Part shown: positions 1 to 64,000 of the stretch, one piece after another
How the letters are laid out: each line of letters opens with the position of its first letter
How positions within the stretch are numbered: position 1 is the first letter of the stretch
Position numbers and translations under genes: made by a program
IMG/VR virus record: IMGVR_UViG_3300031992_000020
Length of the DNA: 64,000 bases
Strand: one strand, 5' to 3'
Source: a virus
Taxonomy: Duplodnaviria; Heunggongvirae; Uroviricota; Caudoviricetes
Notes under the pieces: model-generated
What the model saw: only the letters and a program-made list of their open reading frames with translations
What the model was told of the DNA's origin: nothing
Databases searched by the model: none

Positions 1-2
1 AG

Positions 3-749
3 AATGCTTATTATGTTCTATCTGTTGATGTAGGCCGCCGCGGATGCGACACTGTTATTTGTGTGTTTAAAGTAAATCCGCAAACGGCGGGAAATGCAAT
101 AATTAGTTTGGTCAATATTTATACATTGAGTGATGCTCATTTTGAAGATTAGTGTATTTATATCAAAAAATTATACTATAAATATAAAGCAAAGAAAATT
201 GTAATCGACGGTAATGGTCTTGGTATTGGTCTTGTTGACTATTTAGTTAAAGGACAAACAGATCCAGATACCGGAGATTTATTAGCAGACTTTGGTGTAG
301 ACAATGATGAAGATGGTGAATATAAAAAGTATCGCACCGAAGTATGCGAAGAAAATGCTTTATGGATTATTAAAGCTAATGCGCCAATCAATACCGAAGT
401 ACATGGTAATGTTCAGTCCATGATGCAAGCAGGCCGTGTAAAGATGTTAATTGATGAACGTGTTGCAAAAATTAAATTAATGGGTACCAAAAGAGGTCAA
501 GATATGAAACCAGAAGAGCGGGCAGAATATCTTAAACCATTTACCTTAACTTCCATATTAAAGGAAGAAATGATGAATCTTCGTGAAGAAAACGAAGGCG
601 TCAATATCATTTTAAAGCAAGCTAATAAAGGTATTAAGAAAGATAAATTCTCAGCATTTGAATATGGATTATATTGGATTAAATTAGAAGAAGATAAAAA
701 ACGTAAACGCAATAAGAAACGTTTTAGCGATATGCTTTTTATGAATTGA
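3..749 (+). CDS. terL: Terminase large subunit, C-terminal nuclease domain (5'-partial; code 15)
   Basis: The frame is open from base 3 with one TAG at 150-152. It translates to YVLSVDVGR...HFED(Q)CIYIK...IVIDGNGLGIGLVD, an RNase H-like terminase nuclease motif, and joins ORF 420..749, ending in TGA. Confidence 0.9.
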
Positions 750-750
750 G

Positions 751-1116
751 GTGTCAAAAGTGCGTGCTTCAAGAGGAGAAATAAAGATTGAAGAAATATT
801 GCGCGAAGCTGGTCTAAACTTCACAGAAGAACAAATTTTTGAAGGACTTAATAGTCCAAATGGTAGACCATTAAAGTTTGATTTTTGTGTATTTGATGAC
901 GATGGCAATGTAGACTTCTTGATTGAATATCAAGGCAAGCAACATTATGAACCTTCTTCTAAATATGGTGGCAAGCAAGGATTTTATCGTCAGCAATTTA
1001 ACGACAATAAAAAAAGACGCTTCTGCGCGCTTAATAATTATAATTTAATTGAGATACCTTATACTGAGGAAAACTTAATAAGTTATGATTATATCATGGA
1101 GAAAGCTGGATATTAA
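751..1116 (+). CDS. Small PD-(D/E)XK (Vsr/DUF559-like) nuclease-family protein
   Basis: Motif LKFDFCVF...LIEYQGKQHY...DNKKRRFC...LIEIPY. It lies between terL and portal and ends in TAA. Confidence 0.65.
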   Translation: MSKVRASRGEIKIEEILREAGLNFTEEQIFEGLNSPNGRPLKFDFCVFDDDGNVDFLIEYQGKQHYEPSSKYGGKQGFYRQQFNDNKKRRFCALNNYNLIEIPYTEENLISYDYIMEKAGY

Positions 1117-1128
1117 GGAGGGATTGAA

Positions 1129-2766
1129 TTGGCTGACAGATAGGATAGCATCCATGCCAAAGGCTTTTCAATCGTTCAACGTCCAGAATTAAGAGACATT
1201 TATGGTGGCCAAGTCGATTATGGTAAAGTTAAGATTGGTTTTTAGACTCTTGAAGATGCTATAATTGATTTGGGATCTCTTAAAAGGGTCGATAGAAAGA
1301 ATTATAGTAAGTTGTCTGTTATGCAGGCAATTGCGCGAAAGGATTTCGGTGCTTTGCGCAAGATTTCTAATTATTTCTACGAGATCAGTGGTCTATATGA
1401 AAGACTTTGCACTTATTTTGCAGGTTTATATAGATATGATTGGTATATTACTCCATACAAGGTTGAAGAAAAGGCTAAGGATGAAAAAATTTTAGCTGAT
1501 TTTTCAAAAGCTCTTGATTTTATGGACGAGAGTGGTGTGAAAAAATTATGTAAAGATATAGCCTTAAAAGTAATCGTGAATGGTTGCTATTATGGGTATT
1601 ATATTGAAACATCACGTGGTTTTACATTCCAGGAACTTCCTGTCGAATATTGCCGTAGTCGCTTTAAAGTTGGCAATAGACCAGCAGTTGAGTTTGATCC
1701 ACGCTTTTTCGATGACATGTTCCCGGATGTTGAAATGCGACTAAGGGCATTAAAAATGTATCCAGATGAATTTGCTAAGGCTTATGTGCAATATAAAAAG
1801 CGTAAGCTAAATGTAAAAGAAACAGATGGCTCACGAGGTTGGTGGCTATTGGATCCAGATTGCGCATTTAAAGTAAATCTTAACAATAGTGATTACCCAA
1901 TGTTGGTAAATATTATTCCTAAGATTTTTGATCTGGATGAAGCGCAAGATTTAGATCGCCGCAAGATGATGCAACAATTATTGAAGATTATTATTCAGAA
2001 GTTGCCTCTTGATAAAAATGGCGACTTGATTTTTGACGTTGATGAAGCGAAAGATATTCATAACAATACTGTACAAATGCTTCAACGTGCGGTTGGTGTA
2101 GATGTTATGACTACTTTTGCCGAAGTTGATGTTGCAGATTTGGCTGATAAGAATACTTCTACAACAAGAGATGAGTTAGAGAAGGTTGAAAGAGCAGTTT
2201 ATAACGAAGCTGGTGTTTCACAAAACTTGTTCAATTCTAATAGTAACTTGGCTCTTGAAAAAGCTTCTGCGGTTGATGAATCTCATGTGCGCGACTTCGT
2301 ATTTGAGTTTAATGAACTATTTGGTCGTATTTTAAGAATGAAGTTCCCAGCAAATAAAAAGTATTGCTTGCATTTTAATATGTTGGAAACTACAATAAAT
2401 AATTATAAAGAATTGTCTAAGATGTATAAAGAGCATACGCAGCTTGGTTTCTCTAAGATGCTGCCGCAGATTGCTCTTGGTCATTCTCAGAGTTCTATAA
2501 TTGCAACTGCTCACTTCGAGAATGAAGTATTGAAGTTGCAAGAAATTATGATTCCGCCTCTTATGTCTTCTACCTTAAATGGTAAAGATATTTTGCCTGG
2601 CTCCAAAGAAGCTGCTAGTGGCGCTCAATAGGGTGGCAATGGTGCTAGTGCGGCAAAGCAAGTAGCACAAGCCGCAACAGAAAAAAAGATGGGTCGGCCA
2701 GAAAAAGAGGATGGACAGAAATCTGATAAAACGATTGCTAATCGTGAAGCCGCAGGAAAGGAGTGA
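1129..2766 (+). CDS. Portal protein (~545 aa; code 15)
   Basis: TTG start after the AAGGAGG RBS. TAGs at 1141, 1243 and 2629. Reading through 2629 gives the tail GRPEKEDGQKSDKTIANREA and TGA at 2764-2766. Size and position (after terL, before the protease) fit a portal. Confidence 0.85.
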
Positions 2767-2771
2767 GTTAA

Positions 2772-4091
2772 GTGCCTAAACATGTCAGTATTCCTATTGA
2801 TGGAACCGTAGAATTGCTTAATGTAGCTCCAATGGAAGATAATCCATTGCTAAGTCATTGCGATATTAAGGTTTGCTATTTAGGTGAAAATCGTAATCAC
2901 AGTGTGATTAATCGTGAATCTGCTATTAAGATGGCAAAGACTTTACATGGATGTCCTATTGCGGGTTTTTATGACAATAAGCAAGAAGATTTTTCTGGGC
3001 ATAACCGTAGTATTGAGGTTGGCGATGGAAAATTCCGCATTGTTGATAAAACCAAAGCCTATGGATTTGTTGATTCTAGTTCTAAGATATGGTTCCAAGA
3101 TTTTCTTGATGATAATCAAGTAAAGCGGACATACTTATTAACAGAAGGTTATTTATGGACAACTTTATATCCAGAGTCTAAAAGAATTTTAGAGCATGGA
3201 AATAATTAGTCTATGGAACTTAATGAAGAAAATTTAGATGGCTCGTGGACATTTGACGATAAGGGGTTACCTAAATTTTTTATAATTAATGAAGCAATGA
3301 TACAAAAGCTTTGTATTCTTGGAGAAGACGTCGAGCCTTGTTTCGAGGGCGCGGGTATTGCAGCACAATTCTCCTTTGACGGAGACTTCAAGAACAAACT
3401 ATTCTCTCTTATGGAGGATATTAAATCTGCTTTGAACAAAGGAGGATTTACTTCAATGGAAGAAAATAAGATCGTTGATCCTACTTTGGAAGATGAGGTT
3501 AATCCAGAACTCGACTTTAAGAAGAAGGAAGAAGACGAGAAGAAGGAAAATCCATTCCCTCCAAAGGATGACGAAGAAAAAGATACCCCTGATGAGGGCA
3601 AAGATGATAAAGGCGAATCTGCTGAAAAAGAAGAAGATGAGGATGAGAAGAAGAAAGTTCCTGCAAAGCATTCTTTGACTGATGAGGATATTCTTGAATC
3701 TGAACTTTATAAGAATCTTGCTGTTGAGTTCGCTCAGTTACAGAAAGATTTTGATGCTTTGAAGGCAGAGGTTGAGCCTCTTCGCGCATTTAAGGTTGAA
3801 TCTGATCGTAAAGCAAAAGAAGAAATGATTAATAGTTTCTATATGCTTTCCGATGAAGATAAGAAAGATTGCATTGATAATATTGATACTTATAGTCTTG
3901 ATGATATCGAAGCAAAGCTTTCAATTATTTGTGTTCGTAACAAGGTTTCTTTTAACCTTGAAGACGATAAAAAAGAAACAGAAGTAGACAAGAAAGATCC
4001 ACTTCTCTTCTCATTGGATAACAATGATGATGGTGATAGCGCTCCAGCTTGGATTAAGGCTGTAAGAGCGACCGCCAAAGAATTAAACTAA
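2772..4091 (+). CDS. Prohead protease / scaffold fusion (~439 aa; code 15)
   Basis: ORFs 2772..3209 and 3213..4091 are in the same frame and joined by one TAG (GNN-Q-SMEL). The N-terminal part has CYLGENRN and TLHGCPIAG motifs, and the C-terminal part is acidic and coiled-coil-like. It precedes the capsid genes. Confidence 0.75.
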
Positions 4092-4114
4092 TTTTATAAA
4101 GGAGGAAGCTACAT

Positions 4115-4948
4115 ATGGCTTTTACAAGATTGTCTCCAGAAGCTAATTTCGTAGAATTGGGCTTCGGACAGGTTGAGCCTAACCATCTCAGTGCGCAGAG
4201 AACTGGCGAAATTTTCGCACAGTTACCAGCTGCTGCAAATATTGATATTCTTGAGAATGGTCAGTTCGTAAAGTATGATTATGCCAATGGTGAAGTCAAC
4301 TTTGGCGATAATGCTAATGGCTATGCAACTGGTGAATGGATGCTCGTTTACAACGAAGTTAAAGTTTATCGTGACCATGAAACCGATCAGGATTTTGCGA
4401 TGATTCGTCGTGACTACAATGGTCGTGTTTATAGTCCTGTTGGTGTTGGCGCCGCTTCTAGTGCTTGGGGTTCTGCTCAGGGTATTAATGGTGTTGGCAT
4501 TAATGGTTATGCAAGTTCTAATGATTGGGATATGATGAAGGCTATTCAATCTCAGGTTGAACTTTATGCCGATGGACATGATAATGCAGCAGGTGTTGCA
4601 CCAGATTATGGTCGCAATCATTATCCAATCGGAAACAGCTACAAAGTTGAGAAACTTAATGTTCCTCAGATGGCTGAATATGCACAGCCAAACCGTCCAA
4701 ACGGAAATGGTAAGGCTGGTTTGATGGTTCCTCGTGTATTTAAGACTCACGAAGGTGACATCTTCACTACTAATACTATTGCTGTTAAGACAGGCACTAA
4801 CCTTACACTTGGCGAAATTCTTCGTCCAAATGCTCATGGTTATCTTACCAACGACACAGCTGTTACCGGCGACTTCCAGTGGCAGATTGTTAAGATTTAT
4901 AATCTTGGCGATATGCAGAGAGCCGTTAAGGTAATGAGAATTAAGTAA
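4115..4948 (+). CDS. Putative capsid decoration/cement protein
   Basis: RBS AGGAGG. The 277-aa ORF has GFGQVEPNHLSAQRTGEIFAQLP and ends in AVKVMRIK. It lies directly upstream of the major capsid gene and has no TAG. Confidence 0.65.
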   Translation: MAFTRLSPEANFVELGFGQVEPNHLSAQRTGEIFAQLPAAANIDILENGQFVKYDYANGEVNFGDNANGYATGEWMLVYNEVKVYRDHETDQDFAMIRRDYNGRVYSPVGVGAASSAWGSAQGINGVGINGYASSNDWDMMKAIQSQVELYADGHDNAAGVAPDYGRNHYPIGNSYKVEKLNVPQMAEYAQPNRPNGNGKAGLMVPRVFKTHEGDIFTTNTIAVKTGTNLTLGEILRPNAHGYLTNDTAVTGDFQWQIVKIYNLGDMQRAVKVMRIK

Positions 4949-4970
4949 TAAGGAAAGGAGAGAAAAGTCA

Positions 4971-6182
4971 ATGTTAGAAAGAAATGAACTTTTAAAATTG
5001 ATGAAGGCAACTGCTAAGGCTGACCGCTCTGCTCCTGTTGCTTATTCATTCAATGGTGAAAATCTTAGTTACGATGCTCTTAATGAGACTCTTCGTACTG
5101 AGATGAACGAACTCGCAGGCACTTTTGCCCTTTACCGCGAGAATAAGAATACCATCTTCTCTTTGATTGAAGAGACCATGGATGACATTCTTCCTAAGAA
5201 AGTTGAGGAAGAGTTTGAAAAATTTGCAGAAGTAAAGACTATTGCTCAGGGCAACAGCACTATCTTCTGGCGTAAGCATGATCGTCAGCGTGCAAAGCAG
5301 TTCATTACCAAGGTCGGTTTGGCTGGTATCTACGAAGTATTCAAGCTTGGTAAAGATACTCCTATCGAAGTTCAGACCAGTGCTATCGGCGGTGCCGCTC
5401 AGATTGGTCTTGAAGAGTTCTTGGATGGACGTGCTGATTTCGCTGAGGTAACTCGTATTGTTATGGAAGGTATCGAGGAACTCATTCATTGGGAAATCGG
5501 TGCCGCACTTAAAGAAGGTCTTACTCAGCTTCCTGCAATGAATACTGTTGTAACTAACGGTTTCGATGAGAAAGCTTTTGACCGTTTGCTCGCTATCTCT
5601 GCTGCTTATGGCACTCCTACTATTTATTGCACAGAAGAATTTGCTCAGAAGATTCTTCCAAACGATAATGGTGGCACTTATGCTAAGTGGTCCGACAATA
5701 TGAAGGATGTTATTTGGAACAATGGTCGCTTTGCAAATTATAAGAACCATGTTATTAACATTCTACCGCAGGGCTTCACTGATGCTACCCATACCACTAA
5801 GGTTATGGATCCAGGCTTCTGCTATATCCTCCCAGGTAATGTAAAGCCTGTTAAGGTTGTTATGGAAGGCCAGACCATTGTTGATGAGTATGTTAACAAG
5901 GATCGTAGCCGTGAGATTCAGGTATACAAGAAAGTCGGCGTTGGCGTCGTAATGACTCCTGACATTTGCGTATACAAGGATACTGAACTTGCTGGTCAGT
6001 ATGGTGTTTACACTGGTGATAAGACCCCTGCAACACCGGCTGTCGAGTATGAAGTAGTTGCAAATCCAGTAGCAGCTGATGTTGGCAATTATTACATTGC
6101 TCAAATCAATGGTTATACCGTAACCTATGTAAAGGCTAATGAATTTGCCGAGGGCGTAACTTACTACAAAGTTAAGGCTTAA
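4971..6182 (+). CDS. Major capsid protein (HK97-fold inferred)
   Basis: 403-aa ORF with high-expression codon bias (Gln mostly CAG, no TAG). It follows the protease and decoration genes and is followed by a terminator. Confidence 0.85.
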   Translation: MLERNELLKLMKATAKADRSAPVAYSFNGENLSYDALNETLRTEMNELAGTFALYRENKNTIFSLIEETMDDILPKKVEEEFEKFAEVKTIAQGNSTIFWRKHDRQRAKQFITKVGLAGIYEVFKLGKDTPIEVQTSAIGGAAQIGLEEFLDGRADFAEVTRIVMEGIEELIHWEIGAALKEGLTQLPAMNTVVTNGFDEKAFDRLLAISAAYGTPTIYCTEEFAQKILPNDNGGTYAKWSDNMKDVIWNNGRFANYKNHVINILPQGFTDATHTTKVMDPGFCYILPGNVKPVKVVMEGQTIVDEYVNKDRSREIQVYKKVGVGVVMTPDICVYKDTELAGQYGVYTGDKTPATPAVEYEVVANPVAADVGNYYIAQINGYTVTYVKANEFAEGVTYYKVKA

Positions 6183-6193
6183 TTTAATATAAT

Positions 6194-6228
6194 ACGGGCG
6201 TGCGTGACAACACGCCGCCCGTTTATTC
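6194..6228 (+). terminator. Rho-independent terminator after the major capsid gene
   Basis: Hairpin acgggcg-tgcgtg-acaa-cacgc-cgcccgt followed by ttattc. Confidence 0.7.
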
Positions 6229-6253
6229 TATTATATGAGAAAAAGGAGAAAAA

Positions 6254-6847
6254 GTGAATATGAATAATGCTACTTTAATTAACGTCCGCAATAGAAGCAA
6301 TTCTGTTGTGGTATATAATGTAGATGATTTACGCGTGCGCCGTGAGTTTATGCCGGGTGCTGTAAAATCTGTTCCATTGGAAGAGATTTATGCACTTAGT
6401 CAGCAAGCAGGTGGCGCAGAAATTATTGCTAATTATCTATTTATCGAGAATCCTGCCGCGGTGGAAGAGATGTCAATGAAAGTAGAGCCTGAGTATTATT
6501 TAGATGACAAGGGAGTTATTGATCTTCTAAAGAATGGCTCAGTCGACGCATTACTCGATTGTCTTGATTTCGCACCTGCTGGCGTTCTTGATTTAGTCCA
6601 GAAATATGCAATTGAGTTGCCGCTCACAGATACTAGAAAGATCAAAGCAATTAAAGATAAGACTGGTTTTGATGTAGCACTTGCACTCAAACATAAAGAA
6701 GAACTTGCGGCAGAGATGGCTGAAACTGACAACCAGACTGAAAGTGGTATGGATGTTAAGGTTCGCCGCACTCAGCCGACAGCAACAGAAACTCCTTCTG
6801 GCCGTAGAACCGCTCCTAAGTATAAGGTAGTACCTAAGGAGGCTTAA
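6254..6847 (+). CDS. Hypothetical head-associated protein (197 aa)
   Basis: RBS AAGGAG, intact ORF ending in TAA, located between the capsid and neck genes. Confidence 0.75.
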   Translation: MNMNNATLINVRNRSNSVVVYNVDDLRVRREFMPGAVKSVPLEEIYALSQQAGGAEIIANYLFIENPAAVEEMSMKVEPEYYLDDKGVIDLLKNGSVDALLDCLDFAPAGVLDLVQKYAIELPLTDTRKIKAIKDKTGFDVALALKHKEELAAEMAETDNQTESGMDVKVRRTQPTATETPSGRRTAPKYKVVPKEA

Positions 6848-6849
6848 TA

Positions 6850-7434
6850 ATGACGTCATTTGGAACTATTATTGATAAATTCCTTGGTAAGATCACTGAT
6901 GATATGTATCTTGAGCTTACTGAAGAAGATACAATGCGTGATGCGAAATAGTTTCTTTTAGATGCCATTCCTTATTTTGAATTTCCACGTTTTGCAATTT
7001 ATGACTATGATGAAGCACAGGGTGTTTATAATGTTGATCTAACGCCAGAAGAAATTAATATTTTTGCAGTTTGCATGAAACAAGCTTGGTTGGATAGATA
7101 GATCAATTCTGTTGAAAACACTCGAATGAAATATTCCGGTTCTGACTTTAAATTTACTTCGCAAGCTAATCATCTTGCGAAGCTTTTGACTTTAAAGGCA
7201 GAAAACCATAGAGAAAATATACATTTACAACGTCTTTATAAGCGCCGCAAGGTAGCAGAAGATGGTCATGTAATGTCTAATTGGCATATTCTTAATCAAT
7301 CCGCAATCAATGAACATCGCACTCCACAAATTTCTGGTTTACCTGTCCAGCCTATCTATGTTCCTGTTGAAGGAGAAGATGGCGGTGGAGAAGGTGAAAC
7401 TACTGTTGTGGAAGCTGAGTGGGAACCAATTTGA
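6850..7434 (+). CDS. Putative head-tail adaptor/connector (~194 aa; code 15)
   Basis: ATG at 6850 and two TAGs (DAK-Q-FLL; LDR-Q-INSVENTRMKYSGSDFKFTSQANHL). Joins ORF 7126..7434 and ends in TGA. Confidence 0.65.
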
Positions 7435-7733
7435 TGTACCATCGAGTAGAGTTCTCGGATGCTGTTGTTGGTTAGGATTTGCGGAGATTGATTAATCATA
7501 TTTTTAAATTAATTCCAATGCGTGAAAATGAAGAGGATTGGCGACGTCAATTAGAAACCGTTCTCGTAGAATTATATGGTTTACACGCAATGTTTGGCGA
7601 TCAGTTGGACTTTTTAATTTTAATTAGTAAATTAGAAGGGTTGCGGCAAGTCGGTAATTTTGAGGTTTATCGTAGTACAGTTTTTAGCGCGATAACAATT
7701 CTTACCGAGCTTGCTAACGTGTTACGTGGTTGA
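7434..7733 (+). CDS. Hypothetical protein (~99 aa; code 15)
   Basis: The ATG overlaps the upstream TGA. One TAG (VVG-Q-DLRRLIN), then ORF 7479..7733, ending in TGA. Confidence 0.6.
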
Positions 7734-8667
7734 GAATTTATCCTTAATGCATATGCGGGCTCGCGCGAGTAATAATGATCGCCAACATGACCGAATGGTC
7801 ATGGATAAAAAGCGCGGGTTTCATAGAGCATTATTATATTCATATTAGGCATCTTGGGTACGCGCCGATGGTTCCGAAGAATGGCATCGCGCACTTATGA
7901 ATCCAGATCGAGTTAAATTCGATTATGACGAAAAGATTATTTCAATAGATTTTGATAGTGGATTTCATTCTGGGGTCACTTTCGAATGGGGGAAAGGGAC
8001 TGGCAGTTATTGGATTATATTAAAGACAGAAGATACTGAACGAGCTTATTTGCGTGCCAATTGCCGCAGATGTCATTATCTTACTGCAGTTGACCCAGAA
8101 ACACATGAATCTTTTGGACAATGGGCTTCTATTAGAGGCCCAGTTGAAACAAAGATTAACACTATTCAAAAAGCTGGATTAGTTGCCGATGTGCCTAATT
8201 TAACATTAGATATTTATATGCGGGATACCGATCAAAATCGTCGGACGTTCGAACGTTATAAACGCTTTGAGTTTAATGGTCGCTATTGGAAAGTCCAAGC
8301 ACCAGATTTCATTAGCACGCCTGGTATTTTAGAGATACAAGCAGAAGAAGATTATGAGTGCCGTGAAGATGAAATGTTTAAAGTTAAAACAGAAGAGCCA
8401 GAACAAATTCCCGCAGATCAAAATATTATTATGGGGGATACCTCTATTAAGCCTCTTGAACCACATACTTTTAGTTTAAAGATGCATCAAGAGGGTGAGT
8501 GGAGTATTACATTGCCAGCTTCTAAGAATAAAGAAGTTGATGATGTGATAGATTATAAAGTAGTGGGTGATATGATCAAAGTAACTTGGACCGCTGCATT
8601 ATCCGGATCTTTTGTTCTGCATCATGGCGATCTGGAAAAAACGGTCTTAGTGGAATCACTATTTTAA
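7726..8667 (+). CDS. Putative head-closure/neck protein (~313 aa; code 15; start uncertain)
   Basis: The frame extends upstream of ORF 7897 through one TAG (RALLYSY-Q-ASW) to a GTG at 7726. Ends in TAA. Confidence 0.6.
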
Positions 8668-8681
8668 GGAGATAATGGAGC

Positions 8682-9215
8682 ATGAAAGTTGGAGAAAATT
8701 TTGATACGCCTCAGTCTAGTTTTCTAATTATAGAAAAAGATGAGCGTAAAATTGCTGAGAAGCTATTAAGTAATCCACGACTTTTAAAGTTGTTATATTA
8801 CAGAGAAGCTGATGCGCAAAGTAAGCCATCATTAACAACAGAATAGAAGATGAAACTTATTAATAAAGAAATTAGGATTGTGCCGAAATTGGATGTTGAT
8901 AAGGATTGTCCTATTTTTGTTGTGATTACTTTTGATAATTTTACACCCAATGCTACTAATCCTCAATTTAGAGATTGCACAGTTAATTTTGATATTTTAT
9001 GTCATCCCGATCACTGGAATCTTGGTAACTTTTAGTTGCGTCCTTACAAGATTGCTGGTGAAATTGATGCAATGATTAACAATCAAAAAATGACTGGAAT
9101 CGGAACACTAAAATTTATGGGAGCAAATAATCTTGTGCTCAATGATCAATTAATGGGATTAACCATGATTTATAGATCAGTGCAGAGTACAGAGGACGTG
9201 CTACCTGTTGAATAA
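8682..9215 (+). CDS. Putative tail completion/terminator protein (~177 aa; code 15)
   Basis: RBS AAGGAG/GGAG, ATG at 8682, two TAGs (TTE-Q-KMK; GNF-Q-LRPYKIAGEID), TAA at 9213-9215. Confidence 0.6.
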
Positions 9216-9966
9216 ACTGGCTATATTTTCTGGTATAGACATTCCAATTCCAGAGTTGTAGTTAACATTACATCAACCTAGAATTAAAGAAATTGCTTTA
9301 ATAGGTGAATTAGAATATTTTATGACTTTACAACTGTTATGCTTTGATAAACAAGCTATAATTGCGGCTAATCCCAAGGGCGCTTCTAATTTATCTACTA
9401 TGAGTAATTTTCAAATATTTATGACATTAATGGCCACTGATGAAGATGGAAATAAATCCGCACGAGAAAATAACGTGATTAATGTTTTAACGATCTTTTT
9501 GCCTGGTTATACCGTTTAGATTATGCCAAATGGATTGGGTATTTATTTAAATAACGCAACCACTAAGCATAATATAATGATTAATGAGACAAATTTTGAT
9601 GCATTAAAGCAAGCAATTACTGATGTTTCTGGTGTAAATAATTCAACAGGTGGTCAAAATGCCGGTTTTAAACCGAAAGGTGCAAAGGCCGCAAGGATTG
9701 CGGCAAAACTTATGAAGGGCCGTGCTGAGGTTGCTCGTTAGAAGGGCATGTCAAGTGATGGCACCTTAACTAGGTACGTTTCTATTCTCACTGTCGGGCT
9801 ATCGTCTATGAGTTTAGACGATTGTTTAAATTTAACTATATATTAGTTATACGATCTTATGGAACGTTATGGCTTATATATGGGGTGGGATTTAGATATT
9901 CGTTCTCGTCTAGCCGGCGGTAAGCCCGATGATAAGCCGGATGACTGGATGAAAGATTTACATTAA
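9208..9966 (+). CDS. Putative tail assembly chaperone-like protein (~252 aa; code 15)
   Basis: TTG start. TAG readthrough joins ORFs 9322 and 9523, giving IPIPEL-Q-LTLHQP near the start and LTIY-Q-LYDLMERY near the end. TAA at 9964-9966. Confidence 0.55.
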
Positions 9967-9983
9967 TAAGGAGGAAATAACCT

Positions 9984-11105
9984 ATGAAATTTGGTGTACG
10001 CGAAATTTGCGACGTAGTTTTAAAGAAAAAGGCTGCGGGTTATTTCGGCAAACTTTATCTCGATAAAGATATGCCTGTAATGTATTTCGATACCTTGAAG
10101 ACTTCTTCTCTTGAAGGTGCAAGTACTACTGTTTACGCACAGGGTGGTAAAGGTAACCCACGTTTGGTTGCTTGGGAAGGTGACCGTACCGTTACATTCA
10201 CCATGGAAGATGCGTTGATCAGTCCAGAGAGCTTCTCTATCCTTTCTGGTGCAGGTTTCATGGATGCCGATACTGAAAATCCAATTTATGTTCATACTAC
10301 TGAAGAAGTTCAGGTTAAAGATAATGCATTGACCTTGTCTCACGTTCCTGCTGCTGTTGGTGGACTTTTCATTATGCTTAAAAATGAAGATGGTTCTATT
10401 AATACCAACCGCGTTCCTATGGAAATTCCGCTTGGACAGGCTGGCGTTATTGATGGTCGTACTATTGATCTCCAGCAGGCTTTCACTGCTTGGGCAACTA
10501 AGTACAACAATGAGCATAATAAATTGATCAATGCTGGTAAGATTATGCAGGCTGTTGCTCCTGTTGGCGTTAACAACATTGATGATCTTGAAGCTTACAA
10601 TAATGCTTCTACTCCTGCCGATTTTACTGGCGGTGTTGCTGACTATGTAAACGGCACTGACCCAGATTATCCTGGTTCTGTTATGTATGTTGATTACTAT
10701 GTCAAGAGCACTCAGTATGTAAAGCAGATTGACATTGAAGCTGGTAAGTTCGGTGGTTCTTACTATCTTGAAGCTTCTACCTTGTTCCGTGATTAGGCAA
10801 CTGGTGAAGATTATCCTGCTGAGTTCGTAATTCCGAACTGCAAAGTACAGTCTAACTTCACCTTCACAATGTCTCCTACCGGCGATCCTTCTACTTTCAC
10901 TTTCACAATGGACGCTTTCCCAGATTACACTAAGTTCAATAAGACTAAGAAAGTAATCGCGGCTATCCAGATCGTTGAAGATAAGGATCTCTATGATGGT
11001 GGCGTTTCTGATGAAGCTGAGGATGCCAAGGTTGATAATGAGTATCATGAGAACTCTGGTAAGACCCCTCCAGGACGTTTTGCTAGCGCAAACACCGGAG
11101 ACTAA
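9984..11105 (+). CDS. Major tail tube protein (~373 aa; code 15)
   Basis: RBS AGGAGG. ORFs 9984..10796 and 10869..11105 share a frame and are joined by one TAG (TLFRD-Q-ATGEDYPAEFVIPNCKVQSNFTFTM). High-expression codon bias and a downstream terminator. Confidence 0.8.
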
Positions 11106-11120
11106 TTTTTAAATATGACA

Positions 11121-11158
11121 ATAGGGGAGATACGAATATGTATCTCCCCTATTTTTTG
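11121..11158 (+). terminator. Rho-independent terminator after the major tail gene
   Basis: ataggggagatac-gaatat-gtatctcccctat followed by a T-run. Confidence 0.8.
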
Positions 11159-11181
11159 TTTATGCGGAAAAGGTGACGTAA

Positions 11182-12669
11182 ATGGGTTACTATATTCATA
11201 ATATATATAAAAATATGTCTGCGGGAGATATAAGTAGTCAATTTGGCTTAGAAAAAATTAAGCAATAGGCAGAGGTTGCATTAACGCAAGTTAGAGCTTT
11301 AAATCAACAATTTAAACAAGAAGTAGAGACAAAAACTCAAGGACTTGTTCAATATGAAGAAGTTATGGAATTTTTAGAACGAAGTATTGGACAAGCCGCA
11401 GCGACTTCCATGCAATAGTTATAGGCGATATCCGGTGCGGCAGTACGTGAAGCTATAGATAATGCTATGGCTGCGCAAGGTACGTCTAATTTTTAGGCAG
11501 CTATAACAGAAATGAGTAATTAGTTTGCTAATTTACGTAGAGCGTTTGAGTCTTTTGCTCGTGGTTATGAAACTGCAACCGCGGCAATTAATAAAGATAC
11601 ACCTTTGGGTTAGGCATATTCATCTAATAAAACTACTTTAGATCGAGCATATAGAGTTGTAATGGATACTTTAAATGATAGTGCTTTTAAACGATTAGCC
11701 GGTGGTGGCTTTGGTTCAAAAGATAATTTGTCGAGTTTGCGTGGTTATGTATCTAAAATTGCTACTGGTGGATTATTTTCTAAAAACGAGGGAGAAAAGG
11801 GTGTTAGTCCAGCTGCCGCGATTGGTTTTTTGGCAGAAGGTGTTTATGGTAATGCTTTAAAAGATTTATTCTCGTCTATGTCTTTTGGAGATGGAAAATA
11901 TCAATTATAGGCGACTGCGACAGGTGCTGAAAGTGGTTATGCAATTGTTAATGGTAAACAAGTTGGTTTTGCTGCAAAAACATCTGATATTAGTATTCAA
12001 TTAACAAATAAAGAAGGAACAATGACAATTAACTTGCCTGGTATTTCATTAAAAAGAACTGGTGCATTTTAGCGAGGATAGAATGGTAATATTTTTGCTG
12101 ATATTCATGTTAAAACTTCTAATTTAGGTAATATGTTAAATACTGCACAAGTAAAAGATGATATGCAAAGTCATGTTTATAATTTAATTGCAAACAATGG
12201 GCGTGCAGCTAAAATTGTTGAAAATAATGATGGTACTATTGGTGAAACTTATTAGCATCCTAATATTAATTTAAATGATATGTATAGATGGATATATGCA
12301 GCAACATTATTAGCTAGTTTTGCTGGTAATTTAACTATGAGCGATTTTGCTAATTTTTGGGTTGTTAATGATAAAGTCTATACGGCACCAGAAATTATAA
12401 TTGCCGCATTTAAAGGCAGTATTCCAGCTGGTCATGCTGGGCATCATGCATTTGCTAAATATCTAGAAGATGCAAGTAAATCTGGAATAGCAAAAAGCGC
12501 AGCAAGTATACCAAAAAAACACTCAGAAATTTTTGATAATTTATTGTCAACTTCATTAAGTATGGAAGAACAAAGTAGACGTAGAAGTCAATAGATTATG
12601 GATGCTATGACTGGTATTCCTTACAGTATGCATTTAAGAGTATCTATTAATGCACTTCTAGGTTATTGA
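11182..12669 (+). CDS. Hypothetical protein (~495 aa; code 15, about 11 TAG codons)
   Basis: ATG at 11182 after AAGGTG. One frame is interrupted only by TAG, includes ORFs 11662 and 12280, and ends in TGA at 12667-12669. Confidence 0.75.
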
Positions 12670-12694
12670 CAATAAAGAAAAAATTTGTTATACT
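12666..12694 (+). promoter_or_regulatory. Consensus sigmaA/sigma70 promoter with extended -10
   Basis: TTGACA (12666-12671), a 17-nt spacer, TATACT (12689-12694), and TGn immediately before the -10 box. Confidence 0.75.
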
Positions 12695-12726
12695 ATATGT
12701 AGATATGAGAAAAAGGAGGCCAGATC

Positions 12727-13251
12727 ATGGCGAATGTAAGTTTGAATAAATTAAATACTATTAAAGCTATTGAACCAAAAATTATAAAAATTGGTGAAGA
12801 GCAAGTTAGTGTTAAGCAATATTTACCTATGACATCAAAATCTGAGTTAGTGGGTAAAGTTATAGAAGATACTTTAGACGCAAAAGGTATTATTAGTCCA
12901 ATTCGACAAAAAGTATATACAACGGTATTTATAATTATGTATTATACTAATATTAATATTACTGATACTATGGTTACAAATATTGAAAAAACTTATGAAA
13001 TTTTACATTTAAATAAGATTGATGAATTAGTTATGAATGAAATCCCTCAAAGTGAATTAGATGAATTAGAAAATCTTATTAATAATACATTAAGAGAAAT
13101 TTCTAATTATAATTTATCTTTTGTTGGTACTCTTGATAATATGCAAGCATTCCAGAAAAAAGATGAAAAGTCTGTGCAAGAAATTTTATCTGACTTACAG
13201 ACAATTAGTTCTAATGAAACTTTAACTGAGGTTTTGAATAAATTAGGATAA
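12727..13251 (+). CDS. Hypothetical protein upstream of the tape measure gene (possible tail chaperone; 174 aa)
   Basis: RBS AAGGAGG, intact ORF with no TAG, ends in TAA. Confidence 0.75.
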   Translation: MANVSLNKLNTIKAIEPKIIKIGEEQVSVKQYLPMTSKSELVGKVIEDTLDAKGIISPIRQKVYTTVFIIMYYTNINITDTMVTNIEKTYEILHLNKIDELVMNEIPQSELDELENLINNTLREISNYNLSFVGTLDNMQAFQKKDEKSVQEILSDLQTISSNETLTEVLNKLG

Positions 13252-13274
13252 GCCAGAAATGGCTTATTTTTTTT
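13249..13274 (+). terminator. Rho-independent terminator
   Basis: taagcc-agaaat-ggctta followed by 8 T. Confidence 0.6.
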
Positions 13275-13298
13275 ATAAGAGAGAAAGGAGTTTGAGAT

Positions 13299-16200
13299 AT
13301 GGCTGCGAATACAGTTGTTAAAGCAACAGTGCAAATTAATGCCGATACTAGTAGTGCATAGAAACAAATAAAAGATATGCAACAAAGTGTTCAAAAAATT
13401 GCGTCTTTATCTCCGCTCAAATTTGAATCTACTGAATTAAAACAAGGTATAGCAAGTGCGCGAGATTTATAGAAAGCATTAAATGCTGCCGCAAGTGTTA
13501 ATATGGGCAAATTAGATCTTACTGCATTTAATAGATCTTTAAAATAGTCTAATACTAATTTAAGCACTATTGCTGATAATTTGCGTTCTTTTGGTGCAAC
13601 AGGCGCAGCCGCTTTTGATAAAGTTGCTGATGGTTTAACCACTTTATAGAACAATAGCGTAACTGTTAATGGCGCTATTGGAAATTTATTAATTAATTTA
13701 AAGAAAACTGCTCAATGGCAAATTTCTTCTACATTAATTCATAAGTTTGTTGGTAAATTACAAGAAGCAGTTGGATATGCAAAAGATATGAATGAATCTT
13801 TGAACAATATCCGCACTGTTACGCAAATGTCTACTGGTGAACTCGCATTATTTGCAGAAAATGCTCAAAAAGCTGCTAAAAATTTAAGTTCATCTACTCT
13901 TGCTTTTTCTGATGCTGCTTTGATTTATTTCCAACAGGGCGATAAGATGACTACTGCTATGGAAAAAGCAGAGATTACGATGAAAGCTGCTGCTATTTCT
14001 TTTAATTCTAGCGCAAAAGATATGTCTGAATACTTAACAGCTATTTGGAATTCTTATCAAGTTGGAGAAGAAGAGATGGAGCATTATGTTGATATCATGG
14101 CTAACTTAGGTGCTAACACTGCAACTAGCATGGAAGAAATTTCTACTGCATTGCGTAAGGTTGCGGCAACAGCTAATAACGTTGGCGTTGGTATGGAACA
14201 AATGTCATCTATTATTGCAACATCTGCTAGTGTTACTCGTCAAAGTGCAGAAATCATTGGTACTTCTTGGAATACAATTTTAAGTCGTATTGGTGGTTTA
14301 AAACTTGGTGAAACACTTGAAGATGGTGTTGATCTTAATAAATATTCTACTGCATTACAAGCTATTGGTGTTAATGTATTAGATGTTTCTGGCGAATTGC
14401 GTGATATGGGAAAAGTAGTCGATGAAATTGGTGAGAAATGGTCTTCTATGTCCAAGGCTCAGCAATCTGCATTGGCGCAAACCGTTGGTGGCGTACGTCA
14501 GTATACTTAGATGATGGCATTCTTTGATAACTATGATACTTATAAAATTAATTTAGAGTTTGCCGAAGGATCTGATGGCGCTCTTGAAAAGCAATTTAGC
14601 ACTTGGGAACAATCTTGGGAAGCAGCAACTGGTCGTATGAAGAATGCTTGGCAAGGATTGTATAGTGAGATTATTGATGATCAGGCTTTTATTGGAGTAA
14701 TTGATGGCTTATCTGAAGTTATAAATAAAGTTACTGAATTAATTCAAGCTATGGGCGGTATTGGTCCTGTTTTGACCACTATTGGCGGTATGTTTATGGC
14801 ATATTTCGGCGGTAGTGGAGCAATCAGTGCTGGAATTAGTAAAATTGCTAACACTTTTGCTATTATGACTGGTACTGCTAACAAATAGAATATTGCAACA
14901 GCTACGACATTAGCAAAAGGTTATGATACTGCTGCGGCAAATGCTTCTGGCGCAGATGCTGATATTTTAAGATCTAAAGCGTCTTTGGCAAGAGGTTCTG
15001 CAGCTTATTTGAAAAATTCTAATCGTATGTCAGAAGCTGATAAACAAGCGTATGAAGCTGCACGTCAAAATGTTGCATTACAACAGCAAAATTTAAGGGA
15101 AGCACAAGCTAATAAAAATCAAGCTGACGCTCGTGTGGCGGCTTTAAGAAATCAAACAGGTAATAGCGCAACTAGAGAATCTAATAGATTAAATTATTTT
15201 GATGGTAATGTTAACAATGCTTATAATCGTGCTATAAATGCAGGCATTAGTTCTGCTACTTCTACTGGTAAATCTGATTATGCTACTCAATTATAGGAGC
15301 AAGCAGCCAAAGTAAGACAAGCAAATAAAACATTAGAAGAAGCATTAAAATCTGGTAACTAGTCTGCTATTAGTGCGGCTAAAGCTGGATATAGCCAAGC
15401 TACTGCAGAAGCTTCCAATGTAGGTAAAGGTATTGTTGAAGGCTTAACGCAAGAAATTGCTGAAGTCCAAAACAAGCAACAACAATTAACTAATTTATTA
15501 GAAGATCCAGAGCATTATATGACAGATGGTCAATTCGATGCTGAAAAAGCTCGAGCATCTTATAATGAGATTGTTGGGCCAGAAGCCGCAATAGACGCAG
15601 ATGCAGGTAAATTTACTTCTTTTGATAAGATGAAAGAAACTATCACTTCTTCTGTAGAAGGCATGGATGATTTAATAGATAAATATGGCGAAATTGGACA
15701 AGCAAGTGAAACTTTAATTGATGCAAATGGTGAAGTTGGTCAAGAGTTTGGTGAAATGGCTCGTCAAGCTGTTGAAGCTGGAGACGAATTAAGTCATGCA
15801 GAAGATCAACTAGACGAAGCTAGCAAAGGTGTTGAGGAAGCTGGGAATAAATTACCAGGCATTTCTGATAGTCTTGGTGGCTTAGCTGGTGGCATGATGC
15901 AATTAACTGGCGCTATTACAATGGTATCTAGCGCATTTAATACACTTGGTGACGAAGGCGCCAGTGGCGGTCAAAAAGCTATGGCCGTTTTAAGTTTACT
16001 TATTGGAGTTATGACTGGCGTAAGTGCAGCTCAAACGATTTTGAATAATGCTAAGAGTTTAGGCGTAGCAATTACAAAAAAAGCTACTGCCGCAGAAGCA
16101 GCACATAGCACTATTTTTAGTAAATTAATTGTTAAATTATTTGCGCACAGTGCTGCACAAGCAGCAAATACAACAGCAACGAATGTTAATACGACTGCTA

Positions 16201-19200
16201 CTATTGCTAATAAATTAGCTCGTTTAGGTTTAATTGGTGCTGCTATTGCATTAGGTGCGGCTTTGGTTGCATTAACAGCAATTTTAATTAGCGAAGCAAG
16301 TTAGACTAGTAATTATAATAAGCAAATGGCAAAATTACATACTGAGATGGATCAATTAACTGAGCGTGCTGATAAACTTCGTGAAAAGCAATAGGCCAAT
16401 GTAGATGTTATGAAAAAGTTGAATGATGTAGTTAATGCTACTGATCTTACTTTTGAAGAACAATTAAATCAAATTAATGAATTAACTTCTGCTTATGGTA
16501 TTCAAGCTACTGCTCTTGACGTATTAAGTGGTAATTATGGCGAGTTAGCTGAATCTATGAATGCAGCTTTATTGGCAGAACAGCAAGATATTAGTGGCCA
16601 ATTAGAAGATATTGAAGCTGAGCAACAAGAAAATGTCAGACAACAAATTGAATTAACTGATCGTTAGAATTTAGGATTCTGGGATCGTGTGAATTTGTCT
16701 ATTAAAGATTTCCAAGGCACAATGATTAGTGCTTTGGGCACGCTTGGCAAATATGCTTTATATGCTATTGCTACAATCGTTGATACAATTATTGATTTAC
16801 CTGAGACAATTGCAAATGTGTTTGTAGACTTAATTAATGCTTTATTGACTTCTATTAATGCAGCTCTCGGCTGGCTTGGTGTCAATATTGGTATGCTTGA
16901 ACATGTTGATTTTGGTTTCAGTGAAGCAGCCGGAATTGGTGATACAATTCGTGGTTGGGGCGATGATATTGAAAAAGCTGGCCAAGAAGCAAAAGCGGCA
17001 AGTGAAAGAGCTGCCGAAGCTGCTGTTAAGGCGCATAGCGCATTTAATAAACTTGGTGACTCTATTGAAATGTCTGCCGAAGAAAGCGAAAAATTAAGCA
17101 AATTCTATGAACAAAATAAAGATGCTTTAAATGCCGCTGGATTTATTCAAGGTTCAGATGGACGTTTACAAGTTGATCAAAATAAAGAACAAGATTATGG
17201 AGCTTTATATAACTTATTGTCTCAAGCTGGGGCTGATAAGTGGGGTTCTGTAAATAGTTATAGCTCTAATTTGATGGGATATTTGCGCACAGTAGATGCT
17301 GATCAATTAGGCTAGACTCAGATACAAGTGCGGCAATCACAGCTTGCTGAATAGATGTATAGCACTTATGCTGACTCTATTGATGCGCTTAATTTAAAGC
17401 AAACAACTCATGATTTAAAAGATATTCATAGTTTAATTAAACAAATTAATGATGAGAATGGCGGAACACTTACTGATTCTGATAAGAGCTTTTTAGCTCA
17501 AAATATTGGACAATTCGCTCATTGGTCTGATGCATATCAAGAATATGAAAGTGCTATCAATCTCAGTGCTAAAATAAGTAAATTTGATGTTAATTCTGAT
17601 TTATCAAAAGAACAAATTACTGATGCTATTATTGGCGCAGTTGGCAAAAAGATTGGCGCGAATGGTGAAGAGCTTACTATTGATACATTATTAAGAGTAA
17701 GACCTTCTGCAATCCATATTGATCCAACAACATCTGAAGTAACAATTGACGAAGATGCTTTGGCTATTGCTACTGCAAATGCTGATGTTGAAAAAGCAGC
17801 ATAGACTAAAATGGATATTGATTCTATTCGTCAAATCGACAAAGGCAACACTGTTGATTATGATACTTATCTAGCTATTAAGGACACAGGCATATTCTCT
17901 GATGAGGAACTTGCTCGTTATACTGGTTCTAACAAAGCTGAAAGAGCTGTTATGCTCAAACAAAAAGAATAGGAAGCAATTAATGCTCAAATTATAGCAG
18001 ACTAGCAATTAGTCGAAATTGGTAATCGTGAAATTACAACTTTAACAGGTAAAGTTGAAGAATTTTATGAGAATTTACGTAATGGTTTATTACAAGATGA
18101 AGATGAATTAAAGAAAGCACATCCTGAATTATTCGAAGGGGACGAAATGCTTTCTGGTAATGCTCTTTATCAAAAAATGGCAAATAGACAAGCGCAATTA
18201 CAAAATTTAAATACTGCATATAAACAATTTGCTGGTTCTTATAGTGGATCTTCTTGGGACGATATTACTTCTTGGGAAGATTATGGTGCAAGTTTACGTT
18301 CTACATTAAGTAAAGATCAGCAACAAACTATTTTGGATTCTTTAGGAGTTTCTTCTTGGGCTCAAATTACGGAAGACCAAATGAAACAAATTTTTGAAAA
18401 ATTCAATAGTGGCGAATATAACTTCTGGGCACAAAATAATACTGACCTTGCTTGGTACAATGCTTAGCTTGAAGAAGGTAAAGTATTAGTTGGCGAATTA
18501 GGTTCTGCACAAGCCACAGTTGCCGCTGCAAATAATAGATTAGATGCAAGTAAATGGGCAGCTGTTTCACAAGAAATTGAAGTTGCTAAAACTAATGCAG
18601 AAGCATTCAAGAATACTATTGGTAAAATGGGTTCTGCATCTGCCGCAGATTTAGCTCAACTAAATGAAGTCTTTAAAGATATGGGCATCAATGTTTATGA
18701 CCTATATCAAAAGATGGATAGTGCGCAATGGGATGAATTTGTTACCACTTAGGCTTTGGCTTATTATGACAAATTAATTCAAAAATATCAAGAAGTTGGC
18801 GATGAATTGAGTGTTCTTAAAGCAAAAGAAGAACGCGATAATGTCATGTCTGCTTATGCAAAAAATGCTTCTTCTCGTTTGTCTAAACAAATTGAGAATA
18901 TGAAGTCTGAATGGCAAGATGTAACAACTGCTGCATCTGCGGCAAATTCTGAAATTAGTAAGTTAATTACTGATCCTGACAAATATGCGGACATGACTAA
19001 TGCTGGTATGAATACATTAATTGAAAATCTTCAAAAGGTTGGATATAGTGCGGAAGAGGCTAAAAAGTTAGTTGATAAATTATATGATGCTTCTACATCA
19101 GAAGAAGAACGTATTAAAACTGCAACATTCGCATCTGCTAATGCGCAACTTGCTGAATTAACACAATTATATAAAGAAAAGCAAGAATTAGAAACTGGTA

Positions 19201-22200
19201 TTAAGGTTACATCATATGATTTGTCAGAAGTTGAGCCTTTACCTATTGCTGCAAAAATCGAAAAAGAGAATACTGAAATAGAAACACCAGAAGCCGCGAT
19301 GTCTGTTACAGATGTTTCTTTGGATTTTGATAAGTCTAAACTTAATTATACTAAAGGTAAAGTATATTATACTAATGGCATAAACCAAATTCCATTAAGT
19401 GATGTTCATTATGACAAAGCAACTGCTACATATACTTATGGCGAAAATAATATTCCTATTGATGATCTTACTATTGAAGAAGGCAAGGTTTATTATACTT
19501 AGGGCGAAAATAAAATTGATGCTTCTAAAGTAACGATTAAAGATGGCAAAGTTATTTACACTAATCCTACTACTGGTGCGGAATGGGATACTCAATTAAC
19601 TCCTATTACAGAAGTTGAAGGTACAGTTACATATGTTGAGCCTAAAACAGGTACAAATTGGAATATAGACGATTTACGTCAAATCGCCGATGGTACTATT
19701 ACTTATGAGTCTGCTGAGACTGGTGCTAAATGGGATGTTTCTCAATTAAAGAAACTAGAAGATGGTACAGTTGTATATCATGATGTAACTACTAATCAAG
19801 ACTTTGATGTTAATAAAATTAAAGTCACTCAACTTGAAAATGGAACTGTTCAATTTACTAATATTGAAACTGGTGAAACTTGGGAAGCGGAAGAACAACA
19901 AGTTAAACAGTTAAGTGATGGTACTATTTTAGTTCAAAAGATTGACAAAACAGCTGTTGAAGGTGAAAATGCACCAAAAGTAGGTGTAGTAGCTGTTGTT
20001 GAAAAAGCTCCAGAAGTAACAGTAACTACTAATTATACAGAAGGCGAAAATGCTGATCTTATTAAAGATAGATAGATTGTAGTTGATGTGGCTTACAAAA
20101 CGGCAAAGGACGCTTTGTATCAGCAGCAAAGAGACAAAATTTATAGTAATTTGTCAGTACAAGATTATAATACTGCTGCGCAGTTTACTTGGAACAATGT
20201 AAATAATGGATCTTTAAATGAAGGCGGCGGTTGGGATTGGCTAACTGGCGATTCTAGCTGGGCTTCTGATAAGGGTAAAATTGCAGGTATGTTGTCTCTT
20301 GCTGAGACAATACGTGAGTCTGAATTTTCTGATATGTCATATACTGCTCAATGGAATGTAGCAAATTATTTAGTAGCATTGCGGAGAGCAGCGAAATCTA
20401 GCAACTCTGAGATTAGAAGTATTGCTAAATTTATTATTTCTGGTTTACCAGTTGGTATGCAAGAAGCAATTGCTGATGAAGACTGGAACGGTGGAGTAGA
20501 AGGGTTAGGTGCTCATGTTGAATCTGCTATCGCCGACGAAGTTGAAACTCACTCTCCTTCTGAAATGACTAAACGTATTGGTCGTTATGTTATTGAAGGT
20601 TTAGCCGTTGGTATGCAAGAAGGAATCGCTGAGCAAGATTGGAGCGGCACAGTCGGTGGTCTTGGAGAACTTATTGAAACTGCATTAAAAGCTGAATTAA
20701 CCGATACGTCCAAAGGTACGGCTGCATTATGGTCAGAACAAATTACCAAAGCTGGTGACAAAGCTTATACTGAGGCTATGAGTAAATGGACTACTGAACA
20801 TAATGGTAGCCAAATGGCCGAAGGTGTAAGACAAGCAGAAGCTGCAAGGGCCCAAGCACAAGCCGATAAAGCAGCTGAATTAACATAGCAATTTACCGAA
20901 GACTATGTTAACGGCGGATACTTAATGGACAAAAATACATCTGCATATCAAAAGAGCATTTATGGTGCAGCATTTTAGAGTGCAATCGACAAAGGTTACA
21001 CCATTGGCTCTGACAAATTCTTTGAATATGTAGAAAACGAAGTTAATAAATCAAGCAAAAATATTCAAGATAAAATTGAAAGCACTTGGGCAAGCGTTAA
21101 AGATACATTAGCTAGCGGTGCGTTAGCTATGTATAAAAATGAAGAAGCTTTGGCGCAAAAGACTTATGAAACATGGGCCACAGCATATGAAAAAATTGCA
21201 CAAGCACGTCTTGGATTGGTAGAAGGCAAATCAATTGCTGATACTCTTGCTGGCGATATTGAAGGTCAGTAGGCAATTATTCAGCAATTATTATCTACCG
21301 GTGAGTTTAAAACTATTCAAGAAGTTATGGCATTTTTACGCAATCCAGAAGCGGATATGTCTAAACTTAAGATTGGTGGATTTGCTGATAGTGAATGGTC
21401 AAAGACTGGTAATCAAAGATTCTTTAATTGGGAAAATGGTCATATTAGAGATACTTCTTATGATGAATATGAAGCTCGTATAAGACAAGAAGCAGAGAAA
21501 GCTGCTACAACTAATATCCAAGAATTTTGGACTTCTAAAGGTGCGAATGGCGAAAAAAGTTGGTAGGATCGTCTTGATCGTTACAATGAGCTTATGAGTC
21601 AAAGTTCTAGAACTTAGGATGAAAATAAAGAATTAGCAGAATTAAATAGTCAATTAGGAATATTTTTAGAAAAAGGCGTAATTCAGCAAGATTAGAATGG
21701 CAAATATTATGTTGATTTTGATAGTTTGGATAGCAATGAAATGCATGATGCAGTATATGACGCAGTCTATAATGCATTCCACATGGACCAAGCCGCGTTT
21801 AATGCTTTATATGCGGAAGCTATTGCTCGTGAAAGCGATGCAGTACAAACTGAAACAAAAAATGTTTCTGATCAAGGCGAAAAATATTTAAATCAAAATG
21901 CAACAGACCAAGAAATTATTAAAAAAGTTCGTGATGCTAAATTAACTGATGCGGATGCTGATCTAGAAACTATTTTAGATGAGTCTGAGCTTAAACGTTA
22001 TAATGAAATTATGGGCGACACCGAGCCCACTGTTGCTAATTTAAATAGCAAACTTACTGAATTAGAAACCAATGCACGTAGTTGTGCATCTGGTGTGCAA
22101 GAGCTTGTTGGAGCATTAAATAATGGTACTGTTGATGGCGGCTATGTTGATGCAGAAGGCAAAGTCCATGCAACTGTTTCAACTGTTGGAGAACGTGTAA

Positions 22201-25200
22201 ATGTTTATAAAGGTGATACAGAAGCTTTTGAGCATTGGCAAAATGAAGGCTATGTAACAGAATCCGAAGATGCTGATGGCACTATTCATATGAAAAAAAT
22301 AATTGTAGATGAAGTTGAAGTGCCAGAAGGAACTGAGGGTATTAAAACAGGTAATGAAACAGTCGATAGCGCAGCAGAAGGCGAAGATATTGATTGGCAA
22401 AGATATCTAGAAGATGTAGAATCATATGCTAATGCAGTAAATATGGCAAAAGATGATTTCAAAGATTATATTGAAGTCATCAAAGAAGCGGGTGGAGATT
22501 CAAGAAGTCTAAAAGAAATGTCTGATGAAGAACGTCGTTCTTTATTAGAATTGGCTAAAACCGCGGTTGATGTGTCAAATGCTTGGAATAGTTTAACAAG
22601 CAGTCAAAAAGATAATATTTCAATGATTAAAAATGGCGAAAAAGCAAATGTTAATTATGCATCTGGGCTCAAATCTGTCATGCAAAATGTTAAAACAATT
22701 TTTGGTAACAGTAAAGCTGTTACGGCAGATTTCGTAGAAGAAAACATTGATTTAATTGAAGATATGTCAAATGGTGTCGAAGGTGCAGCAGAAAAAGTTG
22801 AAGAGAAAGTGCTTCGCGCAGAAGCAGCCTTAGACGGTTGGGATTATGATAAAAAAATTCAAGTTGATTTTGATGTTGATGGCGATGGATTAAAAGATCA
22901 ACTCTCTACTATTGGTGAGGTTTTAAATAATTTTGGCGATCAACATGCAAATGAACCAGTTGGTTTTGTTGCTACTATTGATAATACACCTGCAATTGCT
23001 GGATTGAATGAATTACTATCTGCTGGTGAAATGACCGCAGAAGAAATGACAGCTGCATTAGCAACTATTGGCTGGGAGCCAGAAATTGAATATTAGCCAG
23101 TAACATTTGAACAAGCTTAGAAGCATAGAACTTCTGTATATACTGAAGATAATTTTGGTAATTATGTTCAAGTTAATGGTGAAGAACAATTAAATGGATC
23201 TACTCAATATTATATTCCAGTAATTAAGTCAGCGAAAAAAACTGGCACAGGTGCTTCTGGTACACGTCCAACCACTAACACCGGATCAAGTGGCGGCGGT
23301 GGAGGCGGAGGATCTAAAACCACCAAAGATAAAAAGAATTATAGTGATGAAATTGAACGTTATCATGAGATAACTGAACAATTAGGAATCATTAGTCGTC
23401 AATTAACTAAGATTGATAAACAAAAAGCTGCCGCATGGGGCAAAGGTAAACTTGATGCAATTAACAAAGAAATTGAAGCATTAAATAATGAAGCAGATGC
23501 GTATGCTCGATATGCTGATGAAGCTGCTGATTATATGGCATCAGATCGCGCAGACCTTACTGCAAATGGCGCATTGTTTAATGATGATGGATCTATTGCT
23601 AATTATGAACAATTAATGCAGCAATGGATTGATGAATACAACGATGCTGTTGAAGCATTTAATAATTCTGATCAAACCGACGCTGACCAAGATGCATTAG
23701 ATGATGCAGAAGATCTATACGAAAAACGCAAAAAGATGATCGAAAATTATGAAGCAGCATATCAAAAATATCAAGATCAAATTAATAACTATCTTGAAAC
23801 TTTGAATAAATTATCTGCGGCAAGACTTGAAAAAATTACTTATAAAGTAGAACTTCAAGTTGAGCTCGATGAGTCTGATCGTAAAATTATTGATTATTTC
23901 AACAAAAAGATTGAAAGCACTCTTGAAAAGCAAAGCGAGCGCATGAGCAATTATGTTAAGTCTCATAAATCCTATGAAGATGATGCTAGATCATATGCTG
24001 ACGCTATTGCTAAACTTGAAGAAGAACATCAAAAGTGGATTGATTCAAATGGTACTGAGGGTATTAATGATAGCGATTACGCAGCTACATTGTTAGATTA
24101 TCGTAATAAATTAGCCCAAGTATTAAGCGATATGTATGAAAATGAACAAAAAATTATGCAAATTTACTCTGATGCGGTTGACCTCGCAAATGAGAAAGTC
24201 CAAGAGCAGACTAATATTATCCAGCATTCTATTGATATGATGTCTAATTATGTAGAAATTTTAGGACTCATGGGTCGTAAAGTTGATTATGACGAACTTG
24301 AAAAATTCTATGATACACAGTATCAGTCTTATCTTGATATGATTGAAGTTAACAAAGCTTTAAGAGATCAATATAAGCAAGAGATGGAATACTATGAAGC
24401 AAAAATGGCTGCAGGTCAAGAACTATCCGAAGAAGAGCAAGAACAATATAAGAAAGCGACTGAGGCTTATATTGATGCTGAAAATACCTTAGTGTCTAAT
24501 ACCAAGGCCGCATTAACAGCAATTCAAGATGCACATAAAGCCCATATTCAAGCTATTATGGAAGATTTGAGTGAAGTAAATGCGGGCGTGCATTCTAATA
24601 TTCAGGATGTATCTGATGCATATGGCTATTGGAATGAACAACGTGCTAATTACTTAGCTACTGGTAAACAAATTTACGAAGTAAATAAGTTAAATCGTAA
24701 GATTGAAAGTTCTATGGCGGACTCTGCTACTAAGGCATCAAAAGAACGACTTGCCGCACTCGAAGAGGAAATTAAACTTAAATCTAAGAGTGGTAAATTG
24801 AGTGAATATCAAATCAAGCAATTTGAATTACAATATGAACTCGCTCTTGCATTGTAGGGAATTGAAGAAGCCCAAGACGCTAAATCTACTGTGCGCTTAG
24901 TGCGTGATGAAAACGGTGGTTATGGTTATCAATATACTGCTGACCAAGATAATTTAGATGAAGCTGAACAAAATTACGAAGATGTTCTTGAAAAAATTCG
25001 TGAATTAACTGAAACCACTGCTGACCAAATGGCGCAAGGATATATTAATGCACGTATTACAATGGAGCAAAAATTAGCAGAATTAGACGAGTCAGATTTT
25101 GCTACTCACGAAGAATATCTTGCAAAGCGTAATGAGATTATTGCTCATTACACTAGTCAAATGAATTATTATGCGCAACAATATAGCCTTGTTGCCGATG

Positions 25201-26855
25201 ATATGCAATAGAATTTAAATGCTTTAAATGAGCATTATGGTGATGAAAATATTACGATCGCACAAGGCATGAATGAACAAATTAGCGGTGAAATGTCTGA
25301 TATTATTGCTAATACAGACGAATATGGAGATGCAATCAAGACAGCGATGGATGAAACAGACAAAGAGAATGACGAATATAAACAAAAGATTGATGAAGTG
25401 GCACAAGCAAGTGGTTTAGATTATGCTTCTATGATTAATTCTTTGGGAGATTTTGAAACTGCTTCTGGCAAAGCGAATGTTGCAGCAATGCAAGTAATTG
25501 ATACATTAGATAGTGAATTAGATGAAATCCACGATGTTACCGATGAGTGGTTAGATCATAAAGCTCAGATCGAAGATGTTATTGATTCTTATGAAGATTT
25601 AATTGATAAACTTGGTGAGACTCTTGATCTATTAGCTGATCTTGATGCTGATGATAATACTCCTTCCAACGCGCCTGACGCGCCTTCTAGCGGTGGCGGC
25701 GATGGCGACGGAAGTGGCGGTGGCAATGGAGACTCTGGCGGCGGCGGAGGTTCTGACGATGATGGAGGCTCAGGTGGCAATACCGGTGGAAGTGGAGGCG
25801 GTGGTAATTCACAGCAACCATCATCAGGTAGACAATTTTTAAAGTATATTTATCAAGACAGCGGCGTTAGCCAGCATTATAAAATTTGTCAATATACAGA
25901 TATGTCTACTAGCCCAGTTGGTTATGAGTCACATCAGTTCAGTGGTAATAGATGCTCTTTGTGTGGTCATGTAAAATCATCAGGTGGTGGATGCTTCGTT
26001 GCAGGCACTCCAATTATCATGGCTGATTTTAGCACAAAGAAAATTGAAGACATTGTAGTAGGTGATGAAGTTATTGCATATGATAATATAAATAAAGAAT
26101 TTACTACTAAACGAGTAAATGATACTTATATTCATCATAATACCGCAGCATTGATTTTGGTTAAATTGTCTAATGGGGTCGAACTTAGAATGACGCCAAG
26201 CCATCCATTGTTATCAACACATGGATGGAAATCACGTAATTTGATTTTGTCTTTATTAGAGCATCATGTGTTAGCATCTTGGTTGAATGTTGGTGATGAA
26301 ATTATTTGCTTCAATGGCAATGCTATTGTTGAAGAAATTATTGATTTAGCCGTTCCAGAGAATTTTGATACTTATAACTTGGCTATTGATGATTTACATA
26401 CATATATGGTTGAAGGGGTAGTTGTTCATAATATCATGGTTTCCGCAGCTAAGTATGCATCTGGTGGTTTGATTGATTATACTGGGCCTGCTTGGGTTGA
26501 TGGATCTTATTCCAAGCCTGAATTGGTTTTGAATAATGATGATACTGCAAACTTACTTGCGGCAGTTCAGATGTTACGTGATATGACACCACGTATTTTT
26601 GAAATCATGTCTACAAATGTAACTCATATGATGCATGCTCTTGATTATCAACATGCATCAACTAATTTGTCTGATATTTATGCACGTGAACGTGACAAAG
26701 ATTTGCTTGAACAAAATGTGCATATTACTGCTGAGTTCCCAAGCGTTACTGACCATAACGAAATTGAACAAGCATTTAATGATCTTATTAATCAAACAGC
26801 ACAGTATGTCAATAATTATGAAGCATATAGACACAATTTTGAATCATTGATCTAA
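13299..26855 (+). CDS. Giant tape measure protein (~4,518 aa; code 15) with C-terminal zinc motif and Hint domain
   Basis: ATG after AAAGGAG. The 15 same-frame ORF-track pieces from 13788 to 25269 are joined only by TAGs (about 29 by hand count). A TP901-type TMP core lies at ~13790-14650, followed by Ala/Glu-rich helical sequence, an HSPS motif and a late YASGG motif. Ends in TAA. Confidence 0.88.
25992..26432 (+). other. Hint (intein/BIL-like) domain within the tape measure protein, 147 aa
   Basis: Block A C1-FVAGT, block B RMTPSHP (TxxH), blocks F/G TYNLAIDDLHTYMVEGVVVHN. The next residue is Ile. No endonuclease is present. Confidence 0.88.
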
Positions 26856-26859
26856 TAAT

Positions 26860-26888
26860 AAGGTGGGGCTTTATGCCCCACCTTTTTT
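26860..26888 (+). terminator. Rho-independent terminator after the tape measure gene
   Basis: aaggtggggc-tttat-gccccacctt followed by tttt. Confidence 0.8.
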
Positions 26889-26964
26889 AATTTGGGTGAA
26901 TACGGTTAATTAAATTTGATATTTTTTTACAATATTTAGAGTTAGAGAAAAAGGAGATGAGTCA

Positions 26965-29900
26965 ATGGCAAGTATTACACAAAATTTCGCTGATCAACAG
27001 TCTGCGGCGATGATTGCTGCTGCGACTCAATATAGTACCCAATTAAAGAACGCTGCGTCAAGTGCGGAATTGGTTGCTCGTTTGAATAAAGCAATTGATA
27101 TGCAGATTGACGCATCTTTGAAATTGGCAAATTTTGACACAAGCGTTGAGGGACAAATTATCGCTGTTCAAGATAAAGAGAATGGCGTTTACTTGGTATA
27201 GATACAAAGTGCAAAATTTGAAGCATATGCGGAAAGTGGTCAATATTACGAAGGTGAAACTGTTTATGTTAGAGTCCCTCGTAATGATTATAGCCAATAG
27301 AAATTTATCACTGGCCGCAAGGTTGCTGGACCGGATGAAATTAATAATACACCATTTAAATTCAAATATCCATTTGACGATTTTATTGCGCTTGCCAATC
27401 TTACAAGTGACTCTGGCACTAGTTTAAATAAACTTACTACCGAGAGAAGCTGGCGCGCAAATAAACCAGAAGATGGTGCAGAACCTAATTATACATTATC
27501 TAATGTTGAACAAGATCCTAATATTTTATGGCATTGGCGCAGAGGGAATAAAGACTTTTTAGGTACTACTCTTGGTGTTCAAATAAAAGTTAGAACTTAT
27601 CTAGGTCAATATAATCCAATATCTGGTAATTATGGTATTCGTTTCTTGGTAAGAGGAGACGAAATGCAAGCCAATGGACAAGTGCAATAGAATGTAGTTA
27701 GAGAATTTTATTTTAACTGCGATAATATGTATGGTAATCCATATGGCTTCCTTGATGAGACTGTTCAGCAAGTATTAATTAATATTAGTCAGTTTAATAA
27801 AATTGATGAGATTGCCGCATATTTCTGGCAAGATCATAATTTTGTTGATGATGCGGGCAATACTATCTCTTATTGGGATGAATATAATCCTGGCATTTAT
27901 TGTGAACCAAATATTTTTATTAGCGATTTAAGTGTTGGTTATGGTTTATAGACCAGCGATATTGGTAATGAAAAAGCCATGTTATTTACTTATGATAGTA
28001 CAACTTATGGCGAAAACGCGATGAGCACGACACCAAGAGCGCAATTGGATACTCATACATTGCATTTTGGTTGGGTGCATAAATGTCCAGATGAAAATTA
28101 TATGATGATCAATAGTATGGCAACTCTTAATAGATTCAATGATGAATATATTGAAGAAGATAAAAAGAAAGCTCATATTTATTGGTATCATCAAGTGCGG
28201 AATGCCGATGAAGTTGAAGGCATACCATATGTTACACCTGGAACTGATTTAAATAGTTTATTGGCGAAGAAAGAGGAATTAGCAAATCGTAGAGATAGTT
28301 TCTTGACAGCTGCCGAGAATATGCGCGAAGCCTATTCCTCAGAAGAGCAATATAATACATATACTAATAATATTCGTAAAAAGTATAATACATAGATCGC
28401 TGCAATTGATGATATGATTGACAATATGGGCGATCAAAGTATGCAACGTATTTCAACTTATGGCGGACCTGACTATCGTTATATGCCAGAGTTTACTGAT
28501 AAGTTTGAAGCTACTATTCAAATGGATATTAATCAATTCCGTGAAAGATTTAAAGTAGTCGTTGCATGGGAGAATACTTATGAAGCATCTGAGCCTCTTG
28601 AATTCCAAAATGTTGATAAAAGCGTTTTGGAAAATATGGAAGGCAAGAAGAATGAGCTGATTTTTAGGCTTTTGCGCACTTAGAAATATAGAGAAAATAA
28701 CCAGACTAAAACTCGTTTGATTGAAGATAATAGTATTGGTAATTTCTTTGTTTATGATGAAAATAATAAATGTATACAGAATGAAGAAGAAACCTTCTGG
28801 TCTGATATGTGGTTTTATATTCAGGTTTGGATGTGGAGCGAAGAAGCAGAACAATATGTTCCTTTAACAACTACATCAACTGATGACACCATTACTGTTT
28901 CTTGGCAATTCCCTATTGCTGAGACTATGATTCGTTCTGTATCGCAAATAGATCAAGACGATCTTAGTAATTATAAAAATTCTTTGATCCCTATTGTTAA
29001 TAATTTTGATGGAGTTTAGGCTTCTACAAGAAAATTTCGTATTGACGATCATTGGGATATGCGTGCGCATAATAATATTATTCGTGCGACAGTTAATAGA
29101 AATGGCAAACAATATAATTTATCTAAATTATTAACATTCGGGCAATCTGGATGTATGGGTAGTAAATATACCTTGCGGATTGACCTTTTAGAACCAGCTG
29201 ATAGTTTTACTATGGTCGGCGATCAAGGGTTCATAGTCAGTACATCTGTATATAGCCAAAATGGTGAAAAATTAGAATCTAGTGCATTTGATTTTAACTA
29301 TGAGTTACTCAATAGTGGCTCATGCACATTAGGATATAGCAGTGCATATCCTGGCTAGGTAACAATATCTGGCTCTGGATATCATCAAAGCGGTTATAAA
29401 GCAATTCTTAGAAAAAATGCACAAAATTATTATGTGCCTCCTTTGTTTAAAGTTACTGTTGATTTAAAAGATCCAGAATATAGATATGATATATCTAATG
29501 TACGTGGATTTATGTCAGTTGATAAATCAGCAGGAGTAACTAAATATGACATTGGTTGTCCAGATAGAGTTGAGTATAAATCTGATGGATCTATTCCAGT
29601 ATATGATAATTCTTATTTTACTGTCAGAGATTTATCTACTAATGAGTTAGTTTATCCAAATTGGTATTTATCACAATATAATTCAAATGGAACAGTTCGT
29701 TCAAATAATATTCAATATTTGAATTTAGAGTCACATTCATTCACTGTTGATTAGTTAAATACTAATGCAACAACTAATCCGGATAATAATACAGCTGCTA
29801 CATATTATCAATATAAAATCAACCCTTATTTAGTTAATAATTCTTATCGTGACAGAACAACAATGTTTTGGGACGATGATATGGAAAGTGCATATCCTAC

Positions 29901-32900
29901 TTACCTTAGATGTGAAGTTGGCGGATATGTATTTTGGCAATCAATAGCTTTTGCGCGTAATGTCTATGCTTCTTCTATTATCAATAGTTGGGATGGTCAA
30001 TTATTAATTGATAAAGAAAAAAATGCTATTTTAACGCGCATGCTTTCCGCAGGTGTTAAAGACACTAAAAATCGTTTTAGTGGTGTCATCATGGGCGATT
30101 GGTCAGATTATGGTGATACATCTATTGATCCTATTGGTTTGTATGGCTTCAAAGAAGGAGTGCAGACCTTCGGATTTAAAAATGATGGAACTGGTTTTAT
30201 TGGTAAAGCTGGTTATGGTCAAATTACTTTTGATGGCGAAAATGCATTAATTTCTGACCGCACTAAAAATCATTATATTAATCTTAACCCTACTGTATTT
30301 GAGATTGATGCAAATAATAGACTGGTCCATGTCAAAGGTAGAGAAGGTTATTCACAATACTTTATTTATTCTAAAAGCACTAAATTAAATATTGTAAATA
30401 ATGATGATACCGAAGTAGGTAGTGGAGGTACTACTGCTTAGGATAATGGAGCAGATGAAAGCAAACGATATTTAGCTGGTTCTTCAAGAAATGCCGAATA
30501 TGGTTTCTTGAATATTAAATGGGCTAAAAAATTTATGAATGATACTGAAAATGATTATTTTGTAGTTGATCCAACTAATGGAGTTTATATTAGTGGTGGT
30601 TTTATTGCAAAATATGGTTACATTGGTGATTGTTTAGAACTGTCATCTGCTGGTTTGACTTACCAAAAAAATAATGGTATTATCTTCATAGGCTAGGAAA
30701 GAACTCGTGATGGCAAGCTTGTTATTACACCAAGTCATCCAACCAATGGATATGATGATGTATATTGGAGCAGCCAAAAAGGAGATAAATATAATTTCCG
30801 TAGCGGAGCAAAGCCAAGTTCTTCTTGGGGTAGATATATTATTTGGGTTGGTGATACAAATAGTTCGGGTAGACCTAAATATCTATATCCTAACTTCGGT
30901 CTTGAACATAATGGTATTGTTCATTTAAATAAAGCATATGTTCAAGGTGAAATTCATGCTAGTTCATTGTAGATTGGCATGGACGATGGCGAATATCATG
31001 ATGCACGCAGTAGATTTGCAAGAACTTATTATTCAGATTATAATCCTGCTAATTTAACTAATCAAAATGGTATTTGCGATAAGGTATATGGCGATATACT
31101 TCTTACCGGAGATTTGTGGTATGATACAAATGTAACAGTAAATATTAAAGATATTAGTTCATTTAGTATTACGCCAAAGAAAGATGCTAATGGTAATGAA
31201 GTTCAGTTGGATACTTCAAATCCGGCACAAGAAGATACAAACTCAAATTATCCATATGGATTTGATGTGTCTTAGTTATCTGAAAAAGAAAGCCGTGGTT
31301 ATGTCTGTTATGAATGGATTGGACACTAGGATGATGTAAAGAATTATCCTGAGTGTACATGGACTTATCAGAAGTTAAATGAAACTACTGGTAAGATGGA
31401 AACAGTTACAGAAACAATCCCAAATCATAAAGGTTGGAGACGTTTACCTGTTCTTTCTAAAGATACTTTAACTGAAATATCAATGCTTGCTTTATAGAGT
31501 ACCAAGGCAATTTAGACTTTATAGACTAAATTAACGAGTGCTTTAAAAACAGCGTATACGAATATTCGCACAGGAATGTCACCAATTAGTTTTTTTGAAG
31601 ATGGAAATTGTTATGTAAGTATTGCTCATAAGCAAAAAACAGTTACTAAAATTGGTACTGTGCCATCTGGTATTTCGATTTATCAAGTTGATAATAATGG
31701 TTATCCTAATGGTGCTTATTTCTTATTAAATGGTCAACGAATGGGATTTTATAAGAAATATACAGTAAATGGTACTATAGTAGATGTGCCAATGTTAACA
31801 TATTATCAAGGTAATATGGGCCTTGCTGGTAGTTTAGTATTCGGTATAGATATGAAAAAAGTCACTACGCAAGATAATGATAAAAATGATGTTAGTTTAT
31901 ATAAAAATTATCTTGATGGGCCGAATGCTGCAATTAGTTTGGGCGATGGAGCCATTAAGTTAGAAAGTAATGTCAATAAAATAAAGGGTATACCAACAGT
32001 TACTATTGGTGCAAAAGATAATGGAGCAAAAGCAAAGATTTATTTAGCAGGCTATGAAATTGTTGGTAATATAAATCAAAGTTTTTCTGCATCATTTAAA
32101 ATGGGATGCGACACTAGCCCTGACCAAACCGATACAAAAAAATATAATACTATATCTATAGAGCATGGTGAGAGTGTTGGAAAGAACGTTCCTTCAAGTC
32201 ATAGCATTACATGGTCAAGATATAAAATTACATCAGGCACGGAATATAAAATTACTGATCATTTGAATTAGTTTAAAATTATTAATGAAGGACGCGGTTT
32301 TTAGGTATTAGAGAATAATACTTAGTTACTTAACGACAATGGCCAAGCAGTCAATAACAATAAATTATACGATATAACAATTTTTAAACCAACAAAAGAT
32401 AGTGGTAAGTTAGATTTAAACAACAGCGCCTAGAATTTAATTATTGATTGGGATTTAATTTAGGGCGAAATGGGTAAATTTACTGATGTTGATGCCACTA
32501 ATATATTTTGTAAAAATCTTTATGTTTATGAAGATGAATATGCTAATAAAATTGCAACTGAAAAATGGGTTGCTGAAGAAATTAATGATGCTATTAATCT
32601 TTTGGTAGGAATGATTAATAGTTCTCAAACCACTGGCAATAAAGCATATGGTGCAGCTAAAAATCATACACATAATGAAAACGGTCGAGATGCTACTGCA
32701 AGTTGGGCCGGTTAAATTCATCGTGTGCGCGTTCCGGAAGGAGCGTGAAAAAATACCCACTGAATTGCTGGGAAGCCCTAAGAGCCCACGAGCCTATATG
32801 GAACGAAAGTAGAAACAAAGTAGTGGGATGGCACAAGGTTAAATCCTAAATGCTTTAATAATGGGTAATCAGCAGCCAGGCATAAGCAGGGTTCAACGAC

Positions 32901-34584
32901 TATCCGTAAGGAGTAGGGCTACGGCTCGAAGTGGTGGGCACCCAGAACGGGTGAAGATATAGTCTAGTCCCAAACGAAAGAATGGGTATAAACGAAATTA
33001 AATGCTACAGATGATGGTGGCGGCGTTATTAAAATTAGTCTTGGCGGTACTAAATTACCTAGTAATTTAGCTACTGCGGCAGCTGGCGCAGGTATTGCAA
33101 TTAGCAGTGCAACTAAATTTACAGGTAAATTTGGTATTTCATCTTCTTCAACCGCATTACAAAAATTTGTCGCAACTACCGGTAAAGATTTTACATGGGA
33201 AGTTACTGGTCTTGGCACTATTTTATTAGCTAAATCATTGTATCTAGTTGGCGAAATAACAGACGCAGATGAAACGCAATGGATCGCTGTGTCTTCGATG
33301 GTTTTACCTATTTTAACATCTTCATTACGAGGAGCAGTTTATGTAGAAGTTGCAAAAATAGGATTAAATTATACTGATCCAGCGAATACGAAACATACTT
33401 ATTCTCATAGCGCAGATACTATAAGCTCTCCTACAGATTATCTTGGCGGTTTAGGCTATACATTTGCTGAAATTGCTGATCATGCATAGGGTGCAACGAG
33501 TTTAACTATTAACGCCTCATAGTCAATGGATTATGGATCTATTAAAGCATTTGGTGATGAAATATTCTTAGCTGGTTATACTTCCGCTACTGATAAAATT
33601 AAATTTACCGCAGGCGGATCAAATACAGTAAGTACACTAACTTTACCAAAAACAGCAACAACTGCTGCATTAGCTGGAGATACTACTAACACACTACTCT
33701 ATACTTTAAAATTAGATTTAAACGATGCTGCTTCCGGAGGAACTTATAAAACTTCGCTAGGCGTTAAAGCTACATTATCTATGAGCGGTACTAGCGGATA
33801 TGGGTCAATAGAAGAAAGCGATACTTTAACACTTGGTTCAGAACAAAAAAGTGATAATCTTTATTATGCTTATGTAACTAATGCTAAAGGTACTCAAGTA
33901 TTAGTGAGACCTATGACATGGATCTATAATGCAGGATATAAAGCTGCATGTGATGCAATTAGTTTAACAGATAGTGGAGTTAGTATACCTGCAGTTAGCA
34001 GTATGGGAGTGCCTACAACTAATAGCACAATTAGTATTAGTGTAAGTCAAGAGAATGGTGTTACTAATAGTGACTAGGATAGTACTAAAGTGCGTGGTAC
34101 TGCTAAGCTTACTAAGGGATCTAGTTCTAAATCTTATAATTCTGGTAGTGGATCGACTGCTTGGTATGATCGTGGTTATGCAAAAGGTTGGACAGATGCA
34201 ATAGCTACTATTTCTGTTACACATAATTCAAGCAGAGAAAACAATACTATAACTGCCAAAGGTAAAGTAACTTATAAAGCTACTCATGATGCAACATCTT
34301 ATACTAGTAAAGAAGGTACGGAAAAGACATATACTGCTTCTGTATCTGACAGCCATAGCGCAACACTTAACGGTACATGGTCCGCAGGTTCAAGTATGAC
34401 ACTTTATAATAATTCTACATACGGTAAACTTGGAACTAAACATACTGGATCAGATTGGACCGCATATGAAGTTAGTGATACACATAAGCTTGGCGGTACT
34501 GGTGATACAAGAACTTGGTATTCTAATATTAATGATAACCATAGCGCATCATTAAGTGGTAGTTCATCTATCAGCTGGTCTTAA
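26965..34584 (+). CDS. Large tail-tip / host-specificity protein (~2,445 aa after splicing; exons 26965-32712 and 32995-34584; code 15)
   Basis: RBS AAGGAG. One frame runs throughout, interrupted by about 25 TAGs and by the intron. The middle has GVIMGDW...GLYGFKEGVQTFGFKNDGTGFIGK, and the C-terminal part is Ser/Thr/Gly-rich. Ends in TAA. Confidence 0.75.
32713..32994 (+). ncRNA. Group I self-splicing intron (IA2-like), 282 nt, no homing endonuclease
   Basis: P element GAATTGCTGGGAA (32762), Q AATCAGCAG (32867), R GTTCAACGACTA (32891), S AAGATATAGTCT (32954). Pairings: P3 CCCAC/GTGGG, P4 TGCTG/CAGCA, P7 GACTA(T)/(A)TAGTC, P7.1, P7.2, P8 CACCC/GGGTG, P9 with a GAAA loop, P9.0 GT/AC, and terminal G at 32994. 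Removal rejoins the frame as ASWAG|KLNATDD. Confidence 0.9.
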
Positions 34585-34622
34585 TCTTAATATAAAATTT
34601 GAGAAAAAGGAGATAAAAAATT

Positions 34623-35009
34623 ATGACACTCACTTTTACACAGTTACAAGATATGATTAATGCTCTTGATTCTTTAAAGGATGAAAAACTTCCTTTTAAA
34701 CTTAGTCTTCTTATTGCCAAGGATCTCAGTATCCTAAATAAAGAATTTGAATTCTATGTGCAGCAAGAGCGTGAGTTTGCTCTCAAATTCCTTGAATTTG
34801 ATGAACAGGGTAATCCTATTCAAGAAGGAGAAGGAATGTTCAAGATTAAAGATGGAATGCAGTAGGAATGCTTGGAAGCTCGCACCGAGCTTAACAAGTT
34901 TACCTGTGATTGCGATCTTCGCAGTATCCCAATGAGTTTAATTGAAAAGTTGGAGCTTACACCTGATCAGGTAGCTGGATTGGAGTTAATTATAGACGAG
35001 GAGGGATAA
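34623..35009 (+). CDS. Small phage protein, DUF1617-like (~128 aa; code 15)
   Basis: RBS AAGGAG. Motif LPFKLSLLIAKDLSIL, one TAG (GMQ-Q-ECL), TAA at 35007-35009. Confidence 0.6.
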
Positions 35010-35011
35010 TA

Positions 35012-37849
35012 GTGGCTCGTTTATATCCACCTAGTATTTCGGGCACACTACCTTCTTTTTATGGTTCAACAATTACAGTTCCATATACAATGAATAAAAT
35101 TGTTGCGATTTCAGAAGTTGCTGGCTTTGCTCTCAGAGTGAAGTCAGCTTCTTCTGAAACTTTTTTATTTGAGGTAGTTGGTCCTGGCATCGGCACTGGA
35201 AAGATCAGTGCTAATTTTAGTGACACGCAAGTAGAGTTTGAATTAACAACTAATTTATTAAATAAGCTCTATGTGGGTGAATATTATAAAGTTCAAATAG
35301 CTTATGTTAATTCCTTAGATGAGATTGGTTATTACTCTACTATTGGTATTATTAAATATACAGGAGCTCCCCAAGCTTGGATTGCGGATTTTAATCCAGA
35401 CGTTCCAAACCAAAATCGTCAGAAGATCATTGGCACTTATTCCAATGAAACAGATCCAACGGAAAGAGAAGCAGAATATAGATTCACTGTATATGCTTAT
35501 GACAAAATCACAGAGCTTACATCAACAGGTTGGAAATCTCATATCGTAAGTAATAATATTGAAACAGCTATCGTGGCTGATGATTATAGCGTTACTTATG
35601 CAATAGAGCAAACTGATGAGTATGATTTAAAATATGTTTTAGATCCAATGTCTACGTATTATATTAGATATGAGATCCGCACTAATAATGGATTATATAA
35701 AGCTAGTCCATTATATGAAATTGTTGAAAATACTACAATGAACAGTACGTTACTTGCGGATTTGATCGCGGAAATGGATTATGATAATGCTTGCGTGATT
35801 CTTACATTGTTACCAAGAGCTAGACTCTCCGACGCAATTATTGTAGGTACATTTGAAATAGGTCGTTCCGCGGCGATAGATAACTATGCCTATTGGACCA
35901 CAATTAGTAAATTTAGTTTGAATGGTCATTTGCCGAGTGATGGCCGCATTTTTACTGACTTCACTATTGAACAAGGTCAGAAATATAAATATGCTATTCG
36001 ACAATTAAATTCTTATAATATTTATAGTTCATGGATTCCTATTACTAAATGGAGAATTCTTGGCACAGAAGTCTGGAATGAAAATCCATATGTAGAAGCG
36101 GCATTTGAAGATGCTTATTTATACGATGGTAAAAGACAGTTGCGTATTCGTTTTAATCCAAAAGTCAGCTCATTTAAAACTGTATTAATGGATACAAAGA
36201 AAACAGCAATAGGAAGCAAATATCCATATTTCTTCCGCAATGGTATCGTTGGGTATAAAGAATTTCCTATTAGCGGATTAATTAGTTATTTAAGTGATCA
36301 GGATCAATACTTTGCAAAACGCACAAGCGAGCTAGGTATGCCTACAACTTGGGAAGATACAACTGATATTACCGATGCAAATTTAGCATATGAGCGCAGA
36401 TTTAAAACTATCGTATTGGATTGGTTAAATGAGAATACGATTAAGTTATATAAGTCACCAAGTGAAGGTAATTTCCTTGTGCGGCTATCCAATGTTTCAC
36501 TTACTCCAAATGATTCGCTTTCCCGCATGTTACATACCTTTTCTTGCACTGCCGATGAAGTTGCAGATTATACCACAGATAAATTAATTGATGAAGGTTT
36601 CATCTCTGTTGAATTAGAGAATGAAAATCTTCAAACTTTGTTTATGACTAAATTATTTACTCGTGGTGAAGAGAATCCTTCTGATATATTCCAAGGATAT
36701 AAAGGTATTTATATTAAATTGGAAGATTTCTTGCCTATGAGTAAATTTATTTTAGGTGGCACAACTTATTTCATTGGCCAGACTGGGCAGTATGAATTAT
36801 ATTTAGATTAGCCAGCAAATGGTTTATCTATTCCGCAAACAACATTGAATGAATGTTGGGATGCTGGATTAAATCCTAATGTTACATATGGTATTCAATC
36901 CAAAGGCTTTACTTCTTTTGATATTATTACTCAGTTAAGCGCATAGAAATTTTCTTATGTGCGGCGCATGGGTGCAGATGCTAATATCTTAGAACCATAC
37001 TTTGATTTGAAGCATCAAATTGAACGTATTTATTATATTCATTTTACAACAAAAGAAGTCATTGATACAGATATTAGTTTTAATGCTATATTGAAATATA
37101 TTGATGAAGCTAATAAAGGCAATGACTTAGACTTGGCTATTGATGTTAATGCTATGTATAGGATTCCAGCAAGTGATGAATTAATTCAATATTTTCTTGC
37201 CAATGGGCGCATTACATCTGGCGAATTAAGACATAATCAATTAGTTTATTTATACGTTGATAATGTTGGAAGAGATAGATTCAATCTTCATATGGATAAA
37301 GAATATTCCGCAGAAGTTATTTTCGGTAAGAAATTACGTTTTGTAGATGATGTCGGCAATAGATTCTATGAAGATAATGTGTTGGATTTCTCACATACTG
37401 GTGGTGAAGTAATTAATAATCTTAATTACATTCCTATTGATGAGAATGAGAATCCTTATATTAAGATTGGTAATGGCATAATTGCTGAATTTGGTTTGTA
37501 TCAAAAAGTTATTAACTATGATATGGAGACTAACGTTAACAAGATTAGTGCTGATAATCAATCAAGATTTTAGAGATTGTATCAACAATACGCTTAGGCT
37601 TTGAATGAATGGTATGGCACTGCGGCAAACTATTATAGAGATGGCGCAGGATATAAAGAGTTTTGGTGGGATTATGATTATCAAAAGGATAATCCATCAG
37701 CAAACTATAATTATAATCATGGCTTAGGACGTATTAACAATACTGAAAAGAATGCGTTGCATACTAAATACATAAATGCACGAACCGCTTATATGAATAT
37801 TCTTCAAGAAGAGTTAGATAAGCGTGAAAGCGAGGCGACTATTGTATGA
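35012..37849 (+). CDS. Distal tail/baseplate protein (~945 aa; code 15)
   Basis: GTG start (MARLYPPSISGTLPSF). ORFs 35012, 36959 and 37601 share a frame and are joined by TAGs. It has a beta-rich FN3-like segment and a Dit-like segment (FNPKVSSFK...IKLYKSPSEGN). Ends in TGA. Confidence 0.65.
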
Positions 37850-40182
37850 GTAATCGTGATCCTTTGCTTGATAAAGATTTTCTTAAACAACTTGATGAAT
37901 ATCATATAAGAGAAGTATATGCTAAATTAATTTCTTTGAGTGACGATGAGCAGCCAGTGCGCGAAATCACTGGCTCAGTCACTTCTGGTTCCGTTAAAAT
38001 TGATAGTAAATCTAGTATGCGCCGCACATGCTCATTGCAGATTACTACATCTAAGGCTTATTCTATCACTGATGTAGATTGGGCTTTGCGCACGAAGTTT
38101 AAATTATAGATTGGATTAAAGAATTTTATTGATGATCGATATGATGACATTATATATTTTAAAATGGGTATTTATGTTATCACCGCATATAATGTATCAT
38201 TGACAGAACAAGGTTACGCAATTGCTTTATCTGGCAGTGATAAGATGTGTCTATTGAACGGTAATGTAAATGGGTCAGTTGCCGCAGAGACTAGTTTTAG
38301 TGAAGAATGGGATGCAATTCCTGGAACCAATAGGTATCAGAAAAAGAAAATCCCAATTAAGACAATTATTCGTGAAGCGGTTCATGAATATGCGGCTGAG
38401 CCTTATAGTAATATTGTTATTAATGATTTAGATACTTGTGGCGTTGAATTAATCTCATACCGTGCAAAGAATAATCCAATGTATGTTTATACTCGTAAAC
38501 AAGGGCAAGCCACTGTGTACAATCTTTGTTTTGAAGATAGTTTAGTCGGCCAGATATTTCAAAATGGGGTGGCCGCAGATGGTACCCCAGTCTTCCGCGA
38601 TGTTACAGTCACCGACATTGATGGTAACACAGAGCTGGTCCGCACATATCAAGGTGATGGATTAACTATTACGCATGGAGGATCTGACTATACAATCTTA
38701 AAACGCGCTGACTATGGTGAGACTATTGGATTTAAAGCTGTTGATTTAACTTATCCTTCTGACTTAGTTTGTAAAGTTGGAGAATCTATTACATCAATGC
38801 TTGATAAGATAGTAAAGATGCTTGGTGAGTTCGAATATTTTTATGACCTTGATGGGCATTTCGTATTTCAGCGCAAACATGCATATTTTGATACTCCATG
38901 GACTAATGCTGTTGTTACAACAGAAAGCAATGGATACAACGCAACAGAAGAGTATTATGATAGTACAATTTATTCTTCTGCTAATACTTATGTATTTGAA
39001 GGCGGTAAATTAATTACATCTTATCAAAATAAACCAAATATTTTAAGCATTAAAAATGATTATTCTATTTGGGGCGCAATGAAAGGTGTTAATGGTGACT
39101 TGCCAATTCATTTGCGTTGTGCTCTTGATATAAAACCTGAGTTATATTTTTCTAAACTTAATCAATGGAAATAGCATCATACTGCATGGTGTGAAGCTCA
39201 TGATATTAGTTTAGATGATATATCTCAAACGTTATATACTACTGATCAATATGATTGGCGTGAATTACTTTATCGCATGGCAAAAGATTGTTTTGAATTA
39301 CGGCGAATCGTAACAGACCTAGCCGCAGATCTTAATGATCCAACAAAGATTTAGTCTGCTGCAATACGTCAAGAAAATATTGATTATCTTACTGAATTAC
39401 AAAAATATTATAATGACCTATTGTCAAATGGATATTCTGCCTATTATACTGATCTGTTAGGCTTTTGGCCGCAGCTATATCGCACTTCCCGCAAGCCATA
39501 TATTAAATATAAATATGATGCAAATGGCAATCTTATTTATCTTTATGGTAGAGATAATCCGGAAGAAGATTTAACTAAAACGTTCACAGAAGCTGAATGG
39601 AGAGATTGGCAAAATAATGGATATTGGAATCCAGAACATTTTAGATATCGCCGCAAATCAGACGGCACTCATGAAGTAGAAATTTATAATCCTGATGGAT
39701 TGTATTTCTGGTTTGATTTTATTGATGCTGAAAAAACAGGTTTGCTTGATTATTCCGTGGCAAAGTTGGGTAGAAGACCAAAAGTTGTTAATGATAATAC
39801 CGTAAAATCTATATTTGTTAGAGAGACTCCAAATGTTCTTTTCATTGATCCAAATGAAGAAACTGTTCAATGGTCTGGTAATTTACATTATGCTCGAATG
39901 AATATACCGGTACAATATTCTAATTATTTAGTTAGAAGCGCGCAAGGCAAAAGCGCGAAAGAAGTTTTAGATTCTTTGATTTATCAAGGAACATTTTATA
40001 ATGAAACAATTACACTTTCAGCGATCCCAGTATATTATCTCGAACCTAATACACGCATTAAAGTGTATGATGAAATGACTGGCATTGACGGAGATTATTT
40101 AATTGATTCTATTTCTATCTCTCTTGCTCATGATGGATTATCTTCTATCACAGGCACGAAAGCGGAAACCAGAATTCTATAA
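37846..40182 (+). CDS. Baseplate hub/Tal-like protein, DUF5048-like (~778 aa; code 15)
   Basis: ORFs 37846, 38164 and 39421 share a frame and are joined by three TAGs. It contains ITGSVTSGSVKIDSKSSMRRTCSL and the terminal YYLEPNTRIKV...GDYLIDSISISL. Ends in TAA. Confidence 0.65.
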
Positions 40183-40194
40183 GGAGGAAAAGGT

Positions 40195-40509
40195 ATGGCG
40201 AAAAAGGTGTCACAAGTACGTTATTTCGGTGGCGGCAACGCTAATGGAAATACGAATGCAACGTAGCTTATGAATGGTAGCGCTTTTAAATATCCTATCG
40301 TCCAGCTTGGTGTGCAGGCTTTACCTGGCACTCGTTTGCTCATTAACAATAGTGAGACTCCATTAACGATAGGTGCTACTGGAATATATGAATTAAATAT
40401 AGATGGATTAGCTACTATTACATCTTTGATGTTTGCATCTGCTTCGGTAAAAAATTTACCAGCAACTGCAAGTATAATAGTTGACTATATCTATGATGAG
40501 GAGGGCTGA
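40195..40509 (+). CDS. Small baseplate-region protein (~104 aa; code 15)
   Basis: RBS AAGGAGG, ATG at 40195, one TAG, joins ORF 40270, ends in TGA. Confidence 0.65.
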
Positions 40510-40511
40510 TA

Positions 40512-43500
40512 ATGGGTTTTTATGGTAATATAAGTGGCTCAACTAAATCAGCCTTTACTTTTGATAGAGTATATGCAAATAGAACATTGATGGATCAGAG
40601 CCTTGATACCGGTGTTGATACAGTATTCTTAGGGCGCTATGTTCTCGTTGAATATGATGACGCTCCGGTATCAATCTGGATCGTTACAAGAGACAATGTG
40701 TCTATTGCATACACAGATTATGAATTAACCACACGTTTGGTGCCGATGGCTAATATTGTATACCGTGATGAAAATAGTGGCCAGACTACACATAGTACAG
40801 TTGATTTTTATGAATATGATATTGCACAGCGCAAATTGGTCAAAGTGCAAGGCAATAGTCCATATGGCGTAAACTATAATATTGACGTTCAGAAGTATGG
40901 TCGTGGTTATGATGGCACTGTTTGGCGCAAGATTTATGATACTACGCTAAACAAATATAGATATGTATTAATGGCAGAGTTAAATGCGGCAGTGCCTACA
41001 TTCCATTACACTGTTGATAATCCATTGGAGATATCAACTGCACCAAGTATTGACTCTTCTGATAGCACGAACTTAAACTATTATATCCATCAACGTGGAT
41101 ATATTATGGACAGATTTAAGACAGATTCTAATGGTGATGTTAGAATTGCTCAACCATCAGAAGCTTGGACTTATAATAGTGATGGCACTGAAAAAACCCA
41201 TACTTACAATATCGGGGAAGAAACAGTTGCTATTAAATTTAATAAAGCTGGTTTTTCACCTGCTAATCACCAAGTTGCTCTTGAAAGCAATAGTAATGAT
41301 GTGATTATGGGCACTAATATTATTGCATGGACACCAAGTAGTTCTGGTAGACATTATAATGTCAGCTTAGCTAACCCACAAGGTGTTGTAGCAAATGATA
41401 TTAGAAATTGGTCTATTGATTTGCCTGTTCTTGGTAATGTTGTACATAAGATGTATGATATTATTTATGGTTATAATGGCACGTCAAGAACGATTACTAA
41501 TTGGCAGAAAACTAATTTAGCTCAGAATGATAAAATGTATCGCATGGATACAATGGTTGGTGCCATCAATAGAGTGCGTGATGCTCTTGGATATAATGTA
41601 ATTACGCAATCATCTGCGCCAACTCAAATTAAAACTGCTGATGATACTAACTTATATTTAATTGGGCCAGATGTACAAACCAATGGCGGCATTGATAGTT
41701 ATTACTATTATGCTAAACAACCTGTATATGTTTCTGATACAATGGGTGATTATTACTATGATGCTGGAACATATCGTGTAGCTAATAAATTAACTGTCCC
41801 AGCCGATTAGTTATTAAAACTAGATCATTATGAATACAAACCTATTCGTTTAACGAATTTAGGAGTAACCATGTATGGTTTAGTTGTTTCTCTTAATCGT
41901 TTAATGGGTGTTGGTGTAACTCCTGGAACACTTCGTGATACAGAAACTATCCCAGGTATGATGGGTAGAATTTCTGATATTTTTGAGCGCATTGACACTG
42001 CGTTATTACCTAATAGAATTATTGCGACTAATAGTAGAGGTATCATTGGTACTATTGGTTCATTAACTGATGAAGTTGGTTTGTTCCCATACGTGCCGGC
42101 AGGCGTTACTGCTGATAGCGCAAATGACAATGGCGATGATTATGTGATGAGCGGTAAAGGTAATTGGAGATTACCTGCTAATTACTTATTAACTGGCTTA
42201 ACTCCAAATGCCACTTACAACGATAAGATTCGTCATGCAGTTGCAGTAACTGATACTTTAAATCAAGCGATTGGTAAGATAGCAAGAGAGTTTGCTGATG
42301 TATATGGAGACCGTGCCGCATCCACTCTTTCTGCTCTTATAAAGAACGCTAATACTCCATAGACTGAGAACTATGAAACTGTTACAGGTATTGATACTTT
42401 TGATAAAGTTGCTACTATCTTTAACAATCGCACAGAATCTGTTGATGAGCGCATTAAAGATCTTCGGATGTTTAGATATTTCGCTATTGCAAATGGTGAA
42501 GCTGATGCGGCAACTGCAAAAGCAAATATTACCGCAGCTATTGGTATTGCAGATTCTGACAATAATGCAGACACTTTCTATTTTAAAACTGGTAATAAAT
42601 GGATTCGTTTGGCCATTGATACAACAACTGATAAGTTAACTATCGCGCACGTGCTTTCCGCAGATACTGCGGGAGAAATTGCATCAAGTGCTACCGGGTG
42701 GGGCAGTGGAACAAATGCTGACAATGCAATTGTAATTCCTAAATTTACAATTGATGAAGCTGGTCATGTTGTTGGTCATGGATCTAATACTTATTATTTG
42801 CCGCATAGCTTTAAGTATGTTTCCGTGGCGGCTCAGTCCTTAGCTGTTGATAACAGTACAGGTAATATAGAAACAATTAAGGCCGATTCCTCAGCCGATA
42901 CTCTTACCTTTGCAACAGCTAACAAATGGTTGACAATTGCCGCATCTGACGTAAGCAATGCTGATAAAGTTACATTAGGGCATATAACAGCCTGGGCTGC
43001 GCATCAGGAAATTGCCCCAACGGCACAAGCTGGCTGGACAAGAGTAAGTGAGAACAAGATTACTCTTCCTACTTTTGATTTTGATGAAGCAGGCCATTTA
43101 GTTGGTCATAATACACAAGATTTCTATTTGCCGCACTCATTTAAAGCATTTAGCGTATTAGCTCAGAATACAGGATCTACGGCAAGCACTGGTAATACAA
43201 ATACAGTTACTGCTGATAACTCTTCTGATACTTTACGTTTTAGCACCGATAATAAATGGGTTACTATACGTGCAATAGAATCTGGTGAAGATGACACTAT
43301 TTATTTCGGCCATGCTTATGATGGCACAGCTGGTAATCAATCTTTTGGTTTACAATATAGTAAGAAAGTTGCTCCAACAGAAACAGAACTTACGAATCAC
43401 GATTATGTAAATCTTGATTCTACTAATCAATTTGAGATTCCTTATTTCACAGTTGATCAGACTGGTCATATTATTAGTGCATCTACGCAGCATGTAATTA

Positions 43501-44930
43501 TTCCAGAAAACTTTGTTTCTATTGCTACCGCGAATGCGGCGAGTGCAGTAAATCCAGTTGAAGGTAATACTGATTCGCATAGTGCAAGTAGTCTTGTTGA
43601 TGCTTTAACATTAAAAGGATCTAATAAATGGATTATCGCTGCGGCCACGACAGATGACAATAAGAAAGTTATTAATTTCAGTCATAAGTTGAATGGCACT
43701 CTTGGCGCATAGACTGACATTGGAAATAATACAACAGTTAATATGACCTTTAATGGCACTTTCATTGTTCCTTATTTATCAATAGATGAAGCAGGTCATG
43801 TCACAGGATTATCTTCTAAGACAATTACTTTACCACAGAATTCAATTTCTGGTAATAAAACTTCTGATAACAATGATAGTAATGTATTAACTGATTTGAC
43901 ATTAGTTCAAACAAGTGGAGCATTCACTCGCACTTATGCTAATGTTGGGTCTTTAAAGTTGACAGGCTTTGTAGCAAATACCGCTGGAAGTGCGGCGCTC
44001 GCTGTTTCTGATACAATTAATGGCGCTTTCGCAAAACTTGAAGCTAGAATTGCTTATGAAGAAAGCAATCGCGCCTCAGCAATCAGCACAGAAGTAACTA
44101 ATAGAAATACTGCAATTTCTAACGCTATCGGCACTTTAACTGTTGATAGTAACCAAACAGCAAATGTTCAGAATGCTATTGCAAAAGCATTAGCTACTGC
44201 AAAAGAATATACAGATACTGAACTTGGCAAGTTGAATAGCAATTATAGCACTTCTCCTTACTTGGCTGCAACCCGTGCCGCGATTAAAGCTGTTGATGAT
44301 AAATTTGGTACTTTGGTTGTTGGATCTGGTGAAACTGCTACTGTTGCTAATGCTATTGCAAAGGCCGCAAGCGATGCATCACAAGCATTAAGTAATAAGA
44401 TTGGTACATTGTCTGTTGGACAAGGACAAACTTCTACTGTTGAAAATGCTATTGCATTAGTGAATAATAAATTTGCTAATTATAAAACTACTGCTGAATT
44501 AACAACTATTCTTAATGATTATGTAAAGCAATCTGCTTTAACTACTACTTTAAATAGTTATGTAACTCAAAGCGGCTTAACAACAACATTGGCTGACTAT
44601 GTACAATCTTCTGTATTAGATGATTACGTAGCTACTGATGATGTTGAAAGTGCAATTAATGATGTGATTCGTGCTAATTATGATTTAAGTCTTAAAGCAC
44701 CTGTGATTGTAAACTTTACCGCAGATGCTACAAATGGTCTTGAAGTTGAAATTGAACCAATTGCTGGTACAATTACTTATCAATGGATGAAAGATGACCA
44801 GATCTTTGATGCTGGTACTAGCAATACACACGCAGGATCACTTGCCGCAGGTGACTATAAAGTTGCAATCAAGAGAGAATATAATGGTTTAGAAATAACT
44901 ACAACAAGCGAAGTCGTTACTATTGCTTAA
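40512..44930 (+). CDS. Long tail fibre (~1,472 aa; code 15)
   Basis: ORFs 40512, 41871, 42468 and 43743 share a frame and are joined by three TAGs. It has repeated PxFxxDxxGH and DTLxFxTxNKW units, a coiled-coil segment and an Ig-like end. Ends in TAA. Confidence 0.75.
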
Positions 44931-44936
44931 TCTTTT

Positions 44937-44970
44937 TCGGCCCGAGTCTTTTGACTTGGGCCGATATTAT
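44937..44970 (+). terminator. Strong hairpin, probable terminator
   Basis: tcggcccgagtc-tttt-gacttgggccga directly after the fibre gene stop. Confidence 0.6.
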
Positions 44971-45037
44971 TAATTTATACGGATTTTTTTTTAAATATTG
45001 AAGATAGAGAAATACTGTTAGAAAGAGGTTGAGAAGC

Positions 45038-46003
45038 ATGGCTACTAGTAACAAGGTAATCTTCAAGTTTGGTACCAGAGCTAAATATAATGCATTGGCT
45101 AACAAGCTTGATAATGCTCTATACTTTTTAACAGATACTGGTGAGTTATATCGTGGCACAGTGCCATTCGGACAAGCAAGAGTGTTTTAGGGATTAAAAT
45201 ATAATTCTGAAACAGAAGCGGCAGCTATTGCCCGCATTATTGGTTCATCTCCTCTTGCTTACAATGATTTATTAATTATGCGTAATAATGACGACACAAT
45301 GAATCTCTATATATACACTACGACCGGTTGGATTAAACTAACGTAGAGTACAGTTCCTGTGTCGCGCATAGATGCATTAGATAATAGAGTGACCGGGCTG
45401 AATGGACGAGTTGATACATTAGAGACTACCGTTGCAGATCTTAATAGTCGCATCAATGCATTAAATAGCGCATTGCATTTTGTGGATAGAGTGAATGATT
45501 TATCAGAAGTTCTTAATCCAGAAAATGGTGGAATTTACCAAGTTGGTAATAAAGAATATGCATGGAATGGTACTGAATTTGTTGAGCTTGGTGACTTGAT
45601 TGATATAAGTAATCTTGCTACAAAAATTGAGTTGAATGAGGCGATAGCTGATCTTGAAGCTCTAATCGGAAAGCCAGAACATGATGAAGTAGAGCCTACA
45701 ACGGGAGAGACTATACACCATCCAGCATCTGGATTATATGCTGAAATATTCAACTATCAGCAAGAGATTCCGGAATTTGACGGTGTCATTGCTGGTCTTG
45801 TACCAGTGCTTACTGGTAATTATACGCCAGAGCAAAAAGAATCTATGTTCTTGAATGCTCTTGGAGAATGGGTTCAAGTCACAAGCGAAGGTGGCGTTAC
45901 TTATTATGTCGCTACTGATGGTTAGAGATTTACATCTCTTACTGATTATGTAGAACACATGATAGAAATTACTCCTCATAAATGGATTGAATTCGATACT
46001 TAA
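45038..46003 (+). CDS. Tail appendage protein with Mtd_N-like N-terminus (~321 aa; code 15)
   Basis: ATG at 45038, three TAGs, N-terminus VIFKFGTRAKYNAL...LYFLTDTGELYRG, a coiled coil, and TAA at 46001-46003. Confidence 0.65.
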
Positions 46004-46026
46004 ACTGATAAAAGGAGGTAAATATA

Positions 46027-47229
46027 ATGCCTAATGCTGATATTATTATGAAGCGTGGTCAATTAGCTAATTTAAGTATGCAGCCTATTAAAGATGGCAC
46101 CATATATGTTACTACTGATGAAGGCGCGATGTATGTAGACGTGGGCAACTCCCGTATCCGTTTAGGCGACTTCGTTCCAGTAGATACATTAACAGCGTTA
46201 CAGAATATTACTGATGTTTCTGAAAAAGCAATGTATTACGTTAAAGAAGGTAATATTCTTGCACGTTGGGATGCAGATACCGCAAATGGTGGAGCTAATC
46301 CGCATTGGATCCAAATTAATAAAGCCGGTATTGTCAATGTCCGCATTGATGGTGCTGGTAATGCTATTAGTGATATTACAACCACTACTGATGAATATGG
46401 TCGTTTAACATTAGTTGTTACTAAGACCAATATTACAGGTGGTGGCGGCACAGGTGTGCCCGACAGCGTATATCAAGATATTGATGATTTAAAACAAGCT
46501 GTTAGAACCCTAAATGGTAGCGCTTCAACAATCGGGTCAGTTGCAAAAGCAGTAGCTGACGCAAAAGCCGCATTGTTAGGTAACCCTACTACTTATACCA
46601 CTATTGAAGCATTAGAAACTGCTCTTGCTGGTGTAAAAACCACAGCTGAGGCCGCGGATGCGTTAAGCAAATCAAACAAATCTGCTTTGGATGCTTTAAC
46701 AATTACAGCGAACACCAATGCCGATGATATTACTTCTTTGAAAAGTACCATTGGTTCAAGTGATAGCGCTGGTTTGCGCAAACGCATTAAAGATCTTGAA
46801 GATGCTCTTGCTGTTTTAAATGATAGTGATCCTACTACTGATGGTAGTATTAAACATGCAGTTGCCGAAGGTGTTGCTTCTATTGTCGCAAATGCTGATG
46901 CTAGATATGATACCTTAAAAGAAATTGCTGATTGGATCATTAATGATACAACAGGCTCTGCCGCACTCTCCAATGCGGTATAGCAAGCTACCTCAGATAT
47001 TACAGCTTTGCAAGGTCGTATGACCACAGCTGAAAATAAATTAACTGGTCTTATGGCTGATGCTAATACAGAAGGCTCTATTGATTATAAAATTGCCGCA
47101 GAAGCATCAGCTCGTGCAACAGAAGATACTCGTTTGGCAGGATTGATTTCCGAAAATAGTGATGCAATTAATCAAGCCAATACAGATATTACATCAATTA
47201 AAAATACCTTGACTTGGAGAGAATTTTAA
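46027..47229 (+). CDS. Coiled-coil tail fibre/whisker protein (~400 aa; code 15)
   Basis: RBS AGGAGG. ORFs 46027 and 47008 are joined by one TAG. N-terminus IMKRGQL...GTIYVTTDEGAMYVD, followed by heptad-rich sequence. Ends in TAA. Confidence 0.7.
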
Positions 47230-47258
47230 TAGGGAGCGTTCATACGCTCCCTTATTTT
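47230..47258 (+). terminator. Rho-independent terminator
   Basis: agggagcgt-tcat-acgctccct followed by tatttt. Confidence 0.65.
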
Positions 47259-47281
47259 AAGAGAAGGAGGAGTTTAAAAAT

Positions 47282-50200
47282 ATGGCTGACGATAAAGTAA
47301 TGGTTTATGAAGGCCAAGAACGTACATTTACGCAAAACCAATCTCCACTTCAAATCTTTAAGGGCCCAGAAGCAAAAATTGAAGAGCTCGGTATCCAAGA
47401 TGGATGCTTATACTTCGCTACTGATAGTAAAAAAATCTATCTTGATTGTGATTTTACCGATTCTCTTGGTACGACTTTGAAAGATCGTATTGCTTTTGGC
47501 GGATCTACTGGCATTTGGTATGCCACAAAAGTATTCACAGAAGCCGAAATTGATATTGCTCAATTTACTTTTACCCAAGATGACTTTGACAATATCAGCG
47601 AAGTTCCTATGGTTGATGACTTGATCCTTAATGAAGGCGATGGTAGCTTCTACCGCATCACCGCAGTAACTGATTATAGCACATAGTTCCAAAAAGAATT
47701 TGATATTGATGCTGATCGTCTTACTGTATCTGGCTCCGGTGGCGGAGGCGGCGGTGGTGGAGGTGGCAGTACCACAGGCGCAGTCGTTAAGATTGTAGGT
47801 GGTCGTACTAAGTATTGGGCAAGAGAAGCAACTTCAATGCCTATTACATTTACGATGACTCTTGAAGATGCCGAAGAAACAATTGGTTATCGTTTATATA
47901 TCGGCAAAGGTAGTACAGTTGTTCGTGCGCAAGTGTCAGGCTTGCCGCAATCAAATGAAACTCAACCAACAACCATTAACATTGCAGACTTTAAAGATTT
48001 CATTGATCCTAACATGCCAACTGAAATTAGTATTATGCCTTTTGGTGATGATGGTACAGAAGTCACAAGATCTTTGAAATGGTCTGTTACATTGTTTAAT
48101 ATCTCTATTGCTCCATATACAGATGTTATTGGCGCGAGAGTTGGCGAGTTTGATAATTACACTGTTATTCCTACCTTTGGTACTGAATTACAGAATGTAA
48201 TTTTAAATTGGAAAATTACAGATAACCGTGGTAATGAAATTGCTTTCGGGCAACGTGAATTGACTGCGGTAAATACTGGACGTCAAGTTAGCTTGAATGT
48301 TGGTGAACAAACACCAGGTACATATCATATTATTACTTGGTTGCAAGCTGATATTCCTGGTTCAAGCGGGCAACGTATCATCAGTTCTGAGTTAGATCAG
48401 ATTTGCTCTTGGGTATCTTCCGCGCAAGATGTTCCTGTTTTGTCTGTAACATTCCCACCTGTAACTTAGCAATTCCAACAGTATGATGTAATTACAGTTC
48501 CTTATACTGTTTATTATAGAGAAGCAACAATTAGTGTTACAGAATATGTAATTTATACTAATGCTTCTGGTGAAACTACAACCACAGAGATTGACTCTAA
48601 GGTTATTAGCACAGGCGTTGCAGCTGACCCATTAACATACAGCTTCTAGAACACTGGTACTTATCGTTTCCGTATTATGGTTGGTGATAACGCAACTAGC
48701 GATACTTCTAGTGAGTATGTCATTGAAGGTGTGAGCGGTGACGTTCCTACTTTGCAACGCGATGGTTTAGTTCTTTATATGAATCCTACCAAAACCAATA
48801 ACTCTTCCACAAGAGATGTTTGGGAAAATGAAGGTAGCGCTACTTATGTAAAGAATGGTGAAACAATTCCTGTTGATGTAACTTTTGAAAATATAAACTG
48901 GGTATCAAATGGTTGGGGCCGTGATGATGAAGGCGTTACTATGTTCCATTTGGACAATGGTGCTAAATTAACAGTTAATGGATATAGCCCATTCGCCGGT
49001 GATGGCGCGCAAAAGACTGGCCGCACTATTGAATTAGATATTAAAATTTCTAACATTAAAGATCGTTCTAAAAGATTATTTACTTGTGTTTCTGAAAATA
49101 GCGATAGCCATACAATCAATACAGGTATTGTAGCCAATGGTGACTTTATTGCTTTGAATGGTTCCGCGCACTCTCCTACCCATACTTGGGAATCTGGCGA
49201 TGGCACAATCGACGATGTTTCTGGCAAGAGAGTAAAACAGTTGGCAGATAATGAAACTGGTTTGGTTGCTTGGTATTGCGAAGGTGAACGTGTTCATGTA
49301 ACATTCGTTATCACTCTTGAAGGAACCGGTGTTATTGGCACTATGCCAAAAGGCTTTGTTTACACTTATATTAACGGTGTTATTTCTGGTCTTGTGCCGC
49401 AAAGCTCTGGTGAAACATTTAAAGATGGCGCTTCTATTTCTCTTGCATCAAGATTTATTTTTGATTCAACATATGCTGATATTGATATTTATGGTATCCG
49501 CGTATATGAGACTGCTCTTGATGATCAGTCTGTATTAGTCAACTATCTTGCCACATATGGCAATACTCTTGATGCTATTGATCTTTATAGAGATAATCAA
49601 TTACTTGACCCAACCACAGGCCGTGTGTCTTTGGCGAAAGTTAAAGCATATGGTAAGATTCCTTATTTAGTGCTTCGTGGTGGACGTCAATGCGATAAGA
49701 ACTTAACTAAATTTGAAGGTTATGGTTCTGAAAAAGAAGTAGATTTGCCAAGCGGTCAAAACGCTGATTCAGATGGTCATGATAATGGTAAAAAAGACTT
49801 CCGTTTCATGGAAGGCTATCTCGTAAATCCTCTTACCGGTTATAACATTGGTAGTGAAGATAACCGTGTCCTTTTAACAGTATATGATCAAGGTACTTCT
49901 TCTTTGCAATATCCTGTTAAAAATTTACGTATTAAGTTCTGGAATAAAAATACTAGCGTAAATAATTACACTCCTAAATATGGCGATGATGGTAAAGCTA
50001 AAAAGAGTAAAGTTAAAGTTTATGCTAACCAACCTGCTGAGGCTTCTGTATATACGCTTAAAGCTGACTATATGGATAGTTCAAGTGCGCATAACACCGG
50101 TACTGGTAATGCATTACCTGAGTTATATGGCACGCATAAGACTTTGGCACAAAGAATTAATGATAAGACATTAACCGCGATCAATGGTTATCCAATCGTT

Positions 50201-53200
50201 ATTTTCTGGAAAAAATATCGCCATACTACAAATATTCAAACCGAAGATATTCAAACTATTAGATCTGACGTAGATATTAAAAGCAATGGTATTCGTCCTA
50301 TTGAAGAAGCGGCAGACAAAGATAGTGATTATGAATACATTGGTAGATATAACTTCGACTTAGACAAGTCAGAAGCAAAACTTTATGGTTTCTATACTGA
50401 TTATGACAATCATTATGGCGTGCGCTTAGACACTAACAATGTTTATGATGATATCGCTAATGCGTCTGATGTATTAACTGGATTACGTTCTATTCCTATT
50501 CAGCATGAAAGTTTTAGAGCTTTGATTGATGATGATGATGATTTAACTTATGATCCAGCCCAAGTATATTACATTAAACCATATAAGACAGCTGCAACTT
50601 GGACTCAACCAACTATTGATAATAACGGCGCTCAAATTGCTCAAAAGGCATTGAACACTGGACTTAAAGATAGATTAGCAATTGGTCCACTATACGTTTT
50701 AGAAGATGAAACAAAAGGCGCTAATAGTATTGAGTGCTGGGAGTTTTCAACTAATAACGTTAGTGAGCATCCATTACAGTTGCAATTCTTCCAAGACCCT
50801 TGGAGCGAAGAAGATGATCCAACTTATGGAAACTGGACTGAGGCATTTGAATCTCGTTATCCAGAATACGTAAGTCAAGAGTCAACTGATAAGCGTTCAT
50901 TTGCTCGTTTGATTAACTGGGTTGCCAGCACAAATGCAGTAAGAGTTGGGCATGAGCCAACTGCTGAACAGCTTACCGCATGGGCTGCTGATCCTTCTCT
51001 TGTTCCAGATAATTTAAAACCTTTAATTCCAGATCCAATGGAACGTAGATTGCCAAAGATCCAACTTGGCGAGTTCCAGGGTGTAACTGGTATATTATAT
51101 CAAGATACTCCTATTACGGATTCTTGGAATGATATTCCATACGCAGACGCAGCGCGCGGTGTTCGTAATACAGCTCAGTATACTTCTGAGACAACATTCT
51201 ATTATGACTCTTTTGAATATCGTTTACATAAATTCAAGAGCGAATTTGATCAATATTTAAATAGAGATTTTACTCTTATTTATTATATTATTACTGAGTT
51301 CTTGATCGGTAAAGATAGTCGTGCAAAGAATATGATGATGGCTTGCTTCGATGCAAACCCAGAAATGAATGTTGGACATTGGTTCCCAATTTTCTACGAT
51401 GTTGATACTATTCTTGGTCTTGATAACGTAGGTAAATTAAGATATCGTTATGACGAAGAAGATTATGACTATGGTATTTTCAATACCAATGCTGACTATT
51501 TTGACTCTGATGGTTAGACTATTGCAGCAAATTACAGCGTATTGTGGTCTAATGTTCGTCGCACAATGTATAATGAAATTAAGACTATGTATCGTGAGAT
51601 GCGTAGTGCAAGATTTAACTATCAAAATTTGATTGATATTTATAACACTCGTTTAGCCGATGCTTGGAATGCAACATTGATCAACCAAGATGTATGGTAT
51701 AAATTTGTTAGATTCTTAACTGGTTATATTCCAGACAAGGGATTTGATGATTATCCTATTTCTACTCCTAACCCTTCAATTATGTATGCGGCGACTGATG
51801 GAACAACCGCAAACGCTTGGTTGCCTGCGGTCCAAGGTACTCGTTCACTTCATCGTGAGCAAATTATTCGTCGTAGACTTGCATATTTGGATGGTAAATA
51901 TGGTTTCACTGATGGCGGTGTTACAATTGCTTTCCGCGCGCAGGCTGGTCAAGAAGGCGCTGATGAAGGTTATACTCCATTAGGTATTTGGGATTTGACA
52001 GTCCATGACTCTTGCTACTTATCAATTAATGCTTCTGCTGAAAGAACAGTTGGTCCATTCAGATTTACCGAAGGATCAAGAAAGATCATTAACAGTGGTA
52101 CATTCAGTGGTACAGAGCAGGAAATGAACTTCCACTTCTTTAACCAAGTATCTGATTCACATGACTTATCTGGTAAACGTATTGGTACATTGACATTCAA
52201 TGAAAAGCCAGGTTATCCACATAGATTAACCAATTTGGACTTAACACATAGTCGTGTTGGTTATGAACAAACATTCCGTGGACAAAATGTACAGCACTTG
52301 ACACAGTTAAACTTGTCAAGCTTACCTTACTTGCAGACACTTAATGTATCTTATTTATCAAGTTTGGTATCTGTGTCATTGGCTGATAATCCTTATATTA
52401 CTGAGGTTTATGCAAAAGGTATTGGTTCTTCTACTTCTGCAATTACTTTCCCTGATGGCGGTATCTTACGCAGGGTTGAATTACCAAAGAGTTTGACAAA
52501 ACTTGACTTGAAAGGCCATAATTTATTATCTACTCTTGTTGTAGAAGATAATGATTATAGCAAGATCAAAACACTTTATATAGAAGATTGTAAATTAATC
52601 AATACAAAGAACTTGTTTGATAATATTTCTCGCTATGGTAGTGTTGAATAGCTTGAAATCAAGTTGCCAGATATCAATTGGACTATTGATTATAGTGAAG
52701 TTATTCTTGATGGGGACAATATGGTATAGAGTATTCCAATCTTAGACAAGTTGATTTTGGCGAGCGGTCCATCTAGTTCTTCTAAGAATGAAGATAATGA
52801 ATTGATTGAAGGTCGTACTTACGTTGCTGGTACAATCACGATTTTGAATAATGAATCTGGACATGAATTCGGTCTTGATGAAAACGAAATCTATGAAAAG
52901 TATGGTAAGTATTACCCAGGTGTTAAAATTGTATTTACGCATAATAGTTTAAGCACTATCGCATATACATTCAATGCTTGGACTGCTTCTGGCGGTTTAA
53001 TCCAATAGAAGAAGTTAAAATCCAGTGTAGTTGAAAATATTACGTTTGAAGAATTGTTTAATGACACCTTGCCCGCACAGACGAGAGATTCTTCTCCGAA
53101 GTACGATTATACTTTCATTGGTTGGAATTTAACTGGTAACCTCTTGATTGAAGAAGATGACGATGATTATCATTATACATTAACTGATGCAAGAGACATT

Positions 53201-54982
53201 GCAGAAAGTAAAGTAGTTGCTCGTTACAATTATGATCAAAACGCTTATGTGCCTGGAACAGTTATTGAGTTTGGGTCTAACTTGTTTGATGAAACTACTC
53301 GTGAAATGAATATTTATCCTACCTTCTTGGGTACGGTTAGATCATTTGAAGTAACTTTCTACAATAGCGATGATATTGATACTGCTGAGGTATATGAAGT
53401 ATAGACAGTGCGGTATGGCGCTGCTGCAATCGCACCAGCAGTTGCCCCAGTTAAAGTTGTATTCAATGAGAATGATGTAAACGACACTCGTATTTACACT
53501 TTGGCTGGATACAGCAGATCTTTCGCAAATATCACAACTGACAATATTAAGATTTATCCAAGATTTAATACAACTTATACAGATGCAAAAACTTATATTG
53601 CTCCTCCGGAAGCATTTGAAATCTTAGATGCGAACTATTCCGAAGCAATTAATCCTTCTGCTGCACGTTTCAATACTGAGGGCAATATTAATGGTGTTGC
53701 GGTTAAAATTTCTTATGGCTATAACAATGAATTTATTACAATTCCAAAAGCTCTTATGGTTAATGGATATAATAGACCAATTGTTAGCTTGTAGAATGAA
53801 TCTACTAACTTACGCAGAGTATATTTCGAAGAAGGCAATAATATTCGTATTATTGAAAATGGGGCATTCTCTTATTCTGAGAAATTAGAATTTGTAGACC
53901 TTGCCGCATGTACAAATCTTTATAGAATAGGTTCTGCTGAAAATGCTACATGGATTACTGGTGGACCTTTTGCTAATTGCCCGAACTTGAAGGTAACTGC
54001 ATTGCCTGATAGTCTTGCAATTATTGGTCAGCATTGTTTCCGTAATACAGGCACTGGGTCAAAAATAATGATTAGTAAATTACCAGAACACTTACAATTA
54101 TTAGGCAGTTATGCATTTGCTGGATGTACTGAAATTGGTTTATTACAAATGTCCGATTTCTTGCATGATATTCCTGGATTCTGCTTTAATGGATGTTCTA
54201 ATTTGCAGTTACCAAATACTTATTATTTCCAAGGTGTTTACACTATTGGTACAAGAGCATTTGAGAATTGTTCAAGTTTAAATACATTCAATGCAAAACA
54301 GGAAGATGGAACTTACTTATTGTCTGGTACATTACAGAGTATTGGTACTTAGGCATTTAAGGGTTGTAGTAATCTTGGCCTTGAAGCATTACCAGTTTGG
54401 ACTTTGAAAGAGTTAGGAACTGAATGTTTCAGAGATTGCGGATATATCAAGTTAAGTACAGAAATGGCGCAGCCTAGCTTGGCCAATGTCGATACTGATA
54501 AGGTAAAGTGGGGCAAGAACGTATTTGCTGGATGTACCTTGTATAGACGTCTTATAGATCAGTCTGGTGCATATGTTGGCATTGAATCTTTGATGCCTCG
54601 TTTAGTATTGAGATATGGCTCTGGTAAATATGACATTGACCGCGAAGTATTCGGTGAAAACATTACTGATGGTTTACAATTCGCATACTACGATTTTGGT
54701 CAGCCAATAGATACTCATGATGGACAATATGTATACAACGAAAATGCACAAGCTGTCGAAGGTGGCTTGAACCTCTTCGTTGCTGCTTCAAACTGGGGCT
54801 CATTTGGTTCTCAGTTCACGCAGAATCGTAGAGATATCGCTTGGTTGAGCGATCCGAACAATCCTTGGTGCAATGTGCTTGATAAGTTGTTCGAGACTGG
54901 TCAGTTGAGAATTTGGTATACTAAGAATGGTAATGAATACATTTATCATTCTAACTTGAACATTTATATGACCAACAATTAA
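47282..54982 (+). CDS. Giant multidomain tail protein (~2,566 aa; code 15): Mtd_N-like, poly-Gly, Ig-like, LamG-like lectin, CotH-like kinase, LRR, InlB-B-like, BspA-type LRR
   Basis: RBS GGAGG. All same-frame ORF pieces from 47282 to 54404 are joined only by TAGs. Motifs include QGTSSLQYPVKN, YTLKADYMDSSSAHN, INGYPIVIF, YIGRYNFDLDK, DSRAKN, FYDVDTILGLDN, and repeated (I/L)GxxAFxxC. Ends in TAA. Confidence 0.8.
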
Positions 54983-54993
54983 GGAGGTAACAT

Positions 54994-55203
54994 ATGTTTA
55001 TTCGTAAAGAATATAGACACCCTGATGGCTATGTGATTTATACACCTCCTAAATTTGAAGCGGATGCGATGACCTACTTGTGGGTCTATCCGCATCCGGG
55101 TCATTATTTAAGAAATAAAAATACCGGTATGTGCGCGACTACGTTGCATATTAGGGTGTATGAATTGGAGCAATGGGAGGAAATACCGGACAATTCCCAT
55201 TAA
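54994..55203 (+). CDS. Small protein (69 aa), possible fibre-associated chaperone or cap
   Basis: RBS AGGAGG. Intact ORF ending in ...LEQWEEIPDNSH-TAA directly after the giant adhesin gene. Confidence 0.6.
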   Translation: MFIRKEYRHPDGYVIYTPPKFEADAMTYLWVYPHPGHYLRNKNTGMCATTLHIRVYELEQWEEIPDNSH

Positions 55204-55240
55204 CTCAAACAGTATAGATTTTATAAAAAAAGAGAGATAA

Positions 55241-55279
55241 GGATAGGGCTTCGCGCAAGCCCTATCCCTTCTAATTTTT
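55241..55279 (+). terminator. Hairpin, probable terminator
   Basis: ggatagggctt-cgcgc-aagccctatcc followed by cttctaattttt. Confidence 0.6.
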
Positions 55280-55302
55280 GAGGAAGGGAGAATAAATAAA
55301 GA

Positions 55303-57180
55303 ATGATTACGGCATTAGATAAGCTTCAAGAAAAATTCAAAGACACGGGCTTTAAAGCACAGTTTGAGCAAGATGCTGGTGTGACTCTCCCAGAAGATGT
55401 AACCAGCCTTGGTTCAAATCTTTTGTCTATTTATTATAGAGCCCTCCAAAAGTTCTTAAATGAAAACCATAGACGTTATCCAATGTATGTTCGTATCCCA
55501 TTCAGTGAAGATTCATTTGTAATCAATGCTGAATCAAGAGAGATCATTGTCCCTAAGCCTTTTGCACAAAATGGTGTTGGCGTTGTAGGTGATCATTTAG
55601 CAGAATTCTTGTGGTTTACGATTGATCGTTTTTATGATATGACAGATCTTATGACTTGCAATATTGATATTATTTGGCATAATACTGGTCTTGTAAGCAT
55701 GGATGATAATGTTTATACCACCACTCCTTATGCAAAATATTGCGATAATGAGAAGATTTACTTTGGTTGGTATATTAGTAAGAATGCATCACTCGCAGCA
55801 GGTAATATTGAATTTGCTATTCGTTTTTATAGTCAGCGTCAAGCTCTTGATGGAACTGTAAAGACTGAGTTTGAAATGAATACATTACCAGCGAAGATCG
55901 TGATTAAGAATGGTCTTGATTTAGATACTTCATTTGTAATCACTGATTACTTCGATGATATTATTAAGTCCAGAGCGATTTATAGTGAAATTATCAATTC
56001 TCTTACTGCGGCCGAGCCTGTTATTAATCCTAATTTGGTTGGCGGCACATATGATATTGATTCTAATACTAACAATATTGCTTTCACTGTTGGAGCAATG
56101 AGTCCTGATAACATTGTATTGACTGTTCCTGTATTGGATCAGTTGGGCAATCCTGTTATGGATGAAGAAACTGGTGATCCAAAGACCGTAAGACAAATGA
56201 CCGATCATGCTGCGGATATCGTTTACAGCTGGTATTGGAACAATAAGTTGATTGCGGCCGATGGCTCTAATATTGATTTCCCTGCTGATAAATTGTTAGT
56301 CCCACCAAGTGTACATATTTATACTACTCCTGTTATTACTGCGGCAACAGCCGAAGATGAGAAGGGAGAAAAAGTTGGACAGAGTGGTAGCACTCTTGTT
56401 ACAAATGTGCCTGGTAAATATAACGTTTATATCGGCAATAAAATTATCAAAGAAACCATTCTTGATGGTGACAATGAAGAAGTTGAAAATCCTAACTATG
56501 GCGCAATTCGTTATTTGGTAAGTAACACTGTAACGCTTGAAGAAGCTAAACAGATTGCTCTTGCATCTGATAATAATGCTCCATATGTTTATCTTGAAGA
56601 TCCAAGCCATAATTTACACTTGGATATTGATTGGGCAACTACAAATGGTACTGTTGATTATCAGTGGTTTAAGGATGGAGTACCAGTTACTGCTGAACCA
56701 GTAGTTTGCACTTCCAGTTCTAACCTTGATTTTACACCACCTGCCCGTGGTAACTTCTATTGTGTAGTTCGTAACGTAAAGAATTTAATGGTTACAGAAG
56801 CTCGCACGGCAGAAGTAACAGTTCTTCATGTGCCGCGCAAGGTTGCAAATGAAGATCTTACTCTTACTCAGGTTGGTACTAATGTTAACATTGATATTGC
56901 AAATGGTTATGACACTAGCGAATATCATTTCAGAGCAGAGATTTCCGCAATCACTGGTTCTACTAAAACCAAGCTTGACCTTGGTGATGTAGAATATCAT
57001 GTTGGACCTGCTAATACTATCAGCTTGGCTAATAGAGGTCTTGCACCAGGCCAGTATTTATTAACTATCTATGTTAATGAAATTACTTGCCGCGGTATTC
57101 CTGGTTATCAACGTCAGTATATGGAAAATAATAAAGTTGTCGAAGGTGTAAGAGCTCTTACAGTAATGATTAATGAATAA
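55303..57180 (+). CDS. BppU-like baseplate protein with Ig-like domains (625 aa)
   Basis: Intact ORF with no TAG. It contains VGVVGDHLAEFLWFTIDRFYDMTDL...YFGWYI...AGNIEFAIRFY and a downstream Ig-like YQWFKDG segment. Confidence 0.6.
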   Translation: MITALDKLQEKFKDTGFKAQFEQDAGVTLPEDVTSLGSNLLSIYYRALQKFLNENHRRYPMYVRIPFSEDSFVINAESREIIVPKPFAQNGVGVVGDHLAEFLWFTIDRFYDMTDLMTCNIDIIWHNTGLVSMDDNVYTTTPYAKYCDNEKIYFGWYISKNASLAAGNIEFAIRFYSQRQALDGTVKTEFEMNTLPAKIVIKNGLDLDTSFVITDYFDDIIKSRAIYSEIINSLTAAEPVINPNLVGGTYDIDSNTNNIAFTVGAMSPDNIVLTVPVLDQLGNPVMDEETGDPKTVRQMTDHAADIVYSWYWNNKLIAADGSNIDFPADKLLVPPSVHIYTTPVITAATAEDEKGEKVGQSGSTLVTNVPGKYNVYIGNKIIKETILDGDNEEVENPNYGAIRYLVSNTVTLEEAKQIALASDNNAPYVYLEDPSHNLHLDIDWATTNGTVDYQWFKDGVPVTAEPVVCTSSSNLDFTPPARGNFYCVVRNVKNLMVTEARTAEVTVLHVPRKVANEDLTLTQVGTNVNIDIANGYDTSEYHFRAEISAITGSTKTKLDLGDVEYHVGPANTISLANRGLAPGQYLLTIYVNEITCRGIPGYQRQYMENNKVVEGVRALTVMINE

Positions 57181-57200
57181 TCTTAAAGGAGGGCTTACCT

Positions 57201-57797
57201 ATGGCATATTTAAATGAAGAAGCCTTCTTTTAGCTATTATCATAGATACAAGAGCATAGCCGAACAATAGTTTATGCTGCGCCGGCTGATCCTAACAAGA
57301 TTATTAATGTTAATCTTGATACAAGAGATATTGAAATAAATAAGTCTGCATATAGCTCCTTTTTAAGTGTTAGAAAGGAGCATTATGCAGAGACAGTTTA
57401 TTTTAAAGTCCCTCGCTATTACGATGGGGTTGATCTAATGCAGATGGCTCTTGTAATAGAATATGTTAATGCTAAGGGAGAAAGTTATATTTCTCCTATC
57501 TTAACTCGTGATACTATAACTTTCCCGGGCTATATTTTATTCGGTTGGTGTTTGCATGGTAATGCAACAAGCATGGCCGGTAATTTACAATTCTCAATTA
57601 GATTTTTCCAAATGGATGTGCCGACCAGCACATTAGTATATAGTTTGCGCACAAAGGCCGCAACAGGAAAAATCTTATTTGGGGTATAGACATCAGACAC
57701 TCCTTCCTCAGAAGAGGGATTGTTAAATAACTATGCATTAGATGAGGTTATCTCTTCTATTGCTCAACATACCACATTGATGTGGACCAATTTATAA
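57201..57797 (+). CDS. Second BppU-like protein (~198 aa; code 15)
   Basis: RBS AGGAGG, ATG at 57201, TAGs at codons 11 and 15 and at 57687, TAA at 57795-57797. It is a paralog of the 55303 N-terminal domain. Confidence 0.6.
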
Positions 57798-57811
57798 GGA
57801 AGTGAATATAA

Positions 57812-59818
57812 ATGCCTGATACTACTTTACTCAAAATTTCATATGGTACCAAAGCAAAGTATGATGCCGTCGCTTCCAAAGTAAATGGTACATTATACGT
57901 TATCACAGATGAACACCGTTTGTTTGTCAAATTGCCAGAGCTTGATGCTTTTGAATTAAATTCTGCGCAAGCATCAGTAGCAAATTCTGTTGCATAGAAC
58001 TTAGTTTTTGTTAGCACAGTTAATGGCGGAGACGTTGCAGGTGCATATAATGGTAGCACTGGAAGTAGCGTAAAGACCGTTGGTTGCAAAACAATTGGGG
58101 CACTTCATAGCTCACAAGCAATTTCTAGCGTGGCGTTCGCCAATGAAAAGATTGTCATTTCTTTGGCAGATAATACAACCACTTTTGAAACAGGAATAAT
58201 TAAGCCTGCACAAGCAACTCATGCTGACACAGCTGGATCTGTTGGTGGTGTTTTAACTTTTGGTACTAAAACCTATAATGGTTCTCAGGGACAATCCCTT
58301 ACATTAGGAGACTTGCTTCCTAATGGTAAAATTGATATTAGCTATATACCTTCTACGGCGTTAGAACGTATTTATGTTATGGCGCAGAATGAGCTGCTTT
58401 ATGATTTAACTGATGAACAAGTGCAGCCTGGTGACTTGGTTAAGGATTCAGCTAATGGTCAAATGTATGCTTGTCGTCCTTACTATGAAGGCGCTGCAAA
58501 CATCAATAGAGCAAAGACATTGGCATTCGAACCATTTGTTGTAGGCACTGCTGCAAAGGCTGATGTTGCCGATGGATTAACAAATGGTTTACGTTTTAAT
58601 TTCTTAAACAATGTAACCATGACATACACTGGCGGTGCTACTAATAATCAAGTATATATTGGTAATCGCTTAACTGCTAGTTCTGCTAATGATACCACAC
58701 AGAATGGTACAGTTACCGGTGCCGGCGGCGTATTTTTGAATTTAAGTTCTCAGGCTGGTAATACTGATACTTGGGGCGTTAAATCAAGTATTAAATTAGT
58801 TGGTACTGCTCCTGTAAGTGTAACTTCTGATGCCGGTGTGATATCTATTGGTGTTGGTACAATGACTGGTGCAACAGCACAGGCCGCAGGCACTGCTGGT
58901 TTGGTTCCTGCTCCTGGCGCGACTGGCAATACTACTCCTTACTTAGATGCCTATGGTAACTGGACAGTTCCTGCTAATACTAACATTTACCATACAACTG
59001 GTACATGGAATACTGGCGGAGATTTATTAACATTTACCGCACAACCAAGAGGTAATACTGTTGATAGTGCATATAATTTCACATTTACTTTAAATAGAGC
59101 ATCTGAGGTAGATCCAACTTGGACAGACATTACTACTCGTTCTACGACCTATGGTGTTGTTAAAGGTGCTACTGACCGCAGTATTAAGATTAGTGATAGC
59201 GGTGTTATTTCAGTTCCTTGGATGCAAGGTGCAACTGATAGCTCTGCCGGACGCGGTGGTCTTGTTCCAGCGCCTGCCGCAGGACAGACTAATTATTTCC
59301 TAAGAGCGAATGGCACATGGGCTGTTCCTCCGAATGATGATACTCACTATACTGCTACTTTTGTTGTAACAGATGCTGCGACAGATAGCACAAATAAAGC
59401 TGGTTCTGTTGCTAATGGATCTGTCTTTATGAATTTGGTTGAAGCAACTCCGACCAATCAAAAGACAATTACTAGCACTCATAAGATTTATGGCAATCAG
59501 GGTATTTCTGTAACTGCTGCTGTTGATGGGACAAGAACTGATATTATTATTGGTCATACCAATACTAGTGTAACTGGTTCTGGCAGCACTTGGGGCACTT
59601 ATAGTGCTACTGCAATTACTCTTAATGCAGGAAGATCATTCTCTTTACCATCTTTCACATATGATTCTAATGGTCATATTACGGGTGCTTCTGCTACCAC
59701 ACTTCAGATCGGCTCTGTGACCGCTGTTGATGCATATGGCGCAGCTAATGGTGGACAAAAAATTGCTACTGTTCTTGGAACAGATATTTATACAGGAATC
59801 GCATGGGGCGAATTATAA
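57812..59818 (+). CDS. Tail fibre protein (~668 aa; code 15)
   Basis: ORFs 57812 and 58130 are joined by one TAG. It has an Mtd_N-like start, two GLVPAP modules and a YDSNGH motif. Ends in TAA. Confidence 0.7.
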
Positions 59819-59828
59819 TAGAATATCC

Positions 59829-59860
59829 AGGGCTAGGGCAAAACCTAGCCCTTATCTTTT
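59829..59860 (+). terminator. Hairpin, probable terminator
   Basis: agggctagg-gcaaaa-cctagccct followed by tatctttt. Confidence 0.55.
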
Positions 59861-59882
59861 GTAGAAATGAGGTGTGGATAGA

Positions 59883-62399
59883 TTGGCTACTCCATTATTA
59901 ACAATATATAAAGGCGATTCTTCATCGTTATCCGATAGTAGCGCTTCTACACTAACACATGATGGTAGATTATACCTTACAACAGATGATGGATATCTCT
60001 ATTATGATATTCCTCATCCTACAAGTAAAAAGTTTGGTGTAGCTGCAACAATCGGTACTAACCGTTTCGCAATTAATGCGAACATGGCAGCAATAGCCAA
60101 AAGACTCGAACATGGTATTGATTTCTGGGTTGAATCTGGACAAATTACTAATTCATTTAATGGTAGTGGTAATGGCAATACTACTGTTTATATAGGAACT
60201 ACATTAGTTGTTGGTGCTACTGCAAATGCAATAGCCAATGGCGCAAGTGCCGCAACCAGCAATGCAGTATATTTAAATCTTTTAACTCGTCAAGGCACTT
60301 CTGCTACTTATAGTAGAAAGAACGGACAAGTTGCTATTAAACTTGTTGGGTCTGGTGATGTTAAAGTTTCTTGTGACGCAGAGGGCAATATTACAATTGC
60401 TGATAAAACCTATACTGCAAGCGGCGGTTTGGAACTAAATGGTACTCAAATTCAACACACTAATTCTGCTATTACTGCGGGCACGATTTCCGAAGGTGGG
60501 TCTGCGCGCACATTAGCATATGGTGGTAAATTTAAAATTCCAAGCATTACTTATAATACTTATGGACATATTACAGCTGTAACGACTACGGAATTGACAT
60601 TGCCTGCTGCTGCTAGTGTATTCACAGCATCTAGTAGTACTGCCGCAGGTAAAAATGGTTTAGTTCCTGGACCTGGTGCAGGTGTTGGTGCAACTGCTTA
60701 TTTAAATGCAAGTGGCGCATGGACTGTGCCACCAAACACTCACTATACCACTCATTTGTTTGTAAATGGCGCGACTGCGGCAGCTACTCATATAACTTCT
60801 GCTGTTACTAATGGGAATGTTCATTTACGTTTATATGATAATATTGATACTACTAATACTGTTAGAGAAGCAATTAAATTGCAAGGCGCTGGCGCATTAA
60901 CAATTACAATTGCCGCAAATGACAATGCTTCTAATAGTACAACTGGTAAAATCACATTCACCGCGGTTAATAATACTTATGAAGCTGGTTCTGGTATTAA
61001 ATTAATTCCGAATGGTTAGAATAGCTATGCAAGTGATAAATACATTATCGCGCATGCAAATGTTTTTGATGCTACTGGCTCTGTTGCTGGCACAGCTGAT
61101 GGTACTACTTTAACAGTTGGTGGAACATTTAAAATTCCGAGATTCAATTATGATATTAATGGTCATTTAACTACAAGTGGACAGAATACTTTGACTTTGC
61201 CTGGCGTAATGAAGGCGGCTTCTGCAAGTGGTGCAGGCGCTGCGGGTTTTGTTCCTGCCCCAGGAAAAGGTAAGCATACTGCATTCCTTCGTGGCGATGG
61301 TACATGGGAAATTCCAACTGATACTAATACTCACTATACCACGAAGATGTTTATCAATAGTGACACAGCAACAAAGGATCATGCTTCTACTGTTGCTGAT
61401 GGGCATGTTTATCTTCGTTTATATGATGATGATGCTGTTGAAAGTACAATTCGTATTATTGGTAGCGATGCTACATCTGTTACTGTTGATACTGCTGGTA
61501 TTATTAAAATCAGTAGCCATAATACGACTTATAATGCAGAAAAAGGTATTAGTTTATCTAATGGTAAGTTCGGCCATACTAATGCGGCGATCACTCCTTC
61601 TTCTTTAAGCGCGAGTGTGACAAGTAACTTAAATGATAATGATTCTCTTTCTATTCCACTTTTGAAATATGATGGATATGGTCATATTATTGGTAACTAT
61701 ACTAACACATTGACTTTCTCTGCATTCCAAGGTGCTAGCTCTGGTGGTAATGGTAAAAAAGGTTTAGTGCCTGCTCCAACCCAGAATGCTTATAACAATG
61801 GTTATTTTTTAAGCGCTAGTGGTACTTGGGAAAAACCAGCTTATATTCCTGATACACATTATACTACAATGATGTATGTAAGTGATTTGAAAACTGCAAC
61901 GAGTGCAAACTCATTAGCCAATGATCATGTCTACATTACATTGTTTGATAATAGTACATACCGTACTCGTGTAAAATTGGTTGGTGCAACTGGCCAGATG
62001 GGTAATGGCGTAACAGTAACATCTGCTGAAAACGTTATTACCTTTACTGTTGGTTTATTCAAACCTGTTAATACCACAGCTGGTACTGCTAGTGTAGCTG
62101 GTTTAGTGCCTGCGGCAAGTGATAATAATAATAAAAAGTATTTGTGTACTACTGGTGAATGGACAGTTCCAGAAAACACTACATACACATTTACTGATAC
62201 TTATAATGCATCTACTAACCCTGCGGCTACTAAGACTTATGCTTAGAATCAAGCGCAAGCTAAATATAATGCAATAGAAGAAGAACTTAATAGAGAAGAT
62301 GCGATAACTAATGAAACCACTGGCGTTGTTACTCCACAAGTTGGTTATCAAATGTCTACGGCAGAAGTAGATGCAATCTTTGATGAAGTGTTCTTATAA
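59883..62399 (+). CDS. Tail fibre protein (~838 aa; code 15)
   Basis: TTG start 8 nt after GAGGTG. ORFs 59874 and 61191 plus the tail are joined by two TAGs. It has four G(L/F)VP(A/G)(P/A) modules and three YxxxGH motifs. TAA at 62397-62399. Confidence 0.7.
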
Positions 62400-62401
62400 T
62401 T

Positions 62402-63295
62402 ATGAAAATTAAATTACTTTTAACAAGAGATGAGAATATTAAACATTACAATGCCAGTGAAGTAATGATTGATATTGAAGAGTATGTGCGCGGCGTTGTT
62501 GCATCGGAAATCGGCAACGCCGCACTTGAAGCCTGCAAAGCACAAGCTGTTGCGGCTCGCACTTTTGCTCTTATAAAACATAGCAAGGGGTCACGAATTA
62601 CTGATAAAAGTAGTTCTGACCAAGCTTTTCGCGCGTCAAGACTTTCCAATTCGTATGCTAATGTGCTGCTAGCTACGAAAGAAACTGCGGGCCAAGTCTT
62701 GTATTATAATGGTAAATTAGTTACCACGTGTTCTTATTCTAACTCAAATGGAGGACGTATTAAATCGTCAAAAGAAGTTTGGGGTGGAGAAAGAGCATGG
62801 CTGATTTCCAAAGAAGATCCATATGATCATGGACCTGGAAACGGTCATGGTGTTGGGATGTCTCAGTATGGCGCGAAAGAAATGGCTCGGTTAGGATTTA
62901 ATTATAAACAAATTTTACAATTTTATTATCCTAACACAGACCTAAAAAATGATTATGGATCTATACCACAAGAACCAGAGGTGATTAAAGTGGCATATCA
63001 AGCTAAAATAACAGCTCCTTCTGGGAAAACTGTTAATATGCGGCAAAGTGCATCGACGTCTGCACCAGTAATTGTTCCAATTGCTATTGGAGAAATTGTT
63101 GATGTGGTAAGTGTCACAGGAGAATGGTCACAAATCACATGGTGTAACAAATCTGGCTACATGATGAGTAAGTATCTTGCAAAAGTTGATGGAACTGAAA
63201 AAAATAAAATTTGGTATGTCAAGATAGAATGTGACAGCGAAGAGCAAGCAAAAGCCTTCGCGCAAATCCTCAAAAAGGCGAAAGCAGCCACTTGA
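62402..63295 (+). CDS. Endolysin: SpoIID/LytB-type lytic transglycosylase plus SH3b cell-wall-binding domain
   Basis: EEYVRGVVASE...KAQAVAART, YSNSNGG, GHGVGMSQYGA...GFNYKQILQFYYP, then the SH3b-like VNMRQSAS...GEWSQI...GYMMSKYL. No TAG, ends in TGA. Confidence 0.85.
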   Translation: MKIKLLLTRDENIKHYNASEVMIDIEEYVRGVVASEIGNAALEACKAQAVAARTFALIKHSKGSRITDKSSSDQAFRASRLSNSYANVLLATKETAGQVLYYNGKLVTTCSYSNSNGGRIKSSKEVWGGERAWLISKEDPYDHGPGNGHGVGMSQYGAKEMARLGFNYKQILQFYYPNTDLKNDYGSIPQEPEVIKVAYQAKITAPSGKTVNMRQSASTSAPVIVPIAIGEIVDVVSVTGEWSQITWCNKSGYMMSKYLAKVDGTEKNKIWYVKIECDSEEQAKAFAQILKKAKAAT

Positions 63296-63581
63296 ATTTA
63301 GTAAGAAGTTAACGATAGCGGATATAATCGTTTATCTTGCTCTTACTTTAATCTTGATGGGTTTATTATTTTTTAATCCAGAACTTGAAGCTTTTGCAGG
63401 GACCATTTTTGCGTATTTAACCACGACTTATGTATCATTGCGTCTCGGTTATACAGCAAAAGCCGGTGTAGAAAACTACAAAAAAATTGCTGAGAACTAT
63501 AAAGCAATCGCGGAACTCATGCCGATCGATGAAGAAGAGGAAGATGATGAGCCTAGCGATGAAGAAGAAAGCTTAGGCTGA
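63231..63581 (+). CDS. Putative holin (start uncertain)
   Basis: Basic N-terminus, EFSKK motif, two hydrophobic helices and an acidic C-terminal tail. It is adjacent to the endolysin and ends in TGA. Confidence 0.6.
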   Translation: MTAKSKQKPSRKSSKRRKQPLEFSKKLTIADIIVYLALTLILMGLLFFNPELEAFAGTIFAYLTTTYVSLRLGYTAKAGVENYKKIAENYKAIAELMPIDEEEEDDEPSDEEESLG

Positions 63582-63603
63582 TCACAAGAAAGGGTGAGTT
63601 ATC

Positions 63604-64000
63604 ATGGTTACTTGGGCGATGGTTCTTGAAACGGCCATCAAATGGTTAATTCCGGTTATATGTGTAGCTATTGTAGGTTTAATCACAGCTCATGTTATTA
63701 AACCATATAAAGCGGGCAACGCTGCAAAACAACAAGAGGAATGGGATGCACATTTTGCTGCGTCTAATAAGCCTCGTGAAATGTGTGATCGTGAGCTTCA
63801 AAGCACAAAGACTGAATTAAGAACTACTCTCACAGATGCAGATACTCAAATATTAGAGCAGATTAAAACTATTAGCTCTAATATAGAAAAGTAGAACGAG
63901 CAAAATAAAATGCACAATGAAAAAGTAGATAAGTCTATTAATTTAATTCAACAAGGTGTTTTAGATGCTCATTTACAAAATCTTATTGCAACATGTCAAG
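63604..64000 (+). CDS. Membrane-anchored coiled-coil protein of the lysis region (3'-partial; code 15)
   Basis: N-terminal transmembrane helix (WLIPVICVAIVGLITAHVI). After the TAG at 63892-63894 the frame stays open to the window end (IEK-Q-NEQNKMHNEK...GVLDAHLQ). Confidence 0.65.

Follow-up and report, generated by a model that had tools for sequence, protein, structure and literature searches.

Reassignment of TAG from stop to glutamine (genetic code 15) is already known in phages (Borges et al., bioRxiv 10.1101/2021.08.26.457843; Peters et al. 2022, PMC9523058; Babkin et al. 2023, PMC10607447). In crAss-like phages the reassignment has been proven by proteomics (PMC9523058). The phage examined here shares with the described systems (crAss-like, Lak, Garnet, Amethyst, Agate and further code-15 clades) a concentration of TAG in structural and late genes, a tRNA-CUA of its own, low GC content and a replication module that is compatible with the standard code. 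TAG to Gln reassignment has also been described by Babkin et al. in the phAss-1 group (PMC10607447); around phAss-1 and Phassvirus lies a wider monophyletic group to which Enterococcus phage EF1 also belongs (compare the NCBI “Caudoviricetes code 15 clade”).

We analysed a stretch of 64,000 nucleotides (the window) from a siphovirus of ~150 kb or larger that belongs to the SPbeta/EF1/phAss-1-related group. The original prediction, that TAG encodes Gln across the window, was upheld by every check it had proposed that was run, and the gut setting that it gave for code-15 phages is here specifically the sheep rumen and gut. TAG very probably serves as a sense codon for glutamine in the late gene block of this phage, and the reassignment is confirmed as real and as ordinary for such phages. 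Compared with the crAss-like, Lak and related phages, this phage represents a different lineage, that of an SPbeta/EF1-like siphovirus of the sheep rumen, its endolysin gene is free of TAG, and no RF2 or aaRS gene was found.

The closest relationship is to phAss-1 and EF1, with which the head and tail block is homologous and syntenic; the portal is 36% identical to that of phAss-1 and ~30% identical to that of EF1, protein identities to phAss-1 range from 24 to 51%, and orthologs carry the Pfam domains YomU_Tube and YomO. A giant tape measure gene and TAG suppression in virion genes are common to the phAss-1 group and this phage, although the tape measure protein has 4518 residues here and ~3150 in phAss-1. 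Both phages encode homologous long-arm tRNA-CUA genes, but phAss-1 additionally possesses a 72-nt Gln-like tRNA-CUA, whereas only the long-arm form was found here. Members of the genus Phassvirus should match phAss-1 with a nucleotide identity of ~80% or more across the genome, and megablast of a 20-kb part of the window found nothing similar in the phage collection; since there is no nucleotide-level match to phAss-1, the phage is not a Phassvirus. When bacterial genomes were scanned with the tRNA anticodon arm, five contigs from metagenome-assembled genomes (MAGs) matched, of which only one, from a Bacillota MAG, carried the long-arm suppressor according to ARAGORN. The binning of related contigs in rumen Bacillota MAGs gives a weak hint that the host belongs to this phylum. 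The principal features are as follows.

1-64000, plus strand: late (virion and lysis) gene block of a large siphovirus; 32 genes with 114 in-frame TAGs when TAG is read as Gln
1129-2766, plus strand: portal protein, 545 aa, 3 TAGs (phrog_2739, E = 1e-83)
4115-6847, plus strand: three TAG-free head genes with Gln almost always encoded by CAG (codon counts; roles assigned by position)
9984-11105, plus strand: tail tube protein (YomU-like), 373 aa (phrog_2729)
11182-12669, plus strand: conserved ORF of 495 aa, no known family (four homologs, 34-90% identity)
13299-26855, plus strand: tape measure protein, 4518 aa, 30 TAGs (PhageMin_Tail N-terminus; Hint domain at residues 4228-4378)
26965-32673, plus strand: exon 1 of a tail protein, 1903 codons, 22 TAGs
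32674-32994, plus strand: group I intron, 321 nt (Rfam RF00028 and RNA splice joint)
32995-34584, plus strand: exon 2 of the same tail protein, 529 codons, 3 TAGs
40512-44930, plus strand: tail protein, 1472 aa, 3 TAGs (four ORFs under table 11)
47282-54982, plus strand: tail or fibre protein, 2566 aa, 10 TAGs (BspA-type LRR region)
62402-63295, plus strand: endolysin, 0 TAGs (SpoIID and SH3 domains)
3516-3605 of the genome: tRNA-CUA, one copy on the contig (Rfam tRNA model, 55.4 bits)

With table 11 the plus strand breaks up into 42 ORFs that reach 150 aa or more, none exceeding 946 aa, and reading TAG as sense gives the 32 genes of the late block in a tightly packed array, with recovered ORFs of 4518, 2566, 1916 and 1472 aa among them. 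In codons, the maximum ORF length increases from 955 to 4,519. The proposed comparison of coding density under codes 11 and 15 came out at 80% versus 98% (stop-to-stop coverage of the plus strand, 80.3% and 98.1%), and control read-throughs of TGA only or TAA only gave 82.2% and 85.7%, respectively. Across the 20,594 codons of the 32 genes, 530 CAA and 179 CAG accompany the 114 TAGs, which represent 13.9% of Gln codons in the window. Standard annotation does hide the largest genes, as had been claimed, when table 11 is applied, but public gene calls already use TAG as Gln in this and related contigs. Searches of Pfam, NCBIfam and PDB sequences left most of the virion proteins without a name. 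Judged only by their position, the three genes at 4115-6847 probably encode a scaffold, a major capsid protein (4971-6182) and another head protein. Modelling of the putative capsid protein with AlphaFold from a 9-sequence alignment gave an unusable structure (mean pLDDT 42), and a scan of bacterial genomes with this protein found no relative.

The many ORFs of 150-600 aa obtained with table 11 could be taken to mean that the TAGs are genuine stops, with the region consisting of short genes, coming from a phage that is defective or in decay, or having arisen as an artefact of assembly or sequencing. We regard this as extremely improbable. TAG is the sole interrupter, and a calculation from stop counts puts the chance that an ORF of this length (4518 codons) would contain neither TAA nor TGA at <1e-100. 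The same gene architecture recurs in many independent metagenome contigs, and the window sequence is present in both DNA and RNA runs from several sheep studies. Furthermore, in-frame homology crosses the TAGs. Counting a TAG as crossed only if at least 15 aa were aligned on each side in the same frame, tblastn alignments to related contigs span 94 of the 114 sites, in agreement with the earlier statement that no frameshifts are needed. Four further homologs cover the 11 TAGs of ORF 11182-12669, bringing the total to 105. Same-frame homology extends across 28 of the 30 TAGs in the tape measure gene, the relatives of which encode proteins of 4278-4959 aa. In the 40512-44930 gene, alignments continue across the TAGs, and sense codons are found in relatives at all three sites.

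All genes in the window terminate in TAA (24) or TGA (8), as had been claimed. The observation is correct but circular as originally argued, since the lack of TAG gene ends follows automatically once TAG is read through. It nevertheless survives independent tests: TAGs close to 3′ ends pair with sense codons in relatives, all 69 genes without an internal TAG in the genome as a whole terminate in TAA or TGA, and EF1, which uses the standard code, has a TAG stop in 8 of the 35 genes of the homologous block. The TAG at residue 791 of 841 in ORF 59874-62399 was judged by gene packing alone.

Codon pairing with relatives identifies the amino acid. TAG positions in the window align in relatives to TAG in 94 cases, CAA in 61 and CAG in 23, and TAG positions in relatives align in the window to CAA in 192 cases, TAG in 94 and CAG in 77, with TAG columns almost never pairing with TAT/TAC, TTG or TCN. 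The portal columns, for example, are mostly TAG, CAA or CAG in relatives. ORF 11182-12669 has the highest TAG density (11 TAG, 18 CAA and no CAG), and its four homologs contain 10-15 TAGs each, at positions that shift and are swapped most often with CAA. We estimated residue likelihoods with an empirical substitution matrix in which each position was weighted once. The preference for Gln in homolog columns, proposed earlier as a check, is borne out: Gln is the best residue by at least 38.9 ln units, the margin over Ser; Thr lies 40.1, Glu 43.1 and Lys 49.2 ln units lower than Gln, and Leu and Tyr are outside the eight best. Gln is also the top residue in the head block alone and the tail block alone. 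The fast-evolving tail genes contain many non-Gln TAG columns, but even here Gln leads Thr by 11.7 ln units. Of the 16 TAG sites that align with the cultured phage EF1, 6 are occupied there by CAA or CAG. Six motifs in which the original prediction had placed Gln are present at the kind of site it described, and relatives there have only TAG, CAA or CAG. Its remark that TAGs often adjoin other Gln codons is only weakly borne out (13.2% of TAGs, compared with 10.3% of CAA/CAG and 7.8% expected).

A tRNA-CUA, RF2 or GlnRS had been suggested for a search of the rest of the genome; the tRNA-CUA is present, but no match to PF00472 (RF2) or PF00749 (GlnRS) was detected in the contig, which is 86% complete. 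An accessory RF2 or GlnRS is an optional trait, seen in a minority of known code-15 cases. The tRNA-CUA has a long variable arm of ~23 nt resembling class II tRNAs, which taken alone would suggest Ser, Leu or Tyr, and ARAGORN labels it “tRNA-Pyl”, a label given from the anticodon alone. Decoding of TAG as an amino acid other than Gln, such as Ser, Leu, Tyr or pyrrolysine, is nevertheless very unlikely, given that Ser falls so far below Gln in the column likelihoods, with Leu and Tyr lower still, and that TAG is so rarely found opposite Tyr, Leu or Ser codons of the types listed above. The acceptor stem likewise follows the Gln pattern, which combines G73 with a 1:72 pair that is weak or mismatched. 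All 22 related long-arm tRNA-CUA genes have G73 and G10; G-C does not occur at 1:72 in any of them, and in 11 these bases are unpaired. The anticodon contains U35, with A36 replacing the G36 of the E. coli GlnRS identity rules, and a YUG triplet is found in the loop of the variable arm instead. Column likelihood and acceptor features together argue strongly against Ser, Tyr, Leu and Pyl readings of this tRNA.

These acceptor features, G73 and a 1:72 pair other than G-C, fit published Gln identity rules (PMC9976931). Amber derivatives of tRNA-Ser, -Asn and -Lys insert Gln when the 1:72 pair is weakened or G73 is present, and changes in the acceptor stem are reported to have converted an amber tRNA-Ser, itself a long-arm tRNA, from Ser to Gln (PMC9976931). 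The Gln-inserting amber suppressors of E. coli (supE and the tRNA-Ser, -Asn and -Lys derivatives) resemble the phage tRNA in the CUA anticodon and its U35, in G73 and in a first pair that is weak or mismatched. Unlike these, the phage tRNA is natural and conserved and has a 7-nt variable-arm loop containing CUG or UUG; its charging with Gln is predicted.

Relatives of the tRNA were gathered by the anticodon arm alone, which yielded 26 genes, and the long arm is present in 21 of these. In the 21 relatives and the phage's own copy, the 7-nt loop of the variable arm contains CUG (18) or UUG (4) and nothing else. CUG and UUG are the two Gln anticodons. Two of the three pairs of the variable-arm stem show compensatory changes. 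Comparison of these genes leads us to propose, tentatively and with the odds somewhat against it, that recoding in the clade may rest on a single tRNA-CUA whose variable arm acts as a second, anticodon-like hairpin. No description of such a decoy hairpin was found in the titles and abstracts that literature searches returned.

A further possibility is that no stop is met by the ribosome because editing of the mRNA turns UAG into CAG. We found no evidence favouring editing, the genome encodes a tRNA-CUA, and RNA contigs speak against it, most directly in the spliced tail gene. The group I intron is the only interruption of a gene in the window other than TAG, as had been stated. It matches the RF00028 core model at 63.9 bits (cut-off 50), U precedes the 5′ splice site and the intron ends in G. 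The joint 32673|32995 appears in RNA contigs from three runs on two samples, and a DNA run is without it. The earlier call of a group I intron is therefore correct, but its proposed bounds of 32713-32994 are replaced by those given by the RNA contigs. Splicing keeps the frame and yields a product of 2432 aa with 25 TAGs. An Rfam search of the whole window at gathering threshold gave no matches, a filter effect, as the intron was matched when 800 nt were searched alone. No intron-less allele was found in the relative G003, whose alignment stops near the splice junction. The spliced RNA contig (run X8, record 28) is unchanged at the exon 2 TAGs at 33487, 33520 and 34075, and contigs from RNA library X3 are identical to the genome at 13 further TAGs. 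RNA editing is rejected on these intact sites, and the likelihood that it accounts for the TAGs is negligible.

The distribution of TAG among genes is uneven. Ten large replication and nucleotide-metabolism genes on the opposite strand, including those for Pol III alpha, NrdD, GyrA/B, RecJ and DnaB, have no TAG amongst 236 Gln codons, for which simple arithmetic gives a chance of ~5e-16 at the TAG share of the window. Four head and tail-tube genes, whose high expression we infer, have 1 TAG in 41 Gln codons, compared with 113 in 782 elsewhere (Fisher p = 0.03). The single TAG lies in the tail tube gene, alongside 10 CAG and no CAA; orthologs of this gene in relatives carry PF27173 (YomU_Tube). 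The bias of TAG towards lysis genes reported by Borges et al. (bioRxiv 10.1101/2021.08.26.457843) is absent in this endolysin gene, given its lack of TAG.

Both the TAG-free replication genes and the TAG-poor head and tail-tube genes are consistent with partial and late decoding, in which host RF1 still terminates at some sites and TAG acts as a timer or attenuator. The failure to find RF2 or other release-factor genes in the 86%-complete contig points in the same direction, as does the base following TAG, which is A in 45% of cases compared with 32% after CAA/CAG, a difference that is not significant (p = 0.057). On the other hand, the 4518-aa protein with 30 TAGs and the 2432-aa protein with 25 require very efficient read-through at each site, and TAG and CAA exchange freely between relatives in the manner of synonymous codons. 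We give partial, late decoding a little less than an even chance; it is a refinement of TAG as a Gln codon and not a replacement for it. With TAG read as Gln, the host would use the standard code, and the early, TAG-free genes and the tRNA array would be expressed first. A host enzyme would attach Gln to the phage tRNA-CUA by way of G73, the weak 1:72 pair and U35, and the charged tRNA would then outcompete host RF1, rendering the late genes translatable. This early/late scheme corresponds to the temporal switch modelled by Borges et al. (bioRxiv 10.1101/2021.08.26.457843).

Annotation with table 11 shreds this 64-kb block and hides the 4518-aa tape measure, 2566-aa fibre and 2432-aa tail proteins; contigs of this kind in rumen viromes need gene calling with code 15. 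The window provides a clean, well-controlled example of the split between TAG-free replication genes and TAG-bearing late genes, in a Bacillota-type siphovirus lineage outside the crAss and Lak phages, where TAG recoding is best documented. The suppressor tRNA family makes testable how a CUA tRNA is charged and wins over RF1. If host GlnRS, or GluRS with GatCAB, reads the decoy loop, this would explain how charging can be efficient enough for a single gene with 30 TAGs to be read through.

The window corresponds to bases 61785-125784, reverse strand, of a single 149,432-bp IMG/VR virus contig that is linear and rated 86% complete; its sequence differs from that of the genome contig (G000) at 2 of 64,000 positions. 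Public runs containing this stretch are sheep gut and rumen metagenomes and metatranscriptomes from several studies. The plus strand of the window forms one unbroken block of virion and lysis genes, in which the following features are recognised:

Plus strand: probable large terminase (C-terminal end of a 576-aa ORF)
Plus strand: portal protein (phrog_2739, E 1e-83)
Plus-strand block: head genes
9984-11105, plus strand: tail tube protein, YomU-like
Plus strand: tape measure protein, 4518 aa, with PhageMin_Tail at the start and a Hint domain near the end
32674-32994, plus strand: group I intron, 321 nt (RNA contigs and RF00028)
Plus-strand block: several very large tail proteins
Plus strand: endolysin (SpoIID plus SH3 domains)

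The Hint/intein-like domain of the tape measure protein (PT-HINT, Hint and Intein_splicing matches) occupies residues 4228-4378 (window 25980-26430), near the C-terminus. The 2566-aa tail protein (ORF 47282-54982) contains BspA-type leucine-rich repeats at residues 2229-2339 (window 53966-54298; LRR_5, E 2e-24), a region that is possibly the host-binding part. A 166-aa minus-strand ORF (32718-33218), called when TAG is read as Gln, coincides with part of the intron and the beginning of exon 2 and most probably does not represent a gene. Among named phages the closest are phAss-1 (portal 36% identity) and Enterococcus phage EF1 (portal about 30%), with more distant kin among Bacillus, Lactococcus and SPbeta-like siphoviruses. 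For EF1, GenBank entry MF001358 labels the tape measure gene (17737-25764) as “cobalt-zinc-cadmium resistance protein”, evidently a misannotation.

The original statement that standard annotation fragments this region is borne out for table 11. Under that table the window yields 42 ORFs that reach 150 aa or more and none longer than 946 aa; once TAG counts as a sense codon, 32 plus-strand genes emerge that abut one another, including ORFs of 4518, 2566, 1916 and 1472 aa. Coverage of the plus strand by stop-to-stop ORFs (minimum 100 codons), the suggested comparison of codes 11 and 15, rises from 80.3% to 98.1% when TAG is opened, compared with 82.2% for TGA and 85.7% for TAA. Since TAA plus TGA make up 5-7% of codons in non-coding frames, 4518 codons without either cannot be due to chance (computed <1e-100). 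In-frame TAG occurs 114 times in 20,594 codons, alongside 530 CAA and 179 CAG. The base 3' of all in-frame TAGs is A in 45% of cases versus 32% for CAA/CAG, a marginal difference (p = 0.057), and T follows 50% of true stops.

Conservation of the genes across TAG sites was assessed with 21 IMG/VR loci retrieved via the portal protein (51-99% identity), together with the matching stretches (45-70 kb) from five long relatives. Single-frame tblastn alignments with at least 15 residues on either side span 94 of the 114 TAGs. A further 11 lie in ORF 11182-12669, beyond the reach of all these relatives, but are covered by four other homologs (34-90% identity); each of these four contigs has 10-15 TAGs of its own in this gene, at shifting positions. 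This ORF encodes 495 aa between the tail tube gene and a chaperone-like gene, has no family match, and uses TAG for 38% of its Gln-type codons. The 1472-aa ORF is broken into four pieces under table 11, and relatives show sense codons at each of the three positions where it has TAG. As originally noted, no frameshift is required anywhere in the window and every gene interruption is a TAG, apart from the group I intron.

All gene ends are TAA (24) or TGA (8), as had been claimed, but reading through TAG makes this outcome inevitable. Independent support that TAG is not a stop comes from three observations: TAGs no more than 50 codons from a gene's end lie opposite sense codons in relatives; the 69 genes without internal TAG, genome-wide, all terminate at TAA or TGA; and the homologous block of EF1, of equal GC content, has TAG stops in 8 of 35 genes.

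The identity of the inserted residue was examined in the same alignments. Opposite window TAGs the relatives have TAG (94), CAA (61) and CAG (23), followed by scattered other codons; reciprocally, their TAGs face CAA (192), TAG (94) and CAG (77) in the window. In a likelihood test using a substitution matrix derived from the remaining aligned codons, Gln outscores every other residue, by 216 ln units with all pairs counted and by 38.9 with each position weighted once (Ser, Thr and Glu come next); it is also best separately in the head block and the fast-evolving tail block. The six family motifs in which Gln had been proposed are all present, and their TAG columns contain only TAG, CAA or CAG in relatives. 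The cultured, standard-code phage EF1, a comparison called for at the outset, has CAA or CAG at 6 of 16 aligned TAG sites; the window's ordinary Gln codons align to Gln in EF1 in 24% of cases and background Gln is about 3%. The assignment of TAG to Gln in the window genes is correct and well supported.

A local Rfam search identifies the group I intron (RF00028, 63.9 bits, cut-off 50), which was not detected across the whole window at gathering threshold. In RNA-library contigs from three runs, representing two samples, position 32673 is followed immediately by 32995, a joint absent from the DNA run. U32673 precedes the 5' splice site, the last intron base is G, and excision of the 321 nt keeps the frame to give a 2432-aa tail protein. 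The intron noted at first exists, but its 5' boundary lies 39 nt upstream of the position first proposed (32713, giving 282 nt). The three exon-2 TAGs are unchanged in the spliced contig, which excludes UAG-to-CAG editing.

One end of the contig holds 19 tRNA genes, encoded by the early strand; among them is one with the anticodon CUA:

G000:C1:3516-3605 (contig coordinates), outside the window: tRNA-CUA, 90 nt, ~23-nt variable arm

The long variable arm suggests, at first sight, a Ser, Leu or Tyr scaffold. When relatives were sought with the anticodon arm alone, a long arm was present in 21 of the 26 tRNA-CUA genes found, each being the sole tRNA-CUA in those parts of its contig that were retrieved. 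G73 is invariant across 22 aligned long-arm members, and their 1:72 pair is never G-C, being unpaired in 11 and A-U, U-A or G.U in the others. An invariant G73, the weakness of the first pair and U35 belong to the glutamine identity set, and a review reports that acceptor-stem changes switched an amber tRNA-Ser, which has a long variable arm, from Ser to Gln (PMC9976931). In these features the tRNA-CUA points to the same residue, Gln, as the aligned columns do. Its variable arm folds into a hairpin, two of whose three stem pairs show compensatory changes, and the 7-nt loop carries one of the two Gln anticodons, CUG or UUG, at anticodon-like positions in all 22 members. This sequence pattern is confirmed; the loop may be a decoy Gln anticodon. 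Of the decoding components to be sought elsewhere in the genome, only this tRNA was recovered, neither an RF-1/RF-2 domain nor a Glu/Gln-tRNA synthetase domain being found in the 86%-complete contig.

The other strand of the contig bears ten large genes, including those for Pol III alpha, NrdD, GyrA, GyrB, RecJ, DnaB and an SF1 helicase, which together contain 236 CAA or CAG codons but not one TAG. In the window, four head and tail-tube genes (4115-6847, 9984-11105) favour CAG (37 of 41 Gln codons, with 3 CAA and 1 TAG), whereas CAA is 3.7 times commoner than CAG in the rest of the window (Fisher p = 2e-20).

Public gene calls of the contig and its relatives already apply TAG=Q. That such phages occur in the gut, as originally noted, is well documented: many gut phage clades are known to recode TAG to Gln in late genes with suppressor tRNAs of their own (bioRxiv 10.1101/2021.08.26.457843), and for crAss-like phages proteomics has proven it (PMC9523058). 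It is also reported in the phAss-1 group (PMC10607447), a distant relation of the window phage. The use of TAG for Gln in the window phage is one more case of this documented phage recoding.

Follow-up and report, generated by a model that had tools for sequence, protein, structure and literature searches.

Tape measure protein processing and known Hint domains

How phage tape measure proteins (TMPs) are cut near their C-terminus has been an open question since the 1970s. Such cuts occur in both lambda and T5. In lambda the cut falls within a Gly-rich region and the fragment stays on the hub, while T5 pb2 is converted into pb2* and the 92-residue pb2C, which is seated in the pb3 cup. For the lambda TMP, a 2025 paper on Ur-lambda states that both the catalyst and the exact site of the cut are unknown. 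Hint-fold elements have been listed in actinobacteriophage TMPs, where they are canonical inteins of class 1 or class 3 (bioRxiv 10.1101/2025.01.02.630785). Among other Hint domains, the type-A BILs (Amitai 2003; Dassa 2004; C. thermocellum structure PDB 2lwy; reviewed in PMC4031507) combine an N-terminal thioester with C-terminal cleavage via Asn cyclisation, and can ligate through the freed alpha-amine, although cleavage products dominate (PMC4031507).

Here we analyzed a window of 64,000 nucleotides from a tailed phage genome (IMG/VR record IMGVR_UViG_3300031992_000020), to which all coordinates refer unless another contig is named; the features described in the window lie on the plus strand. 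The C-terminal part of the phage TMP carries a Hint domain that resembles type-A BILs in its Cys1, Thr-x-x-His and His-Asn residues, in the absence of a +1 nucleophile and of an endonuclease, in its size (~140-150 aa) and in the variable host region around it. However, described BILs belong to bacterial secreted or hypervariable proteins, whereas the host here is a phage TMP with a fixed linker-Hint-tail position, and activity is predicted. With BIL2 of Tetrahymena BUBL (6y75/6tmm), for which zinc is relevant to catalysis (PMC8616854), the domain shares its fold and a Gly-Gly N-flank, but the two are 24% identical, the flanks here are not ubiquitin-like and ligation to Lys would be hypothetical. 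As in pretoxin HINT proteins (PF07591), the domain lies just upstream of a C-terminal module predicted to be released; in contrast to them, this module is not a toxin but the TMP tail, which is also present in TMPs without a Hint. The actinobacteriophage TMP inteins are likewise Hint-fold elements within a TMP but they splice, whereas the present Hint lacks a +1 nucleophile and sits in a linker. Finally, lambda and T5 also release a C-terminal TMP fragment (~90-130 residues, in lambda from a cut in a Gly-rich region), and the layout here would yield one of 140 aa behind a Gly-rich linker; lambda gpH and T5 pb2 have no Hint, and the likeness to gpHC and pb2C is one of layout.

A tape measure gene with TAG as a sense codon

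The TMP gene occupies 13299-26855 (4,518 codons) and forms a single frame only if TAG is read as sense, since it includes 30 in-frame TAGs, the final one at codon 3971; under table 11 it falls into many ORFs. Across the long frames, the total rises from 41 kb under table 11 to 63 kb with TAG as sense, and 13296-26852 becomes a single open frame of 4,519 codons. Residues 190-398 of the product match PF10145 PhageMin_Tail (2.5e-28), and its first 540 residues match the TMP PHROGs 4211 and 34405, with PHROG 4211 at 4.7e-48. Genes for the portal and for virion structural proteins lie upstream. By these matches and by its position in the virion module, the product is a phage tape measure protein. 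Table-11 annotation breaks such TMPs into pieces and masks their architecture. The gene ends in a triple TAA stop (26853-26861), and directly after it the sequence contains a GC-rich hairpin and T-run resembling an intrinsic terminator (26860-26888).

The phage genome of 149,432 bp encodes 19 tRNAs clustered within its first 11 kb, one of which has a CUA anticodon. This tRNA (G000:C1:3515-3606, outside the window) measures 92 nt, has a short D-loop and an extra arm of unusual length, and is unlike the phage's own tRNA-Gln and tRNA-Ser; Gln at TAG is therefore an assumption in the present translations. With 4,518 aa the TMP has an exceptional length. Many of the matches are relatives of 3,000-4,200 aa, and very long TMPs are a trait of the phage group around this phage. 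The table-11 ORF at 25269-26855 (P0001, 528 aa) contains the linker, His2Cys2 module, Hint and tail described below and has no TAG, so that these findings are independent of the genetic code.

Layout of the TMP C-terminus and identity of the Hint domain

The TMP C-terminus begins with a Gly/Ser/Asp-rich low-complexity linker (about 25641-25829), with a GC content of 0.60 compared with 0.36 in the whole gene. It leads into a His2Cys2 mini-module (25836-25973), a putative zinc knuckle delineated from a 5-sequence alignment and an AlphaFold2 model, and then into a Ser/Gly spacer ending in Gly-Gly-Gly (25974-25991), which gives the -1 Gly of the N-terminal scissile bond. The 147-aa type-A BIL/Hint domain that follows (25992-26432) was delineated with Pfam, phmmer, AlphaFold2 and Foldseek. 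Its Cys1 (25992-25994), Thr-x-x-His (Thr-Pro-Ser-His, 26193-26204) and terminal His-Asn (26427-26432) are evident from the sequence, as is the non-nucleophilic Ile at +1 (26433-26435). This Ile opens the conserved C-terminal tail of 140 aa (26433-26852; stop 26853-26855), which aligns with the final ~100 positions of the TMP PHROGs 34405 and 4211 and contains the motifs Lys-Tyr-Ala-Ser-Gly-Gly, Thr-Gly-Pro, Pro-Glu-x-Val-Leu-Asn and Ala-Glu-Phe-Pro in this order. The tail presumably corresponds to the hub-docking fragment.

The best Pfam match of the Hint is PF07591 PT-HINT (E 3.5e-11; 44.0 bits with a gathering cut-off of 27.7). PF01079 Hint matches at 6e-08 and Intein_splicing at 8.9e-07, the latter under its cut-off. 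In a phmmer comparison with the PDB the top match was the C. thermocellum type-A BIL 2lwy (4e-10). AlphaFold2, given a 19-sequence family alignment, modeled the domain with pLDDT 90-98 across its length, and the first five Foldseek ranks were taken by BIL2 (6y75/6tmm; best E 2.7e-12, target TM 0.85-0.88, 24% identity) and 2lwy (target TM 0.87, 32% identity), above all mini-inteins. The domain thus combines Cys1, Thr-x-x-His, His-Asn and a BIL-like predicted fold with the absence of Cys, Ser or Thr at +1, and an endonuclease domain is absent from its 147 aa. On all of these sequence and modeled-fold criteria it is a type-A BIL and not a canonical intein. A class-1 intein would have Cys, Ser or Thr at +1, where Ile stands here (26433-26435), and would occupy a conserved insertion site whose two flanks adjoin each other in intein-less homologues, whereas here the C-flank is conserved and the N-flank is a variable linker or module. 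In a pretoxin HINT protein a toxin would follow; the module after this Hint is the TMP tail (PHROGs 34405/4211), and a Pfam search of the region downstream of the Hint matched no toxin family. The whole 149-kb genome was searched for a second Hint copy and has this one only.

These results confirm the sequence features of the initial annotation, which had described a flexible linker, a His/Cys cluster, a complete 147-aa Hint, Ile and a 140-aa tail, all of which were found where it had placed them, and they support its interpretation in part. Its assignment of the module to the TMP C-terminus is borne out by the PF10145 and PHROG matches obtained with TAG as sense. Likewise, its view of the Hint as a BIL-type domain without a +1 nucleophile is upheld by sequence, phmmer and Foldseek, and the catalytic residues are intact both here and in every complete relative.

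Recurrence among related phages

An exhaustive profile search over 1.84 billion representatives yielded 18,097 matches at E <= 0.001 and was used for all recurrence counts; a word-indexed homologue search gave 5 matches only. Among the best 150 of the 18,097 matches, a Hint directly precedes the conserved TMP tail motif in ~20 cluster representatives, of which five are proteins of 3,129-3,899 aa. Cys1, Thr, His and His-Asn are kept in 13/13 complete pre-tail Hints at pairwise identities of 33-85%, and the -1 residue is Gly in 12/13. At +1, the 20 representatives from the same best 150 matches have Ala (11), Ile (3), Met (2), Ser (2), Lys (1) or Thr (1), that is, a non-nucleophile in 17/20. The spacer from His-Asn to the Gly-Gly motif ranges from 5 to 18 residues among the Hint- and tail-bearing relatives. 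A second member (P0003), which is 41% identical, is encoded downstream of tube, YomO and PhageMin_Tail genes on its contig. The Hint-before-tail layout is not unique to this phage and recurs patchily in many uncultured phages.

Among annotated phages, tblastn revealed no isolate with a Hint plus tail; the Hint-only matches comprised genuine inteins of helicase or terminase genes together with a 432-aa hypothetical protein of a Ruminococcus phage (H11), which lies outside the tail module. A full-text literature search returned nothing on BIL or Hint domains before a TMP C-terminus. The initial annotation had named a sporadic distribution with Cys, Ser or Thr at +1 as the mark of a decayed selfish intein. 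The distribution in homologs is indeed sporadic, but Cys, Ser or Thr occupies +1 in only 3/20 relatives, which contradicts a canonical intein that has decayed.

A variable slot with a probable old resident

The conserved tail is also found in Hint-less TMPs, including P0005, P0007, L001, L002 and several proteins of 3,000-3,900 aa. The closest colinear TMP is the Hint-less one of L001, which is 30% identical across the 975 aa that lead up to the linker and 48-50% identical in the tail; the sole segment in which the two differ lies between linker and tail. This slot holds the His2Cys2 module and Hint in the present phage, an unrelated ~70-aa domain in L001 and a different ~55-aa segment in L002. 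Because the content of this slot differs among TMPs, the Hint occupies a variable site for cargo instead of a conserved host site. Hint-bearing members are interleaved with Hint-less ones on a maximum-likelihood tree of 32 tails, which implies 9 changes, and well-supported branches force at least 4 of these. The figure of 9 changes is no better than that for shuffled labels, on a tree that is weak because the tail alignment has 117 columns. This patchiness, together with the absence of a Hint from L001, indicates that TMPs of this type can do without the Hint.

Recent acquisition of the Hint was considered and rejected, since its GC3 (0.231) equals that of the gene (0.206-0.243 in the remainder). 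Pairwise identities of Hints and tails co-vary (Mantel r 0.55, p 0.0004), and there is no pair with near-identical Hints in divergent tails. Co-divergence and matching codon composition point to an old resident and not a recent invader, and we lean towards a history of old residence with repeated loss or cassette exchange.

The His2Cys2 module

The four ligand codons of the module (His 25875-25877, His 25932-25934, Cys 25953-25955 and Cys 25962-25964) correspond to His203, His222, Cys229 and Cys232 of P0001. In the alignment of five Hint-bearing relatives they form the only invariant columns (His14, His33, Cys40 and Cys43), while the Cys of 'KIC' and the last His of 'CGH' are not conserved among relatives. 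With this dedicated 5-sequence alignment, AlphaFold2 predicted three strands and a CxxC turn at a mean pLDDT of 88.8; with the first alignment, which was poor in the His/Cys segment, pLDDT there was ~33. Foldseek of the module against the PDB gave nothing below E = 1, and even with E values of up to 10 Pfam had no usable match to the module or to the tail. Among the best 150 of the 18,097 matches, the module is present in ~5/20 Hint-bearing relatives and missing from ~15/20, and its linker to the Hint varies from 6 to ~50 residues. On alignment and model, it is probably a small, putatively metal-binding cargo module and not a regulator of the Hint.

The 'zinc motif' of the initial annotation thus stands in part: a His/Cys cluster is present at 25875-25970, but the conserved ligand set is limited to His, His, Cys and Cys. 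Its suggestion that this cluster exerts zinc or redox control was not upheld, as the cluster belongs to a separate mini-domain that occurs in ~5/20 relatives and at a variable distance from the Hint.

Cys-rich low-complexity repeats (Cys-x3-Cys; Gly/Thr/Ser/Lys-rich) were observed in P0003 (residues ~245-305), P0089, P0047 and P0111. They replace or flank the His2Cys2 module directly upstream of the Hint/tail.

The wider Hint family

A tree of 252 Hint domains places the pre-tail Hints in a 57-member clade (support 0.80) that otherwise consists mostly of Hints at the very C-terminal end of their proteins. For instance, same-clade Hints cap tail-fibre-like or Tal-like proteins after a Ser/Gly linker (P0130, P0055 and P0044), with only 4-16 residues beyond His-Asn, and a further end-cap Hint (P0047, L006:3001-4023) adjoins a fibre gene; in these examples the C-flank is just 6-7 residues. 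This end-cap layout is like that of Hedgehog or self-cleaving chaperone domains. With so few residues after His-Asn, only N-terminal cleavage would be possible in end-cap Hints, and cleavage would therefore be the common activity of the clade.

Among the matches listed, the nearest relative of the window's Hint is P0032 (L004:589-1272), a 227-aa non-TMP protein from another TAG-recoded phage, in which a coiled coil, a Cys-rich stretch, Gly-Gly-Gly, the Hint and 9 residues follow one another. The idea that P0032 and P0047 are TMPs truncated at a TAG was rejected because the caller had already read TAG as Gln. The C-flanks of both are genuinely short, and no TMP tail is encoded by the ORF that follows P0032.

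Other arrangements of Hints were also observed. Giant TMPs (P0013, P0030, P0058, P0062, P0079, P0093 and P0122) have one to three internal Hints that always end His-Asn|Lys; Lys-Gly-Gly, a basic linker and a Glu-Arg-Tyr-His motif come after the Hints. At the equivalent point, the TMP of the window has a poly-Gly linker, a basic stretch and Glu-Arg-Tyr-His-Glu-Ile around 23280-23370 (TMP residues ~3329-3360), with no Hint there. Tandem arrays of 3-7 intact Hints occur in the metagenomic proteins P0010, P0014, P0015, P0016, P0020 and P0024, with His-Asn|Lys-Gly-Gly-Cys-Phe joints from head to tail; across tandem arrays, +1 is Lys or Arg in 75/98 junctions. A sub-group of C-terminal Hints (P0049, P0063, P0066-P0069, P0076, P0077, P0082, P0088, P0105, P0115 and P0152) starts with Cys-Cys (-1 Cys) and ends in His-Asn|Ala-x-Cys-Pro/Lys, and the block-B Thr is replaced by Arg in 21/59 end-cap Hints. 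The Cys-Cys and block-B Arg end-cap Hints may be a variant with disulfide or thioester chemistry.

Proposed self-excision and alternative explanations

The analysis shows the identity of the domain, its predicted fold, intact catalytic residues, position and recurrence, and points to long residence. We infer an active Hint, a predominance of cleavage over ligation and docking of the tail fragment in the hub. Our preferred reading, which we hold with slightly better than even confidence, is that the Hint excises itself and leaves the ruler and the tail fragment as separate chains. In this scheme Cys4232 would attack the carbonyl of Gly4231 (N-to-S acyl shift), and the resulting thioester would be hydrolyzed, while Asn4378 would cyclise to a succinimide and break the Asn4378-Ile4379 bond. 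The products would be a ruler ending in Gly-Gly-Gly, the free Hint and the free 140-aa C-terminal fragment, which would remain docked in the tail-tip hub. By analogy, this would be a self-catalyzed equivalent of the conversion of lambda gpH into gpH* and gpHC and of T5 pb2 into pb2* and pb2C. As Ile is unable to accept the acyl group, canonical splicing is impossible, and since cleavage is dominant in other type-A BILs, cleavage products are expected to dominate here. A change from Ala to Ser or Thr takes a single base. The lasting Ala at +1 in relatives thus suggests that efficient, canonical splicing has not been selected.

The outcome for the TMP could nevertheless be a single chain. In Hint-less relatives the ruler and tail are one chain at synthesis, so that re-ligation would also give a working product, and a self-removing passenger with no role in the tail is a credible reading, though one we consider considerably less probable than self-excision into separate chains. 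Here Asn cyclisation would come first, the alpha-amine of Ile would then attack the Gly thioester, and the BIL would be excised with its flanks re-joined into a continuous TMP like that of the Hint-less relatives. Such a passenger would be in keeping with the patchy distribution of Hints on the tail tree, with the colinear Hint-less orthologue in L001 and with the many contexts in which Hints of this clade are met (in Gly-rich linkers, at the ends of proteins and in tandem arrays with as many as 7 copies), and splicing of type-A BILs without a +1 nucleophile is documented (PMC4031507). However, cleavage dominates in the type-A BILs assayed (PMC4031507), those clade members that end their proteins lack a partner for splicing, and +1 shows no drift to Cys, Ser or Thr, the efficient way to splice, with non-nucleophiles in 17/20. 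Moreover, the co-divergence of Hints and tails, with no near-identical Hints in divergent tails, gives no sign of active spread, and a His-Asn to Gly-Gly spacer of 5-18 residues does not define a single fixed site. It is much less probable still that the element is a canonical class-1 mini-intein splicing through a +1 nucleophile, or a recently decayed one. Canonical inteins are reported in actinophage TMPs (bioRxiv 10.1101/2025.01.02.630785) and Pfam Intein_splicing does match (8.9e-07, though below cut-off), but +1 is Ile here and a non-nucleophile in 17/20 relatives, the N-flank is a variable linker instead of a conserved host site, matches to BIL structures are better than those to inteins, and the catalytic residues are not decayed; we regard this as the most improbable of the explanations.

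Two further readings would keep the Hint, or its chemistry, in the virion. With BUBL BIL2 as top structural match, a domain that forms Lys isopeptide bonds and is zinc-activated (PMC8616854), the Hint could be a built-in ligase whose Gly thioester moves the ruler C-terminus onto a Lys epsilon-amine, be it of the tail fragment, of another TMP chain or of a hub protein, possibly under zinc gating, and so produces a covalent tail-tip cross-link. The ubiquitin-like Gly-Gly end of the N-flank (12/13), the Lys that almost every family member has among the first 10 residues past His-Asn and the His2Cys2 module upstream of the Hint here would fit such a ligase. Nonetheless we judge it improbable: identity to BIL2 is only 24%, the same Lys precedes the Gly-Gly motif in Hint-less tails too and is not Hint-specific, and the His2Cys2 module is missing from ~15/20 relatives. 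Slightly more doubtful is an inactive or structural Hint that the mature TMP retains and that might, for instance, plug the baseplate cavity or act as a spacer in it. Some TMPs do bear globular enzymatic domains, as with the metallopeptidase motif of T5 pb2, but retention of the catalytic residues in 13/13 complete Hints over deep divergence is unexpected for a purely structural role.

Apart from the chemistry, it can be asked whether the Hint serves the phage. That it is a functional maturation device and not a passenger, timing or chemically directing how ruler and hub fragment come apart as the tail is assembled, is a reading that we consider unlikely. In a bolder version, the Gly thioester may cross-link the ruler to a tail-tip Lys, with zinc control by the His2Cys2 module in some lineages.

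Implications

TMPs that carry a predicted autoprocessing domain where lambda and T5 cut theirs offer a system in which cleavage sites can be predicted and point mutants (C1A and N147A) are simple. They would allow a test of whether tail assembly or DNA delivery depends on separating the ruler from the hub fragment. The range of BILs is widened from bacterial secreted proteins to phage virion proteins, namely TMP linkers, pre-tail slots and tail-fibre ends. If the Hint does act as a maturation device, it would be the first defined catalyst of tape-measure processing, and if the Lys cross-linking version is true, it would possibly be an ATP-independent ligase inside a virion.

Follow-up and report, generated by a model that had tools for sequence, protein, structure and literature searches.

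A 2432-codon gene in the tail module of a rumen phage of approximately 150 kb is, with high confidence, interrupted by a group I intron of 321 nt, which is devoid of an open reading frame (ORF) and IA2-like in its architecture. The intron occupies positions 32674-32994 of the window, the 64,000-nt stretch of viral DNA that was analysed, and contigs from two sheep-gut metatranscriptome runs join the flanking exons at exactly these borders. Self-splicing of the intron is predicted from its group I structure. For the annotation of this phage, its largest tail-module gene apart from the tape measure gene represents one spliced ORF of 2432 codons and not two genes. Equally, the case illustrates that splice sites in uncultivated phages can be located with single-base accuracy from public metatranscriptome assemblies.

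The presence of a group I intron, as stated in a preliminary description of the locus together with the suggestion of an Infernal-type check, is borne out by a match to the covariance model RF00028 with 63.9 bits (gathering score 50; E 1e-15), while the homologous locus L002 reaches 68.3 bits with the same model. To obtain the match, the filters had to be relaxed and the searched stretch shortened; the Rfam scan of the whole window with fast filters at the gathering threshold gave no match, and standard whole-contig scans can in this way overlook a genuine intron whose peripheral insertions are long. The same match was recovered in a search of the whole genome, where it is the single RF00028 match in 149 kb. 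The GC content over the intron is approximately 0.46 versus approximately 0.30 around it, and the fold z-score of the intron equals -3.1. In agreement with the preliminary description, a Pfam search found no endonuclease ORF (GIY-YIG, HNH, LAGLIDADG and the like) inside or over the intron, and the small ORFs overlapping it gave one chance-level Pfam match (E 0.011, below the cut-off). Elsewhere in the genome, outside the intron, two GIY-YIG genes and one HNH gene are encoded.

Coordinates of the intron, its structural elements and the surrounding genes in the window
Feature	Position	Strand	Basis or remark
Group I intron, 321 nt	32674..32994	+	RF00028; RNA contigs skipping exactly these bases; helices of this table
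P1 hairpin: exon CACAU (32669-73) / guide GUGUG (32723-27), U32673.G32723 at the 5' splice site	32669..32727	+	
P1 extension stems	32675-79/32717-21 and 32682-86/32706-10	+	part of P1 hairpin
In-frame TAA in P1 extension	32713..32715	+	intron start in the preliminary description
P2, 8-bp hairpin	32728..32747	+	GNRA loop (GGAA here; GGGA in L002, L003)
P3 5' strand	32756..32762	+	partner 32932-32938
P4-P5 domain	32766..32874	+	Rfam alignment
P4; P5	32766-71/32869-74; 32776-78/32863-65	+	Rfam alignment
P5a; P5b	32785-89/32823-27; 32831-33/32851-53 and 32836-38/32845-47	+	Rfam alignment
P6 hairpin	32875..32892	+	loop AUAA here, GCAA in L003, shorter in L002
P7 (32898-902/32960-64)	32898..32964	+	encloses P7.1, P7.2, P3 3' strand and P8
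P7.1; P7.2	32903-12; 32916-27	+	GNRA loop; UNCG loop; complementary, right order
P3 3' strand; P8	32932-38; 32939-53	+	
P9.0 (32967-68/32992-93); P9 (32969-86, GAAA loop); omega G32994	32967..32994	+	
Exon 1, 1903 codons, 22 in-frame TAG, no TAA/TGA	26965..32673	+	TAG=Q translation, codon counts; end from RNA joint
Exon 2, 529 codons and TAA, 3 in-frame TAG	32995..34584	+	1368-nt RNA contig joins exon 1
Tape measure gene, 4518 codons	13299..26855	+	PF10145 PhageMin_Tail at 96 bits; C-terminal Hint domain

All the core elements listed in the preliminary description, P3, P4, P7, P7.1, P7.2, P8, P9.0, P9 and the terminal G32994, are present and complementary. Conservation of the structure was assessed with five copies of the intron, the window included, three of them full-length, the relatives being the loci L002, L003, L005 and L006. 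The P1 pairing of CACAU with GUGUG including the U.G pair is found in five of five copies with an identical base stem, and unconstrained minimum free energy folds return the identical P1 hairpin from each of them. The helices P3, P4, P5, P6, P7 and P8 consist of standard pairs throughout in the three full copies, the P3/P7 pseudoknot included, and in the same copies the loops of P7.1 and P7.2 vary, always as GNRA or UNCG. Changes on both sides of a helix affect two pairs of P2 in L005 and L006 (CG to UA, CG to AU) and two pairs of the outer stem of P5b in L002 (GC to AU, AU to GC), while P3 shows a single one-sided change (U.G to U-A, in L003) and P8 one-sided changes among the copies; with three full-length copies and most core pairs invariant, the support by covariation is thin outside P2 and P5b. 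P10, read by eye, is weak with at most one to two adjacent pairs. Two segments resembling the halves of the 11-nt GAAA receptor, CCUAAG (32777-82) and UAUGG (32797-801), were considered and rejected, as no P5-compatible helix puts them on opposite strands. The location of P7.1 and P7.2 between P7 and the 3' strand of P3 suggests an IA2-like subgroup.

At the RNA level, the joint from 32673 to 32995, which skips 321 nt, is contained in contigs of the runs X7 and X3, with CACAT-AAATTA as the observed ligated junction (hyphens mark joints and splice sites in DNA). Excision restores the frame of one long TAG-recoded ORF. The X7 contig of 1368 nt extends 191 nt and 506 nt to the two sides of the joint, while the X3 contig of 58 nt has flanks of 28 and 30 nt, under the 31-nt bridging rule. 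With AA on either side, the joint could be shifted by 2 nt, and its position is fixed only by the rules of a U at the end of the exon and a G at the end of the intron. X7 and X3 are of the same year and habitat and derive perhaps from one campaign; a further RNA run, X9, has no contig over 32464-32771 and is uninformative for the 5' splice site. All runs consist of assembled contigs, not raw reads, from which ratios of spliced to unspliced RNA are unreadable.

As RNA libraries can contain DNA, the joined contigs might alternatively originate from a co-occurring strain with a precise loss of the intron at the DNA level, the intron in the window being an inactive relic. Intron-less alleles of the gene do exist (L004), and X7 yielded no unspliced contig from the identical strain, both of which would fit such a scenario. 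However, the joint coincides exactly with the U.G and omega-G sites expected from the structure, and in X3 the joined and the unspliced forms are each 100% identical to the window. Furthermore, the DNA run X4, the one DNA control, taken from a different sample than the RNA runs, displays no joined contig and its contigs read through both splice sites; the three SNPs in exon 2 of the joined X7 contig are also found in X4. With the sole intron-less allele found being 83% and 66% identical, and hence another strain, and with the core intact and visibly under structural constraint, a relic is very unlikely, and splicing of an active intron is the reading maintained here.

The RNA joint, the U.G pair of P1 and the intron-less allele concordantly place the 5' splice site between 32673 and 32674 (CACAT-AATGAA). 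At the 3' border, the terminal G32994 (omega G) is conserved in three of three full copies and the RNA joint resumes at 32995, in accordance with the 3' end given in the preliminary description. On the other hand, the 5' border had been set there at 32713, which is 39 nt off and resulted in a length of 282 nt instead of 321 nt and in an expected junction GCCGGT-AAATTA, which does not occur. The sequence GGT-TAA, regarded as a splice site similar to that of T4 td, is actually the stop codon in frame within the extension of P1. Doubt about the 5' site had been voiced at the same time, since no U.G pair could be seen in P1; this doubt proved correct, and P1 is canonical at the corrected site.

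An intron of 282 nt (32713-32994) with a 5' site after GGT, upon which the mature protein would retain NENGRDATASWAG, deserves consideration inasmuch as the frame is also kept upon its excision, as GGT-TAA is reminiscent of the T4 td junction according to the preliminary description and as TTGGGCCGGT is unchanged in four copies, even at synonymous positions. The latter conservation is, however, accounted for by TTGGGCCGGT forming the 3' side of the stem that extends P1. A search by hand yielded no guide whose pairing with GCCGGU would include a U.G pair; the RNA joint is at 32673 with none reported at 32712, and the 13 additional residues are missing from the intron-less allele, which renders this shorter version highly improbable as compared to the 321-nt intron. 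Alternative 5' sites after U32703, U32704 and U32713 were equally discarded, either on grounds of frame, because no G stands at the corresponding 3' position, or because only 3-4 weak pairs would form. The P1 placed by the Rfam alignment (32595-32617 in the window; an exon-internal hairpin in L002) was rejected as chance pairings, since P1 must hold the splice site together with the downstream guide.

Intron-less alleles, a search for which the preliminary description had recommended, are represented by L004, in which CATTCACAT is directly followed by GGTTTAAC... in one continuous ORF, joined exactly after CAT. The allele aligns to the spliced sequence of the window, without the 13 residues which the junction after GGT would add, and homology begins at the first codon of exon 2 (xLNxTD). 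Identity to the window is 83% upstream of the joint and 66% downstream, whereafter the sequences become unalignable; the architectures of exon 2 in general differ among the relatives. At this one fixed site, some alleles thus carry the intron, whereas another lacks it. While the intron is 91-94% identical to its copies in L002 and L003, the flanking exons are 59-75% identical. Patchy presence at a fixed site and an intron far more conserved than its exons suggest that the intron has spread, and, as it holds no endonuclease gene, its spread would require a trans-acting nuclease or plain recombination. Searches of viral contigs for relatives of exon 2 and for a 27-nt core pattern gave no match, and a 23-nt pattern retrieved one partial copy, L006, from metagenome contigs.

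The spliced ORF is composed of 1903 and 529 codons, TAG occurring 25 times in frame and TAA and TGA not at all within the exons, and reads ...AAKNHTH-KLNATDD... across the junction. Long ORFs across the window emerge only under TAG=Q, and the genome encodes a tRNA with the anticodon CUA (C1:3515-3606), in line with the recoded phage of the preliminary description; the phage is accordingly predicted from its sequence to read TAG as Gln (code 15). Two separate genes, exon 2 being translated from an internal start with the intervening RNA as a structured spacer, could be assumed as gene callers put a Met start around 20 codons into exon 2 in L002 and L003 (MPSGLAEAAAGAG). In the window, however, this position is a Leu and not a Met; exon 2 is without a start codon near its 5' end and the first in-frame ATG/GTG/TTG ORF begins at 33238, 81 codons in. 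As, moreover, exon 2 is homologous to the intron-less allele from its first codon onwards and the exons follow each other in frame in RNA contigs, an independent start of exon 2, which the preliminary description had named as an observation that would speak against an intron, has a close to negligible probability, and the two exons are considered parts of one gene.

The identity of this gene as a tail structural gene, proposed in the preliminary description, is suggested by its position: 110 nt separate its start from the end of the tape measure gene (PF10145), the portal gene and the gene of a virion protein lie before it, and further downstream there is a gene matching the PHROG 'tail protein'; L002 shows the same gene order. 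A family, a solved structure or a model does not add to this assignment, as the gene product has no match in Pfam, PHROG and NCBIfam (to E 10) or among PDB sequences, the families of its distant homologues are uninformative, cluster names are lacking, and AlphaFold2 gave an unusable model for exon 2 (4-row alignment, mean pLDDT 31.5).

According to the standard group I mechanism, from which the following steps are deduced, the guide GUGUG (32723-27) would form P1 with the last five exon bases and thereby define the cleavage site at U32673.G32723. A free guanosine bound in P7 would attack after U32673; subsequently, G32994 would move into the G site, positioned by P9.0, and the 5' exon would attack after G32994, whereby codon 1903 (His) is joined to the Lys-Leu-Asn of exon 2. 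In all five copies, in-frame reading enters the intron and ends at the TAA within the P1 extension, which in L005 is preceded by an in-frame TAG, and a TGA at 32746-48 provides a second in-frame stop; both stops had been recognized in the preliminary description. Translation of unspliced RNA would proceed 13 codons into the P1 extension and, as the TAA at 32713 is not suppressible by the amber suppressor of the phage, end there with a product of 1916 residues.

Beyond parasitism, the intron may, as a doubtful proposition, contribute to isoform control or module exchange, being located exactly where a conserved shaft gives way to a hypervariable distal part of a putative tail fibre-like protein. 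Such a border is supported by the 83% identity to L004 upstream versus 66% identity and subsequently unalignable sequence downstream, together with the differing exon-2 architectures. In the case of isoform control, the efficiency of splicing would set the amount of a truncated form of 1916 residues versus the form of 2432 residues with the distal domain. In the case of module exchange, the intron, being 91-94% conserved within exons of 59-75% identity, could act as a portable patch of homology through which co-infecting phages swap receptor-binding modules.

Compared with known systems, the T4 td, nrdB and nrdD introns and the Twort orf142 intron (IA2) equally possess P7.1 and P7.2 between P7 and the 3' strand of P3, and equally have an in-frame stop early in the intron. 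As read by eye, the conserved tracts GTTCAACGACTA and AAGATATAGTC are likewise common to these introns and the present one. BLAST matches to introns of Staphylococcus, Bacillus, Clostridium, Enterocloster and Klebsiella phages are restricted to the core (at most 175 nt, 73-92% identity), and in contrast to phage IA2 introns, the present lineage has P1 extended by 49 nt as well as an extension formed by P5a/P5b. Among the BLAST matches, coverage of the core is best for the Bacillus phage vB_BceH_LY2 (ON366411.1; 73% over 163 nt), whose intron is located between two 'portal protein' CDS fragments and, as here, is an insertion into a structural gene. In difference to the present intron, it carries ORFs annotated 'transposase', which are probably its endonuclease, and the gene and the phage family (Herelleviridae) differ.

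Such a portal-gene intron and a published ORF-less intron in a tail gene show that the rarity of structural-gene introns was overstated in the preliminary description. The latter case concerns the mycobacteriophages BAKA and Optimus, large siphoviruses with an ORF-less group I intron of 265 bp in a minor tail gene (Pope et al., 2013; PMC3706429). Common to both systems are the lack of an endonuclease, a U at the end of exon 1, a G at the end of the intron, splicing at the RNA level and intron-less relatives; however, the mycobacteriophages have Actinobacteria hosts and the standard code, with splicing seen by RT-PCR in culture and not in metatranscriptome contigs (PMC3706429).

Recoded gut phages with group I introns have been described for the Delta and Zeta groups of crAss-like phages (Yutin et al., 2021; PMC7886860), and a recoded Agate phage also harbours a group I intron (Borges et al., bioRxiv 10.1101/2021.08.26.457843). 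These are self-splicing introns in genes of phages which, as here, reassign a stop codon, including structural genes such as the MCP gene; they were, however, found via endonuclease domains, of which the present intron has none, and the present phage is not crAss-like. Short ORF-less group I introns in uncultivated gut phages, with RNA reads across the junction, are known from the Jug jumbo phages (PMC12880540). In these Bacteroides phages of 360-400 kb, terL, nrdD and polymerase genes are interrupted, in contrast to a single intron in a tail-module gene here (PMC12880540). Publications thus already exist on ORF-less tail-gene introns, on introns of recoded phages and on phage introns validated by metatranscriptomes, and what is known on group I introns or recoded phages is not changed by the present case. 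With respect to the affiliation of the phage, its portal protein is nearest to that of Phage Phass-1 (proteins all annotated hypothetical) of the 'Caudoviricetes code 15 clade', with 36% identity, and to those of large siphoviruses of Firmicutes.

In 24 public runs, sheep-gut metatranscriptomes among them, the stretch is contained, and three RNA runs, together with one DNA run, were examined for splice joints over 32200-33500. The sole joint reported connects 32673 with 32995 and leaves out 321 nt (ends AA..CG); it is present in a 1368-nt contig of RNA run X7 (191 + 506 nt flanking the joint) and in a 58-nt contig of RNA run X3 (28 + 30 nt, just under the 31-nt bridging rule); unspliced contigs identical to the window also occur in X3. 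No joint was found in the DNA run X4, the contigs of which continue through both splice sites. The RNA evidence consists of assembled contigs, from which spliced/unspliced ratios are not readable; the two RNA studies may belong to a single campaign, and the DNA run comes from other animals than the RNA runs. The placement of the joint is ambiguous by 2 nt, with AA on both sides. As a rule for group I introns, U precedes the 5' site and G precedes the 3' site, which settles the ambiguity. The intron thus spans 32674-32994 (321 nt), with the junction CACAT|AAATTA and a mature open reading frame (ORF) of 1903 + 529 = 2432 codons.

The group I core recognized in the preliminary description is correct, as follows from an Rfam match, the fold and similarity to known phage introns. 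With TAG read as Gln, no stop interrupts the upstream frame between 26965 and a TAA at 32713, and the downstream frame is open from 32995 to 34584; these two long same-frame stretches are separated by an island with a GC content of ~0.45 versus ~0.30 around it. The Rfam library, run on 32300-33400 with laxer filters, gave an Intron_gpI match of 63.9 bits (E 1e-15; gathering cut-off 50 bits), the strand folds better than its shuffles (z = -3.1), and BLAST against cultured phages matched the intron core alone (<=175 nt) in introns of Bacillus, Enterocloster, Clostridium, Staphylococcus, Vibrio and Klebsiella phages. When the 149-kb virus record was searched as a whole, this Intron_gpI match was again the only one. 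The Rfam scan of the whole window (1-64000) at the gathering threshold gave no match; thus a score 13.9 bits above gathering on a 1.1-kb stretch with laxer filters was yet missed in the 64-kb gathering-mode scan. The HMM pre-filters were probably defeated by the long P1 and P5 insertions, and similar introns may be hidden in other windows scanned by the fast Rfam mode alone.

The 5' splice site had originally been placed after GGT at 32712, a position abandoned here as the RNA joint, P1 and an intron-less allele all point to 32673|32674. A U.G pair was sought at 32712 and, as in the preliminary description, none was found. Exonic CACAU (32669-73) has its exact complement in GUGUG (32723-27), U32673 facing G32723, and unconstrained minimum free energy (MFE) folding makes P1 the base of a 59-nt hairpin, directly followed 3' by P2 (8 bp, GNRA loop). 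Four further intron copies, two of full length (L002, L003) and two partial (L005, L006), were found at this site in the homologous gene; the CACAU/GUGUG pairing and the P1 hairpin fold are retained in all five copies, although the extension varies in length and sequence, and two pairs of P2 are changed on both sides in L005 and L006. The intron-less homologue L004 reads ...CAT TCA CAT|GGT TTA ACT TCA ACA GAT... in one ORF and aligns at this joint to ...CAT ACA CAT|AAA TTA AAT GCT ACA GAT... of the window, while the 13 residues NENGRDATASWAG, kept under the earlier junction, are missing from it. The segment TTGGGCCGGT, formerly read as an exon end resembling that of td, forms the 3' strand of the P1 extension, which accounts for its conservation at synonymous positions.

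Read into the intron, the exon-1 frame is closed in all five copies by a TAA within the P1 extension, preceded in L005 by an in-frame TAG. The read-through peptide (32674-32715 in the window, and in the four other copies) conforms loosely to the pattern N-x-x-G-R/V ... W-A/R-G, with indels in multiples of 3. Selection on the C-terminus of a truncated protein is a possible source of this pattern, which is most simply attributed to the RNA stems (CGGUC and GGCCGG).

For the remaining helices, the Rfam alignment served as guide and every pair was verified on the alignment of the copies (see table); P10 is weak. P7.1 and P7.2 between P7 and the 3' strand of P3 mark subgroup IA, and the intron is IA2-like, judged by architecture alone. 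L9 is a GAAA loop. Halves of an 11-nt GAAA-tetraloop receptor, CCUAAG (32777-32782) and UAUGG (32797-32801), are both present in the P5 region, separated by 15 nt; they were not taken as a receptor, as their opposite-strand placement in one helix would break the consensus P5.

Elements of the intron and neighbouring genes, in window coordinates
Feature	Position	Remark
P1 extension stems	32675-79/32717-21 and 32682-86/32706-10	MFE fold
P3	32756-62/32932-38	
P4	32766-71/32869-74	
P5	32776-78/32863-65	
P5a	32785-89/32823-27	
P5b	32831-53	outer stem GC to AU and AU to GC in L002
P6	32875-92	
P7	32898-902/32960-64	
P7.1	32903-12	GNRA loop, all copies
P7.2	32916-27	loop UACG or UUCG
P8	32939-53	
P9.0	32967-68/32992-93	
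P9	32969-86	GAAA loop
Terminal G	32994	
Portal gene	1129-2766	further upstream
Virion protein gene		further upstream of tape measure gene
Tape measure gene	13299-26855	4518 codons, upstream of intron-bearing gene; PF10145, 96 bits
Gene with PHROG tail-protein match		downstream of intron-bearing gene

The intron-bearing gene gave no match to Pfam, PHROG, NCBIfam or PDB sequences, and AlphaFold2 gave no usable model for exon 2; the gene's previous designation as a tail structural gene thus holds by position in the tail module, not by homology, and is a reasonable inference. For this gene the recoding stands: it contains 25 in-frame TAG but neither TAA nor TGA internally, and the genome carries a tRNA with anticodon CUA (G000:C1:3515-3606, 92 nt, long variable arm, labelled 'Pyl' by ARAGORN), one of 19 tRNA genes clustered at one record end outside the window (G000:C1:467-11155). 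The closest match to the portal is a human-gut phage fragment without annotation (50%), then Phage Phass-1 (36%), filed under 'Caudoviricetes code 15 clade', followed by large siphoviruses of Enterococcus, Brevibacillus, Bacillus and Lactococcus. A Hint / PT-HINT domain is located at the tape measure C-terminus (residues ~4228-4378; PF07591 37.6 bits, PF01079 29.6 bits) and an Intein_splicing-like domain at the end of P0012, a distant homologue (2209 aa) of the intron-bearing gene; self-cleaving modules of the Hint type are thus a recurrent feature of giant tail protein ends in this group of phages.

As described before, the intron holds no endonuclease: it is too short, and the small ORFs overlapping it on either strand gave no significant Pfam match. 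Outside the window, the genome has free-standing ORFs of the GIY-YIG type (two, of 252 and 230 codons; G000:C1:3632-3889 and 40984-41232) and of the HNH type (one, of 129 codons; 11374-11502), candidate trans-acting nucleases without any link to the intron; no LAGLIDADG gene was found in the genome. Mobile or recently mobile group I introns usually combine one fixed site, patchy distribution and conservation above that of the host gene. Compared with the window, the intron of L002 shows 90.7% and that of L003 93.8% identity, against 59-75% in the 300 nt of exon flanking it. Upstream, the window resembles the intron-less L004 (83%) more than the intron-bearing L003 (75%) or L002 (72%). Fixed site, patchy presence and conservation above the host gene would thus fit the usual pattern of a mobile, or recently mobile, intron, with purifying selection on the ribozyme also contributing to its conservation.

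The intron is real and now precisely delimited, but its kind is already known. A 265-bp ORF-less group I intron in a minor tail gene of mycobacteriophages BAKA and Optimus is spliced in vivo (PMC3706429, which also lists an intron in the capsid gene of lactococcal phage Tuc2009), group I introns lie inside recoded genes of crAss-like phages (PMC7886860) and of an Agate phage (bioRxiv 10.1101/2021.08.26.457843), and short-intron splicing in uncultivated gut Jug phages is backed by metatranscriptome data (PMC12880540). Of mild interest is its position: the intron lies at a border, itself supported, where a conserved shaft gives way to a variable distal module, and this might matter for isoform control or module exchange, both of them hypothetical functions. 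Related cores occur in Bacillus phage vB_BceH_LY2 (L009, ON366411.1 112548-114299), in an unannotated gap between two 'portal protein' fragments of the portal gene that it splits, and in Alicyclobacillus phage KKP_3916 (L007, OQ846916.1 ~24726-25119), in an unannotated gap between two small hypothetical CDS; both are group I introns in structural modules that annotation has missed. The sheep-gut samples also contain, in contigs of X7 and X4, a diverged second copy (window ~32708-32965; 12 differences, 2 indels), continuing after 32965 with unrelated sequence starting GGCTTTATACGAAAG; its core is the same, its P9 and 3' context are different, and it possibly represents another insertion site or another phage.

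What the first reader, a model, noticed from the sequence alone, without database searches (positions are those of the whole stretch)
47282..54982. CotH-like protein kinase embedded in a ~2,566-aa lectin/LRR tail protein
Seen: a LamG-like region (~48750-49530), a kinase-like region (~49650-51900) with QGTSS...YPVKN, LKADYMDSS..HN, DSRAKN (51314) and FYDVD (51395), then LRRs, InlB-B-like segments and BspA-type LRRs. Established: CotH is an atypical kinase that phosphorylates spore-coat proteins, and BspA-type LRRs are adhesins. Inference: a virion-displayed kinase/adhesin with apparently intact catalytic residues that could modify or bind host surface, spore coat or mucosal targets. Similar fusions are annotated in gut phages, but I know of no established function.
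Basis: partly seen in the sequence, partly recalled or inferred. Interest (0 to 1): 0.7.

Follow-up and report, generated by a model that had tools for sequence, protein, structure and literature searches.

The report
Giant phage fibre with CotH domain
This is one 2,566-residue tail-fibre-type gene of a large gut/rumen phage that reads TAG as an amino acid; its most conserved part has the fold and intact catalytic motifs of the CotH spore-coat kinase, but it belongs to a very large class of phage proteins that has been noticed before and never tested.

Summary
The frame 47282-54982 is open for 2,566 codons once ten in-frame TAGs are read as sense. It has no TAA or TGA before the terminal TAA, and the genome carries a tRNA with anticodon CTA. 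Residues ~860-1545 fold as a CotH kinase: B. cereus CotH 5JDA scores Z 17.7, rmsd 3.9 A over 324 of 359 residues, and is Foldseek's only significant PDB hit.

Pfam CotH misses the window's own sequence but hits 28 of 72 relatives. DSRAKN (D1345, N1350) and YDVD (D1373) align with the catalytic D228 and D251 of B. subtilis CotH, and 225 of 226 full-length relatives keep the motif. BspA LRR_5 is confirmed. The LamG and Listeria-Bacteroides repeat calls are only indirectly supported.

The gene lies in the tail-fibre cluster and shares an N-terminal anchor motif with four neighbouring genes. Relatives include the Hankyphage DGR target and Bacillus phage G gp353, but this copy has no DGR. Three papers, UniProt annotations and 76 earlier notes of this scan already describe the class, and no function has been tested. 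Kinase activity, substrate and virion presence remain inferences. Spore coat is an unlikely general target, because many relatives sit in non-sporulating Bacteroidota.

The parts
47282..54982 (+). One gene of 2,566 codons plus TAA; 10 in-frame TAG codons read as sense (window nt 47684, 48467, 48647, 51515, 52649, 52727, 53006, 53402, 53792, 54350)
   Evidence: Homologs of 2,300-2,600 aa are colinear across the TAGs. The closest relative, P0002, also needs TAG=Q.
47282..47686 (+). N-terminal anchor module (aa 1-135): G..(A/E)K...DG.LYFATD..KIY.D ... VDDLILN..DG.FYR
   Evidence: Conserved in large-phage homologs and replaced by unrelated N-termini in the S. copri, Zongyangia and Chryseobacterium copies. 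The motif is shared with ORFs 45029, 46027, 57812 and 59874. It has no PDB or Pfam match.
47729..47767 (+). Poly-Gly linker (aa 150-162)
   Evidence: Read directly from the sequence; conserved as G-rich in homologs.
47774..48691 (+). Beta-rich, Ser/Thr-rich region of unknown fold (aa ~165-470)
   Evidence: No Pfam hit. It holds the highest S/T content in the protein at aa 360-480. Not folded here.
48719..49651 (+). LamG / ConA-like lectin-type region (aa ~480-790)
   Evidence: Atlas features place it with viral Laminin_G_3 clusters at 0.96, 28 of 30 hits. Conserved W514, G544 and W545. No Pfam hit.
49859..51916 (+). CotH-like atypical kinase-fold domain (aa ~860-1545), about twice the size of Bacillus CotH because of insertions
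   Evidence: AF2 model with pLDDT 79 and pTM 0.85. 5jda_A gives Z 17.7, rmsd 3.9 A over 324 of 359 residues. Foldseek finds 5jda/5jd9 with prob 1.0. 28 of 72 homologs hit PF08757. It is the most conserved part of the protein.
51314..51331 (+). Catalytic-loop motif DSRAKN (D1345 ... N1350), equivalent to B. cereus D224...N229 and B. subtilis D228
   Evidence: D228 is catalytic according to PMC7821199.
51395..51406 (+). Metal-binding motif YDVD (D1373, D1375), equivalent to WD247YD in B. cereus and D251 in B. subtilis
   Evidence: D251 according to PMC7821199.
52139..52681 (+). Leucine-rich-repeat-like region (aa ~1620-1800)
   Evidence: Weak Pfam LRR_4, LRR_Zer-1 and LRR_8 hits (E 0.1-4). LRR_8 and LRR_EndoS are found in homologs.
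52979..53731 (+). Listeria-Bacteroides-repeat-like segments (aa ~1900-2150; Y.F.GW motif at 1943-1948)
   Evidence: PF09479 is found in 2 of 20 homologs. F1945, G1947 and W1948 are nearly invariant. Not detected in this copy.
53804..54481 (+). BspA-type LRR_5 region (aa ~2175-2400)
   Evidence: PF13306 at E 1.6e-24 to 1.6e-27; present in 19 of 20 homologs.
54482..54979 (+). C-terminal ~165 aa of unknown fold; the distal tip, and not a detectable DGR variable region
   Evidence: No usable atlas hit. No RT in the genome and no TR-like repeat of the gene.
54994..55203 (+). 69-aa ORF directly downstream; a possible partner or chaperone (positional inference only)
   Evidence: It is 31% identical (E 1e-9) to the 72-aa ORF after P0002. 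Analogous small ORFs follow the S. copri and Chryseobacterium copies, but homology between the two types is not shown.
47231..47252 (+). Terminator-like hairpin just upstream of the gene
   Evidence: consensus scan only.
55241..55267 (+). Terminator-like hairpin (11-bp stem) after the 69-aa ORF
   Evidence: consensus scan only.

Best explanation
The gene encodes a single giant tail-fibre-type protein of a roughly 150-170 kb TAG-recoded phage. It is made late in infection, when the phage's tRNA(CTA) suppresses TAG. An element-specific N-terminal module (aa 1-135) followed by a poly-Gly hinge probably docks it to the tail tip or baseplate, alongside four neighbouring fibre-like proteins that carry the same motif. 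The distal part is a string of binding modules: a LamG-like lectin, LRRs, Listeria-Bacteroides-like repeats, BspA LRR_5 and an unknown tip. These most likely attach the virion to envelope glycans or proteins of the host. In the middle sits the best-conserved part, a CotH-type atypical kinase domain with a complete catalytic core (D1345-x4-N1350 and Y-D1373-x-D1375), which I take to be a working phosphotransferase. This core is conserved across phages of both Bacteroidota and Bacillota while the flanking binding modules vary, and ATP is plentiful only inside the cell. My preferred mechanism is therefore that the domain acts in the producer cell during assembly, phosphorylating the fibre itself or neighbouring virion proteins, much as CotH phosphorylates CotB and CotG during spore-coat assembly. 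Shown here: the ORF, the recoding, the fold, motif conservation, family membership and the tail-cluster position. Inferred: virion location, adhesin role, catalytic activity, and the place and target of action.
For: ORF and recoding. Fold: AF2 model with pLDDT 79 and pTM 0.85; VIA gives Z 17.7 to 5jda_A against 8.5 for the next hit, and every other row is a kinase fold; Foldseek's only significant PDB hits are 5jda and 5jd9. Transitive sequence homology: 28 of 72 relatives hit PF08757, and some exceed the gathering score. Residue mapping: a canonical CotH profile aligns to 5jd9 at E 6e-44 and shows D224..N229 and WD247; hhalign places DSRAKN and YDVD on those motifs; B. subtilis D228 and D251 are catalytic (PMC7821199). 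Selection: about 45 of 64 invariant columns of the full-length alignment lie in aa 870-1532, and 225 of 226 full-length relatives keep D-x4-N...[FYW]DxD. Tail context: portal, structural proteins, a 4,518-aa tape-measure-sized ORF and a tail-protein PHROG lie upstream; the N-terminal motif is shared with four neighbours. The S. copri homolog is the last gene of a prophage tail module after Baseplate_J, and the Zongyangia homolog sits just before holin and amidase. Binding modules.
Against: The window's own sequence does not reach Pfam CotH even at E 10, and the profile-profile probability is low (9%, E 0.0035), so the residue mapping rests on motif register plus the fold. No data show that the protein is in virions or that it binds ATP. 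CotH-fold proteins can work without demonstrated kinase activity (my recollection: Mucorales CotH invasins). Canonical gut CotH proteins carry signal or lipoprotein leaders, so an extracytoplasmic role for the fold is common, and that weakens the 'acts in the cytoplasm' step. Chryseobacterium carries the core as a free-standing chromosomal three-gene cassette with no phage genes nearby, so the function need not be specific to tails. No candidate substrate was identified.
Confidence: 0.55

Rival explanations
1. The CotH-fold core is a non-catalytic scaffold or binding module. It would be a pseudokinase, or a domain that binds a nucleotide or metal only as a structural cofactor, and the protein works purely as a multivalent adhesin.
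For: The domain is far diverged from enzymatically proven CotH: 14% identity to 5jda and no Pfam hit for this copy. It is twice the size of CotH, with large low-confidence insertions. It sits between lectin and LRR binding modules. A virion-borne kinase has no obvious ATP source.
Against: The catalytic Asp, the Asn at +5 and both Asp of the DxD motif are invariant at about 23-35% overall identity and are kept in 225 of 226 relatives. Pseudokinases usually lose at least one of these residues. The core is the most conserved part of the protein.
Confidence: 0.22
2. The kinase acts from the virion on the target cell's envelope or on other extracellular material (surface proteins, glycans, mucus), using extracellular ATP or ATP released at lysis.
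For: The position in the fibre next to carbohydrate- and protein-binding modules. Canonical gut CotH proteins have secretion or lipoprotein signals, so the fold often works outside the cytoplasm.
Against: The core is conserved across phages of Gram-negative Bacteroidota and Gram-positive Bacillota, whereas the flanks vary. That pattern does not fit a host-specific surface substrate. Spore coat cannot be the general target in non-sporulating hosts. Nothing here indicates an ATP supply outside the cell.
Confidence: 0.12
3. The protein is not a virion component. It would be a phage-encoded cellular or released factor, for example a surface adhesin or effector of the infected cell, that merely sits in the late region.
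For: Chryseobacterium genomes carry a 246-aa, 1,607-aa and 66-aa cassette with the same core away from any phage genes, in two different neighbourhoods. There are no proteomic data for this phage.
Against: The gene sits inside a run of fibre-like genes that share its N-terminal motif. Its homologs occupy the classical fibre slot after the baseplate or before the lysis genes in two prophages. The N-terminus is swapped between elements, as fibre anchors are. It has no signal peptide.
Confidence: 0.08
4. The TAGs are true stops, and the region is a set of separate small genes or a decayed gene.
For: Table 11 gives 10 separate pieces.
Against: All ten stops are TAG, and there are 0 TGA or TAA in 2,566 codons against 86 and 313 in the other frames. 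Full-length homologs are colinear. The genome encodes a tRNA with anticodon CTA. TAG read-through also fuses the other late genes of the window. The closest relative shows the same recoding.
Confidence: 0.02

Closest known systems
Giant CotH / carbohydrate-binding / LRR phage tail proteins, including the Hankyphage (Bacteroides phage p00, BK010646.1) DGR target protein; Roux et al. PC_00012 (bioRxiv 10.1101/2020.04.01.020958); Bacteroides DGR 'domain group 3' (bioRxiv 10.1101/2024.11.15.621889); Benler et al. 2021 (PMC8008677)
   Same: More than 2,000 aa, with the same order of lectin-like, CotH-like and LRR modules. The catalytic C-lobe is homologous (tblastn E 1e-10 to p00). The tail-fibre position is shared. 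Function is untested in all of them.
   Different: This copy has no DGR: no reverse transcriptase and no template repeat in the 86%-complete record, and no recognisable C-type-lectin variable tip. It is encoded with 10 TAG sense codons in a roughly 150-kb phage rather than in a 43-kb temperate phage.
Bacillus CotH spore-coat Ser/Thr kinase (B. subtilis CotH; B. cereus CotH, PDB 5JD9/5JDA; Pfam PF08757)
   Same: The atypical kinase fold (Z 17.7, 324 of 359 residues). The catalytic D-x4-N loop, the (W/Y)DxD metal site, and the N-lobe motifs RGxSS..K.SY and L..(F/Y)MD.S..(R/H)N.
   Different: Only 14% identity, and the window's copy is below the Pfam detection limit. The domain is twice as long, with insertions. 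It is embedded in a 2,566-aa phage protein, it has no spore context, and it carries its own extra invariant residues (K927, D929, N1024, D1028, K1029, R1347, K1349).
Bacillus phage G gp353 and UniProt viral entries annotated 'CotH kinase protein', 'Spore coat protein H kinase fold' or 'Internalin-like protein' (crAss-like cr52_1, cr124_1)
   Same: The best viral structural matches (Foldseek E 5e-17 to 1e-7), and tblastn E 3e-10 to gp353.
   Different: These are shorter proteins or fragments (about 700-1,300 aa) from different phage lineages. None has been characterised.
Chryseobacterium chromosomal CotH + LRR_5 giants (1,606-1,607 aa)
   Same: The same CotH-like core and BspA LRR_5, and a small ORF directly downstream.
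   Different: A compact core without the insertions, a different N-terminus, and no phage genes nearby. One copy lies next to CTnDOT-type tra genes and another among housekeeping and polymorphic-toxin genes.

Membership tests
CotH kinase family (Pfam PF08757; PDB 5JD9/5JDA) | The protein's own sequence matches the PF08757 profile above the gathering score | tested here: not met
   No hit at E<=10 for aa 780-1560 or 850-1560, and none in a six-frame search of the genome. I therefore file it as CotH-like at the superfamily or fold level, not as a Pfam-defined member.
CotH kinase family (Pfam PF08757; PDB 5JD9/5JDA) | Transitive homology: close relatives match PF08757 | tested here: met
   28 of 72 aligned relatives hit CotH, best E 9.8e-10. 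P0013 scores 29.3 bits and the S. copri copy 32.7 bits, against a cut-off of 23.8.
CotH kinase family (Pfam PF08757; PDB 5JD9/5JDA) | CotH atypical protein-kinase fold | tested here: met
   5jda_A: Z 17.7, rmsd 3.9 A, 324 of 359 residues aligned, next hit Z 8.5. Foldseek prob 1.00, E 2e-4, target TM 0.51. The model has pLDDT 79.
CotH kinase family (Pfam PF08757; PDB 5JD9/5JDA) | Catalytic Asp (B. subtilis D228) with Asn at +5 | tested here: met
   D1345 and N1350 in DSRAKN align to the CotH D..N loop and are invariant. The hhalign probability is low (9%), so the register rests on the motif plus the fold.
CotH kinase family (Pfam PF08757; PDB 5JD9/5JDA) | Metal-binding Asp (B. subtilis D251) in WDxD | tested here: met
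   YD1373VD1375 aligns to WD247YD of 5jd9 and is invariant. The motif pair is present in 225 of 226 relatives.
CotH kinase family (Pfam PF08757; PDB 5JD9/5JDA) | ATP-dependent Ser/Thr phosphorylation of protein substrates | not testable with these tools
   Needs biochemistry.
Giant CotH/lectin/LRR phage tail proteins (Hankyphage DGR-target class) | A protein of more than 2,000 aa combining carbohydrate-binding, CotH-like and LRR modules, homologous to the Hankyphage protein | tested here: met
   Architecture. tblastn to BK010646.1: E 1e-10. 593 to 1,098 relatives, mostly 2,000-2,700 aa with LRR_5.
Giant CotH/lectin/LRR phage tail proteins (Hankyphage DGR-target class) | A DGR-diversified C-terminal C-type-lectin variable region with cognate RT and template repeat | tested here: not met
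   No RVT_1 in the 149-kb record, no second copy of any part of the gene, and the C-terminus is unrecognised. The record is 86% complete, so an RT in the missing part cannot be excluded. This copy is a non-DGR member of the wider family.
Giant CotH/lectin/LRR phage tail proteins (Hankyphage DGR-target class) | Encoded in the tail or tail-fibre module | tested here: met
   Gene order in the window, the shared N-terminal motif, and homologs after Baseplate_J or before holin.
BspA-type leucine-rich repeat (PF13306 LRR_5) | Profile match above the gathering score | tested here: met
   86.7-96.4 bits against a cut-off of 27.7, aa 2229-2339 and flanks.
LamG / ConA-like lectin (PF13385 Laminin_G_3) | Profile or fold match | tested here: inconclusive
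   No Pfam hit. Language-model features place it with viral Laminin_G_3 clusters at 0.96.
Listeria-Bacteroides repeat (PF09479 Flg_new) | Profile match | tested here: inconclusive
   Not detected in this copy. Found in 2 of 20 homologs, and the Y.F.GW motif is conserved.
TAG-recoded phages (code-15-like) | In-frame TAG only, in late genes, with a phage-encoded suppressor tRNA(CTA) | tested here: met
   Which amino acid TAG encodes is not resolved by this gene, because the TAG columns are all variable.

The most novel reading that the evidence does not exclude
The conserved CotH core is an active kinase that phosphorylates the phage's own fibre or virion proteins in the producer cell. That would be a 'virion-coat phosphorylation' system analogous to spore-coat patterning, shared by more than a thousand clusters of gut and rumen phages and also used outside virions (the Chryseobacterium cassette).
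Probability: 0.22. Interest if true: 0.7.

Novelty: new member of a known kind. Interest (0 to 1): 0.35.

Why it matters
The family is very large: 1,098 clusters at 50% identity, spanning phages of both major gut phyla and including the widespread Hankyphage. Its best-conserved part is an apparently competent enzyme, which is unusual because enzyme domains in fibres are normally depolymerases. Nobody has tested what it does. If the kinase is active, phages would be using protein phosphorylation in building or using their tails. For this particular window the finding adds a non-DGR, TAG-recoded member and little that is new in kind.

Tried and rejected
(1) Direct sequence detection of CotH in this copy failed. 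Pfam on the whole protein and on sub-regions, PDB phmmer, a family-profile search of PDB and a six-frame genome search all gave nothing.

(2) The single-sequence AF2 model was useless (pLDDT 31).

(3) Nguyen et al. 2016 (PNAS, the CotH structure paper) is not held. The catalytic residues were taken from PMC7821199 and mapped through a canonical CotH profile instead.

(4) DGR target: rejected for this copy.

(5) Kinase-phosphoesterase gene pair, a lead from earlier notes: not seen here. Metallophos matches lie only at G000 26.6 and 28.5 kb, about 42 kb from the gene. There are no metallophosphoesterase motifs in the tail-cluster ORFs and no GNH[DE] in any open + strand frame of the window. A very divergent phosphatase fold could still have been missed.

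(6) megablast of the gene against GenBank phages: no match.

(7) N-terminal anchor against PDB: nothing. PHROGs for the neighbours: unknown function only.

(8) One family for all the small ORFs downstream of the giant genes: not supported, since they form two unlinked clusters.

(9) Identity of the TAG amino acid from this gene: uninformative. The tRNA(CTA) is not close to any other tRNA of the phage.

I did not pursue it.

(11) The fold search 'atlas' library did not answer.

(12) Conjugative-element linkage of the Chryseobacterium copy: seen in one genome but not in a second, so it is not a general feature.


Full report
THE ORF. Under table 11 the stretch 47282-54982 falls into ten pieces that all share one frame. 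Translation shows ten internal stops, every one of them TAG, and a terminal TAA. The frame contains no TGA and no other TAA in 2,566 codons, whereas the other two frames of the same DNA contain 86 and 313 TAA+TGA stops. Reading TAG as sense also fuses the rest of the window into long late genes, including ORFs of 4,518 and 1,916 aa.

The window is part of a 149,432-bp IMG/VR record that CheckV rates 86% complete, and that record encodes a tRNA with anticodon CTA. The closest relative, on a 169.5-kb contig, is syntenic and also needs TAG=Q. So there is one gene of 2,566 codons (P0001). Under the standard code the kinase-like domain would stop 37 residues after its metal-binding motif. None of the TAGs falls on a conserved column.

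THE KINASE-LIKE REGION. Direct sequence searches fail for this copy. Pfam finds only BspA LRR_5, PDB sequences give nothing, and a six-frame CotH search of the genome gives nothing.

An exhaustive HMMER search with aa 790-1560 found 1,098 cluster representatives, mostly proteins of 2,000-2,700 aa with the match in the middle. I aligned 72 of them (A1). Scanned one by one, 28 of the 72 hit Pfam CotH, best E 9.8e-10, and some exceed the curated threshold.

With this alignment AlphaFold gave a confident model (pLDDT 79, pTM 0.85); the single-sequence model had been useless. Foldseek's only significant PDB hits are the two B. cereus CotH structures (prob 1.00). The independent aligner gives 5jda_A Z 17.7 with rmsd 3.9 A over 324 of its 359 residues. 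The next hit is at Z 8.5, and every other row is a protein- or lipid-kinase fold.

CATALYTIC RESIDUES. B. subtilis CotH is inactivated by D228Q and by D251A (PMC7821199). I collected canonical CotH genes from Bacillota genomes. Their profile matches 5jd9 at E 6e-44 and shows B. cereus NFD224GFVHN229 and PWD247YD. These two Asp are 23 residues apart, the same spacing as D228 and D251.

Profile-profile alignment of the phage family with canonical CotH is weak overall (probability 9%, E 0.0035). It nevertheless puts DSRAKN (D1345..N1350) on the D..N loop and YD1373VD on WDxD. The N-lobe motifs also correspond: QGTSS..YPVKNLRIKF to RGNSS..KKSYKI.F, and LKADYMDSSSAHN to LNSEFMDPSLIRN.

These residues are invariant in the 72-sequence and the 20-sequence full-length alignments, at about 23-35% overall identity. 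The motif pair is present in 225 of 226 full-length relatives. About 45 of the 64 invariant columns of the whole protein lie in aa 870-1532, so the kinase-like core is the most constrained part of the protein. This argues for retained catalysis, or at least retained nucleotide and metal binding, but it is not a measurement.

THE OTHER MODULES.
- BspA LRR_5 is solid and is present in 19 of 20 homologs.
- The middle LRRs are weak in this copy.
- The Listeria-Bacteroides repeat is seen in 2 of 20 homologs, and a conserved Y.F.GW motif marks the equivalent place here.
- The LamG call is supported only by language-model features (Laminin_G_3 viral clusters, 0.96).
- The last ~165 residues are unassigned.

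CONTEXT AND MOUNTING. Upstream lie the portal, structural proteins, a tape-measure-sized ORF and a tail-protein PHROG. The gene sits in a run of large ORFs of unknown function. Its first ~135 residues carry a motif, G..AK...DG.LY..TD...Y.D, that is also present at the N-termini of ORFs 45029, 46027, 57812 and 59874.

This N-terminal module, followed by a poly-Gly linker, is conserved in large-phage homologs. It is replaced by unrelated N-termini in the S. copri, Zongyangia and Chryseobacterium copies, which is how fibre anchors behave.

In Segatella copri the homolog is the last gene of a prophage tail module, after a tape measure and Baseplate_J, and two contigs show different host flanks right after it. 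In Zongyangia it directly precedes holin, amidase and the recombinases. Virion location is therefore a reasonable inference, but it is not shown.

A 69-aa ORF follows the gene, and terminator-like hairpins bracket the pair.

WHAT IS KNOWN ALREADY. Benler et al. state that CotH kinase domains occur in phage genomes fused to hypervariable C-type lectins and are unstudied (PMC8008677). Roux et al. describe a viral DGR-target cluster, PC_00012, whose example is a 2,284-aa protein with a CotH-like domain. Macadangdang et al. describe Bacteroides DGR 'group 3' proteins of more than 2,000 aa with CotH active-site motifs (5JDA), carbohydrate-binding motifs and LRRs.

The catalytic lobe of the window's protein matches the Hankyphage protein (E 1e-10) and Bacillus phage G gp353 (E 3e-10), both annotated as hypothetical. 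The best viral structure matches include UniProt entries already named 'CotH kinase protein' and 'Spore coat protein H kinase fold'. This scan has 76 earlier notes on the same class in at least 70 genomes.

The present copy differs in two ways. It has no DGR: no reverse transcriptase and no template repeat. It is also written with TAG sense codons.

MECHANISM. What is shown is a fibre-type multi-domain protein with an intact CotH-like catalytic core. Three observations guide the rest.
- The core is conserved across phages of Bacteroidota and Bacillota while the binding modules around it vary. Its substrate is therefore probably common to all of them and not a host-specific receptor.
- ATP is abundant only in the cytoplasm (established knowledge).
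- The one characterised CotH phosphorylates structural proteins during assembly of a proteinaceous coat (PMC7821199).

I therefore favour action in the producer cell on the fibre itself or on neighbouring virion proteins. This step is inference.

Against it, canonical gut CotH proteins carry secretion signals. Chryseobacterium also keeps the core in a chromosomal three-gene cassette, in two different neighbourhoods, without phage genes. Rival readings are a scaffold or pseudokinase, action on the target-cell surface, and a non-virion factor. Spore coat as the general target is unlikely, because many carriers infect non-sporulating hosts.

VERDICT. This is a new member of a known, unstudied kind, of moderate interest, mainly as one more well-resolved example with mapped catalytic residues.

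Noticed in passing
G000:C1:3515-3606 (outside the window): The phage's suppressor tRNA (anticodon CTA) is 92 nt long with a long variable arm. That is a type II tRNA shape, as in Ser, Leu and Tyr tRNAs, and is unusual for a Gln tRNA. It is not close to any of the phage's 18 other tRNAs (52-64% identity). The usual assumption TAG=Gln may deserve a direct check in this lineage.
   Followed up: partly
window 54994-55203 (+); L106:17645-17863; L103:14832-15032; L104:15220-15498: A small ORF (66-92 aa) directly follows the giant CotH gene in the window, in its closest phage relative, in the S. copri prophage and in Chryseobacterium. The window and P0002 pair are homologous (31%, E 1e-9), and so are the Chryseobacterium and S. 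copri pair (43%, E 2e-13; 61 clusters, consensus IIADDGK.F.RI.DG..YG.EIYLGYSY.IGG.KL..PH.D.PEDF.E). The two types share a PG..(L/F)..., (D/Q)(W/F)EE(I/V) pattern, but phmmer does not link them.
   Followed up: partly
L103 and L110 (Chryseobacterium luquanense; Chryseobacterium sp. KCF3-3): Many Chryseobacterium species carry a conserved three-gene cassette (246-aa ORF, 1,606-1,607-aa CotH+LRR_5 protein, 66-aa ORF) with no phage genes nearby. In one genome it lies next to CTnDOT-type traJ/M/O/Q genes, and in another among housekeeping and polymorphic-toxin genes (Tox-MPTase2, DUF6443).
   Followed up: partly
window 40512-44930 (+): The 1,472-aa ORF upstream has at least four ~100-aa repeats ending in F(T/D)(I/F)DEAGH(V/L).G(H/L), then an Ala/Thr-rich coiled-coil-like tail. 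It has no Pfam or PHROG match and is presumably another fibre.
   Followed up: no
L081, L084-L102 (canonical CotH genes of gut Bacillota genomes): Nearly all canonical CotH proteins sampled (450-700 aa) begin with signal-peptide or lipoprotein-like leaders, so most non-Bacillus CotH proteins are probably extracytoplasmic. This raises the same ATP-supply question as for the phage proteins.
   Followed up: no
L107:15210-15833 (Zongyangia hominis prophage): A separate 207-aa LRR_5-only gene lies between the giant CotH/LRR_5 gene and the holin, as if a spare BspA-type tip were encoded next to the fibre.
   Followed up: no
L104/L105 (Segatella copri): The same prophage, with a 1,756-aa CotH protein as its last gene, is followed by glycoside hydrolases in one contig and by a SusC/SusD locus in another. 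The element has therefore inserted at different sites, and the protein was seen in 66 collection blocks.
   Followed up: no
window 47231-47252 and 55241-55267: Strong terminator-like hairpins flank the giant gene plus the 69-aa ORF, suggesting a separate transcription unit inside the fibre cluster. This comes from a consensus scan only.
   Followed up: no
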